Source: Candidatus Saccharibacteria bacterium oral taxon 488
GTDB lineage: Bacteria > Patescibacteriota > Saccharimonadia > Saccharimonadales > Saccharimonadaceae
DNA: 32,000 bases
Direction: 5' to 3'
Assembly (NCBI GenBank): GCA_010202845.1
Contig: CP047921.1
Location: 1-32,000 of the forward strand
Part shown: piece by piece, positions 1 through 32,000 of the stretch
Layout of the letters: every line of letters starts with the position of its first letter
Position numbering within the stretch: position 1 is the stretch's first letter
The notes under the pieces: model-generated
The model's database searches: none
What the model saw: the letters and a program-made list of their open reading frames with translations, nothing else
What the model was told of the DNA's origin: nothing
Position numbers and translations under genes: made by a program

Positions 1-1347
1 GTGAATAGTCAAGCTATTTGGCAGGGAGTGCTGGGTGAAATTGAAGTTTCAATTCCGCCATCATCATTTTCGACTTGGTTTAAGTCGACTGAGCTTGACA
101 TTATATCTGATAATGAGGTGGCTGTCCTATCACCCAACCCTTTCGTGTTGACACAACTAGAGAGACGCTATTATCAACGCATCGCTGACGGTTTGAAACG
201 AAATGGCCTTGCGGTCTCGACGATTCATTTTCGACCCAAAAAAACAGCTGCTCGAAAGCAACGCCTCAGCCGCGATGAACCAAATTCAGCGGCCGCCGCC
301 CAACCGATCATTAAGCAGTCTAAAAAATCAGTAACCAACCTTAACCCGCGCTACACCTTTGACAACTTTATCGTCGGCTCAAGTAATGACCTGGCGCACG
401 CCGCTTGTCAAGCGATTGCCGCTAACCCTGGCACCAAGTATAATCCGCTCTATTTGTATGGCGGTTCGGGGCTTGGTAAAACCCATCTGATGCAAGCTGT
501 TGGTAATGAGATTATCAAACGCCAACCCTCCGCTCGCGTATTATATACCACTACCGAGACCTTTGTCAGTGAATTTCTCGACTCGATTCGTTTCAAGAAA
601 AAAGGATTTTCCGACAAATATCGTAACGTCGATGTCTTGATTGTTGACGATATGCAGTTTATCGCCAACAAGGAAAAGACCCAAGACGAGTTCTTTCACA
701 CCTTTAACGACCTACACCAAAACGACAAGCAGATCATCATCAGCTCTGACAAGCCGCCGAAAAGCATCCCCACCCTAACCGACCGCCTGCGCAGTCGCTT
801 TGAGTGGGGTATGACAATTGACGTGCAGATGCCTGATTATGAAACTCGCTGTGCTATCGTTACTGCTAAGGCTGGCCTGAGCAACATTGAATTATCCGCC
901 GACGTTGTCGAATACCTCGCCACCAATTTCAAGACTAATATTCGCGAACTTGAAGGGGCGCTCAATCAACTCCTCGCCTACGCCGAGATGCAGAACATCA
1001 CACCCGATGCCGAAACCGCCGAGGGATTACTTGGTAATATCAAGCGCTCTCGCCCGCAACATATCACCGCCAAACAAATTATTGACAAAACCGCTCGCCA
1101 CTTTGGCGTTGAGGTCAAGGATGTGTGTTCGCCAAGGCGCGATAAATACATCATGCAGCCACGCCAAATTGCCATGTACCTGCTGCGGAGCGAGCTCAAG
1201 ATGAGCTTTCCAAAAATCGCCCAGGAGCTTGGCCGCAAAGACCACACTACTGCTATTCATTCGGTTGACAAAATTAGCAAGGAGATACTCATCAGCGTCA
1301 ATATTCGTGAACAAATTAACGACATCCGAGACAAGCTCTATGTGTAA
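1..1347 (+). CDS. dnaA: Chromosomal replication initiator protein DnaA
   Basis: 448-aa ORF with a GTG start at position 1. N-terminus is AIWQGVLGEIE...FSTWFKS. AAA+ Walker A is GGSGLGKTHL and Walker B-like is VLIVDDMQF. C-terminal HTH is DHTTAIHSVDKI, typical of DnaA domain IV. Confidence 0.97.
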   Translation: MNSQAIWQGVLGEIEVSIPPSSFSTWFKSTELDIISDNEVAVLSPNPFVLTQLERRYYQRIADGLKRNGLAVSTIHFRPKKTAARKQRLSRDEPNSAAAAQPIIKQSKKSVTNLNPRYTFDNFIVGSSNDLAHAACQAIAANPGTKYNPLYLYGGSGLGKTHLMQAVGNEIIKRQPSARVLYTTTETFVSEFLDSIRFKKKGFSDKYRNVDVLIVDDMQFIANKEKTQDEFFHTFNDLHQNDKQIIISSDKPPKSIPTLTDRLRSRFEWGMTIDVQMPDYETRCAIVTAKAGLSNIELSADVVEYLATNFKTNIRELEGALNQLLAYAEMQNITPDAETAEGLLGNIKRSRPQHITAKQIIDKTARHFGVEVKDVCSPRRDKYIMQPRQIAMYLLRSELKMSFPKIAQELGRKDHTTAIHSVDKISKEILISVNIREQINDIRDKLYV

Positions 1348-1607
1348 AACCTGGGTAAAACGTGCGTATAACCAGCGACAAACGTGTGAACGACTATCCA
1401 CTAATCTAGTTGTTATCAAATGGGCCAAGCAGCATCACGTGGACAATCAGCGTCTTATCCACGACACCATACCCAGCAAATCCACCGTCTTTTCCACTGA
1501 CACAATGCTACTATTACCCCTGTTTGAGCACAATATTTACCCAGTTTCCACAGCGCCTATTATTACTAATTACTGAATAAAATTAAGAAAGGATTTATAA
1601 TAAGAAT
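1348..1607. other. Candidate oriC: DnaA-box cluster plus AT-rich unwinding region in the dnaA-dnaN spacer
   Basis: Near-consensus TTATCCACA-like 9-mers: 1394-1402 CTATCCACT; 1438-1446 (reverse complement TTGTCCACG); 1455-1463 TTATCCACG; 1478-1486 AAATCCACC; 1490-1498 TTTTCCACT; 1544-1552 GTTTCCACA. A strongly AT-rich stretch follows at ~1556-1607. The 115-aa ORF called here (1229-1576) is judged spurious. Confidence 0.6.
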
Positions 1608-2708
1608 ATGAAACTCACCGTCACCCAAGAAAACCTCGCCAAAGCCCTCGCTAGCGTTGGGCGCATCGCCGCTAGTCGTAACGAACTAGCAATACTGAAC
1701 AATATTTTACTACGAACCGATGGCTCTCGGCTAGTCGTAGCGGCGACGAATCTGGAGATCGCCTCTACCCAGTATGTTGGCGCCAGGGTCGAGAAGCCCG
1801 GCTCGATAACTATCCCAGCTCGACTGGTGAGCGAATTCGTCGCCAGCCTGCCGAGTGGTACGGTCGAATTGGAGGTCAAGGACGAGCACCTACACCTGAC
1901 CGCAGACAAGTTTTCGTCAGTTATCAATGGCGTCGTGGCGGATGAGTTTCCAGAGCTACCGACGGTGGACGAGCAGACGGCAGTGCGACTGGATATGAGT
2001 GCCGATGAGCTAAAAAAGGCAGTTTCGCAAACCATTATTGCGACGTCTAGTGATACCACGCGGGCGGTGTTGACTGGTGTGTATTGGCATACCTACAACA
2101 GTGAGTTGTATCTAGCGGCTACGGACGGTTATCGGCTAGCGGAGAAACGGCTGATGAAGTTTGATGGCGAAATTGCGGCCATCGTGCCGGCATCGACATT
2201 GCAGGAAGTACTGCGGAGCCTCGACACCGAGACGAGTGATGTGAGTTTGTTTTTTGATGAAACGCAGGTTGGGTTTCGGACGGATCACTTAGAAATTGTG
2301 AGTCGGCTGATCGACGGTAAATTTCCCGACTATCGTCAATTGATCCCTAAGCTCGCCGAGACCGATGTGGCGATCAAGAAGGCTGATTTCCTGCGTATTA
2401 CCAAGGTTGCCAGCCTCTTTGCGCGCGAATCGGGTGGTGGTATCACCCTCAAGGCTAGTCACGAGCAAGCGCTACTATCAATCCATTCAATCGCTTCGGA
2501 ACTCGGCGAGAATACTTCTGAGGCCAGCGCCGAGGTGTCGAGTGACGGCGAAATTACGCTTAATTCTCGCTATCTGATCGAGTCACTTGGCGCTACTGAT
2601 GGCGAGACTGTTACCTTCTCGTTTAATGGTAAACTGTCGCCATGCGTCATCCGCGAGCAGACCCCTACGCCAGATTGCATGCATATTGTTATGCCGTTGA
2701 AGCGCTAG
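1608..2708 (+). CDS. dnaN: DNA polymerase III beta sliding clamp
   Basis: 366-aa ORF directly after dnaA. N-terminus MKLTVTQENLAKAL...ILNNILL and three-domain clamp length are typical. RLIDGKFPDYRQLIP motif is characteristic of DnaN. Confidence 0.95.
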   Translation: MKLTVTQENLAKALASVGRIAASRNELAILNNILLRTDGSRLVVAATNLEIASTQYVGARVEKPGSITIPARLVSEFVASLPSGTVELEVKDEHLHLTADKFSSVINGVVADEFPELPTVDEQTAVRLDMSADELKKAVSQTIIATSSDTTRAVLTGVYWHTYNSELYLAATDGYRLAEKRLMKFDGEIAAIVPASTLQEVLRSLDTETSDVSLFFDETQVGFRTDHLEIVSRLIDGKFPDYRQLIPKLAETDVAIKKADFLRITKVASLFARESGGGITLKASHEQALLSIHSIASELGENTSEASAEVSSDGEITLNSRYLIESLGATDGETVTFSFNGKLSPCVIREQTPTPDCMHIVMPLKR

Positions 2709-2709
2709 G

Positions 2710-4851
2710 CTAGTTGAGCGATCGACCATCTTGAGTAATAGTAATTCGTCGATTATTATCGTAATCAATAGTGATATTGTAGGCTAATTTATCCTCGACG
2801 GTAATAGTAAACGATAGTGTATTTTTTCCTGTTGATGTATCGCGTGTAATATTTTTTATCGTTGTTTGCGTGGCGATGCGCGATAGCCTATGGTCATAAG
2901 AATAATCACTCATGATTAGCTTTTCAATGTAGTCAGTGTCATTGCCGGTTAGTTGGTCGGATAATGAATTGCCGTACTGATCCTTTTGGCCGCTCCAGTT
3001 GACAACCAGATGCGGACTTCGTAGTCCACGCATTCGCGAAAAGTCATCATTACAGCCAAAATAACCGTATATTAGCTGATCGGTTGGTAAACATGAAACG
3101 GTTGTGCCATATTGATACTGAGCATCATCGTCAAGATTGGTCTTTTGTGACCACGTATATTCAACGAGATACGACTGCTGTAGGCTTTTAATATCAACAA
3201 TGAAGTTAACAGTGTGGATATCTTTTGCTTGATCATGAGTTTGCTTAAACGACCCGTCGCGGATAAGGATGTCTTTGATGGAGTTGTTTGGTAAATCACC
3301 CGTGTAGTTGTTGCGGATGGTAGTATATAATGCGTGACGAATTGTTTCGAGGGTTTTAGCGTCGGTCGGTTTACCATTTGTATATGTACTGAGATTTTCG
3401 ATATGCATTTCTCCACCAAGAGGGTTGCGTAGCAGTAGTATATAAGCAACCGTAGTGATAATAACAACACCAATAAACCCCAAGATAATGAAAATTAGTT
3501 TTTTATTATAGTGCAACATTACCGCCACCTCTACTTGTATTTGCTCCAACATAGCTCGCCACTGCTGACATATCAACTTCTGGTAGGCAAACTCATCCGG
3601 AAGATGTCCGAGCCAAGTTTTTGGATCATTAACCTTACCCGTAAGGATAAATCCAGATCCGCCACCTCGTTGCGTGCCATCACCGCGGCCCTTACCTGAA
3701 TTACCACAACTTGCGTGGCCAACGATGACATTATCGCCCTGAATGCCGAGGACAACTCCGGTGTGACCATAGCGTCCACCAGACCAACTAAACACAGCGC
3801 CGACTTTTGGTGTTTTACCGGTCGGTAGCTTTCGAGCATTTCTTAAGTGCTTAACAACGTGTTCGCCATTACCTGTGGTGCCGAGGTTTTTTGTTGAAGT
3901 AAATTTTTCAAGGAAGAATACAGAGAACGACACACAGTTTGATCCCCCACCATTACAAGTATTCCACAAGTAGTCACCCATAGCTTTGCGGCTTTCATTA
4001 TTTTTATTTTCGCCGTAATTCATCATGAATTTCTTCGCTTGCTCTTCGTTGAGACCGCCTTCGGAGATGGTGCCGCCTCCACCTCCACTACCGTCACTAC
4101 AGTTAGTGGCAGCACCAGAAGCGGCAGCGGCCGCGCTAGACGGATCTGGTTCCCAACTCATAGCTTTCATGGTATAAGCTACGCGAACTATAGTCTGTGG
4201 AATGCCAGCACCAAAAAATTTCTTTACCATAATAACAGCAGCAGCTGCGGCGTTGCCTGATGCTACCATCTCAGCTAACACGTTTTTACGTGAAGTTGGT
4301 GCAAGGTTCTGGAGTTGCCACCAGACGATAGCTAGTTGCACCTCGAGACTGGTAACATCACCCTGGACGCCAGCCTGCTGTTGCCAGTAGAGGACGGCTA
4401 CGCCAGGGTCCCATTGGGCGATTCCCCAGGCATCGCCCATACCAGCCGGTTTACTCGGGTTCCACGGGTGATACTTACCGCCGGCCTTGAGCGGATTTGG
4501 CTCGGAGCCTTTATTTTGACGAAGAATTGGGTTACCTTTTGACTCCTGATATAAATTACCAACGATTGCTGCTGCAACAAATTTTGGCGCACCTTTGGAT
4601 ATAAAGTAATTAAATGCTTTCTTTAGATTATCTTCGCCGACTAGCTCGCCTGCCGCCCCACTCGCTGACTGTGCGGCATTTGGTGAACAGTTTGTATCCT
4701 CAGAATTATTGCTAAAAAGAATGTTGTTGTCTTCAAATGTTGCCCGCAGCTGATCGGTATTTAACTCGGCAAATACTGGTGAACTCCCAAAAAGAAGCGA
4801 AATGATTGATATAATAACAGCGACTCTTTGAAAGGCTAATTTTCGTTCCAT
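2710..4851 (-). CDS. Secreted/membrane cell-wall hydrolase: tail-lysozyme-like domain + CHAP domain, fused to a TM helix and a C-terminal beta-rich domain (VirB1/PrgK-type T4SS hydrolase candidate)
   Basis: 713 aa. Signal peptide ends ...SSPVFA/ELN. AAAIVGNLYQESKGNP...GIAQWDP resembles phage-tail-lysozyme-type muramidase (~4207-4626). CHAP-like signature has Cys in SNCVSFSVFF and His in GRYGHTGVVLGIQGDNVIVGH (~3690-3970). An internal TM helix LIFIILGFIGVVIITTVAYILLL follows Met445 (ATG at 3519-3517). It is the last gene of the T4SS-like operon. Confidence 0.85.
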   Translation of the reverse strand: MERKLAFQRVAVIISIISLLFGSSPVFAELNTDQLRATFEDNNILFSNNSEDTNCSPNAAQSASGAAGELVGEDNLKKAFNYFISKGAPKFVAAAIVGNLYQESKGNPILRQNKGSEPNPLKAGGKYHPWNPSKPAGMGDAWGIAQWDPGVAVLYWQQQAGVQGDVTSLEVQLAIVWWQLQNLAPTSRKNVLAEMVASGNAAAAAVIMVKKFFGAGIPQTIVRVAYTMKAMSWEPDPSSAAAAASGAATNCSDGSGGGGGTISEGGLNEEQAKKFMMNYGENKNNESRKAMGDYLWNTCNGGGSNCVSFSVFFLEKFTSTKNLGTTGNGEHVVKHLRNARKLPTGKTPKVGAVFSWSGGRYGHTGVVLGIQGDNVIVGHASCGNSGKGRGDGTQRGGGSGFILTGKVNDPKTWLGHLPDEFAYQKLICQQWRAMLEQIQVEVAVMLHYNKKLIFIILGFIGVVIITTVAYILLLRNPLGGEMHIENLSTYTNGKPTDAKTLETIRHALYTTIRNNYTGDLPNNSIKDILIRDGSFKQTHDQAKDIHTVNFIVDIKSLQQSYLVEYTWSQKTNLDDDAQYQYGTTVSCLPTDQLIYGYFGCNDDFSRMRGLRSPHLVVNWSGQKDQYGNSLSDQLTGNDTDYIEKLIMSDYSYDHRLSRIATQTTIKNITRDTSTGKNTLSFTITVEDKLAYNITIDYDNNRRITITQDGRSLN

Positions 4852-5315
4852 AATTTTCTCGCTCGCTCTCTTGCGTTATCTGGTAATGTGTTACCGCTGG
4901 TTGTCTGCCACGCCTCTTTGCCGGTTGAGTATGCGATGAGCTGCAAATTGCCGTGACCATCTTTCTTTAATATGACATATAATGTGCGCGATGGGTTGTT
5001 GGTCGCAATATTGGCGGCAATTGCTTTCAGAAAAATCCACTCATTTTCGAAGTCAATTTTTTCGAGAAATGTTTGTCGCGGTGTTGTCGTAACTCGCAGG
5101 TCAGCAAAGGCAGCGGAGGCTGATTCGCGCAACGTTTTTTCTGGGATTGTGAGGTTTTTGGTTGACATTGGATTTAGCGGGGTGTTGTTGTGGACAACAA
5201 CCAAGACAATGGCGGCTATTAGCACGATCACTGCCACGCATAACCCGGCCATAATTATCAACGACCGCTTATCGTCACGTGGTTGCCGGGAGTAATAATT
5301 CATGTTATCTATCAC
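4836..5315 (-). CDS. Small bitopic membrane protein, T4SS-associated (VirB8/PrgL-sized candidate)
   Basis: 159 aa. GTG start forms a GTGA overlap with the upstream stop (5312-5315), with GGAG 11 nt upstream. One N-terminal TM helix (SLIIMAGLCVAVIVLIAAIVLVVV) and a ~110-aa extracytoplasmic domain. No recognizable motif. Confidence 0.6.
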   Translation of the reverse strand: MIDNMNYYSRQPRDDKRSLIIMAGLCVAVIVLIAAIVLVVVHNNTPLNPMSTKNLTIPEKTLRESASAAFADLRVTTTPRQTFLEKIDFENEWIFLKAIAANIATNNPSRTLYVILKKDGHGNLQLIAYSTGKEAWQTTSGNTLPDNARERARKLWNEN

Positions 5316-5812
5316 AATGTTACTGGCTCCCCGCTTGCGGTCCGAATGGTGACGGCGTTATCCGCGATAGTAAACTGTACAGCATACGCGGCGGTGTTCT
5401 TAACGGTCACGGTGAATGATATTACCTTTTCGTTAAAAACCACATTAGTGATCGTCCCAGACACAAGGGCATCAGAGGTCACATGTTTACTTACGTAGTG
5501 GCGAAGAATTGCTACAACGAGCGAATTTTGGGTGTCATCATTGATGAATGCGGCTAGTGTTTTATTGGCACTATTCTTCGTATCCCACCCACTGAGGACT
5601 AACTGCTGTGTGGTTGGCTGGCCACTGCCACCGGTTGGTCCCTCGTACTGCCCACCTCCCGACCGGGTAGAGCTATCATTAGATGACTGCGGCGGAGTCG
5701 ATGGGTTGGTTGGTGGTAGCAGCAGAATGACGACAACGACCGAGGCGGAGAGTATGATGAATGATAACGTAGCGATAATTGCTGTTTTGTGTGCTAAAAG
5801 AAACTCTCTCAC
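5312..5812 (-). CDS. Small bitopic membrane protein, T4SS-associated (VirB8/PrgL-sized candidate)
   Basis: Longest ORF runs to the ATG at 5854 (180 aa). GTG at 5812 is preferred: GGAGGG lies 8 nt upstream and it forms a GTGA start/stop overlap with the 1068-aa gene (5809-5812). One TM helix (AIIATLSFIILSASVVVVILLL), a P/S/T-rich linker, then a beta-rich domain. Its C-terminus resembles the end of the 713-aa protein. Confidence 0.6.
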   Translation of the reverse strand: MREFLLAHKTAIIATLSFIILSASVVVVILLLPPTNPSTPPQSSNDSSTRSGGGQYEGPTGGSGQPTTQQLVLSGWDTKNSANKTLAAFINDDTQNSLVVAILRHYVSKHVTSDALVSGTITNVVFNEKVISFTVTVKNTAAYAVQFTIADNAVTIRTASGEPVTL

Positions 5813-8800
5813 GTCGCCCGCCCTCCAACCTTTTTCGGTCCAGTGATCACCCACATGCCTGTTGTGCCATCATCCTCTTCATTTTTACCTTTATCTGCCT
5901 TTTCACCAAAGTGAAATTCGCTCGCCGCAAAACCAGCTTTATTTTCGGTGTTGGAGCGCTTATTCGGGTCACCAACGAGGAACTTACCATCAGCAGTCTT
6001 TCCGCGAATAAACATAATGTGACCACCACGAATAAACGGTGTTTTTCCACCAACCGATATGAGAACCAGGCCACCCTCGGACAGGCCTCTTGAGGCATTC
6101 TCGGCGCTTGGCTGTACTGCCTTAATCGTGACGCCAAATTTATCCTTAAATAGCTGGGCCTTACTTTCCCATATCCAATTCGAACCACAGCGTCCGCCAC
6201 CCCTCTGGCCATCGTTTTGATAGAAAAACTCAGCCATTTTTTCTGGATCAACGGTTGTATTGCCGACAGTCGAGACAATAGCAGCCATAGAGGTTGGCGC
6301 GCAGCCACACTCACCAATATTACCAATGCCGTATTTTTTATTCTTCCACGGCTCTTCTGACTGATAGTACATCTTGATCTGGTCGAGATTTTCGCCAGTT
6401 TGGGAGTTTGAGGCGTTATTAGACTGATTGCTGCCAACAAGTTCCTCGTCGTCTTCACCGTTGATGGAGTTTTGGATCTGATAATCCATTAAAAAGACGG
6501 AGATGGCGGCGAGGGTTCTGCTGTCGGCGGTGTCGATTGAGCCAAAGTCGGTGTCGGCGCTTGTTTTGCCATTTTCGCTTTCGACAACAGGACGATAACC
6601 GCCACTGGAGAGTTTGCCAGTACTTTGCCTGGTACTAGATTCATCGAGAACGCAGCCGGTCATATTGGTCGAGTATTCTGCTGAGCTGACATCGCTACAA
6701 GATTCAATAAACGATTTTAGCGGCGTATTGTCTTTTATATATCCTTTACTGACCAATGCCTCAATGTCGTCTTCTTTTTCTATATCAACACTTTCATCAA
6801 TCCACCCAGCCTTTGCCAGGATCTCTCGTGCCTCCTCAACACCCATATCATCCTGCTGTTTAGTGAAGCCCGTACACCCAGCGCCGGCAAAGTTCACTGC
6901 CGGGGTAACGTCGCGGCCATTAACCTCGGACTTTAAGCCAAAGTCTTCGGCATAACCACAGTAATTTGCCGAGTAGTTATCGCTCGCGTTGGCGGCGGTT
7001 CCAAATGAAAGCGCCATTGCTGGGAGGCGGATAATATTAGAGAAGATTGAAGCAAAAGAATTATTGTAACTGCCAGATTGGAGCATCATCTGACGTAAGT
7101 TAAAGGTAAGGCTACCAAGGAATGTGTGGCGGCTGGAGGTGTCGAATGGGCTGAGCGAGGCGAGGTCGTATTCACGTTGTTGTCGCTCGTTAGCGAGACG
7201 AACTTGATTAAAACTAGAGAGGCCTTTTTTAGATAATACCGGCAGATGTTTTGCTGAATTTGCTGCAGCAAAAAATGCACCAGCCGATGTTCCGAGCATG
7301 TCACCAAACTCCCTACCCTTGGCATTAGCAATATCATTATCACCGACGATGGCTTTAAAAATTGCCTGAACTGCTGCACTTGTGGCTGCTTTGGTTATTT
7401 CGCCTACAATGACAGAGGTGATCTGAGAGATTGCGAAATTACCCACTGCCTTGACAATACCACCGATAAGTGTCGGCGCTGCTAAGGCTGTCGCTGCTGC
7501 ATCGACGGCCATAGCAGAATACATAGCCTGATCGCTCATGATGACGTTGCACGCGCCCTTGGTGGCATCTTTGTATTGATACATTGCCTGGATGGCTGGG
7601 TGGCGACGAACCTTAAGCCCGGGGGCAAACTTTTCAGATAGCGGAACTTTATTTTTATTGACACCCATAGCGGAGAGCAGAAGTGGTGAATCAAGAGCCG
7701 ACTCGGCTTTGCCATTGCTGCCTTTGTGGCGAGAGGTCAACATTGTACCAACGAATTCCATACCGGCAGCAGTCATTGCGAAACGCGGATCAAGGCCTGA
7801 AGCTTTTTGTTGTGATCCCGGCGAGAGAACCATATTGGCTATTGGTGGAATAAGTGCTGCCATTTGCGCTCCGGCAACACCTCCAACAACAAAATCAGGT
7901 ATGTGTCCGGCGATACAGGCGCCTGTTGCGAGGGTATAGGCCGAACCAGCACGCCGCGCACGCTTTAGTTTTTTATCGGCATGTGCTTTGGCTTTGTTGC
8001 CCGACTCTTCAATGTCTGATTGGTTTATTTTATCATCAGCACGATATTCTTCGGATGGGGTCTTCTTTTTTTCACCGTCAGAGCCTGTTGAGCCTTGATT
8101 TTGTCGGTTATTCTTTTTGTTTTCTTCGGCCCATGTGGCCGCTCCTCCGTTTCGTTTTATACGCTTAAACTTACTAAAGAACTTTTTGGCGAGATATTTA
8201 CTTGACCAGACACGAAACCGCATATTAAATGCACCCGATCGACCAAGAACCTTGGCGGCAAGGCCGCGGTTTTCTTTAGCGCTTAAAAAACCAGGCAAGT
8301 CTTGAGCCTTGATGTGTTTGCCGTCAACAATAAATTTTTCGGGGTTACCATCGGGGTAGCCAAATCTTTTCAGGTTAAGCGGTTTGCCTTTAGTATCGGC
8401 CGCCACGACACCGTGCTTTGCGAGACGGCGTAAACCTTTATTTGAAATCGTGCCGGCCTTGCACTTCATCTTTTTACTATTGCAAACGCCGGGCTTTGTG
8501 ATCATATTCGCCAAGTTTTTTGCGAGACGTCGTTCAGAGACAACTGAACTAGAATCGTTGCCAAGAGTTAGGTTTTCCATGAGATTGATGAGCATTGATG
8601 CCGGACCAAACACCGAAGCCAGCAAACCACCACCAACACCAAATAATATCATTAAACCAGCGATACCGCCGCGTTTTTTAGCAAGAGCGATGAGCTTAGC
8701 GGCTTGACTTTTGGGCATAGTTCGATTAGATTTTTCTGGTTGATAAAAACCACTTTGTGGTCCTTGATTTGCAGTACCATTCTCTTTGTCTGTTATTTTT

Positions 8801-9015
8801 TGCGCGGCATCTTCAACACCGGTATCTCGATCCGACCGGTAGCTGAACTGGTCACCGTCAAGGCCATCATCCCTTAAACCAGCCTCTATCTGGTCAAGTG
8901 CTGCCTGCTCACCAGCATTCAGTCGCTCCGATGAATGCTCAAACGGATTTGCTCGCCCATCAGCATCGGAGTCGGTCGTGGTGTCAAATCGTGGCGGTCT
9001 TGTTTTTGTTGCCAT
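5809..9015 (-). CDS. Large membrane protein with C-terminal papain-like (Peptidase_C39-like/NlpC-type) cysteine peptidase domain; second T4SS-associated wall hydrolase candidate
   Basis: 1068 aa with GGAGG just upstream of the ATG. Several hydrophobic segments (GIAGLMILFGVGGGLLASVFGP; AYTLATGACIAGHIPDFVVGGVAGAQMAALIPP; ALAAPTLIGGIVKAVGNFAI). C-terminal YYQSEEPW...GNIGECGCAPTSMAAIV ... GGHIMFIRG ... VGDP matches the Cys/His/Asp layout of C39-like peptidases (~5930-6380). Confidence 0.8.
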   Translation of the reverse strand: MATKTRPPRFDTTTDSDADGRANPFEHSSERLNAGEQAALDQIEAGLRDDGLDGDQFSYRSDRDTGVEDAAQKITDKENGTANQGPQSGFYQPEKSNRTMPKSQAAKLIALAKKRGGIAGLMILFGVGGGLLASVFGPASMLINLMENLTLGNDSSSVVSERRLAKNLANMITKPGVCNSKKMKCKAGTISNKGLRRLAKHGVVAADTKGKPLNLKRFGYPDGNPEKFIVDGKHIKAQDLPGFLSAKENRGLAAKVLGRSGAFNMRFRVWSSKYLAKKFFSKFKRIKRNGGAATWAEENKKNNRQNQGSTGSDGEKKKTPSEEYRADDKINQSDIEESGNKAKAHADKKLKRARRAGSAYTLATGACIAGHIPDFVVGGVAGAQMAALIPPIANMVLSPGSQQKASGLDPRFAMTAAGMEFVGTMLTSRHKGSNGKAESALDSPLLLSAMGVNKNKVPLSEKFAPGLKVRRHPAIQAMYQYKDATKGACNVIMSDQAMYSAMAVDAAATALAAPTLIGGIVKAVGNFAISQITSVIVGEITKAATSAAVQAIFKAIVGDNDIANAKGREFGDMLGTSAGAFFAAANSAKHLPVLSKKGLSSFNQVRLANERQQREYDLASLSPFDTSSRHTFLGSLTFNLRQMMLQSGSYNNSFASIFSNIIRLPAMALSFGTAANASDNYSANYCGYAEDFGLKSEVNGRDVTPAVNFAGAGCTGFTKQQDDMGVEEAREILAKAGWIDESVDIEKEDDIEALVSKGYIKDNTPLKSFIESCSDVSSAEYSTNMTGCVLDESSTRQSTGKLSSGGYRPVVESENGKTSADTDFGSIDTADSRTLAAISVFLMDYQIQNSINGEDDEELVGSNQSNNASNSQTGENLDQIKMYYQSEEPWKNKKYGIGNIGECGCAPTSMAAIVSTVGNTTVDPEKMAEFFYQNDGQRGGGRCGSNWIWESKAQLFKDKFGVTIKAVQPSAENASRGLSEGGLVLISVGGKTPFIRGGHIMFIRGKTADGKFLVGDPNKRSNTENKAGFAASEFHFGEKADKGKNEEDDGTTGMWVITGPKKVGGRAT

Positions 9016-9030
9016 ATGCCTCCAATTATA

Positions 9031-10893
9031 CTACACTGCCCCGTACCCGCCGAGCGGCGTTTCTGATGGTAGTTGGTGTCGAGAGATCGGCGAGGTGTTG
9101 ATGAGTTCGTATTCGGTATCACTGGCCTGAATCTGGATGTGAACGTGGTTTTGTCCGGCAAAGAATAGCCCCTGCCCCACCGGGAAATTGGCGAGGCGTT
9201 TTTGCTCCTCCTCGGTTAGTTTGAAGACACTGGAAAGGACATCAACGGCGCTGGTTGACTGCTTGAGCAGCAGCTGCATCGACGAGTTAGCGACAATGGC
9301 TCGGCCCATCTTGCTACCCATAAAGTCCTCGACGTCCTGGGTGATGGTCGTGAGACCGAGCTGGTATTTGCGGGCACGCTTGGCGAGAGAAAATAGGAAG
9401 TTGGCTGAGTCGTCGTAGCGCATCAGCTGCCACGCCTCATCGACGATGAGCATGCGCCGTTTCTGGTCGGTACGCGTAATATTCCAGATGTGATTGAGCA
9501 CAATATACATGGCGATCGGCCGCAGTTCGTCCTCGAGGTCACGGATATTAAAGACCACCATGGTGTTATTGATATCAATATTTGATTGCTGGCTAAAGAT
9601 ACCGGCGAAAGTACCGGAGGTAAATTTGCGCAGCCGCTGAGCGAGGCTTGGCCCGGTGCCGCCCATATGAAGCAGCGTATCGTAGAGGTCGGCGATAGTT
9701 GGCGGTGTCGAGTGATGTGTCAACGGGTCAGCGGTGATGCCGACGCGGGCGTAGGTGTCGATCAGCGCCTGGTCAATATCAGCCTCTTCAGCGGCTGTCA
9801 GTCCAGCGATAATCTGCCCGCCCGCCGTCGTCTGTGAGCCACCCAGCATCTGCCGCAACAGTCCATGCAGCGTCACCAAATTCGCCCTCAGTGCATCGTC
9901 CGCCTCATCAGTATCAATCACTCGCGGCAGATCAAACGGATTGATACGAGTATCACTATTGAGGCTCAGTCGAATATAGCTACCGCCGACGGCGTCGGAT
10001 AATTTCTGGTATTCGTTTTCTGGGTCGATAATCACGATGTCTGAACCAAGCATCATGCTGCGCAGCGCCTCTAGCTTCACGGTAAACGACTTACCAGCAC
10101 CAGATTTAGCGAACACTACCATGTTGGCATTCTCGAGGGAAAAGCGGTCAAAAATCACCAGACCATTATTGTGCATATTGATACCATATAACACACCTTT
10201 GCCGTCGGTCAGGTCGGCCGAAGTAAACGGAAAGCTGGTAGAAATGGCGCCGGTATTCATGTTACGGCGAACCTGGAGCTGGTCGGTTAGCTGCGGAATG
10301 GTGCTATTGAGGCCCTGCTCTTGTTGGGCCGAGGCAACCTTAGAGAATACCAGCTGCTGGCCAAAAATTGTCTCGATCTTGTGCTGGATAAAGTTGAGTT
10401 CATCAATACTGTCGGCATAAATCGTGATGTAAAGGCCAAAGCGGAAGAACTTTTCCGAGCCGATCTGTAGCTGGTTGCGCAGTTCCTCGGCATCCTGTAA
10501 TGCCGCTTCCATCGCTGGGTCGCGCACCTTGCCCTTCTCAGAATTAATGCTGAGGCTAGCCTCGAGCTGAGTCACTTTCTTGCGTAAGTTGTTGAGCACC
10601 ACCTGGGTGTCAACTGGATAAATGAACATGCTAATATCTAGCACCTCGTCGATGTTGATCACCGAGCTGAGCCAACCGGTGTATAACTCGCGCGGATAGC
10701 CGTAGACGTACATGGTGCGCCCATACTTTGAACCGAGGCGGAAGTGGTCGGATTTGAGCTCGAGACTGCTCGGGGCGATGAAGTCACGCAGGGTTCTCAC
10801 ACCGGTGAGAAAAGCCTGCTCAACCTCGGCCTGCTCGCGGGCCCGCTGTTGGGCGGCGATATCAATGGCGTCCAGCTTCTTTTTTCTAGCCAT
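9031..10893 (-). CDS. virB4: VirB4/TrbE/PrgJ-family type IV secretion ATPase
   Basis: Walker A is VVFAKSGAGKSFTV, Walker B is RRMLIVDEAW, followed by TTITQDVEDF. N-terminal GRTMYVYGYPRELYTGWLSSV is typical of Gram-positive VirB4 homologs. Longest ORF starts at 10944. The ATG at 10893 is preferred because GGAGGAG lies 6 nt upstream and it overlaps the upstream stop by only 8 nt. Confidence 0.9.
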   Translation of the reverse strand: MARKKKLDAIDIAAQQRAREQAEVEQAFLTGVRTLRDFIAPSSLELKSDHFRLGSKYGRTMYVYGYPRELYTGWLSSVINIDEVLDISMFIYPVDTQVVLNNLRKKVTQLEASLSINSEKGKVRDPAMEAALQDAEELRNQLQIGSEKFFRFGLYITIYADSIDELNFIQHKIETIFGQQLVFSKVASAQQEQGLNSTIPQLTDQLQVRRNMNTGAISTSFPFTSADLTDGKGVLYGINMHNNGLVIFDRFSLENANMVVFAKSGAGKSFTVKLEALRSMMLGSDIVIIDPENEYQKLSDAVGGSYIRLSLNSDTRINPFDLPRVIDTDEADDALRANLVTLHGLLRQMLGGSQTTAGGQIIAGLTAAEEADIDQALIDTYARVGITADPLTHHSTPPTIADLYDTLLHMGGTGPSLAQRLRKFTSGTFAGIFSQQSNIDINNTMVVFNIRDLEDELRPIAMYIVLNHIWNITRTDQKRRMLIVDEAWQLMRYDDSANFLFSLAKRARKYQLGLTTITQDVEDFMGSKMGRAIVANSSMQLLLKQSTSAVDVLSSVFKLTEEEQKRLANFPVGQGLFFAGQNHVHIQIQASDTEYELINTSPISRHQLPSETPLGGYGAV

Positions 10894-11959
10894 GTCGTAC
10901 TCCTCCATATCCATGTGGCGATTCGCCTCGTCCCTTGCGGACATAGGTCGTCGCTAGTTCATCGGCGCCAACGCTCAATGGTTGTTGCGGTGCCACGTCA
11001 GGGTTGTATGAACTGTAGAATAATTCGCCCAGCTGTTTGGTATTAAGCTGCGCGCTCTTTACGCCCATCTGAAACAGCCCGCTCATTACTGAATCAACTC
11101 GGTTCTTGATTTCATCCTTGGCCTTTTCGTAGGCGGTCTGCTCGATCTTGGTGACGGTGTTGTCTTTCTTGCCGCCGAAGAAGCTGTCGAACAGACCCTT
11201 GGCCTGCTGCTTGATAACTTGCATGTCGCCGCTCTGATAATACGGCACAACGATATAAAAATCCTTGTCCATAATATTGGCTTCTTGGGCGAGGACATCG
11301 ATGAAGTTGATATAGTCATCCATCAGCACGTTCAGGAGCATATTGTCTTGGTTGCGGCGGATGTCAATCAGGCGGTCGATATACGGCCCGATGTCAACGC
11401 GACGCGAGCGAATGAGCACTTGAACCGGAAAATATAACGAATTAAGGAAGTTTTGGTAGCTAAACTCAATTCCTTCACGCTCGCGGCCACTCATCAGATC
11501 GAAGTTGATTGACTGACATTGAACAATCGCCCGAAAGCTGCCGTCATTCATGATAATCATATTCTCGCGCATCTCAGAAAATAGCAGCGTGTTCTGGGTG
11601 CTGGTCGGGCCTTTTTGTTGAGGTTTTGCCTGACTGGCCGGCTGCTTGGCGGGCTGTTGCAGGGCTGGTTGTGGCTGGTTGGACTCGGGTGCGGGCGGCA
11701 AGTTGGGGGTCGGTTGTGCCGCGGGTTGCGTGCTTGGCGTCGGCTGGGTTGGCGTTTGGGGTAACTGCTGCGGCAGTGGGCTGAATTGATCAGGATACTG
11801 GGCGTACGGTGAGGTTGGTTCTGCGGAGACTGGGTCAGGCCCAGAGGCAATGACCCCCGGCATGGTCGGCGGATTTGACGGCGCACCAAACTGTGGTGCA
11901 GCGGCTGCATCCGGTGGATAGTGATATGGTTGCTGTTGCTGATCTGGTTGCATAGACAT
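10886..11959 (-). CDS. P/Q-rich protein with C-terminal globular domain (possible VirB4 N-domain-like), T4SS-associated
   Basis: 357 aa. The first ~125 aa are Pro/Gln/Thr low complexity (QPTPSTQPAAQPTPNLPPAPESNQPQPALQQPAKQP). The C-terminal ~230 aa are ordered (MIIMNDGSFRAIVQCQSINFDLMSGREREGIEFSYQNFLNSL...). It lies between the PrgI-like gene and virB4. Confidence 0.7.
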   Translation of the reverse strand: MSMQPDQQQQPYHYPPDAAAAPQFGAPSNPPTMPGVIASGPDPVSAEPTSPYAQYPDQFSPLPQQLPQTPTQPTPSTQPAAQPTPNLPPAPESNQPQPALQQPAKQPASQAKPQQKGPTSTQNTLLFSEMRENMIIMNDGSFRAIVQCQSINFDLMSGREREGIEFSYQNFLNSLYFPVQVLIRSRRVDIGPYIDRLIDIRRNQDNMLLNVLMDDYINFIDVLAQEANIMDKDFYIVVPYYQSGDMQVIKQQAKGLFDSFFGGKKDNTVTKIEQTAYEKAKDEIKNRVDSVMSGLFQMGVKSAQLNTKQLGELFYSSYNPDVAPQQPLSVGADELATTYVRKGRGESPHGYGGVRHG

Positions 11960-11964
11960 CCCAC

Positions 11965-12846
11965 CTAGTGAAGCGAAATCACGACTTCCTTATCATGTTC
12001 TTTTTGGATGCGACCGGCCTCTCGTTGGAGCGAGGCGACCGACAGATCGCTGTGATTACGCGCTAAGTCCATTATAGCAGGCGAGATGGGTGCTGTGCTA
12101 GGGGGCGCCTGGTCGGTGTGGGCCGTCGCGGTCGTCTGCTCGCTGATGGGCGTGATGATGGACTGCTGCATAGTTGGATAGGGGTCGAAGGTCGAGGGTT
12201 GCGGCGAGAGGGCTTGGTCGTCTTGGGTAGTCGGGGTGGTTTGGGCTCGCTGCATTTGCTGGACAATGTCATCATGACGCTTTTCGTCGGCCCGCTCAAT
12301 CAGTGTTTCAAAGGCACGGGCTGTCTTGCTGCTTGGGTCGAGCGGGTCTTGGGCGGTTTGGGCCTCGTTGTACCAATCCGCCTGCATCGAGCTGTTCATC
12401 ACCGAGCTGTTTGGATTATCGACACCGCGCACCGACCAACCGTGCGTGTCCACCAGCGTCGCCAGATATGACAGCCGGCGATTGACCTCGGCCTGGTCAT
12501 ACCCCTTGCCGTATTGCTTTTCCTCAACTCGCGGGGCGATCACCTCGACCATTCGCTCAATGCCATCGGCTCGCCACAGTCGCTGCTTGGGCTTGAGAAT
12601 GAACGAAATAACCGCTGCGAGGTAAACCTCCATCGGCTGATCCTTGCGCAGCGGCAAGGCTAACGCCCCAAAAAACAGCGCAACCGGCACCGGGATAATC
12701 GCCAGTGGCGGCAGCACCGAGAACAGCCCCCACGCCAGCGCAATCATACCGATCGCGACGATCAAGAAAATAAACTGCTTGAAACTAAACGGCCCGAGCA
12801 GCTTGTCTTCAGCTTCCACGTCCTGGGGAACTTTGTAGACGGCCAT
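11965..12846 (-). CDS. PrgI/VirB3-like T4SS membrane protein with long C-terminal extension
   Basis: 293 aa. The N-terminus YKVPQDVEAEDKLLGPFSFKQFIFLIVAIGMIALAWG, a second TM helix and MEVYLAAVISFILKPKQRLW fit the PrgI-family pattern as I recall it. It sits upstream of virB4, as in Gram-positive T4SS loci. Confidence 0.72.
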   Translation of the reverse strand: MAVYKVPQDVEAEDKLLGPFSFKQFIFLIVAIGMIALAWGLFSVLPPLAIIPVPVALFFGALALPLRKDQPMEVYLAAVISFILKPKQRLWRADGIERMVEVIAPRVEEKQYGKGYDQAEVNRRLSYLATLVDTHGWSVRGVDNPNSSVMNSSMQADWYNEAQTAQDPLDPSSKTARAFETLIERADEKRHDDIVQQMQRAQTTPTTQDDQALSPQPSTFDPYPTMQQSIITPISEQTTATAHTDQAPPSTAPISPAIMDLARNHSDLSVASLQREAGRIQKEHDKEVVISLH

Positions 12847-12870
12847 TGGGTATTATTATAGCAGATTAGC

Positions 12871-15501
12871 TTAGGTTTCTGTTGGCGGCAGATACGAAAG
12901 GGCCGCCTCCATTCGCTTAATTGCACCGATACTTTCGCCAATACGACCACTATATTGTGGAGTCGTCCGTACTTCATTTATTCGATCGCGCAGAATCTGA
13001 AGATGCTGTTGTGAAATTTGTCCTCGGAAGTTCGAATTTTCAATCATATCAGCCAGGGTGTTAAGATAGACGGCGTCTTGCGTGACCAGGCCTTCGGTCG
13101 ACAATTTATCCTCGCTAAGCGCCTTGATGGTCGTTTGGGTGATAAATTCTTGGCCAGACCACGGCATATTATTAATCTTAATCTTATTAGCAATTGAAGA
13201 TCCAATCCAGAACGGTCGTGCCGGGTTGTTCTTGAGAGCGTCGCCAGCTTCTTGGGCAAGGGCATCGTCAAGGTGGGCAAAGTCAAGCTGGCTGGTCAAC
13301 GACTTGATAGCCTTAATATTCTTACCGCCAAGAACACGACGAAGTGACGCAGCCTTGACATCCCTGGTAACGGTAATGCCTTTGACCTCGCTACCGATAG
13401 CACCAAGAGCCATATCTACCATGTCAAACTCATCGGCATTGTATCGATCAAGCAAGCGATTTGCGCTCTCGACGCCTTCGTTGTAGGCATTGCTGAGTGT
13501 TTGTTCTGCCATGGCAATCGCTCGATCGGCACCGCGACTGTCACCGAAGTATATTTGTTCGACTTGTCCAGCCAGATTGCGCATCGTCTCGTTTTCTTTC
13601 AGTTCATTTGCCCATCGATCATCGGCAACACGCTGCGATGAAGCGTTCTGCAGGCCCTGGAGAGCCACTTGCTGCGCCGCTCCTCGGGCACGCTCCAAGC
13701 TTTCTTGGAATGACGAAGACAACTCATTGGTCTGGGTAGGCTTGAGTGCCCGCATCGACTTATAATAAGTGTCAACCGCTCCCTTAGAAGCCTCAGCCTG
13801 CTCAGACCATGATTGTGCTTGTGCGTATCGGTCAAAGGTGGCGGAATTAGACATCAGATGATTGCCCCAAGCGGCCTCTAGCCGACCCTCGATAGCCTTT
13901 TTGTCTTCGTTAACCATCCGTCGGTATTGATCAATCTTAGCATAGGAATCAGTCCCCTTTCGTATAACATCAGATTGATCTTGCAACTCTTTGAGCCTAT
14001 CCTTACGATTTTGTGATGACTGCGCCAGCCTGCGTCGCCATGCCGTTGGGGTAAATTTGCTGTCTGGACGTTTGTTGAGTTTTTTGCGTTTCGTAATCTC
14101 GCTTTGCTCTTTTGCCCAGTTCTTAGATCGGTCGAATAATCCCTTACTGCGGTCATTGACGAGACCGGTGAATTTGCCAAGGAGTCCGCCGCCCAACTTG
14201 ATCATCAACGGTGTTAGGGCGAGTGGCGCGATCTGGACCGCCATACCGAGGATATACATCACTGCCCCGTTCGGGCCCGCGGCGTTTTGCATAATGACTG
14301 AGCCCGCCAGCTGTGCCCCACCGAAGGCTGCCGCAAACCCCGGGAAGAATATCAGCATCGTCAAGAAGATATCCTTCCACTTATCAAACCACTTTTCTGT
14401 GCCTGGCAACAAGTAAGCCACAAAAGCCAACGGCGAAATGATAATCAAAATAACGATCAACGCCTGACGGGCGGCCATAATGATAACAACGAGAAGGATA
14501 ACGAGTCCAATACCGCTCAAAAGTGGCACAATAAAAGGAAGTAGCTCGGCCCGCATGACGATTCCGGCAGCCAGCGCCGCACCGCCGGCGGCATCTCCCA
14601 AAATATGGAAGGTGACCTCTTGCCAGGTCATGGGTTCAGATGCTGGTGCAGATCCGCCCAGGGTGGCGACTGTGTTACGAATATTCATGAACATGTCTTG
14701 GAGTGCACTTCCGGCGATGTTTGACAGGTCGAGGAGTATGGCGCAGACGTGGAACGACAAATTGACTAGTACCGCCGCGACAATTAAGCGAGGCAACATC
14801 TTTTTGATGCCATAATTGGAGATGCCCATAGAAGTAACTTGTGAATAAATAATGACTATGAACATGACGATAAAGATACCGTTGGCGATGTTGCGAACGA
14901 TATTCCAGGCTAGAAAGATGCCACTGGTCTGATTACCCGTCTGAAGCGGCGGCACCACGAGAAAGCTTTTAAGCACCCCAAACATCCAGTCGATGGAGCT
15001 AGCTAACCACGCCGAAACGGGACAAAGGATCCAGCCGATACCGCCAGCAACTTCACACGAAAACGCAGAGTTTTGGCTCGGTGGGTCAATTGATAATGTG
15101 GTTGATTCTTTCTTTGTGTAAGTGTTTGGCGAAGTGTACGTGAATGTTGTTAGGGACACTGAGGTCATTGATCCGAGATCGCCTGTTGACGGAAAGTGAA
15201 TGACGCGGACGTCTTGATTATTGGCTACAGTTTTCTTTGACATGTAGACCACTTGGTCAGACCCTAAGTTGAGGGCTTTTAGTTTGTCGACGTCGGAAAC
15301 TCGCTCAAATGTCTCGTTGTCGTAGGATATTTTGCTACTATCCCACTTCGCGTCCGCCGCCAGCGCCTGGCCCGAGGTTACGACCGTACTCAAAAAAACA
15401 CTGACTAGGAGGCCCACCGCCAGCAATATAAACCATTGCAACCATCGCATTGACGATCGCCCTTGTGAACGTAACCACTCCATTACCAGCAATGGTAGCA
15501 T
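12871..15501 (-). CDS. VirB6/TrbL-like polytopic membrane protein, paralog B
   Basis: 876 aa. N-terminal signal/TM, a ~150-aa ectodomain, a multi-TM core (WNIVRNIANGIFIVMFIVIIYSQVTSMGISNYGIKKMLPRLIVAAVLVNLS...) and a ~400-aa hydrophilic C-terminal tail. The alternative start at Met18 (15450; MRWLQWFILLAVGLL...) gives a cleaner signal peptide. Confidence 0.8.
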   Translation of the reverse strand: MLPLLVMEWLRSQGRSSMRWLQWFILLAVGLLVSVFLSTVVTSGQALAADAKWDSSKISYDNETFERVSDVDKLKALNLGSDQVVYMSKKTVANNQDVRVIHFPSTGDLGSMTSVSLTTFTYTSPNTYTKKESTTLSIDPPSQNSAFSCEVAGGIGWILCPVSAWLASSIDWMFGVLKSFLVVPPLQTGNQTSGIFLAWNIVRNIANGIFIVMFIVIIYSQVTSMGISNYGIKKMLPRLIVAAVLVNLSFHVCAILLDLSNIAGSALQDMFMNIRNTVATLGGSAPASEPMTWQEVTFHILGDAAGGAALAAGIVMRAELLPFIVPLLSGIGLVILLVVIIMAARQALIVILIIISPLAFVAYLLPGTEKWFDKWKDIFLTMLIFFPGFAAAFGGAQLAGSVIMQNAAGPNGAVMYILGMAVQIAPLALTPLMIKLGGGLLGKFTGLVNDRSKGLFDRSKNWAKEQSEITKRKKLNKRPDSKFTPTAWRRRLAQSSQNRKDRLKELQDQSDVIRKGTDSYAKIDQYRRMVNEDKKAIEGRLEAAWGNHLMSNSATFDRYAQAQSWSEQAEASKGAVDTYYKSMRALKPTQTNELSSSFQESLERARGAAQQVALQGLQNASSQRVADDRWANELKENETMRNLAGQVEQIYFGDSRGADRAIAMAEQTLSNAYNEGVESANRLLDRYNADEFDMVDMALGAIGSEVKGITVTRDVKAASLRRVLGGKNIKAIKSLTSQLDFAHLDDALAQEAGDALKNNPARPFWIGSSIANKIKINNMPWSGQEFITQTTIKALSEDKLSTEGLVTQDAVYLNTLADMIENSNFRGQISQQHLQILRDRINEVRTTPQYSGRIGESIGAIKRMEAALSYLPPTET

Positions 15502-15526
15502 TTTTATAGAGAAAAGTCAATAGTTT

Positions 15527-18500
15527 CTAGCTGGTGGCAGGTGGATTATTGTTTCGATTATTGCGATTATTTTGATTATTTGGCGGTGCTGAAGGTGGGG
15601 ATTGTGGTGGAGCTGGCCCTCTGCCTGTTCCGGCAACGAATGTTCTCCCCGTCGGGGTGTCTGACGGAATTGCTTCGGTAATATTGTTTGACGGTGCAGT
15701 ATCGTGAGGTATTCTGATCTCATTAGTTCCTGTGCCGCCGTTTCGTATATTCTCAAACTCGGCACGAGTGCTGCCTGATATTGAAGTATTAACGCGCTTA
15801 TTATCCAGCAATGAGGCTGCCCGTTCGGCAGAAATACCAACCATCCTCTGGCTTCCCTTGGTAAACTCGGTTTCACCAGCAATCTTAACTGCACCAGATG
15901 CCTGTCGTGCCAGTTTTTCATCGCTTAATCCGTTAAGCCCCTGGGCGGTCAACTCAGCCATTTGTCGCTGGCTAAAGCTAACTGAATTTACACCATGTTG
16001 CTCCATTTGATCGATGGCGTTCGTACCCATCTCGAATAGCCCCGCGTGATACTCCTGCATATCGGTAAGCGTTTCTGCCATGCGGCGGTTACTAATAGTT
16101 CCGCCACTTTGGAGGTAATCATACATCTGCTGGGCGCCGTGTTTGCCGGTTGATGCGAGCTTTTTAGAAGCAACATACTTGAGCATTTCATTATCTCCTG
16201 CACCCCTCAGCGCAGCGGCGGCATCACCGTTGTACTGATAGTCGAGCATGCGCTTTGCTGTCTCGCGCTCTTCGTCATCAACGGCATCTTGACCTTCGGC
16301 AGCTAGCCTCCTACCCAAATCTCCTCCGATCCAGCGATTGTTTGTAAGATCACTTTCATTGAGCGCCTTGCTGCGTTCGGCGCTTGCATTTCTTCCAATC
16401 CAACGCATCTTGTCGAGAACTCCACTGCCCTTCCAGGCCCCGGCTCGTATAAGCTTTTTGCGGCGTGCTATTTGCTTCTTGCGAAAATCTTGCATCTGAC
16501 CAAGTCGTGAATTGGCATACCTATCTTTTGCCCAGTTTTTGGCGCTGCCACCGAGGCCACCGAGGCGACCGCCGGCGTTGTTGATGTGCTGGCCGATTGC
16601 CCCAGCGACATCAATGGCTTTTTTGAGGACACTCCACACGGCGATGAGCGGCAGAACTTTGATGAGCTCGCCAACAATCTGCATGACCGTATTGTCGGCA
16701 TCTGTAGCCCCTGCTTTAACAATTGATCCCGCCAATATACCGCCACCGAATAGCAACCCAACGATTGGAAAGACCATGAGTAGCCCCACAAAGGTTGAGC
16801 GCCATTTACTAAAGAATTTTTCGGTGTTTGGTAGCAGAAAGGCAACAAAAGCCAACGGTGAGATAACGATAAGGATGACGATGAGAGCCTTGCGGGCGAT
16901 CAACAGGGCGGCAATAGTCACCATGACGACCAGTCCGGAAACAAGCGCTCCGATTAGAACCGCAAGAGCGAGAACTGCGGCCGTAGCCCCAGCGAGGACG
17001 GTTAATGCTATGCCTCCCCAGGTTTCGCCTCCCTGTCCTGACTTTAGGACACTATTAGCAGCACTAATACCGTCACCGATACCACCCAGGCCTGCTCGCA
17101 GGCCGTAGCCGAGGATATTAGACAGGTCAACGGCAATTTGACAGATGTAAATTGATAAGTTCACCAAGATTGCGGCGATGATGAGCCGTGGCAGCATCTT
17201 TTTGATGCCGTAGTTCGAGATGCCAAAGCCGGTGAGCTGAGAGATGATGATTGCCAGAAACATAATGATGAACGCACCATTGGCAATGTTACGCATAATT
17301 CCCCAGGCTGCCTGTACTTCACCCCCAGAGGCAAGATCCGGCTCAATCTTTAGAAAGTTGTCAGCGATCATGGCGAAAGCCGCGTCTGCTATACGCGCCA
17401 TAAAATTAATCACCGGGCAGACGAGCCAGCCGAGCTCCTTAACGGCGCAGTCGGGTCTGTCGCTACTACTATTCTCGCTCTGACCGGATGGGGGGTCGGC
17501 GGTTATATTAGAAAGAGAGCTTTTTATATCATCTTCAGAATACCCTGATTGTTTTTTCAGACAATCAACATATTCACTAGAGTTTGCCACGTTGCCATTT
17601 GATGGCATCTTGTCCTTACAAGCGTTCATCCAGCTGTCAACCTGGCTTTCACAAATTTGTTGTGCAGGTCCGCCACCACGTGACTGGACACACCTCTTTA
17701 TGAGGGCGCTACGAATAGCCTTACGGGTATTTTCAGTAGATTCGGTTTTTGCCAACTGTGCCGCCGCTCCAGCGTTATCTGAAGCCCACTTGGCTATTTC
17801 ACCGCAAGACATTCCGGAGTCTTTTGGTGGCTTATAGGGTTGCTTAAGGCCGCTGTAGAACAGTGGCATAAGACCCTTAAGCCTTGTTTCTTTTGGGATA
17901 TAGAAGAGTCCTTCGGCCGCCGTACCATCAGTTAAAGCAACATTTACCCGTGTATTGAACTCGTGTTTTAAGAGGTCTTTTATATTGCTTGGGGCGCCTT
18001 CGCCGCTCGTAAATCCTCGCCACTCGGCCTTACAGCCAGTTTCTTGGTTTGATAAAAGTACTGCCATGGCCATGGAATAATTGACGAGTGCTGAGTCAAA
18101 TTTGAGGCTTTTGCCGGTCTTTTTTTCGAGGACCCCAACGGCATATGTACCCCTGTCCTTTGGTATATTCCATCGATTGCCACTGTATTCTGGTTTGTCT
18201 ATATTGCCGAGACAATCTAGATTAGCGTTATCTCTCCATTCTCCCTTGAGAGCACAAAACATCTCAGTAAAAGAGCTATAACCAAAGATCTCTCGTGCTG
18301 CCGAAGTCATCTCTTTACAATCAAACTTTCCGTCTTTGGGATCGACCACACCGCTGACGATAGGGGTATTGCTGCCAATATTCCAGTCGCCACTCGCAAC
18401 GTTCTGTGGAGTTAAGTTATCACCAAACCCTTTAGTTCCTCGGGCTTCGATACAGCCACCTATGCCAAGGGCAATGGCGCGTTGCTTGACTTGGGTAAGG

Positions 18501-18649
18501 TATGGCGAATAGCTAAGTTGTGTTCGAGCTGCGTTAGCAGTCGGCGACAGCGCAAAAAACGTCATGAGCATCGGAACGACTAATAGTGCGGCAAGTCCGA
18601 TTAGAACGGGGCGAATACGTTTATGCGAGGTTTTCTTTTGCGCAAGCAT
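15527..18649 (-). CDS. VirB6/TrbL-like polytopic membrane protein, paralog A (first gene of operon)
   Basis: 1040 aa. Signal peptide ends ...LSPTANA. A ~400-aa Cys-containing ectodomain is followed by a multi-TM core nearly identical in motifs to paralog B (WGIMRNIANGAFIIMFLAIIISQLTGFGISNYGIKKMLPRLIIAAILVNLS). The long hydrophilic tail ends in PPSAPPNNQNNRNNRNNNPP. Confidence 0.8.
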   Translation of the reverse strand: MLAQKKTSHKRIRPVLIGLAALLVVPMLMTFFALSPTANAARTQLSYSPYLTQVKQRAIALGIGGCIEARGTKGFGDNLTPQNVASGDWNIGSNTPIVSGVVDPKDGKFDCKEMTSAAREIFGYSSFTEMFCALKGEWRDNANLDCLGNIDKPEYSGNRWNIPKDRGTYAVGVLEKKTGKSLKFDSALVNYSMAMAVLLSNQETGCKAEWRGFTSGEGAPSNIKDLLKHEFNTRVNVALTDGTAAEGLFYIPKETRLKGLMPLFYSGLKQPYKPPKDSGMSCGEIAKWASDNAGAAAQLAKTESTENTRKAIRSALIKRCVQSRGGGPAQQICESQVDSWMNACKDKMPSNGNVANSSEYVDCLKKQSGYSEDDIKSSLSNITADPPSGQSENSSSDRPDCAVKELGWLVCPVINFMARIADAAFAMIADNFLKIEPDLASGGEVQAAWGIMRNIANGAFIIMFLAIIISQLTGFGISNYGIKKMLPRLIIAAILVNLSIYICQIAVDLSNILGYGLRAGLGGIGDGISAANSVLKSGQGGETWGGIALTVLAGATAAVLALAVLIGALVSGLVVMVTIAALLIARKALIVILIVISPLAFVAFLLPNTEKFFSKWRSTFVGLLMVFPIVGLLFGGGILAGSIVKAGATDADNTVMQIVGELIKVLPLIAVWSVLKKAIDVAGAIGQHINNAGGRLGGLGGSAKNWAKDRYANSRLGQMQDFRKKQIARRKKLIRAGAWKGSGVLDKMRWIGRNASAERSKALNESDLTNNRWIGGDLGRRLAAEGQDAVDDEERETAKRMLDYQYNGDAAAALRGAGDNEMLKYVASKKLASTGKHGAQQMYDYLQSGGTISNRRMAETLTDMQEYHAGLFEMGTNAIDQMEQHGVNSVSFSQRQMAELTAQGLNGLSDEKLARQASGAVKIAGETEFTKGSQRMVGISAERAASLLDNKRVNTSISGSTRAEFENIRNGGTGTNEIRIPHDTAPSNNITEAIPSDTPTGRTFVAGTGRGPAPPQSPPSAPPNNQNNRNNRNNNPPATS
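15544..15582 (-). repeat. In-frame short tandem repeat (GATTATT units, 9-12 nt period) encoding NNQNNRNNRNNN at the C-terminus of VirB6-like paralog A
   Basis: The unit gattatt recurs at 15544, 15556, 15565 and 15574 on the plus strand. Confidence 0.7.
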
Positions 18650-18656
18650 TATGTAT

Positions 18657-18688
18657 AGTATAGTATCACGCTTATACTATGATTTCAA
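18657..18688 (-). promoter_or_regulatory. Candidate promoter of the T4SS-like operon, with a very short or absent leader
   Basis: On the minus strand: TTGAAA (18688-18683), a 17-nt spacer, then TGaTACTAT (extended -10; hexamer 18665-18660). An overlapping TATACT (18662-18657) lies 7 nt before the ATG at 18649. No Shine-Dalgarno sequence is present. Confidence 0.45.
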
Positions 18689-18716
18689 AAGAGAGGCTCC
18701 GAGTGGCCTCTCTTTT
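18687..18716 (-). terminator. Rho-independent terminator after the lipoprotein gene
   Basis: AAAAGAGAGGC-tccgagtg-GCCTCTCTTTT forms a perfect 11-bp stem. It is flanked by A/T runs on both sides and could act bidirectionally. Confidence 0.7.
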
Positions 18717-18757
18717 GAGGTGTTATTTAATTGTGGCGATACGGCCATGCCTTTTAA

Positions 18758-19693
18758 TTAATCGAGAGTAGACTTAAGATCGCTAACCTCGTTGTCAACG
18801 ATTCGCCACAAGCCATTGTCTATCACAACCCTCCAAGCCATACCAAGAATTGTGCCGGTGGTTTCTGCCTTGGTAAAAATCTGGAGCCCTTCTGTTGGTA
18901 GCGCTTTACCAGTCTTTGTATCCACAACGGGTTTGGCACTACAAAACCTTGGCTTAAGAATCGGAAACATATTTGAGCCGGGCACTTTATGTTCGTAGCC
19001 CAACTTTTCTTTCTCGTCTTTAGCCGCTAGAAGCGTCGCTATGGCCTTTTTGCCGTCGTACTCTGGGCCTGGTATCTTTCCATTGCGCAACATATCGTTC
19101 AGGACGGATATTCTTAACTCGGGATTGCCATAGATTGCCGCGGATGCTACATATCTTGCAAAGTTAGGGTCCCACGGGCCAACATCAAAAGCCGCGACCA
19201 CAGGAAGAAATAGCTTGCCCGCGACTTCTTCGGGGGAATCTGTTGGTGATGCGGGTTTTCCGTAAAATTCACCAGGTTTAATCCCCGTTGATGGATTATA
19301 TAAACTATTATTTGGGTTATGTATGATTCCCCACGCCTCTGCAAGAAGAAACTCTTCCCTACATGGTAACAAGCGCTCTTCGTCCGTAAGTCTAGCAAAC
19401 CCTTCGGGGGTCATGTTTGCATACTTTTCTCTAACCTGCTTATATCTTTTTTCAGCCAAGTCTTTTGGATCAATAGTCTCAGACGGTGATGGTGAGGCGG
19501 ATGGTGACTCTGATGGTGAGGCGTTCTGTGTAGAGTAATCTGGGGGAACAGCTGTCCGATCTCTTTCACCCCCACAACTGACAAGCAGCATAGCTACTCC
19601 AGCTGCTCCGCCAACCAGTCCGGCCAACACTCCGCGACGAGATAAGTCTTTTGTTTCTAATGAACTACTTGGGTCATGGTTGTGCTTTGCCAT
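18758..19693 (-). CDS. Putative Tat-exported lipoprotein, unknown function
   Basis: 311 aa. The N-terminus carries a twin-arginine motif (LSRRGVLAGL), an h-region and the lipobox LLVSC. A Ser/Pro-rich linker (SPSESPSASPSPSE) precedes a globular domain. Confidence 0.75.
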   Translation of the reverse strand: MAKHNHDPSSSLETKDLSRRGVLAGLVGGAAGVAMLLVSCGGERDRTAVPPDYSTQNASPSESPSASPSPSETIDPKDLAEKRYKQVREKYANMTPEGFARLTDEERLLPCREEFLLAEAWGIIHNPNNSLYNPSTGIKPGEFYGKPASPTDSPEEVAGKLFLPVVAAFDVGPWDPNFARYVASAAIYGNPELRISVLNDMLRNGKIPGPEYDGKKAIATLLAAKDEKEKLGYEHKVPGSNMFPILKPRFCSAKPVVDTKTGKALPTEGLQIFTKAETTGTILGMAWRVVIDNGLWRIVDNEVSDLKSTLD

Positions 19694-19783
19694 AACGCTT
19701 GGAGTCCTTTCTCTGGCCGGTGGCCAGTCATAGAGTAGTTTTAATCCACCTCAGAGTAGATAATTAGAACTCTGAATAGCATC

Positions 19784-19811
19784 ATTGTAACACATTCTGT
19801 ATATTTAGCAA
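19784..19811 (-). promoter_or_regulatory. Candidate sigma70-type promoter for the lipoprotein gene
   Basis: On the minus strand: TTGCTA (19811-19806), a 16-nt spacer, then TGtTACAAT (extended -10; hexamer 19789-19784). Confidence 0.4.
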
Positions 19812-19890
19812 TACCCCACAGCCATAAACAAATAAAAATAGCCCTTAATTCTACAAAGAAACGGGCTGCTAGGTGACAATATTCTGATTC

Positions 19891-19968
19891 TGGCGCGCCC
19901 GACCGGATTCGAACCGGCGATCTCCTCCGTGACAGGGAGGCGTGATAGGCCAACTTCACTACGGGCGC
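19891..19968 (-). tRNA. tRNA-Asp (GTC)
   Basis: Reverse complement is GCGCCCGTAGTGAAGTTGGCCTATCACGCCTCCCTGTCACGGAGGAGATCGCCGGTTCGAATCCGGTCGGGCGCGCCA. It folds as a cloverleaf with anticodon loop CTGTCAC, T-loop TTCGAAT and an encoded CCA. Confidence 0.93.
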
Positions 19969-20017
19969 ATAACCTCCCGTATGATAGCAAACTTTTATGG
20001 CTTTTTCAAGAAATCGT

Positions 20018-20046
20018 TTGCATTTTTCCTGCCACTATTTTACAAT
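20018..20046 (+). promoter_or_regulatory. Candidate promoter of the pilin array
   Basis: TTGCAT (20018-20023), a 17-nt spacer, then TACAAT (20041-20046), ending 19 nt before the ATG at 20066. Confidence 0.45.
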
Positions 20047-20065
20047 TTAGGGTAAGAGATCCGTT

Positions 20066-20443
20066 ATGACAAAAAGAAATATTTTCATCACCGCTATCTT
20101 TCTCGCAACTGTTATGTGTGGCGTCGTGCTGTCTGGCATACCTGTGTTCGCTGATACTGAATGCGGCGGCGCAAAGACCTCGATCATTAATTGTGGCGGT
20201 GCGACTGGCGATACTGCTATTCTCGGTATCATCAAAATGGTTATCCAGATCATGACTGCTGGTATCGGTATCTTGGCGGTCGGTACGGTGATATATGGCG
20301 GCATTCTCTACTCTGCGTCTGGCGGTAGCCCAGACAATATCAAAAAAGCCAAAGAGCTCTGGGTCAACACTGCCATCGGTCTCATCATATTCGCGTTTTT
20401 TGTGGCTATCACTAACTTCCTGATCCCTGGGGGGGTGTTCTGA
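20066..20443 (+). CDS. T4SS pilin-like protein (VirB2/TrbC-like), paralog 1
   Basis: 125 aa. Signal peptide ends ...IPVFA/DTE, followed by a Cys pair (ECGGAKTSIINCGG). Two hydrophobic helices flank YGGILYSASGGSPDNIKKAKE. Confidence 0.8.
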   Translation: MTKRNIFITAIFLATVMCGVVLSGIPVFADTECGGAKTSIINCGGATGDTAILGIIKMVIQIMTAGIGILAVGTVIYGGILYSASGGSPDNIKKAKELWVNTAIGLIIFAFFVAITNFLIPGGVF

Positions 20444-20901
20444 TGAAGCACATTGTGATCGCGCTGGGGCTGATGATCGCGGGGTCGTTGATGTTGTCGG
20501 TGGTTCAGGCAACACCGGCCAGCGCAGCTTGTGGCGGCAACATCTTGACACTCAAGCCGTGGTACGACGGGCTGACCAAGTCGGATTGTAATCTCAAGGC
20601 GATTGTCGACAATAACGATAAGCGCGCCCAAAACGACCCGGGTAATTACGCCACGCTCAACGGCTTTATCTGGCGGGCGATATTGAATGTTGTCGAGGAT
20701 CTGTTGCAGCTGGCGGGCTTTGTGACGGTCGGCTTTGTGATATACGGCGGCTTCTTGTACTTGACGAGCAATGGTGAGCCGGGACAGATGGCCAATGGCA
20801 TGAAGACGGTGATTAATGCGGCGATCGGCCTAGTGATTGCTATTGCCTCGGTGGCGCTGGTGAATGTCGTGGCTGACGGATTGGGGTTGCCACGGTCATG
20901 A
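20443..20901 (+). CDS. T4SS pilin-like protein, paralog 2 (longer ectodomain)
   Basis: 152 aa with a TGATG 1-nt start/stop overlap with paralog 1. Signal peptide ends ...TPASA, followed by a Cys pair (ACGG...SDCN). Core is VIYGGFLYLTSNGEPGQMANGMKTVINAAIGLVIA. Confidence 0.78.
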   Translation: MKHIVIALGLMIAGSLMLSVVQATPASAACGGNILTLKPWYDGLTKSDCNLKAIVDNNDKRAQNDPGNYATLNGFIWRAILNVVEDLLQLAGFVTVGFVIYGGFLYLTSNGEPGQMANGMKTVINAAIGLVIAIASVALVNVVADGLGLPRS

Positions 20902-21197
20902 TGCGATTTGTAGCCGGTGTATTGGGGTCGCCAGATTCGCTGGGCATTCCGACGAACAGTGCTTCGGCGGATGCACTGGGTAACATCCTCAATACGGTGT
21001 ATTTCTTTGCCGGGGCGATCGCGATTTTGATGTTGGTGCTGGCCGGTATCAATTACGCCAATTCGGGCGGCGACACCAATAAGCTCACCAAGGCGAAAAA
21101 CACCATTCTCGGTACCATTATCGGCATCATTATCATCCTCTCCGCATTTCTCATAACTAACTTTGTCATCAGTGGCATGAAAGGATCGGCAATATGA
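20898..21197 (+). CDS. T4SS pilin-like protein, paralog 3 (no obvious signal peptide)
   Basis: 99 aa with an ATGA overlap with paralog 2. Core is LAGINYANSGGDTNKLTKAKNTILGTIIGIIIIL. The N-terminus lacks a hydrophobic leader. Confidence 0.72.
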   Translation: MMRFVAGVLGSPDSLGIPTNSASADALGNILNTVYFFAGAIAILMLVLAGINYANSGGDTNKLTKAKNTILGTIIGIIIILSAFLITNFVISGMKGSAI

Positions 21198-21559
21198 AAA
21201 AACTCATAGTCATTATCGGCGTGATAGCGGCGCTCATCGCCCCGTTGGTAGTCACCTCAAGTGTATCCGCCCAGAGTGTCGACATTTACGGTGCCTGCTC
21301 GGGCTCCAGCGGTGAAGTCTGTAAAAACCGTGGCGCGACGGTGCAACCACTGTTCAAGAACCTCATCAATGCTATCTTGCTCATCCTCGGCGCCATTTCT
21401 GTCATCATGATCATCATCGGTGGCTTTCAGTATGTGACCTCGGCCGGCGACTCTAATAAGGTTAAAACTGCCAAGTCGACCATTATGTACGCGGTGATTG
21501 GTGTCGCCGTAGCGCTTCTATCGTATGCCATTGTTGATTTTGTGTTTGGCAAAATATAA
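21194..21559 (+). CDS. T4SS pilin-like protein, paralog 4
   Basis: 121 aa with an ATGA overlap with paralog 3. Signal peptide ends ...SSVSA/QS, followed by a Cys pair (GACSGSSGEVCKN). Core is IIGGFQYVTSAGDSNKVKTAKSTIMYAVIGVAVALLSYAIVDFV. Confidence 0.82.
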   Translation: MKKLIVIIGVIAALIAPLVVTSSVSAQSVDIYGACSGSSGEVCKNRGATVQPLFKNLINAILLILGAISVIMIIIGGFQYVTSAGDSNKVKTAKSTIMYAVIGVAVALLSYAIVDFVFGKI

Positions 21560-21576
21560 GAAAAAAGGAGAAATGT

Positions 21577-21951
21577 ATGAAACGATATAGAAAAACCCTC
21601 GTAACCGCCGTCTTGTCATTAGCGGTTGCTGCCGTGGCTGTCGTCATGCCGATCGCCCTGCCATCCGCGTCGGCCCAATTTAAGAGCGGTTTGGATGCAG
21701 CTCGAACACAGGAGATGAGCACGAAGCCTATTGGTACAACCATTGGCGAGGTGGTTAATATCTTTCTCTACTTCGTCGGTGCGGTGGCGGTTATTGTTGT
21801 GATCTGGGGCGGTTTTCAGTACATTACCTCGTCAGGCGATAGCCAGAAAGCGACCACTGCTAAAAACACCATCATGTACGCGGTGATCGGTATCGCTGTA
21901 GTGGTCATGTCGTATGCCATCGTTAACTGGGTCTTTGGCTTGTTTAAGTAG
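21577..21951 (+). CDS. T4SS pilin-like protein, paralog 5
   Basis: 124 aa with its own SD (AAGGAG, 6 nt spacing). Signal peptide ends ...PSASA/QF and there is no Cys. Core is IWGGFQYITSSGDSQKATTAKNTIMYAVIGIAVVVMSYAIVNWV. Confidence 0.82.
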   Translation: MKRYRKTLVTAVLSLAVAAVAVVMPIALPSASAQFKSGLDAARTQEMSTKPIGTTIGEVVNIFLYFVGAVAVIVVIWGGFQYITSSGDSQKATTAKNTIMYAVIGIAVVVMSYAIVNWVFGLFK

Positions 21952-22009
21952 CTAAATGATGATAGAATAACAGCTGAAATGACATTAACCCTAAACAAGG
22001 AAGCAATAA

Positions 22010-22390
22010 ATGAACAAACTTAAAGTTATCATCGCTGGTGTGCTCGCTGTGACGGTGCTGGCATTTGCGACAGTGCCGGTGGCGAACGCACAATATAACC
22101 TTAGAAATGGCGCAGATGCCGCCAAGGGCGACGGTGCCGCTAACGGTGTTGATAGGCCAAATGATCTTGTTAAGAATGTTGTCAATGGCATCCTCTACTT
22201 TGTTGGTATTCTGTCGGTGATTATGTTGATCTGGGGCGGCATCCTTTACACGACTTCATCTGGTGACTCGAGTAAGGTGACTACTGCTAAAAATACTATC
22301 ATGTACGCGGTGATTGGTCTGGTGGTGGCGATCTTTGCTTATGCTATCGTTAACTTCGTACTGGTTACTTCCACTGGCGTTGGCTCGTAG
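22010..22390 (+). CDS. T4SS pilin-like protein, paralog 6
   Basis: 126 aa with its own SD (AAGGAAG). Signal peptide ends ...PVANA/QY and there is no Cys. Core is IWGGILYTTSSGDSSKVTTAKNTIMYAVIGLVVAIFAYAIVNFV. Confidence 0.82.
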   Translation: MNKLKVIIAGVLAVTVLAFATVPVANAQYNLRNGADAAKGDGAANGVDRPNDLVKNVVNGILYFVGILSVIMLIWGGILYTTSSGDSSKVTTAKNTIMYAVIGLVVAIFAYAIVNFVLVTSTGVGS

Positions 22391-22410
22391 GGATCACGTT
22401 AGGTCTTTAT

Positions 22411-22440
22411 AAACCCCCGGCGCTTCCGGGGGTTTAGTTT
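22411..22440. terminator. Bidirectional rho-independent terminator between the pilin array and hsp20
   Basis: AAACCCCCGG-cgctt-CCGGGGGTTT is followed by a T-run (agtttttatt). It sits between convergent genes. Confidence 0.8.
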
Positions 22441-22482
22441 TTATTGCGGTTTTAACAATTAAACGCTGGTTCGTCTTTTGAA

Positions 22483-22971
22483 TTAGAGAACCTGGATTTT
22501 CTTGGCACGTTCTTGTTTAATTTTCTCAAAAGTGATGGTGAGCACGCCGTCTTTGAGTTCGGCCTTGACGCCTTCTTCGTTGACCGCGACGGGCAGCGCC
22601 AGGGTACGGCTAAATTCGCCCCAGTAGCATTCTTGGATATGCCAGTTCTTGACATCGGTCTCGTCGCCGCTTGATAGGGTGCCGCTGATCGTGAGGATGC
22701 CGTCCGAGATGCTGACATCTAGGTCGTTACGATCAACACCAGCCGTCCGGGCTTTGATAATAAGTTCGGTTTCTGACTCAAATACATCGACCGCTAGCTG
22801 CCCCATCAGATCATCGGCCTCATCCTCCCAGTCATCCTCAGGAGCGGGCGCTGCAGTAGCCGGTGTTGCTGCAGGAGCGGCTGGTTGTGGTGCGTCGTTA
22901 GCCAGATCATCATTCAAGAAAGCTGCAGTTAGCTCATCCTCAATTAACAAATCGTCGTTTTTGCGTGCCAT
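22483..22971 (-). CDS. Hsp20/alpha-crystallin family small heat-shock protein
   Basis: 162 aa with a GGAGGA SD 4 nt upstream. The alpha-crystallin domain reads LAVDVFESETELIIKARTAGVDRNDLDVSISDGILTISG...FSRTLALPVAVNEEGVKAELKDGVLTITFEK. Confidence 0.9.
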   Translation of the reverse strand: MARKNDDLLIEDELTAAFLNDDLANDAPQPAAPAATPATAAPAPEDDWEDEADDLMGQLAVDVFESETELIIKARTAGVDRNDLDVSISDGILTISGTLSSGDETDVKNWHIQECYWGEFSRTLALPVAVNEEGVKAELKDGVLTITFEKIKQERAKKIQVL

Positions 22972-23066
22972 GTTTCCTCCGCCTTTATAGGCTGATTGAC
23001 AATATCATCTATTAGTATAACGGTTATGTGCGCTATAATCAAGAGTGAAAGGCGAAAAAGCGAAAA

Positions 23067-23831
23067 ATGCCTATTGATACGCTATTATCATATATCGCGC
23101 CACATTATTGTTATGGTTGTGGTGCAACTGGCTCGCTTTTGTGTCGGTCGTGTCTTGAGGCGGTAAAGCGGCATCATTGTCGAGCCTGCGTTATTTGTGG
23201 ACAGCCGTGCGCCAGTGGCAACGTGTGTCGGCGACATGCCCTGCCCTACGAGGCGCTAGACTGTGTGCTGTGGCGGCGAGGTGCGGTGGCGCGGCTGATT
23301 GATGATTATAAGTTTCACCGCGTACGTGCCGCCAGTAGGGTGTTGGCTAGGACCCTAGACGAATTGCTCCCAGAATACGAGGTCTCGACGGTGGTTGTAC
23401 CGGTGCCGACGGCTCCTGCCAATATTCGTAAGCGCGGCTATGATCATATGTTGCTGGTTGCTCGGCAATTTGCTCGGCGGCGGGGATTGAGAGTCGAGCG
23501 ACCCTTGGTCAGGCAGACGAATGTGACGCAGCATTATGCTCGCTCGGCGGCTGAGCGTCGAAAGCAGGCGCAGCAGTTTTTCCGGGCGCGCAGTGCTCAG
23601 GCCGATGTTCCCTATCTGATCTTGGATGATATTTTCACCACTGGCTCAACGATTACAGCGGCGGCCCAGACACTACGAGCGGCTGGCGCGCGGGACATTC
23701 GCGTGGGGATTGTCGCTCGCCATGGGAACGATAAAAAGGCTGCTGCAAAGACGCCGCCACATCCTAGTCGTGATGATACGAACCGCCTCGAGCGATCTCT
23801 TGGGCGCGGTACAGCTGCTCGGCGAGAATGA
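23067..23831 (+). CDS. comFC: ComF-family protein (ComFC-like phosphoribosyltransferase-fold competence protein)
   Basis: 254 aa. The N-terminus has a 4-Cys zinc-finger-like motif (CYGCG...CRSC...CVICGQPC). The PRTase motif is YLILDDIFTTGSTITAAAQTLRAAGA. The last ~68 nt overlap the convergent rlmH, so the basic C-terminal tail may be non-conserved. Confidence 0.8.
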   Translation: MPIDTLLSYIAPHYCYGCGATGSLLCRSCLEAVKRHHCRACVICGQPCASGNVCRRHALPYEALDCVLWRRGAVARLIDDYKFHRVRAASRVLARTLDELLPEYEVSTVVVPVPTAPANIRKRGYDHMLLVARQFARRRGLRVERPLVRQTNVTQHYARSAAERRKQAQQFFRARSAQADVPYLILDDIFTTGSTITAAAQTLRAAGARDIRVGIVARHGNDKKAAAKTPPHPSRDDTNRLERSLGRGTAARRE

Positions 23832-24216
23832 GCCGTACCAGCTGGTGCGGAAACACCAGGCGTGATAGTGACCAAACGATGTCGGCTCGCCGGTGAAGCA
23901 TCTCGGTGACGCCATAGGCCCCGCCAATGATGATAACGATGTGCTGATCGGTGTGATCGAGAATGAGCTGCGATAGTTCTGGCGAGCCCAGGTTGCGGCC
24001 GCGCTCGTCGAGGAGGATGACGAAGTCGTGCGGCTTGAGGCGAGATATCAGGCGTTCTGACTCGTCCTGGCGCGCTCTGTCGCTGATTTGGCCGGAATGT
24101 GGGATGATGATCATTTCTGCGGCGAATGGCGCTCTAAGGCGCTCTAAAAAGCGCTTAATGCCTGGCTCTACCCAGGGCTCGTGCCGCTTGCCAACGGTGA
24201 GGATGGTAATTTTCAT
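23764..24216 (-). CDS. rlmH: 23S rRNA (pseudouridine1915-N3)-methyltransferase RlmH
   Basis: 150 aa with SPOUT-family features: MKITILTVGK..., IIGGAYGV, LSLSRLVFPHQLVRLILAEQLYRA. Confidence 0.9.
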   Translation of the reverse strand: MKITILTVGKRHEPWVEPGIKRFLERLRAPFAAEMIIIPHSGQISDRARQDESERLISRLKPHDFVILLDERGRNLGSPELSQLILDHTDQHIVIIIGGAYGVTEMLHRRADIVWSLSRLVFPHQLVRLILAEQLYRAQEIARGGSYHHD

Positions 24217-25084
24217 GTGCGGGCTTTCGGTGGGGCGTTATTATCATGCAAGATGGCTTCGGCGGTTGTCTTGGCGATTTGGTGGTGGACATGGGTGGTC
24301 GGATGGCCCACGTCGTCACCTCCAGTTACCACACCAAGACCAAACGTGGCGCAAGCATCGACGTTCTTTGGCGGCTCGACCAAGGTGATCCGCGGTTCGT
24401 GCATGCCAGCCACAACGTCGCGGATAGCTTGATTGACCGTCTCGATAAAGCTGGCGACAAAATGTCGGTATCGTTATTGATAATCGTTGGACAGATGTCG
24501 CGTGGCTGAATGGGTGTGGTATAGAGGTTGATGTATAGCTGGGCGTTGGGGGCATGTTCAAGGATAGAGCGGTAGGCTTGCTCGAGCGACTGACGATATT
24601 CGTCTGAGTACAGTCGGCGAAAGACGTCGATATACATCTCGCTGCGCGTCCCGCATCGTTCGTGCAAACAGGCGTCGAACACTACGTTGAGGTCAGCCAT
24701 GTTGGCGCCAAGTGTCAGTGTGACGATATCGGTTTCGGGGCCAAGGGCATTGATCTGTGGTGGCTGGTCGTCAAACTGCTGGCCGGAGATATGCTCTGGC
24801 CCGGCGCCGCGACAGGCTACGAGGGTAATGTTACCCGGGGGAATGCCAGACGCTTCGAGTTGCCGCGCATAAGCTTCTGGTGAGCGCCGGCACTCCTTTG
24901 TTGTGTCGTCGTAATTTCCCAGCCCTGCCCCACTGGCGACTGAATCGCCCATGCCGACGACGTAGGTGTGCTTCGCCTGCTCGGGCGAGATGCTCGGGCG
25001 GCTGGACGCTGATAGCGCTAATGAAGCGAGGGCCGCTATAGTAGCGACCCCCCGTTTGGCTAATGTTTCTAATCTTTCTTTCAT
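24213..25084 (-). pseudogene. Secreted SGNH/GDSL hydrolase interrupted by a 1-nt frameshift at an A4/T4 run (~24459-24462)
   Basis: Frame 1 runs from the start at 25084 (MKERLETLAKRGVATIAALASLALSAS) through block I VVGMGDSVASGAG and terminates at 24326 after a nonsense-looking tail. Frame 2 (open from ~24473 to 24213) encodes ...FVASFIETVNQAIRDVV...GGDDVGHPTTHVHHQIA. That is the SGNH block V DxxH motif. Frame 2 ends in an ATGA overlap with the rlmH start (24213-24216). The ORF-track N-terminal extension to 25282 runs across two tRNA genes and is false. Confidence 0.75.
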
Positions 25085-25095
25085 GATGTCGTGTC

Positions 25096-25185
25096 TGGCG
25101 GAAGGGGAGGGATTCGAACCCTCGGTACGTGTTAGCGCACGCCGGTTTTCAAGACCGGTACCTTCAACCACTCGGTCACCCTTCC
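25096..25185 (-). tRNA. tRNA-Ser (TGA)
   Basis: Reverse complement is GGAAGGGTGACCGAGTGGTTGAAGGTACCGGTCTTGAAAACCGG...GAGGGTTCGAATCCCTCCCCTTCCGCCA. It has a long variable arm, anticodon loop CTTGAAA and an encoded CCA. Confidence 0.9.
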
Positions 25186-25208
25186 AATTAATCGTAGCGA
25201 CTGGATTC

Positions 25209-25296
25209 TGGCGGAGAGAGAGGGATTCGAACCCTCGATGGGTTGCCCCATACCGCTTTTCGAGAGCGGCCAGTTCAACCACTCCTGCACCTCTCC
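25209..25296 (-). tRNA. tRNA-Ser (CGA)
   Basis: Reverse complement is GGAGAGGTGCAGGAGTGGTTGAACTGGCCGCTCTCGAAAAGCGG...GAGGGTTCGAATCCCTCTCTCTCCGCCA. It has a long variable arm, anticodon loop CTCGAAA and an encoded CCA. Confidence 0.9.
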
Positions 25297-25305
25297 AAAT
25301 AAAAA

Positions 25306-25382
25306 TGGTACACCCGGCACGATTCGAACGTACGACCTTTGGCTCCGCAAGCCAACGCTCTATCCAGCTGAGCTACGGGTGC
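25306..25382 (-). tRNA. tRNA-Arg (GCG)
   Basis: Reverse complement is GCACCCGTAGCTCAGCTGGATAGAGCGTTGGCTTGCGGAGCCAAAGGTCGTACGTTCGAATCGTGCCGGGTGTACCA. Anticodon stem is TTGGC/GCCAA and the loop is TTGCGGA, so positions 34-36 read GCG. CCA is encoded. Confidence 0.85.
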
Positions 25383-25459
25383 ATACAGCCTTTCGGAAAT
25401 CCGATTGGCTATAACAAAAATATAAAGAACTTTCAATGCCAGTGGCAATGAACTTTTGT

Positions 25460-25488
25460 ATTCTAGCACACCTGTTAGCTCGGGGCAA
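25460..25488 (-). promoter_or_regulatory. Candidate promoter for the tRNA-Arg/Ser/Ser (and SGNH-rlmH) transcription unit
   Basis: On the minus strand: TTGCCC (25488-25483), a 17-nt spacer, then TGcTAGAAT (extended -10; hexamer 25465-25460). Confidence 0.4.
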
Positions 25489-25489
25489 G

Positions 25490-26020
25490 CTATAGCCTGA
25501 TGATCCGAATGAGCTTCTCCAGTGCATCTGGCGCGATTTCTTGCATCGGCAGCCGCGCCCCCAGCATGTCGACAATGGCCTCGCCTTCGGCCTCAGAAAA
25601 ATAGATGGTCAGTGCTGGCGAGAACCGCTTGACCGGTAGTAAAATCGCCGAGTGTTGATCACCGTCTTGGCCCAGCCCAAAGGCCCGAAACTCACTAAAA
25701 TCATACAAACGGTCGGCGACGTAAACGCCCTTGGGGCTGATGGCGTAATTGACCATCACCGATGGCTTGGATCGAAGTAGTACGAGCGCCACCGCCATAA
25801 TCGGCAGCAAAATCGCGAACGTCCAGCTATTAAAAACAAAGATCGCCAGCGCCATCAAGGCAAGCACCACGAAACTAACAGCAACATACCAGCCGGTCGT
25901 ACGGTGAGCCTGCACGCCCTCGGGAGCCTGCCAGGCGATGGGCTGCGATAAGTCAATCATCGGCTGGGCCGCGTCTTGCTGGGTGTTTTCGGTGTCGGTT
26001 GCGTGTGGCTGCTCTTCCAT
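25490..26020 (-). CDS. Hypothetical two-TM membrane protein
   Basis: Longest ORF is 197 aa from 26083. The ATG at 26020 (MEEQPHATD...) is preferred because it avoids overlap with the upstream pilin gene and is preceded by TGgTATACT-N6. Hydrophobic hairpin is GWYVAVSFVVLALMALAIFVF...FAILLPIMAVALVLL, followed by a ~100-aa soluble domain. Confidence 0.65.
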   Translation of the reverse strand: MEEQPHATDTENTQQDAAQPMIDLSQPIAWQAPEGVQAHRTTGWYVAVSFVVLALMALAIFVFNSWTFAILLPIMAVALVLLRSKPSVMVNYAISPKGVYVADRLYDFSEFRAFGLGQDGDQHSAILLPVKRFSPALTIYFSEAEGEAIVDMLGARLPMQEIAPDALEKLIRIIRL

Positions 26021-26051
26021 ATGTCTAGTATACCATGAGCGGTATGATCTG

Positions 26052-26459
26052 CTATACGTCGGTAGAGTTACCACCGAGACCAATTACGGTATTGAGGACA
26101 AATTGAATGATGGCGTAAGCAAATAGGGCGATGAGCAGACCAATGACCGCATAGAGAATGGTGTTCTTTGCCGAGGTGACCGCGTCTTTGTTACCACTAG
26201 AAACAACGTAGCGAAAGCCGCCAAAGATCAACATTACCACAGCGAGGATACCGATGAAATAGAGCATGATGTTGATAATTTTTTTCACCAACGAGCTGTC
26301 ACCGTTAGTTAAGTTGGTTGGCACGCCGTCGCCACGCGCGTCATTGATGCCACGAGTAACACCGCCCTCGCCGAGTGCGAACGCTGGAGTGCTCAAAACT
26401 ACCGTGCCGACACCGATGGTCAACATGATACTAACGATACTTGCGAAAAACCTCTTCAT
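26052..26459 (-). CDS. T4SS pilin-like protein, paralog 7 (unlinked copy)
   Basis: Start is taken at Met27 of the 161-aa ORF (MKRFFASIVSIMLTIGVGTVVLSTPAFA/LG), with GAGGA upstream. Core is IFGGFRYVVSSGNKDAVTSAKNTILYAVIGLLIALFAYAIIQFV, closest in pattern to paralogs 4-6. No Cys. Confidence 0.8.
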   Translation of the reverse strand: MKRFFASIVSIMLTIGVGTVVLSTPAFALGEGGVTRGINDARGDGVPTNLTNGDSSLVKKIINIMLYFIGILAVVMLIFGGFRYVVSSGNKDAVTSAKNTILYAVIGLLIALFAYAIIQFVLNTVIGLGGNSTDV

Positions 26460-26567
26460 GCGCGTTATTATCCTCTTTCTTGGGTTTATTGTCAAGTTTT
26501 GCGGCCCGCCTGCTAGCCACAGGGCTAGCCAGGCCACTACTTCTATGATACACTATTTTTGGCTCAT

Positions 26568-26660
26568 GGAGGAGTACCCAAGTGGCTGAAGGGGACGGTT
26601 TGCTAAATCGTTAGTACGGAGAGATCTGTAGCGGGAGTTCGAATCTCCCCTCCTCCGCCA
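26568..26660 (+). tRNA. tRNA-Ser (GCT)
   Basis: GGAGGAGTACCCAAGTGGCTGAAGGGGACGGTTTGCTAAATCGTTAG...GCGGGAGTTCGAATCTCCCCTCCTCCGCCA. It has a long variable arm, anticodon loop TTGCTAA and an encoded CCA. Confidence 0.9.
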
Positions 26661-26676
26661 GAGTTATGCCGCTCTC

Positions 26677-26707
26677 GTCTCGGTTTATCCGGGACTTATT
26701 TTATTTT
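26677..26707 (+). terminator. Rho-independent terminator after tRNA-Ser(GCT)
   Basis: GTCTCGG-tttat-CCGGGAC forms a 7-bp stem with one G-U pair. It is followed by TTATTTTATTTT. Confidence 0.55.
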
Positions 26708-26776
26708 GTCAGTATGCGGAATGGGTGTCGATCGGGAATTCTGGACAGACGGCACCATCTAAATCAGGAAATATTA

Positions 26777-26805
26777 TTGACAAATTAAAAACCTTATGCT
26801 ATTAT
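26777..26805 (+). promoter_or_regulatory. Near-consensus sigma70-type promoter
   Basis: TTGACA (26777-26782), a 17-nt spacer, then TGcTATTAT (extended -10; hexamer 26800-26805). It lies in an AT-rich intergenic region upstream of the His-rich ORF. Confidence 0.6.
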
Positions 26806-26852
26806 CCTAACATTGCTATGGTTAGGTCCATAGAGATAAACATAAAAATAAT

Positions 26853-27206
26853 ATGAAATATTTATCACACATTCTCACTACTGCCACCATGGCACTCGGC
26901 CTATCGACCAGCCTCGGCGTGTTTTTGCATGACACGAATGTTGACAAAGCAGTTATTTCTGCGTGGCGGGTTATGAAAGATGCATATCAGGTCGATGACG
27001 ACCACCACGCTAAGCCGCATTCCTCACCGCATACTCACTCTGACCATCATGACTTTTCGGGGGCGCTAAAAGACGGGCAAACCCACCCGCGGACGACGCC
27101 GCGCAGTGCTGATCGTAAGCACCTACACACCAAGCTTGTCAGCCGCGGTGGCGATGGTGACATTGACGGGCATCGACTGATGGTCGATCCGATTAGCGTG
27201 AGCTGA
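26853..27206 (+). CDS. Hypothetical small His-rich protein with N-terminal hydrophobic segment
   Basis: 117 aa. N-terminus is MKYLSHILTTATMALGLSTSLGVFL and the His-rich tract is DDDHHAKPHSSPHTHSDHHDF. It has a strong upstream promoter but no clear SD, and its 3' end overlaps the convergent valS by 14 nt. Confidence 0.45.
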   Translation: MKYLSHILTTATMALGLSTSLGVFLHDTNVDKAVISAWRVMKDAYQVDDDHHAKPHSSPHTHSDHHDFSGALKDGQTHPRTTPRSADRKHLHTKLVSRGGDGDIDGHRLMVDPISVS

Positions 27207-29748
27207 TGACTTCGAGCTCACTGATAAAGCGCTGGATGAGCTTTTCCTGCTCGGCTAGCTGCTGGCGAGTTTCCTCAACGAGATGGGCTGGTGCCTTTTC
27301 GATGTAGGTTGGGTTATCCAGTCGTGCTTGGAGGTTAGCCAGGGTTCGCCGCGCCTCGCTTAGCCGTACTTCCAGATCGGTCTGGTGCTGATAGAGCGTC
27401 TTCTCGTCAATATCCAGCCACGCTTCCCTGTTTGCTGCCGCTAACCTAAGGCCCCGTGGCTGGTCGGTGTGTGCAATTGACTCCAGGCGCATGAGGTGTT
27501 TGATGGTGTCTTGATTATCGGCGATGAGGCTGTCATTACCGTATAACAAGCGGTATTTCTTATTGCCCGGCAGTTCAGCGATCACCCAGCGGCCTTCGGC
27601 GACCAGCGTCTTTAGCTGCTCAAACTGCTCAGCGGCGATGGGGTCGAACTTCTCTGGGGTTGGCCAGTGGTCACGCATCAAAATGCCATCGGTGTAATTA
27701 AGCGTCTGCCAAATCGTCTCGGTGACGAATGGCGCGAATGGATGAGCGATTTTCAGGCTGGTCGCTAGCGCCCATGACAGCAATGGGCGGTTGATAGCGG
27801 TTTTTGACGATTCGATGTACCAATCAGCTAAGTCGTCCCAAATAGCGTGATAGACTGTGTCTGCAGCTTCAGAAAAGCGGTATTGCTCCAGGCGGACGGC
27901 AACGTTATTAGCGGCGTCGTTCAGCTGGCGGATAATCCAGTGGTCGGCCGGTGTCTGCGGCTCTAGGTCAACGATTTGGTGTTCGTCGCCGATTTGCGCC
28001 TCGACGAAGCGTGCGATATTCCACAGCTTATTACAGAAATTACGGGCAGCGATGACCGCGCCCTTGTTAAAGGCTTGATGCTGGGCCGGCGCCCGGCCAG
28101 CGATTATACCCATGCGGGTGGCGTCCGAGCCAAATTCTGAAACTAGCTCCATTGGGTTGATGACATTACCTTTGGATTTGGACATTTTTTGATTATGTTC
28201 GTCGTTGACCATACCGTGCAGATAGACGTCCTTGAACGGTAGTTTGCCAGTGCGGTACAGGCTGAGCATAATCATGCGCGCTACCCATGCCCGCATAATG
28301 TCCATGCCAGTTTCCATCAGGCTGGTTGGAAAATATTTGGCTAGTTCCCCGCCGTTTAGATAATCGGTAACAATGTATGGCCACTGCCCAGACGAGAACC
28401 AGGTGTCAAAGGTGTCTTCTTCTCTGATATATGTTGTGCCATTTACAACTATCTTTCGTTCGTCAGTGCGGATGTTGAATATCCAATCGCGCGGGTCGCT
28501 TTCATTGACAAATGCTGGAATCGGGATACCCCATGGGATTTGCCGGGAGATATTCCAGTCTTTCAGTTGTTTAAGATAAGCGATGAGTTCTTTGCGCTTA
28601 GCGGCTGGATAAAAGGTAATCTCTTCCCTCTCTAAGGCTTCGATGGCTGGCTGAGCCAACGGCTGCATTTTAATAAACCACTGCTCCTTAACCATCGGCT
28701 CAATCACGCTGCCGCATTTATAACAATGTCCGACGGCATGTTCAATGTCTGTTTCGCCGCGGCGCAACTCCAAAGATTCCAGAGCTGCTAAGACACGAGT
28801 GCGGGCTTCTGCTGGCGTCAGGCCTAAGAATTGCGGCGGTACGTTGACCATGGTGCCCTCTTGGCTGATGATTTGTTTGAGCGGCAGATGGTGGCGCTGG
28901 GCCATCTCGAAGTCGTTCGGGTCGTGTGCCGGTGTAATTTTCACTGCGCCAGTGCCATAGTCCATATCGACGTACTCGTCGGCGATAATCGGGATTTCCT
29001 CGTCGGTGATTGGCAATAAAATTCGTGTGCCGATGAGGTGTTTGTAGCGCTCATCGTCCGGGTGGACGGCTACTGCCACGTCGCCCAGCATGGTCTCTGG
29101 CCGCGTGGTGGCGACTACGATTTCGCCGATTTTATCCAGCGTCGGGTAAGCGATTTGCCACAACTTCCCTTTTTCATTTTTATGTTCAACCTCAATGTCG
29201 GCGAAGCTGGTTTGGTGTTTGGTGCAATAATTAACGATCCGCTCGCCGCGGTAAACTAGCCCGTCATCCCACATCTTTTTGAATGTCTCGTACACCGTAG
29301 CGATGACTTTATCGTCCAGCGTAAAGGTTAAATGCTGCCAAGAAGCGCTGACGCCCAGAGCGCGCAGCTGCAACTCCATGTTGCCGCGTTTTTCTTCCAC
29401 AAACTTCCAAACCTGGTCGTATAGTTGTTCACGTGAAAAGTCAAAGCGGCTTTTCCCCTGTTTGGCTAGCTCTTTTTCATAAACTACCCATGTCTCAAAG
29501 CCAGCATGATCTGCTCCAGGAATAAATACCGCGTCGTCGCCCTTCATGCGGTGATAGCGGATCATAATATCCTTCAAATTCATGTCTAGGGCATGGCCAA
29601 TGTGCAAGTTACCATTAGCGTTGGGCGGCGGCATGACGATGGAGTACGGTTTGCCGGTGCCGGTCGGCTCCAATGCACCGCTGGTTTCCCACATGGCGTA
29701 AATATTTGGTTCGTAATCGTTTGGGGTGTATTGTTTGGCTAGTTGCAT
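27193..29748 (-). CDS. valS: Valine--tRNA ligase
   Basis: 851 aa. HIGH motif is PPPNANGNLHIGHAL and KMSKS motif is NQKMSKSKGN. It has a CP1 editing-domain length and a C-terminal coiled coil. SD is AGGAA, 8 nt upstream. Confidence 0.96.
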   Translation of the reverse strand: MQLAKQYTPNDYEPNIYAMWETSGALEPTGTGKPYSIVMPPPNANGNLHIGHALDMNLKDIMIRYHRMKGDDAVFIPGADHAGFETWVVYEKELAKQGKSRFDFSREQLYDQVWKFVEEKRGNMELQLRALGVSASWQHLTFTLDDKVIATVYETFKKMWDDGLVYRGERIVNYCTKHQTSFADIEVEHKNEKGKLWQIAYPTLDKIGEIVVATTRPETMLGDVAVAVHPDDERYKHLIGTRILLPITDEEIPIIADEYVDMDYGTGAVKITPAHDPNDFEMAQRHHLPLKQIISQEGTMVNVPPQFLGLTPAEARTRVLAALESLELRRGETDIEHAVGHCYKCGSVIEPMVKEQWFIKMQPLAQPAIEALEREEITFYPAAKRKELIAYLKQLKDWNISRQIPWGIPIPAFVNESDPRDWIFNIRTDERKIVVNGTTYIREEDTFDTWFSSGQWPYIVTDYLNGGELAKYFPTSLMETGMDIMRAWVARMIMLSLYRTGKLPFKDVYLHGMVNDEHNQKMSKSKGNVINPMELVSEFGSDATRMGIIAGRAPAQHQAFNKGAVIAARNFCNKLWNIARFVEAQIGDEHQIVDLEPQTPADHWIIRQLNDAANNVAVRLEQYRFSEAADTVYHAIWDDLADWYIESSKTAINRPLLSWALATSLKIAHPFAPFVTETIWQTLNYTDGILMRDHWPTPEKFDPIAAEQFEQLKTLVAEGRWVIAELPGNKKYRLLYGNDSLIADNQDTIKHLMRLESIAHTDQPRGLRLAAANREAWLDIDEKTLYQHQTDLEVRLSEARRTLANLQARLDNPTYIEKAPAHLVEETRQQLAEQEKLIQRFISELEVISSR

Positions 29749-29760
29749 GAATAATTCCTA

Positions 29761-29812
29761 CTTTTCACGTGAAAAGCGAGCATCGCTACCGTCAAGATTT
29801 TTCACGTGAAAA
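29761..29812 (-). promoter_or_regulatory. Two copies of a TTTTCACGTGAAAA palindrome in the valS leader (candidate operator or RNA hairpins)
   Basis: A perfect 16-nt palindrome CTTTTCACGTGAAAAG lies at 29761-29776, 13 nt from the valS ATG. A perfect 14-nt palindrome TTTTCACGTGAAAA lies at 29799-29812. Centres are 37 nt apart. A partial third copy, TTCACGTGAAAAG, lies inside valS at 29428-29440. Confidence 0.5.
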
Positions 29813-29863
29813 CTCAGACAATAGGCGTAAGATATCTCTCCACGCGGTTATATTACCAAGCCA

Positions 29864-29872
29864 ATTATACCA
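29864..29872 (-). promoter_or_regulatory. Extended -10 promoter element (TGgTATAAT) upstream of valS
   Basis: The minus strand reads TGGTATAAT, with hexamer 29869-29864. This predicts a ~108-nt leader containing both palindromes. Confidence 0.5.
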
Positions 29873-29920
29873 CAGAAAAAGGGGCGGCAAAACCGTAGAT
29901 AATGCCTGGTTAGGGGCGTT

Positions 29921-30844
29921 TTAACGCAGCGTTTGGTAGGCGCGGTACAGCCAGTAGCGGCTGCGCTGTAATGGCAAATCCCAAGCGCCGGCAAAGGCAA
30001 CGTCGTGTCCGCCAAATGAGCGTTTGAACTTAGTGAAGCCAGTCCACGGATGGTTTTTGTCGGCGCCGTCGGGGGCAATGCCGTAGAGGTCAGCGGTGGT
30101 TAATCCGCGCTGCTGAGCGTTAATAATTGCCTCGGCCAGCAGGGCAGTGCCAGCGTTAAGTTTGCGGTGAGCTGGGTCTGATGAGGCGCCAGCGTGGGCG
30201 TAATATAGCGTGTCGCTGCTGTGGTAAAACAGGGCAGCGGCGATGGGCTGATCATCAAGCGCGGCGTAATACAGCGTGGCCGCGCCGAGCGGGAAGAGAG
30301 TGGCGGCTTGCTGGCGAAAATAACTATCAGGATGTGGCGTAATGCCGCGCTGCCGGGCGACCTGGTGGACAAATTTCAGTAAGATATCAATGTCGTGCGG
30401 GTCAGTCGAGCGGTGGACGGCAACGCCTTTTTTATGATAATTGCGGTACACATTACGAACTGGCTGCGCCATATGGGCGATCAGCTGGTCTTGCGGCTGA
30501 GTCAAGTCAATGACGTGCGAGTGCTCGGGCTGGAGCTTTTGGTAGGTGACTTTTTTCCAGCCGTGAGTTTGCAGATAGGCGGTAAACGCGCGGTTGGTTG
30601 GCTCAGCGCGCAGGAAAGTAACGCAGTGTTTTTTACCAAGCTGAGCTAGGGAATCAAGAGATGCCGCTAGCGAATGTTCGTCATCGGCAGTCGGGCCATA
30701 CGGGCAGTACAGGCGGGAGTTGCCGGTGCTGCGCTCCAGGATAGCTAGATATTCCCAGCCCGGGCCGCTATTGCGAAAGGTGGTGCGCCCGAGCGATTCT
30801 TGAAAGGTTTGCCAGGCGGTTGATTGTAAAAAATGTTGGTTCAT
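29921..30844 (-). CDS. FemAB-family peptidoglycan bridge-formation (aminoacyl-tRNA-dependent) transferase-like protein
   Basis: 307 aa with a GAGGA SD 8 nt upstream. N-terminus is HFLQSTAWQTFQESLGR and the C-terminal motif is GFTKFKRSFGGHDVAFAGAWDLP. Both fit my recollection of FemX/FemAB-family (GNAT-fold) proteins. Confidence 0.65.
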   Translation of the reverse strand: MNQHFLQSTAWQTFQESLGRTTFRNSGPGWEYLAILERSTGNSRLYCPYGPTADDEHSLAASLDSLAQLGKKHCVTFLRAEPTNRAFTAYLQTHGWKKVTYQKLQPEHSHVIDLTQPQDQLIAHMAQPVRNVYRNYHKKGVAVHRSTDPHDIDILLKFVHQVARQRGITPHPDSYFRQQAATLFPLGAATLYYAALDDQPIAAALFYHSSDTLYYAHAGASSDPAHRKLNAGTALLAEAIINAQQRGLTTADLYGIAPDGADKNHPWTGFTKFKRSFGGHDVAFAGAWDLPLQRSRYWLYRAYQTLR

Positions 30845-30862
30845 GTTGTAATCCTCACAACG

Positions 30863-32000
30863 TTAGATTGCTGTCATTGATAAACTTGGCTGCACTTCCA
30901 GGTCGTACGGGTCAGCCGGCGGGTCGATTTGAGTACGGAAATAGCCGAGCGCAGCGATCATGGCGGCATTGTCGGTGCAGAGCTGGATCGGTGCATATTC
31001 GATGTCGATTGGCAAGACATCACGCAGTTGGCGGCGTAATTCTTGATTGGCGGCGACCCCGCCGGCGATGACGACGGAGGCGGGCTGGAAATTGTCATAG
31101 GCTTTCTTAGTCTTGTCGACCAGGGTTTTAACGGCGGTGTACTGGAAGCTGGCTGCCATATTATGCCTCAGTTCATCGTTTACTAGGGCAGGAAGCTCAT
31201 GCGACGGGAAGGTGAAGTCTTTGCCCTCTTCGCGCTGAACAGCTCTCAGAACGGCTGTCTTGAGGCCGGAGAAGGAAAAATCGTACTCGCCGGCGAGTTT
31301 GGCGATGGGCAGGTGAAAGGCGTGAGGATCACCGAGCTCGGCTGCCTTGGCGATGGCCGGGCCGCCAGGGTAGGGCAGGCCAATGATTTTGGCGACCTTG
31401 TCGAACGCCTCGCCGACGGCATCGTCTTGGGTCTGGCCGATGAGCCGGTAGTCGCCGTGATTCTGGAAAAGGACGAGCTGCGAATGCCCGCCAGAGACGA
31501 TGAGGGCGAGGAGGGGGAAAGCGGGTTGATGATATGGTAAAGACAGCACCAAATCGCTAGAATTAACAACGGCTTCCGCACGCCGAGATGCTTTCTCGTC
31601 AGATTCTTTGGCGACTGCATTGAGGACGTCGCCAACCTCAGCAATCATCTTTTCGGAGTACTCTTTACGGGTGGCTTCGCCAGCCCGTGGCGTTCGGCTG
31701 ACGGGGCTTGGCGCGCCCATCACAGCCTCTTCAAAGACGACTGCTGAGGTTGGCTCGACAGTTTTTGACTTATCAATAATATGGCGAGATCCTTGTTTTG
31801 TAATGAAATTAGCATACACATGCGCCTCGACGTGGTGTATCTTGTAAAGCGGTTTGTCGTGAATGATGGCGAGGGTACGGGCGGCGAGAGTGCCGATGAG
31901 CAGCGAGCCGATCAGCCCGGGCGCGTAGGTGACGGCGATGGCGTCGATATCGTCCCAGGTGCAATCAGCGTCGGACAGGGCTTTTTTGATGACCGGGTTA
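30863..32000 (-). CDS. tsaD: tRNA N6-adenosine threonylcarbamoyltransferase TsaD (5' end beyond window), with a large internal insertion
   Basis: The frame is open to the window edge. Translation of 31999-31820 gives ...DAIAVTYAPGLIGSLLIGTLAARTLAIIHDKPLYKIHHVEAH. Downstream motifs are ALIVSGGHSQL, DDAVGEAFDKVAKIIGLPYPGGP, DFSFSGLKTAV, VIAGGVAANQELR and CTDNAAMIA. The ORF-track start at 31819 is an internal GTG. Confidence 0.92.
   Translation of the reverse strand, partial: NPVIKKALSDADCTWDDIDAIAVTYAPGLIGSLLIGTLAARTLAIIHDKPLYKIHHVEAHVYANFITKQGSRHIIDKSKTVEPTSAVVFEEAVMGAPSPVSRTPRAGEATRKEYSEKMIAEVGDVLNAVAKESDEKASRRAEAVVNSSDLVLSLPYHQPAFPLLALIVSGGHSQLVLFQNHGDYRLIGQTQDDAVGEAFDKVAKIIGLPYPGGPAIAKAAELGDPHAFHLPIAKLAGEYDFSFSGLKTAVLRAVQREEGKDFTFPSHELPALVNDELRHNMAASFQYTAVKTLVDKTKKAYDNFQPASVVIAGGVAANQELRRQLRDVLPIDIEYAPIQLCTDNAAMIAALGYFRTQIDPPADPYDLEVQPSLSMTAI

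What the first reader, a model, noticed from the sequence alone, without database searches (positions are those of the whole stretch)
2710..18649. Origin-proximal ~16 kb minimized type IV secretion-like operon with no coupling protein, relaxase or VirB11 in view
Seen in sequence: nine co-directional minus-strand ORFs with tight junctions, including GTGA start/stop overlaps at 5809-5812 and 5312-5315, an 8-nt overlap at 10886-10893, and 6-25 nt gaps elsewhere. The VirB4-type ATPase has Walker A FAKSGAGKSFTV and Walker B MLIVDEAW. The PrgI/VirB3-like protein starts VPQDVEAEDKLLGPFSFKQFIFLIVA. The set also includes two VirB6-like polytopic proteins, two wall-hydrolase candidates and small bitopic proteins. 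Established knowledge: the order VirB6, VirB3-like, VirB4, hydrolase, VirB8-like mirrors Gram-positive conjugative loci of the prgH-I-J-K-L type. Those loci also carry a VirD4-type coupling ATPase and a relaxase. Neither of those, nor an integrase or VirB11, is recognizable in this 32 kb. Inference: this may be a non-conjugative machine for effector delivery, host-cell contact or wall penetration, or DNA/nutrient uptake, in what looks like a reduced-genome episymbiont. I recall that T4SS-like genes have been linked to host-dependent growth in Saccharibacteria, but I cannot verify that here. The operon sits directly beside the putative origin. If oriC is in the dnaA-dnaN spacer, it is transcribed head-on to the rightward replication fork. 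Its final stop codon (2710-2712) is 1 nt from the dnaN stop (2706-2708), with no terminator between them.
Basis: partly seen in the sequence, partly recalled or inferred. Interest (0 to 1): 0.8.

Follow-up and report, generated by a model that had tools for sequence, protein, structure and literature searches.

The report
Saccharibacteria's known essential type IV secretion locus
This is the chromosomal, origin-adjacent type IV secretion gene cluster that tiny epibiotic Saccharibacteria need to grow on their host bacteria; it is already published, but its wall-cutting enzyme genes turn out to be swapped wholesale between close relatives.

Summary
In detail: a tight minus-strand operon (2710-18649) encodes two VirB6-like proteins, PrgI/VirB3, VirB4 and two wall hydrolases. 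No relaxase, coupling protein or integrase lies in the 32 kb.

Corrections:
- VirB4 is split into a TrsD-like gene plus the ATPase, in all 46 relatives checked.
- The 713-aa last ORF is two genes fused by a 1-nt deletion.

The window is a Nanosynbacter-type Saccharibacterium. The locus is gene-for-gene syntenic with Southlakia epibionticum SEML1_0001-0021. There, Tn-seq showed the T4SS is essential for epibiotic growth (Wang 2023). The missing relaxase, the TrsD gene, the pilin arrays and the dnaA proximity were described by Quinonero-Coronel 2025. The finding is therefore already known.

Not found in the literature searched:
- VirB4 is more conserved than DnaA (0 replaced against 138 silent codons versus a relative).
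- The 6-kb block between virB4 and dnaN is replaced by unalignable alleles carrying different peptidoglycan-peptidase domains (C39-like, M23, VanY, NlpC/P60-like), in some relatives preceded by a nuclease/phosphatase (EEP) domain.
- At least three block types occur beside identical VirB4.

This suggests the enzymes target the host wall.

The parts
18660..18688 (-). Promoter-like site (TTGAAA-17-TACTAT with a TG extension) about 10 nt upstream of the first start codon. It overlaps a 17-bp-stem hairpin (18682-18721) that probably terminates the upstream lipoprotein gene.
   Evidence: consensus match only, so function is inferred
15527..18649 (-). VirB6/TrbL-like polytopic protein 'a' (1040 aa): signal/anchor helix, ~400-aa Cys-rich ectodomain, at least 5 TM helices, ~360-aa C-terminal domain
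   Evidence: Pfam TrbL E 1.1e-4 (22.5 bits, cut-off 25.9); orthologues carry PF19590 TrbL_3; TM scan
12871..15501 (-). VirB6-like polytopic protein 'b' (876 aa), a paralogue of 'a' in the membrane core. Its C-terminal ~350 aa are exchanged in one same-species relative (L005).
   Evidence: BLASTP 39% over 374 aa, E 1e-58; TM scan; mosaic shown
11965..12846 (-). PrgI / VirB3-like membrane protein (293 aa)
   Evidence: PF12666 E 5.4e-12, 46.5 bits against cut-off 27; present in 46/46 relatives
10886..11959 (-). TrsD/TraD-like protein (357 aa): P/Q-rich N-terminus followed by a domain resembling the N-terminal ~145 residues of full-length VirB4
   Evidence: NCBIfam TrsD E 6.5e-5, VirB4 N-terminal positions 1-121 of CD1110; PF26593 TraC-like on orthologues; collinear weak match to the N-terminus of an 804-aa VirB4
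9031..10893 (-). VirB4 ATPase (620 aa) lacking its own N-terminal domain (matches model positions 145-751). It overlaps the TrsD stop by 8 nt behind a GGAGG motif.
   Evidence: NF045971 E 2.8e-115, 386 bits above cut-off 325; junction conserved in all relatives; 0 replaced against 138 silent codons versus L003
5809..9015 (-). Bitopic 1068-aa protein: cytoplasmic N-terminus, TM helix 118-136, ~700-aa mainly helical ectodomain with no detectable match in the PDB or BFVD (the only libraries available), and a C-terminal Peptidase_C39_2 domain (879-1018)
5312..5812 (-). Small bitopic protein (166 aa, GTG start at 5812)
   Evidence: no family match apart from a weak DUF7743 hit
4836..5315 (-). Small bitopic protein (159 aa)
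   Evidence: no family match
3584..4851 (-). Secreted wall hydrolase: Phage_lysozyme2 (74-219) plus CHAP (303-377). In this window a 1-nt deletion near 3583 shifts its 3' end into the frame of the next gene.
   Evidence: domains; deletion relative to five independent assemblies; the fused 713-aa product is not on record
2710..3519 (-). Bitopic 269-aa protein (own ATG at 3519 behind AGAGGTGG): TM helix 6-30 plus two alpha/beta domains. It is a possible VirB8/TcpC-like component.
   Evidence: AF2 model pLDDT 74; Foldseek gave only weak hits, including TcpC 3ub1 at E 0.09; a separate gene in relatives
18758..19693 (-). 311-aa lipoprotein with an RR motif and an LVSC lipobox, lying between the operon and the pilin array. 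It occupies a position comparable to non-essential SEML1_0012 (TAT signal, NTF2-like fold); homology is not tested. It is 31-96% identical among contigs with identical VirB4.
20066..22390 (+). Six tandem VirB2/TrbC-like T4SS pilin genes (99-152 aa; five with an N-terminal signal-like segment plus two hydrophobic helices, the 99-aa third gene with only the two helices; 20-45% identical to each other), transcribed divergently from the operon
   Evidence: PF18895 E 1.7e-6 to 1.4e-14, all above the cut-off
26052..26537 (-). Seventh, unlinked T4SS pilin gene (probable ATG at 26459)
   Evidence: PF18895 E 1.2e-8
1348..1607 (.). dnaA-dnaN spacer holding 5 of the window's 16 TnTCCAC DnaA-box-like sites (0.13 expected) and an 83% A+T stretch at 1556-1607. 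It is a candidate oriC and defines the origin-proximal context.

Best explanation
The locus is the vertically inherited, chromosomal type IV secretion system of Saccharibacteria, here in a Nanosynbacter-type genome. It is the orthologue of S. epibionticum SEML1_0004-0019. It descends from monoderm (MPF-FATA, CD1110-type) conjugation machinery that lost its relaxase and coupling-protein module and became a housekeeping organelle of the epibiotic lifestyle.

Shown here: gene content, synteny, the split VirB4, the pilin repertoire, the absence of DNA-processing genes nearby, the extreme purifying selection on VirB4, and the hypervariable hydrolase block.

Inferred mechanism: TrsD plus VirB4 dock on PrgI/VirB3 and the two extended VirB6 proteins to form the membrane platform. 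Because no coupling protein is needed, the main task of VirB4 would be to extract the Sec-inserted VirB2-like pilins from the membrane and polymerise them into a tube. The membrane-anchored peptidase (5809-9015) and the lysozyme/CHAP enzyme (3584-4851) would cut peptidoglycan so that the tube can cross the epibiont's wall and, I argue, the host's wall. The tube then mediates the exchange that growth depends on.

The direction of transport is not settled. I lean towards uptake of host material (about 0.4) over effector export (about 0.35), and over a role in contact or adhesion only (about 0.15).
For: Taxon and conservation: VirB4 is 84-100% identical in 80 Saccharibacteria species genomes. TrsD, PrgI and VirB6 are present in 46/46 full-flank loci, dnaN in 45/46, dnaA in 43/46 and pilins in 34/46.

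Synteny with the ML1 locus, where every gene except 0012 is called essential at the later Tn-seq time points.

Published description of the same architecture, relaxase absence and dnaA proximity.

Housekeeping-grade selection: VirB4 shows 0 replaced against 138 silent codons versus L003, where DnaA shows 14/124 and DnaN 20/137. Across the order, VirB4 is 85-93% identical at the amino-acid level, against 62-80% for DnaA.

The nearest conjugative relatives (29-38% identity) carry a T4CP and relaxase-type genes within a few genes of VirB4 (immediately downstream in Embleya, upstream in Brevibacillus), and these are absent here.

Host-directed hydrolases: the 6-kb block between virB4 and dnaN is unalignable between relatives whose flanks are 85% identical at the DNA level. 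Three block types sit beside 100%-identical VirB4. The C-terminal enzyme on one scaffold family varies: M23 in 73 tails, VanY in 43, C39_2 in 5, NlpC/P60-like in 4, unknown in the rest.

A 2026 preprint reports tubular structures, possibly T4SS pili, at a parasite-host interface in another member of the phylum.
Against: Only 32 kb of this genome is visible. T4CP homologues are common elsewhere in Patescibacteria genomes (5,713 in 2,918 genomes), so absence from the window is not absence from the genome.

No substrate, pilus or transport direction has been demonstrated for any Patescibacteria T4SS.

The hydrolases could serve only self-wall remodelling (the VirB1 role), with their diversity reflecting relaxed constraint or phage or immune pressure.

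Pilus formation by a monoderm T4SS is unprecedented, and here it is inferred only from pilin homology.

Essentiality was measured in a different genus.
Confidence: 0.8

Rival explanations
1. It is a dedicated import machine. This would be a Ced- or ComB-like T4SS that pulls host nucleic acids or other macromolecules into the auxotrophic epibiont through the pilus.
For: The composition of VirB2-like pilins, VirB6-like proteins and a VirB4-type ATPase, with no T4CP or relaxase, matches the archaeal Ced DNA importer (PMC9905601). Saccharibacteria generally lack nucleotide, amino-acid and lipid synthesis. A 2026 preprint argues for host-RNA feeding in a cultivated relative and links VirB4 to macromolecule transfer.
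Against: A comEC deletion abolishes competence but not viability in S. epibionticum, so DNA uptake through ComEC is not the essential function. The window's VirB4 is not a CedB member (42.7 bits against a cut-off of 700). No import has been demonstrated.
Confidence: 0.3
2. It is an effector or toxin export system independent of a coupling protein. This would resemble Bordetella Ptl, delivering Sec-exported proteins, possibly the variable hydrolases themselves, onto or into the host cell.
For: T4CP-less exporters exist, such as Ptl and Brucella VirB. McLean 2020 drew the Ptl analogy for the TM7x array. The polymorphic C-terminal enzyme domains on a conserved N-terminal module resemble polymorphic effectors.
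Against: The variable enzymes carry N-terminal TM or signal segments and are probably Sec substrates anchored in the epibiont membrane. The 'secreted array' of McLean 2020 is now recognised as VirB2-type pilins. No effector has been identified.
Confidence: 0.25
3. It is an ordinary conjugative element (ICE) whose relaxase, coupling protein and oriT lie outside the window.
For: The VirB4 belongs to the conjugative CD1110 family. T4CP homologues occur elsewhere in many Patescibacteria genomes, and 109 relaxases were found in 103 genomes.
Against: The locus has the same chromosomal position beside dnaA-dnaN in 45/46 species genomes. It has no integrase, repeats or compositional break. VirB4 evolves more slowly than DnaA. 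In S. epibionticum the distant t4cp is non-essential while the T4SS genes are essential. Relaxases are absent from most Patescibacteria genomes.
Confidence: 0.03
4. The hydrolase block only remodels the epibiont's own wall for machine assembly (the classical VirB1/PrgK role). Its diversity would then be neutral or driven by phage or antibody pressure, not by host-wall chemistry.
For: Gram-positive T4SSs encode large wall hydrolases next to VirB4, for example the 817-aa NlpC/P60 protein in the Brevibacillus plasmid. PrgK and TraG are further examples from established knowledge (not checked here). The enzymes are membrane-anchored in the epibiont.
Against: Relatives with identical VirB4 and DnaA 96-97% identical carry non-homologous ectodomains and different peptidase families. 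That is hard to reconcile with a single unchanged self substrate. The peptide-cleaving domains vary far more than the glycan-cleaving lysozyme domain (Phage_lysozyme2 in 15/23), and peptide stems and bridges are the part of peptidoglycan that differs among Actinobacteria (established knowledge).
Confidence: 0.3

Closest known systems
Southlakia epibionticum ML1 T4SS cluster SEML1_0004-0019 (Wang et al. 2023, Cell, PMC10633639)
   Same: The order and orientation match: dnaA, dnaN, then on the minus strand small exported proteins, a lysozyme/Cys-peptidase, a ~1100-aa protein with a C-terminal peptidase, VirB4, TrsD-like, PrgI and two VirB6-like proteins. Six divergent pilin genes follow, then Hsp20 and ComF (searches compared). 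No relaxase or coupling protein lies in the cluster.
   Different: The window has no recF between dnaN and the cluster. Its large protein ends in a C39-like peptidase rather than a DD-peptidase fold. It has two small bitopic genes where ML1 has PEGA/prealbumin-like proteins. The TAT lipoprotein lies upstream of both VirB6 genes rather than between them. The window has a seventh pilin gene elsewhere, and its hydrolase is frameshift-fused to the last gene.
Patescibacteria-clade T4SS as surveyed by Quinonero-Coronel et al. 2025 (PMC12102498), and the TM7x T4SS region of McLean et al. 2020 (PMC7427843)
   Same: An MPF-FATA-derived VirB4, TrsD as the most frequent partner, PrgI/VirB3, VirB6, VirB2 arrays of 2-11 genes at ~25% identity, relaxase absent, T4CP usually distant, and dnaA/dnaN nearby.
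   Different: Those surveys do not report, as far as I could find, the allelic replacement of the block between virB4 and dnaN, the domain swapping on the large protein, or the exceptional conservation of VirB4 relative to DnaA and DnaN.
Gram-positive conjugative T4SSs (pCF10 prgH-L; pGO1/pSK41 trsC-E; CD1110/CD1115-type modules such as the Embleya and Brevibacillus plasmids)
   Same: The gene order is VirB6-like, PrgI, (TrsD), VirB4, then a large wall hydrolase and small bitopic proteins. VirB4 is 29-38% identical.
   Different: The conjugative relatives carry a T4CP and relaxase or MobC genes close to VirB4 and have no VirB2 pilins. Their VirB4 is usually full length (804 aa in Brevibacillus). 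The Brevibacillus 817-aa NlpC/P60 protein, the only one tested, is not homologous to the window's scaffold (hhalign probability 0.6%).
Crenarchaeal Ced DNA-import system (Beltran et al. 2023, PMC9905601)
   Same: The component logic is the same: VirB2-like pilins, a VirB6-like membrane protein and a VirB4/HerA-type ATPase, with no relaxase or T4CP. It is chromosomal and non-conjugative, and it shows that such a set can import.
   Different: It is not a family member, because CedB and CedD models score far below their cut-offs (42.7 against 700 and 25.2 against 600). Ced is UV-induced and non-essential and carries no wall-hydrolase block.
Bordetella Ptl and Brucella VirB (T4SSs without a coupling protein)
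   Same: They work without a T4CP, and their substrates reach the machine after Sec export.
   Different: They are diderm MPF-T systems with VirB7/9/10 outer-membrane cores. They share no close homology and no synteny with this locus.

Membership tests
Patescibacteria/Saccharibacteria chromosomal T4SS (Wang 2023; Quinonero-Coronel 2025) | VirB4 of the monoderm (MPF-FATA, CD1110) type | tested here: met
   NF045971 E 2.8e-115, 386.3 bits against curated cut-off 325; 84-100% identical to VirB4 of 80 Saccharibacteria genomes
Patescibacteria/Saccharibacteria chromosomal T4SS (Wang 2023; Quinonero-Coronel 2025) | TrsD-like gene adjacent to virB4 | tested here: met
   NF041427 TrsD E 6.5e-5, below its curated cut-off; PF26593 TraC-like on orthologues; immediately upstream with coupled junction in every locus whose junction could be examined (45 of 46; L077 coordinates were offset)
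Patescibacteria/Saccharibacteria chromosomal T4SS (Wang 2023; Quinonero-Coronel 2025) | PrgI/VirB3-like and VirB6-like membrane components | tested here: met
   PF12666 46.5 bits against 27. TrbL 22.5 bits against 25.9, which is sub-threshold, but TrbL_3 is recorded on orthologues. 6-7 TM helices and a paralogue at E 1e-58.
Patescibacteria/Saccharibacteria chromosomal T4SS (Wang 2023; Quinonero-Coronel 2025) | Array of sequence-divergent VirB2-like pilin genes in the cluster | tested here: met
   Six tandem genes plus one remote gene, all above the PF18895 cut-off; 20-45% pairwise identity
Patescibacteria/Saccharibacteria chromosomal T4SS (Wang 2023; Quinonero-Coronel 2025) | No relaxase or coupling protein in the neighbourhood; chromosomal site next to dnaA/dnaN | tested here: met
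   Pfam and NCBIfam scans of the window's main ORFs; dnaN convergent in 45/46 relatives; synteny with SEML1_0001-0021
Patescibacteria/Saccharibacteria chromosomal T4SS (Wang 2023; Quinonero-Coronel 2025) | Required for growth on the host bacterium | not testable with these tools
   Shown by Tn-seq only for S. epibionticum ML1. The strong purifying selection seen here is consistent with it but is not a test.
Conjugative T4SS / integrative conjugative element | Relaxase and type IV coupling protein belonging to the element | tested here: not met
   None in the 32 kb. The rest of the genome could not be scanned. The nearest conjugative relatives carry both within a few genes of VirB4.
Conjugative T4SS / integrative conjugative element | Mobile-element hallmarks: integrase, variable insertion site, compositional break | tested here: not met
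   No integrase. GC content is similar to the flanks. The chromosomal position is fixed in 45/46 species. VirB4 is more conserved than DnaA.
Conjugative T4SS / integrative conjugative element | oriT | not testable with these tools
   No relaxase family is available to define a cognate nic site.
VirB8-like (NTF2-like) T4SS components (PrgL, TraM, TcpC) | Bitopic topology with an extracytoplasmic NTF2-like alpha+beta domain | tested here: inconclusive
VirB1-type T4SS wall hydrolases | Peptidoglycan-hydrolase domains encoded next to virB4 | tested here: met
   Peptidase_C39_2 E 4e-9; Phage_lysozyme2 E 1e-19 plus CHAP E 3e-8. There is no SLT domain in this window, so these are functional analogues rather than VirB1 orthologues.
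Ced DNA-import system | CedB/CedD-type ATPase | tested here: not met
   NF041017 42.7 bits against 700; NF053655 25.2 bits against 600. The resemblance is in component logic only.

The most novel reading that the evidence does not exclude
The block between virB4 and dnaN may be a replaceable host-specificity cassette. It comprises a large anchored peptidase, small bitopic proteins, a lysozyme-type hydrolase and a two-domain bitopic protein. Deeply divergent alleles, with non-homologous ectodomains and different peptidoglycan-peptidase families (in some relatives joined by an added EEP nuclease/phosphatase domain), would be exchanged by recombination through the ultra-conserved flanks in naturally competent Saccharibacteria. 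Each allele would be matched to the cell-wall chemotype of a particular actinobacterial host. The cassette would thus set host range much as a phage receptor-binding or lysin module does. An orphan copy of the same three-gene module in a Microbacterium genome hints at traffic with the host phylum.
Probability: 0.3. Interest if true: 0.7.

Novelty: already known. Interest (0 to 1): 0.33.

Why it matters
The T4SS is one of the few machines shown to be indispensable for the epibiotic life of Patescibacteria, a very large and mostly uncultured part of bacterial diversity. What it transports is an open question. The finding as written adds nothing beyond Wang 2023 and Quinonero-Coronel 2025.

The comparative results obtained here do sharpen the question. 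The motor (VirB4) is frozen by selection. The wall-cutting enzymes next to it are swapped as whole alleles between close relatives. This points to the host envelope as their target and gives a concrete, genetically tractable candidate for what determines which host a Saccharibacterium can grow on.

Tried and rejected
- **Frameshifted VirB4.** I first suspected that the 8-nt overlap between the 357-aa ORF and VirB4 was a frameshift in a single virB4 gene. I rejected this because the two-gene junction (TAATG or ATGGCTAG behind GGAGG) is conserved in every relative.
- **Homology to a conjugative hydrolase.** The scaffold is not related to the 817-aa NlpC/P60 protein that follows VirB4 in a Brevibacillus plasmid (probability 0.6%).
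- **One scaffold with swappable tips.** I initially read all of the ~1000-aa proteins after VirB4 this way. That holds within the window's family. The L003/L004/L086 type, however, shares only the first ~180 residues with it, so there are at least two ectodomain classes.
- **VirB8-like assignment.** It remains inconclusive for the 269-aa protein, and sequence searches found nothing for the lipoprotein.
- **Microbacterium scaffold homologue.** It has no match in the plasmid or phage collections and only one other homologue in the word-indexed search.
- **Embleya XF1762-family gene.** This gene, which lies upstream of VirB4, is not TrsD-like.
- **Literature.** Searches for prior reports of hydrolase-cassette variation found none. 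This is weak evidence of novelty, because subscription journals are not covered.
- **GC skew.** Over 32 kb it is too noisy to locate the origin.

Full report
**Observation.** The minus strand between 2710 and 18649 carries an uninterrupted run of long ORFs.
- The junctions between successive genes are +25, +24, +5, -8, +15, -4, -4 and -16 nt.
- Terminator-like hairpins inside the run are at chance level (22 found, 20.8 expected).
- The only strong hairpin (18682-18721, 17 pairs) lies just upstream of the first gene. It overlaps a promoter-like TTGAAA-17-TACTAT site about 10 nt from the first ATG.

**Gene identities**, in order of transcription:
- A 1040-aa VirB6/TrbL-like protein. The TrbL hit is E 1e-4, below the cut-off, but orthologues carry TrbL_3.
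- An 876-aa paralogue of it, 39% identical over the polytopic core (E 1e-58).
- PrgI/VirB3-like (PF12666, E 5e-12).
- A 357-aa protein with a P/Q-rich head and a TrsD/TraD-like body. The body matches the first ~120-230 positions of full-length VirB4 models.
- A 620-aa VirB4 ATPase that matches positions 145-751 of the CD1110-family model (386 bits against a cut-off of 325).
- A 1068-aa bitopic protein ending in a Peptidase_C39_2 domain.
- Two small bitopic proteins.
- A 713-aa ORF with Phage_lysozyme2 and CHAP domains, followed by a second TM helix and a C-terminal region.

**Corrections.**
- VirB4 is split into two genes. This is not a frameshift, because all 46 relatives with full flanks have the TrsD-like gene ending at the VirB4 start behind a GGAGG motif.
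- The 713-aa ORF is an artefact of a single missing C near 3583. Five independent assemblies read TACCC or TATCC where the window reads TACC. In them the hydrolase (423-450 aa) and a 269-282-aa bitopic protein (376 aa by longest-ORF start in one locus) are separate, overlapping genes. The fused product is not on record anywhere. Biologically the operon has ten genes.
All are above the PF18895 cut-off and 20-45% identical to each other.
- The rest of the window is housekeeping: dnaA, dnaN, Hsp20, a ComF-like phosphoribosyltransferase, RlmH, a GDSL lipase, ValRS, FemAB, TsaD and five tRNAs. It contains no relaxase, VirD4 or integrase.

**Organism and conservation.** The VirB4 is 84-100% identical to that of 80 species-level Saccharibacteria/Nanosynbacter genomes. 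In the 46 loci with 10-kb flanks, TrsD, PrgI and VirB6 are always upstream. dnaN (45/46) and dnaA (43/46) are always downstream and convergent, and pilins are found in 34. In relatives, rnpA, yidC and jag lie on the far side of dnaA. The dnaA-dnaN spacer holds 5 of the window's 16 TnTCCAC sites (0.13 expected) and an 83% A+T stretch. The origin-proximal placement is therefore solid. The head-on orientation follows if the origin is at either side of dnaA. GC skew over 32 kb cannot confirm it, and most genes in the window are on the minus strand anyway.

**What is already known.**
- The locus is gene-for-gene syntenic with S. epibionticum ML1: dnaA 0001, dnaN 0002, (recF 0003), small exported proteins 0004-0005, lysozyme/Cys-peptidase 0006, a 1113-aa protein with a C-terminal DD-peptidase fold 0007, VirB4 0008, 0009, PrgI 0010, VirB6-like 0011 and 0013, a TAT-signal NTF2-like protein 0012, pilins 0014-0019, Hsp20 0020 and ComF 0021.
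- Every gene except 0012 was called essential in Tn-seq at the later time points. Wang et al. note the pilins and the lack of recognisable coupling and relaxase proteins.
- Quinonero-Coronel et al. 2025 describe across Patescibacteria the MPF-FATA ancestry, TrsD as the commonest partner, VirB2 arrays, the rarity of relaxases, the mostly distant T4CPs and the proximity to dnaA/dnaN.
- McLean et al. 2020 had already pointed out the region in TM7x, and a 2025 T4SS review features it.

**Comparison with conjugative relatives.** The closest plasmid-borne VirB4 proteins are 29-38% identical (Streptomyces, Embleya, Bacillales).
- In an Embleya plasmid the order is: large membrane protein, PrgI, small gene, VirB4, T4CP, relaxase-type protein, NlpC/P60.
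- In a Brevibacillus plasmid it is: MobC, relaxase, VirD4, PrgI, an 804-aa VirB4, an 817-aa NlpC/P60 protein.
- The window keeps the membrane and hydrolase parts, lacks the DNA-processing genes found near VirB4 in those plasmids (directly after it in Embleya), and has pilins that these relatives lack.

**New comparative results.**
- *VirB4 is under housekeeping-grade constraint.* Against L003 (flanks ~85% identical in DNA) it shows 138 silent and 0 replaced codons. DnaA shows 124/14 and DnaN 137/20. Across the order, VirB4 stays at 85-93% amino-acid identity, while DnaA falls to 62-80% and DnaN to 46-74%.
- *The block between virB4 and dnaN is hypervariable.* DNA homology to L003 and L004 stops exactly at the dnaN stop and resumes only in the first ~20-50 codons of the gene after virB4. 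The exact 620-aa VirB4 occurs in many metagenome assemblies with at least three different blocks:
 - Type I: large protein with C39_2, two small genes, Lys2+CHAP, 269-280 aa.
 - Type II: large protein with M23, Lys2+M23, 142 aa, 447 aa.
 - Type III: large protein with M23, 149 aa, a C39_2 protein, 174 aa.
- *Domain swapping within the window's large-protein family.* This family has 340 representatives at E up to 1e-3. An ~850-residue region is conserved, and the ~150-450-residue tail differs. Among 141 tails, 73 are M23 (about 11 of these preceded by an EEP nuclease/phosphatase domain), 43 VanY, 5 C39_2 and 4 NlpC/P60-like. The rest fall into at least two unrecognised types.
- *A second ectodomain class.* The type II/III large protein shares only its first ~180 residues (cytoplasmic head and TM) with that family (hhalign 90.6%) and is otherwise unalignable.
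- *The second hydrolase.* It keeps the lysozyme domain in 15 of 23 cases, but its partner domain varies among CHAP, M23, C39_2, M15, amidase, SLT, GH43, GH3 and EEP.
- *Mosaicism elsewhere.* The C-terminal 350 residues of VirB6b are replaced in a same-species relative. The lipoprotein ranges from 31 to 96% identity. VirB6a is 72-77% identical where VirB6b is 94-95%.
- *Structure.* An AlphaFold model of the scaffold is confident over ~140-800 and mostly helical, but matches nothing in the PDB or BFVD.

**Mechanism.** What is shown is the parts list, its fixed chromosomal position, the absence of DNA-processing genes nearby, the selection pattern, and (from the literature) essentiality in a sister genus.

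What I infer:
- TrsD supplies the missing VirB4 N-domain.
- The ATPase sits on PrgI and the two extended VirB6 proteins.
- Its main work is pilin extraction and polymerisation.
- The anchored peptidase and the lysozyme/CHAP enzyme open peptidoglycan for the tube.

The peptide-cleaving domains vary between relatives that otherwise share near-identical core proteins, and peptide stems and bridges are the variable part of actinobacterial walls. I therefore favour the host wall as at least one target of these enzymes. Transport direction is unresolved. The Ced importer shows that the same component logic can import. Ptl and Brucella VirB show that T4CP-less export exists. The viability of a comEC mutant rules out ComEC-dependent DNA uptake as the essential function.

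**Limits.**
- Only 32 kb of this genome could be examined.
- The VirB8-like status of the small proteins is undecided.
- The literature check for the cassette variation covers open-access papers only.

**Verdict.** The interest of the finding as given is low to moderate. The cassette polymorphism and the frozen VirB4 are the parts worth following up.

Noticed in passing
window 3575-3590 (minus strand), ORF 2710-4851: A single-base deletion in a C run (TACC here, TACCC or TATCC in five other assemblies) fuses the lysozyme/CHAP hydrolase to the next gene, giving a 713-aa ORF that is not found in any other record. It is either a real frameshift in this strain or a homopolymer sequencing error. 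The downstream gene keeps its own ATG (3519) and an AGAGGTGG motif.
   Followed up: yes
window 2709-8990; loci L003, L004, L085-L087: The ~6-kb block between virB4 and dnaN is replaced by unalignable sequence in relatives whose flanks are ~85% identical. The breakpoints fall at the dnaN stop and within the first ~20-50 codons of the gene after virB4. At least three block types occur beside a 100%-identical VirB4.
   Followed up: yes
window 5809-9015 and 340 database relatives (P0001-P0178): In the large anchored protein, an ~850-aa region with no match in the PDB or BFVD is conserved. Its C-terminal enzyme domain varies among M23, EEP+M23, VanY, C39_2, NlpC/P60-like and at least two unrecognised types. 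A second class of the protein shares only the first ~180 residues.
   Followed up: yes
window 9031-10893 compared with 1-1347 and 1608-2708: VirB4 is more conserved than DnaA and DnaN. It shows 0 replaced against 138 silent codons versus L003 (DnaA 14/124, DnaN 20/137). Across the order it is 85-93% identical at the amino-acid level, against 62-80% and 46-74%.
   Followed up: yes
L089 4268-8759 (Microbacterium sp. NPDC076895, GCA_040687115.1, contig JBFBMQ010000004.1): An actinobacterial genome (local GC 60-67%) carries an orphan three-gene module. Its parts are a 795-aa homologue of the scaffold without an enzyme tail (hhalign 99.1%, E 8e-19), a Lys2/CHAP-like hydrolase (E 1e-18) and a homologue of the 269-aa last gene (36% identity). 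No other T4SS gene lies within 8 kb, and the module is absent from the plasmid and phage collections. This may reflect gene traffic between the epibiont lineage and the host phylum.
   Followed up: partly
window 12871-13930; L005 5387-8020: In a same-species relative (95% DNA identity) the C-terminal ~350 residues of VirB6b are only 24-44% identical, while the rest of the protein is 94-100% identical. This looks like a recombinational domain replacement.
   Followed up: partly
window 18758-19693: The lipoprotein has an RR motif, an LVSC lipobox and a conserved SPSESPSASPSPSE linker, with a highly variable C-terminal domain (31-96% identity beside identical VirB4). Some alleles lack the twin arginine. 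It occupies a position comparable to non-essential SEML1_0012, which has an NTF2-like (TraM-like) fold; homology to it was not tested.
   Followed up: partly
window 18649-18690, 15501-15525, 12846-12870: The first three genes of the operon have no Shine-Dalgarno motif. They have TATAAT-like sequences immediately upstream of the ATG, which suggests leaderless or near-leaderless starts. Genes 5-7 and the last gene have GGAGG-type motifs.
   Followed up: no
window 1348-1607: Five DnaA-box-like TnTCCAC sites (0.13 expected) and an 83% A+T stretch lie in the dnaA-dnaN spacer. A 78-aa ORF called here in some public assemblies is probably spurious.
   Followed up: partly
window 24326-25382 and 19891-19968: The 318-aa ORF at 24326-25282 reads through tRNA-Ser genes (25096-25185 and 25209-25296). 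The real GDSL-lipase gene must start downstream of them. tRNA-Asp lies between the lipoprotein gene and the pilin array.
   Followed up: no
window 25490-26537: The seventh pilin gene overlaps the start of a 197-aa membrane protein of unknown function (25490-26083) on the same strand. This may be a second small pilin-associated unit.
   Followed up: no

Follow-up and report, generated by a model that had tools for sequence, protein, structure and literature searches.

A six-gene VirB2-family pilin array beside the T4SS operon of an oral Saccharibacteria bacterium: comparative evidence favoring non-redundant subunits

T4SSs of the VirB2/TrbC/TraA and PrgF kinds normally have one pilin, whereas Candidatus Saccharibacteria bacterium oral taxon 488 carries six pilin genes in tandem beside a chromosomal T4SS operon, which raises the question of whether the six are alternative forms of one subunit or different parts of one structure. 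Tandem pilin genes within a T4SS are also a feature of Bartonella Trw and of Anaplasma/Ehrlichia, in which a T4SS with VirB2/TrwL paralogs serves host interaction and not conjugation. There, each copy is seen as a version of a single subunit, so that surface specificity is widened or varied; for Bartonella Trw and for the VirB2 array of Anaplasma, such a variant role has been proposed. In contrast, the copies described here are ancient position-specific orthogroups, two of which are fused in some lineages. We put at about 55% the probability that the six array genes encode different, non-interchangeable VirB2-family (PF18895) subunits of an oriC-proximal, monoderm-type chromosomal T4SS in an oral Nanosynbacter-like Saccharibacterium. 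Only the T4SS with this array has been reported as one that its owner needs for growth, and it underlies the life of ultrasmall epibiotic bacteria on their hosts.

The first-pass annotation of the locus had presented it as an unexplored exception to the rule of one pilin per T4SS. The six-pilin observation is correct, and it is already published: six-gene arrays have been described for Saccharibacteria and Patescibacteria. Six small proteins with Sec signals adjoin the T4SS of Nanosynbacter lyticus TM7x (McLean et al. 2020, PMC7427843), and SEML1_0014-0019 of Southlakia epibionticum ML1 are six PF18895 pilins in the same synteny (Wang 2023, PMC10633639). In the Tn-seq of the latter study, the six are scored GD/ES/ES and the text terms the pilins essential; for the five upstream pilins, this essentiality might stem from polarity of the insertions on gene six. 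SEML1_0024, the counterpart of the distal seventh pilin described below, was scored NE (non-essential) in the same study. In the TM7x transcriptome paper, three of the six array genes are higher in stable symbiosis. Quiñonero-Coronel et al. 2025 (PMC12102498) report 441 VirB2 arrays of 2 to 11 genes in 383 Patescibacteria assemblies and propose adaptation to different hosts. As here, those arrays consist of tandem PF18895/PF04956 genes near virB4, with a mean pairwise identity of ~25% and a maximum of 54%, compared with 20 to 50% in the present array. A search of the text of that paper returned no mention of fixed positional orthogroups, a signal-less third gene, or pilin-pilin fusions.

Since the existence, pilin nature, and essentiality of such arrays are already in the literature, the array here adds another member. 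The additions made by our comparison are positional orthogroups, a conserved signal-less third subunit, fusions of the second and third subunits, and a strain-level mosaic of the sixth, and they narrow the mechanism toward heteromeric assembly.

The array and the neighboring T4SS operon

The window, the whole 32,000-nucleotide stretch that was analyzed, opens with dnaA and dnaN, and the array is dnaA-proximal, within these first 32 kb. Six consecutive small plus-strand ORFs of 99 to 152 aa (p1 to p6; 125, 152, 99, 121, 124, and 126 aa) occupy positions 20066-22390, just where the first-pass annotation had placed them. The translational overlaps that it listed among p1 to p4, TGATG at 20441-20445 and ATGA at 20898-20901 and 21194-21197, can be read directly off the sequence. 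It had also assigned p5 and p6 each an AGGAG-type ribosome-binding site, which holds for p5 (AGGAG, 21566-21570, plus strand, 6 nt 5' of the p5 ATG) and not for p6, which has the Shine-Dalgarno-like site AAGGAAG (21997-22003, plus strand) instead. A consensus scan yielded a sigma-70-like promoter candidate 5' of p1 (TTTGCA-18-TACAAT, 20017..20046, plus strand), only a weak match (9 of 12 consensus positions), which does not show function. The array is closed by an intrinsic terminator hairpin (22410..22436, plus strand) with an 11-bp stem, 7 GC pairs, and a T-run, which sits between p6 and a convergent hsp20 gene. The six genes would form one operon that runs from the promoter-like site at ~20017-20046 to the terminator at 22410-22436, with p6 as its final gene.

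Upstream, the array is divergent from a minus-strand T4SS operon across tRNA-Asp (GTC; 19891..19968, minus strand, ARAGORN), a layout that had been described correctly. A Pfam scan of this apparatus operon (2710..19693, minus strand) identified genes, all on the same strand, for a lysozyme/CHAP protein (2710-4851), a 1068-aa protein with a C39-like domain (5809-9015), a VirB4-like ATPase (TraG P-loop/AAA_10; 9031-10944), a PrgI/VirB3-like protein (11965-12846), and an extended VirB6/TrbL-like protein (15527-18649), while further large ORFs of the operon had no family match in that scan. The gene order of the operon is common to S. epibionticum SEML1_0006-0013. Like S. epibionticum and TM7x, the present genome has a dnaA-proximal array of six plus-strand PF18895 genes and a minus-strand T4SS operon, a shared size pattern (about 130, 150-185, 100, 125, 125, and 135 aa), and a 4-nt overlap of genes 2 and 3, followed by hsp20 (minus strand), comFC (plus strand), and a distal seventh pilin. 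It differs from them as another species (an oral taxon 488-like G1 lineage, at 98% identity to oral taxon 488) with Cys-free p5 and p6, and there is no difference in kind.

Pilin family membership and the individual subunits

All six proteins score above the whole-protein gathering score of Pfam PF18895 (T4SS_pilin; 26.6 bits), with 28.4 bits for p1, 38.0 for p2, 41.6 for p3, 40.2 for p4, 54.4 for p5, and 51.6 for p6; the distal paralog p7 scores 35.3 bits. With VirB4-, VirB3/PrgI-, and VirB6-like genes adjoining, the array was therefore aptly called a set of tandem VirB2/TrbC-like T4SS pilin paralogs. For PF04956 (TrbC/VirB2; whole-protein cut-off, 27.9 bits), only p5 reaches the cut-off (29.6 bits), p6 (26.4), p3 (23.0), and p2 (10.3) lie under it, and p1 and p4 have no match. 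The Mycoplasma ICE Mbov_0395 family (NCBIfam NF045849), a hairpin of ~80 aa that like p3 is without a signal peptide, is matched by all six with E values of 0.008 to 2e-10; although this model is named an equivalog, only one of the six, p6 (40.1 bits), reaches its cut-off of 40 bits (p5, 39.4; p4, 37.1; p1-p3, 15.9-28.6), and in ICEs it is a single gene, compared with six here.

The proteins have the VirB2-type layout, in that they are small, with two hydrophobic helices, a basic loop, and mostly a predicted signal peptide. VirB2/TrbC/TraA proteins (PF04956) and PrgF of pCF10 are likewise small, with an optional signal peptide, two helices, and a short basic loop, and are encoded next to VirB6/VirB4 genes; the mature proteins here differ by an extra N-terminal segment of 20 to 55 aa, often Cys-paired. 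Work on PrgF (ter Beek et al. 2025 preprint) used as its search criterion an outside-membrane-inside-membrane-outside topology, whether or not a signal peptide was present. An AF2 model of p6, of low confidence (pLDDT 63), is a two-helix hairpin with helices at residues 50-81 and 87-121 around the TSSGD loop. Foldseek of this low-confidence model against the PDB gave no match at an E value of ≤0.001, its closest neighbors being generic membrane hairpins (e.g., PsbZ and ATP synthase subunit c), with the Aeropyrum pernix conjugative pilin 8dfu at rank 12 (E = 4). A profile search of PDB sequences found no match, and a tblastn search with p6 found none among 72,556 plasmids.

Our calls of signal peptides rest on hydropathy and on AxA sites. 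By this measure p1, p2, and p4 to p7 have three hydrophobic segments (a signal peptide and two helices) and p3 has two, which bears out the earlier remark that p3 is without a signal peptide. p1 (20066..20443, plus strand, 125 aa) combines a predicted signal peptide, likely cleaved at VFA|D after residue 29, with a helical hairpin and a C-terminal IPGGVF; its cysteines are C33-x9-C43 and a third within the signal peptide. The start of p2 (20443..20901, plus strand, 152 aa) overlaps the p1 stop in the TGATG; p2 has a predicted signal peptide, the longest exposed N-domain of the array, C30-x18-C49 with a PWY motif, and a hairpin, and alignment A3 shows no variation in the C, W, Y, and C. p3 (20898..21197, plus strand, 99 aa), which shares an ATGA overlap with p2, is a hairpin. 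We rejected the idea that p3 is longer and hides a signal peptide, because an in-frame stop lies 8 codons 5' of its ATG; its orthologs are likewise signal-less. p4 (21194..21559, plus strand, 121 aa), which overlaps p3 in an ATGA, has a predicted signal peptide (VSA|Q), C35-x7-C43, and the canonical hairpin motif. p5 (21577..21951, plus strand, 124 aa; ASA|Q) and p6 (22010..22390, plus strand, 126 aa; ANA|Q) have predicted signal peptides and, as had been noted, are Cys-free; they are also the most alike pair, with 50% identity versus 20 to 44% for other pairs. The distal p7 (26052..26459, minus strand, 135 aa) has a predicted signal peptide (AFA|L); its ORF is 26052-26537 on the minus strand (161 aa), with M27 as the likely start.

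Two details of the first-pass annotation needed amendment. Paralogs 1, 2, and 4 do have Cys pairs, with spacings of C-x9-C, C-x18-C, and C-x7-C in place of x10, x20, and x8. The shared motif GG(F/I)xYxTS(S/A)GD..AK(N/S)TI(M/L)YAVIG is exact in p4 to p6 only, near-exact in p7, and degenerate in p1 to p3. The lipoprotein (SPII) processing stated by McLean et al. 2020 (PMC7427843) appears not to apply, the cysteines lying outside a lipobox context and shifting position among orthologs.

Conservation by position and fusions of p2 and p3

A comparison of copy number across relatives, as the first-pass annotation had proposed, found six genes with order and lengths kept in 11 close genomes, and the array layout is recognizable in distant genomes and across 80 metagenome loci. 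Over ~90 loci the layout is fixed: the protein at position 1 has a signal peptide, a Cys pair, and a terminal IPGGVF; the second carries C..PWY..C; the third is a short protein without a signal peptide; the fourth again has a Cys pair; and positions 5 and 6 follow. Among 20 non-redundant arrays, the best match to position 1 was again at position 1 in 375 of 380 comparisons, and for position 2 the two agreed in all 380. The proposed division into two classes (1-4 versus 5-6) is only partly retained, with p1 and p2 each in an orthogroup of their own and p3 to p7 sharing one hairpin type. Distant relatives retain the Cys pairs of positions 1, 2, and 4 as well as the lack of a signal peptide at position 3, which holds in almost all loci compared. 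The absence of Cys from p5 and p6 is not universal; their orthologs have a Cys pair in several distant loci and none in others. In many loci a distal minus-strand pilin recurs 1.5 to 3 kb downstream of the array.

All six paralogs are under purifying selection, with dN/dS values of 0.00 to 0.35 (p2, 0.00-0.10; p3, 0.00-0.08; p4, 0.03-0.11), and p1 is one of the array proteins that evolve fastest (78 to 82% identity in L008-L011; dN/dS of 0.13 to 0.20). Because these values apply to every copy, no paralog is decaying, and with reading frames intact in all relatives we rejected the explanation that some copies are pseudogenes. Variation among orthologs is found mostly in the signal peptide and exposed N-terminal segment, the hairpin being nearly invariant. 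The N-domain at position 1 ranges in size from a minimal form up to 441 aa with 18 Cys. Among close strains, a mosaic allele of p6 occurs in L003 and L005, with its 5' half replaced (57 to 70% nucleotide identity there); upstream of the replaced half, nucleotide identity is mostly 92 to 100%, with a few 100-nt bins at 86 to 89%. Neither recent duplication nor gene conversion was apparent among the array copies.

In 12 to 13 independent environmental loci, positions 2 and 3 form a single ORF of ~231 to 237 aa with two hairpin domains, and the N terminus of p3 aligns with the linker of these fusion proteins. The fusions point to use of both subunits at once. A programmed frameshift between p2 and p3 was rejected as a conserved mechanism, there being no slippery heptamer at the junction and the frame varying between lineages (a 4-nt overlap here versus a 1-nt gap in L035-L046).

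Proposed heteromeric assembly and alternative readings

Taken together, the fixed layout, the purifying selection, the p2-p3 fusions, and the p6 mosaic make it more likely that the paralogs are non-redundant parts of a single heteromeric T4SS filament than that they are antigenic variants able to replace one another. Interchangeable use, with the paralogs serving as alternative major pilins for antigenic or phage evasion or for matching host strains, seems to us unlikely, although it is suggested for Patescibacteria by Quiñonero-Coronel et al. (PMC12102498) and agrees with the low pairwise identity (20 to 50%), the ortholog variation in the signal peptide and exposed N-terminal segment, the replaced p6 5' half, and the wide size range of the position-1 N-domain. 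Against such use, gene order and positional signatures are fixed over deep divergence, all six copies are under purifying selection without detected recent duplication or gene conversion, position 3 is signal-less in almost all loci, the p2-p3 fusions imply simultaneous use, and six of six were scored essential in S. epibionticum (PMC10633639).

We also doubt that the hairpins stay in the membrane or envelope as a channel or stalk without any extracellular pilus. The organism is a monoderm whose system is without a reported pilus, each protein is essentially two transmembrane helices, and the Foldseek neighbors are generic membrane hairpins; however, the proteins belong to the VirB2 family, a pilus-like assembly has been reported for PrgF, the VirB2-like protein of a Gram-positive T4SS (ter Beek et al. 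2025 preprint), and strain-variable, Cys-paired exposed N-domains fit a surface structure better. The proteins might instead be effector or toxin subunits exported by the T4SS, much as pertussis toxin S1-S5 is encoded next to ptl, which was the original reading of McLean et al. 2020 (PMC7427843). This is very improbable: signal peptides and adjoining T4SS genes would suit it, and the TM7x transcriptome paper keeps the label "putative effector genes," but the pilin profile is matched by all six and a toxin family by none (Pfam and NCBIfam scans of p1 to p6 at E ≤ 1), each protein has two C-terminal hydrophobic helices typical of membrane-stored pilins, and p3 is without a signal peptide.

For the favored heteromeric filament, we infer both the assembly and a division into major and minor roles. 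Five subunits would be exported via Sec and their signal peptides cleaved, each subunit becoming a membrane helical hairpin whose two ends lie outside and whose Lys-rich loop (TSxGDxxK..AK) is cytoplasmic. p3, translationally coupled to p2, would be an obligate partner to it and would insert with no signal peptide. The VirB4/VirB6 platform would then extract the subunits and stack several paralogs into a short envelope-crossing tube or pilus, in which p5 and p6 (and p7) may be the bulk, surface-variable subunits and p1 to p4 may be present in few copies as an initiator, tip, or adaptor, with disulfide bonds probable in three of the four and p3 Cys-free. Such a tube could serve the epibiont's essential exchange with its actinobacterial host. 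In the literature searched, no filament of array pilins is reported for any Saccharibacterium.

A stricter version, offered tentatively, is a single heteromeric VirB2-type tube of obligate, non-interchangeable paralogs in which p2 pairs with p3 in a fixed 1:1 ratio, as implied by their fusion in other lineages, and p1 to p4 make up a tip or initiator on a p5/p6 shaft. If true, this would be the first heteropolymeric T4SS pilus. Cryo-ET of Mycosynbacter with its host has revealed a tube of ~8.6 nm by 61 nm between the two, without a T4SS assignment, and this might be such a tube. Counting against the heteromeric reading, for subunits 1 and 6 at least, the size-variable position-1 N-domain and the p6 mosaic allele are in keeping with variation.

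The six-gene array and its pilin family

Six consecutive small ORFs of 99 to 152 aa are present on the plus strand in the ORF listing, as the first-pass annotation had described: p1 (20066-20443, 125 aa), p2 (20443-20901, 152 aa), p3 (20898-21197, 99 aa), p4 (21194-21559, 121 aa), p5 (21577-21951, 124 aa), and p6 (22010-22390, 126 aa). The reported overlaps were read as TGATG between p1 and p2 (20441-20445) and as ATGA between p2 and p3 (20898-20901) and between p3 and p4 (21194-21197). An AGGAG-type ribosome-binding site had been claimed for both p5 and p6; AGGAG was found before p5 (21566-21570), but p6 has a Shine-Dalgarno-like AAGGAAG (21997-22003). A terminator-like hairpin, with a strong stem and then a T-run, follows p6 (scan position 22410-22436).

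All six genes reach the gathering score of Pfam PF18895 (T4SS_pilin), in agreement with their earlier identification as T4SS pilins, and p5 also reaches the cutoff of PF04956 (TrbC/VirB2). The nearest NCBIfam model for all six is NF045849, the "Mbov_0395 pilin-like conjugal transfer protein" of a Mycoplasma ICE, with p6 just at the cutoff. This shared best match is a hint that monoderm (MPF-FATA-type) systems already possessed VirB2-like hairpins and did not acquire them from diderm T4SSs. A December 2025 preprint describes PrgF of pCF10 as a VirB2-like pilus protein and reports that proteins of this kind are common in Gram-positive T4SSs, whether they have a signal peptide or not. The AF2 model of p6, built on seven paralogs, is a hairpin with helices at residues 50 to 81 and 87 to 121, at low to moderate confidence (pLDDT, 63); a Foldseek search of this model against the PDB returned generic hairpins only, and a search of PDB sequences with the pilin profile gave no match. 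Overall, the pilin reading of the six genes is supported.

A seven-way alignment, including the distal copy p7, bears out the common layout, in which a variable N-terminal part precedes helices 1 and 2 and these are joined by a loop around Y..S.G, although the long motif once quoted for all copies is exact in p4 to p6 only. Hydropathy gives three hydrophobic segments in each copy but p3, which has two, consistent with the claimed lack of a signal peptide in p3. The single Cys pairs of p1, p2, and p4 are present, but with spacings of x9, x18, and x7 rather than x10, x20, and x8. Pairwise identities range from 20 to 50%, and p5 and p6, at 50%, are indeed the closest pair. Their lack of Cys, proposed as the mark of a class, is true in the window but not universal, since a Cys pair occurs there in some distant loci and is absent in others.

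Positional orthology and position 2-3 fusions

When one genome per species was scanned, 15 loci were found. The best lies in a complete oral taxon 488 genome (p5, 98% identity), and its coordinate there almost equals that in the window; the other close loci belong to oral Saccharibacteria or Nanosynbacter MAGs. In 11 close genomes the same six genes are kept in order and length, and each best matches its positional counterpart. The dN/dS values against these close relatives are 0.00 to 0.35 for every paralog (Nei-Gojobori), which rules out decay of any copy. In the more distant relatives (L008 to L011), the proteins that change fastest are p1 and p5.

One canonical layout is common to the distant loci L012 to L014 and to 80 metagenome loci retrieved by position-2 alignment. 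Position 1 has a signal peptide, two or four Cys, and a C-terminal (I/V)PGG(V/I)(F/L); position 2, a signal peptide and C..PWY..C; position 3, 94 to 113 aa with neither signal peptide nor Cys; and position 4, a signal peptide and a Cys pair. These are followed by one or two more genes with a signal peptide and zero or two Cys, and a minus-strand distal pilin is often present. Among 20 arrays nonredundant at 80% identity, cross-array best matches fell on the same position in 375/380 comparisons for position 1, 380/380 for position 2, 221/380 for position 3, and 258/380 for position 4, and positions 5 and 6 interchange. From these counts, p1 and p2 are separate old orthogroups, and p3 to p7 share one hairpin type.

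Positions 2 and 3 form a single ORF of 231 to 237 aa in 12 to 13 independent environmental loci; this ORF combines a signal peptide and the C..PWY..C motif with two pilin hairpins (L083:4905-5615, L066:4911-5624, L092:1022-1717, and L080:5001-5702; also L081, L085, L087 to L089, and L093 to L095). By the usual fusion argument, this implies that p2 (20443-20901) and p3 (20898-21197) would act as a pair. The N terminus of p3, including a G-I-P motif, aligns with the fusion linker, so that p3 would need no signal peptide; it may come after the end of the p2 hairpin that faces outward, or it may insert N-out by itself. No conserved frameshift joining p2 and p3 was seen, as the junction frame varies among lineages. 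No mention of a position 2-3 pilin fusion was found in the text of the literature searched.

A probable fixed architecture with variable exposed parts

The six-pilin array is already known: such an array has been published and probed experimentally, and the window supplies a further member; our comparison adds the positional orthology and the fusions. McLean et al. (PMC7427843) likened the T4SS of Nanosynbacter lyticus TM7x and its six small genes to ptx/ptl. In Southlakia epibionticum ML1, SEML1_0014 to SEML1_0019 are six plus-strand PF18895 genes of 399, 558, 312, 381, 384, and 417 bp; SEML1_0015 and SEML1_0016 overlap by 4 nt, and all six genes score GD/ES/ES in Tn-seq (Wang et al., PMC10633639). 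Quiñonero-Coronel et al. 2025 (PMC12102498) report 441 VirB2 arrays of 2 to 11 genes in 383 Patescibacteria assemblies, with a mean identity of 25%, and suggest adaptation to host strains.

Most economically, the six proteins can be read as nonredundant subunits of a single tube or pilus associated with the T4SS. The exposed variable N-terminal segments would lie outside, and the invariant Lys-rich loop would face the cytoplasm in the membrane-stored form. That they are six interchangeable variants is argued against by the fixed order, the signatures specific to each position, purifying selection on every copy, the position 2-3 fusions, and the published Tn-seq result, in which polar effects within the operon are possible for the five upstream genes.

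Some subunits nevertheless vary at the surface. Compared with loci L003 and L005, the array upstream of ~21900 is mostly 92 to 100% identical in nucleotides (86 to 89% in a few 100-nt bins), and identity is 90% in the p6 hairpin core. It falls to 57 to 70% in the 5' half of p6, which encodes the signal peptide and exposed N-segment; over 22000-22500, this half and the terminator-bearing 3' end range from 49 to 76%. L003 and L005 thus carry a mosaic p6 allele, in which the exposed part has been replaced at the strain level. In an array of eight pilin ORFs (L069:853-5159), the position-1-type gene encodes 441 aa with an N-terminal domain of 18 Cys and retains the C-terminal IPGGIF, and that of L012 encodes at least 216 aa with 8 Cys; therefore, the exposed domain at position 1 varies greatly in size. 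Given this variation in p6 and at position 1, a mixed model of fixed architecture with variable exposed parts is likely.

Conjugative pili are close to 8.6 nm in width. In Mycosynbacter, which belongs to the same group, cryo-ET revealed a tube (8.6 nm by 61 nm) lying between the parasite and its host, a candidate counterpart of the array products that serves as a lead only, with no published link to these genes. The role of the six subunits is an attractive question, which the fusions and positional orthology make concretely testable.

Genomic neighborhood

The window begins with dnaA and dnaN (1-2708), directly followed on the opposite strand by the T4SS operon (2710-19693, minus strand). As claimed, the array is divergent from this long operon across tRNA-Asp (19891-19968, minus strand). 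A Pfam scan identified operon products as lysozyme/CHAP, a 1,068-aa protein with a C-terminal C39-like peptidase domain (5809-9015, minus strand), a VirB4-type ATPase, PrgI (VirB3-like), and a TrbL/VirB6-like protein of 1,040 aa; three large ORFs (10886-11959, 12871-15501, and 18758-19693) had no family match above the cutoff.

On the 3' side of the array lie hsp20 (22483-22971, minus strand) and a ComFC-like gene with a double zinc ribbon and a phosphoribosyltransferase domain (23067-23831, plus strand), in the order of SEML1_0020 and SEML1_0021. The S. epibionticum array has the same synteny, being followed by hsp20 (minus strand), a K02242 (comFC) gene, and the distal pilin SEML1_0024, which is nonessential (Wang et al., PMC10633639). 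Its counterpart in the window is p7, a seventh PF18895 gene (ORF 26052-26537, minus strand) that probably starts at 26459; a minus-strand pilin 1.5 to 3 kb past the array recurs in many loci. Downstream, p7 overlaps a 197-aa ORF (25490-26083) with no family match. A 318-aa GDSL-lipase ORF (region 24326-25382), called from GTG at 25282, covers tRNA-Ser genes at 25096-25185 and 25209-25296, and its true start is therefore further downstream.
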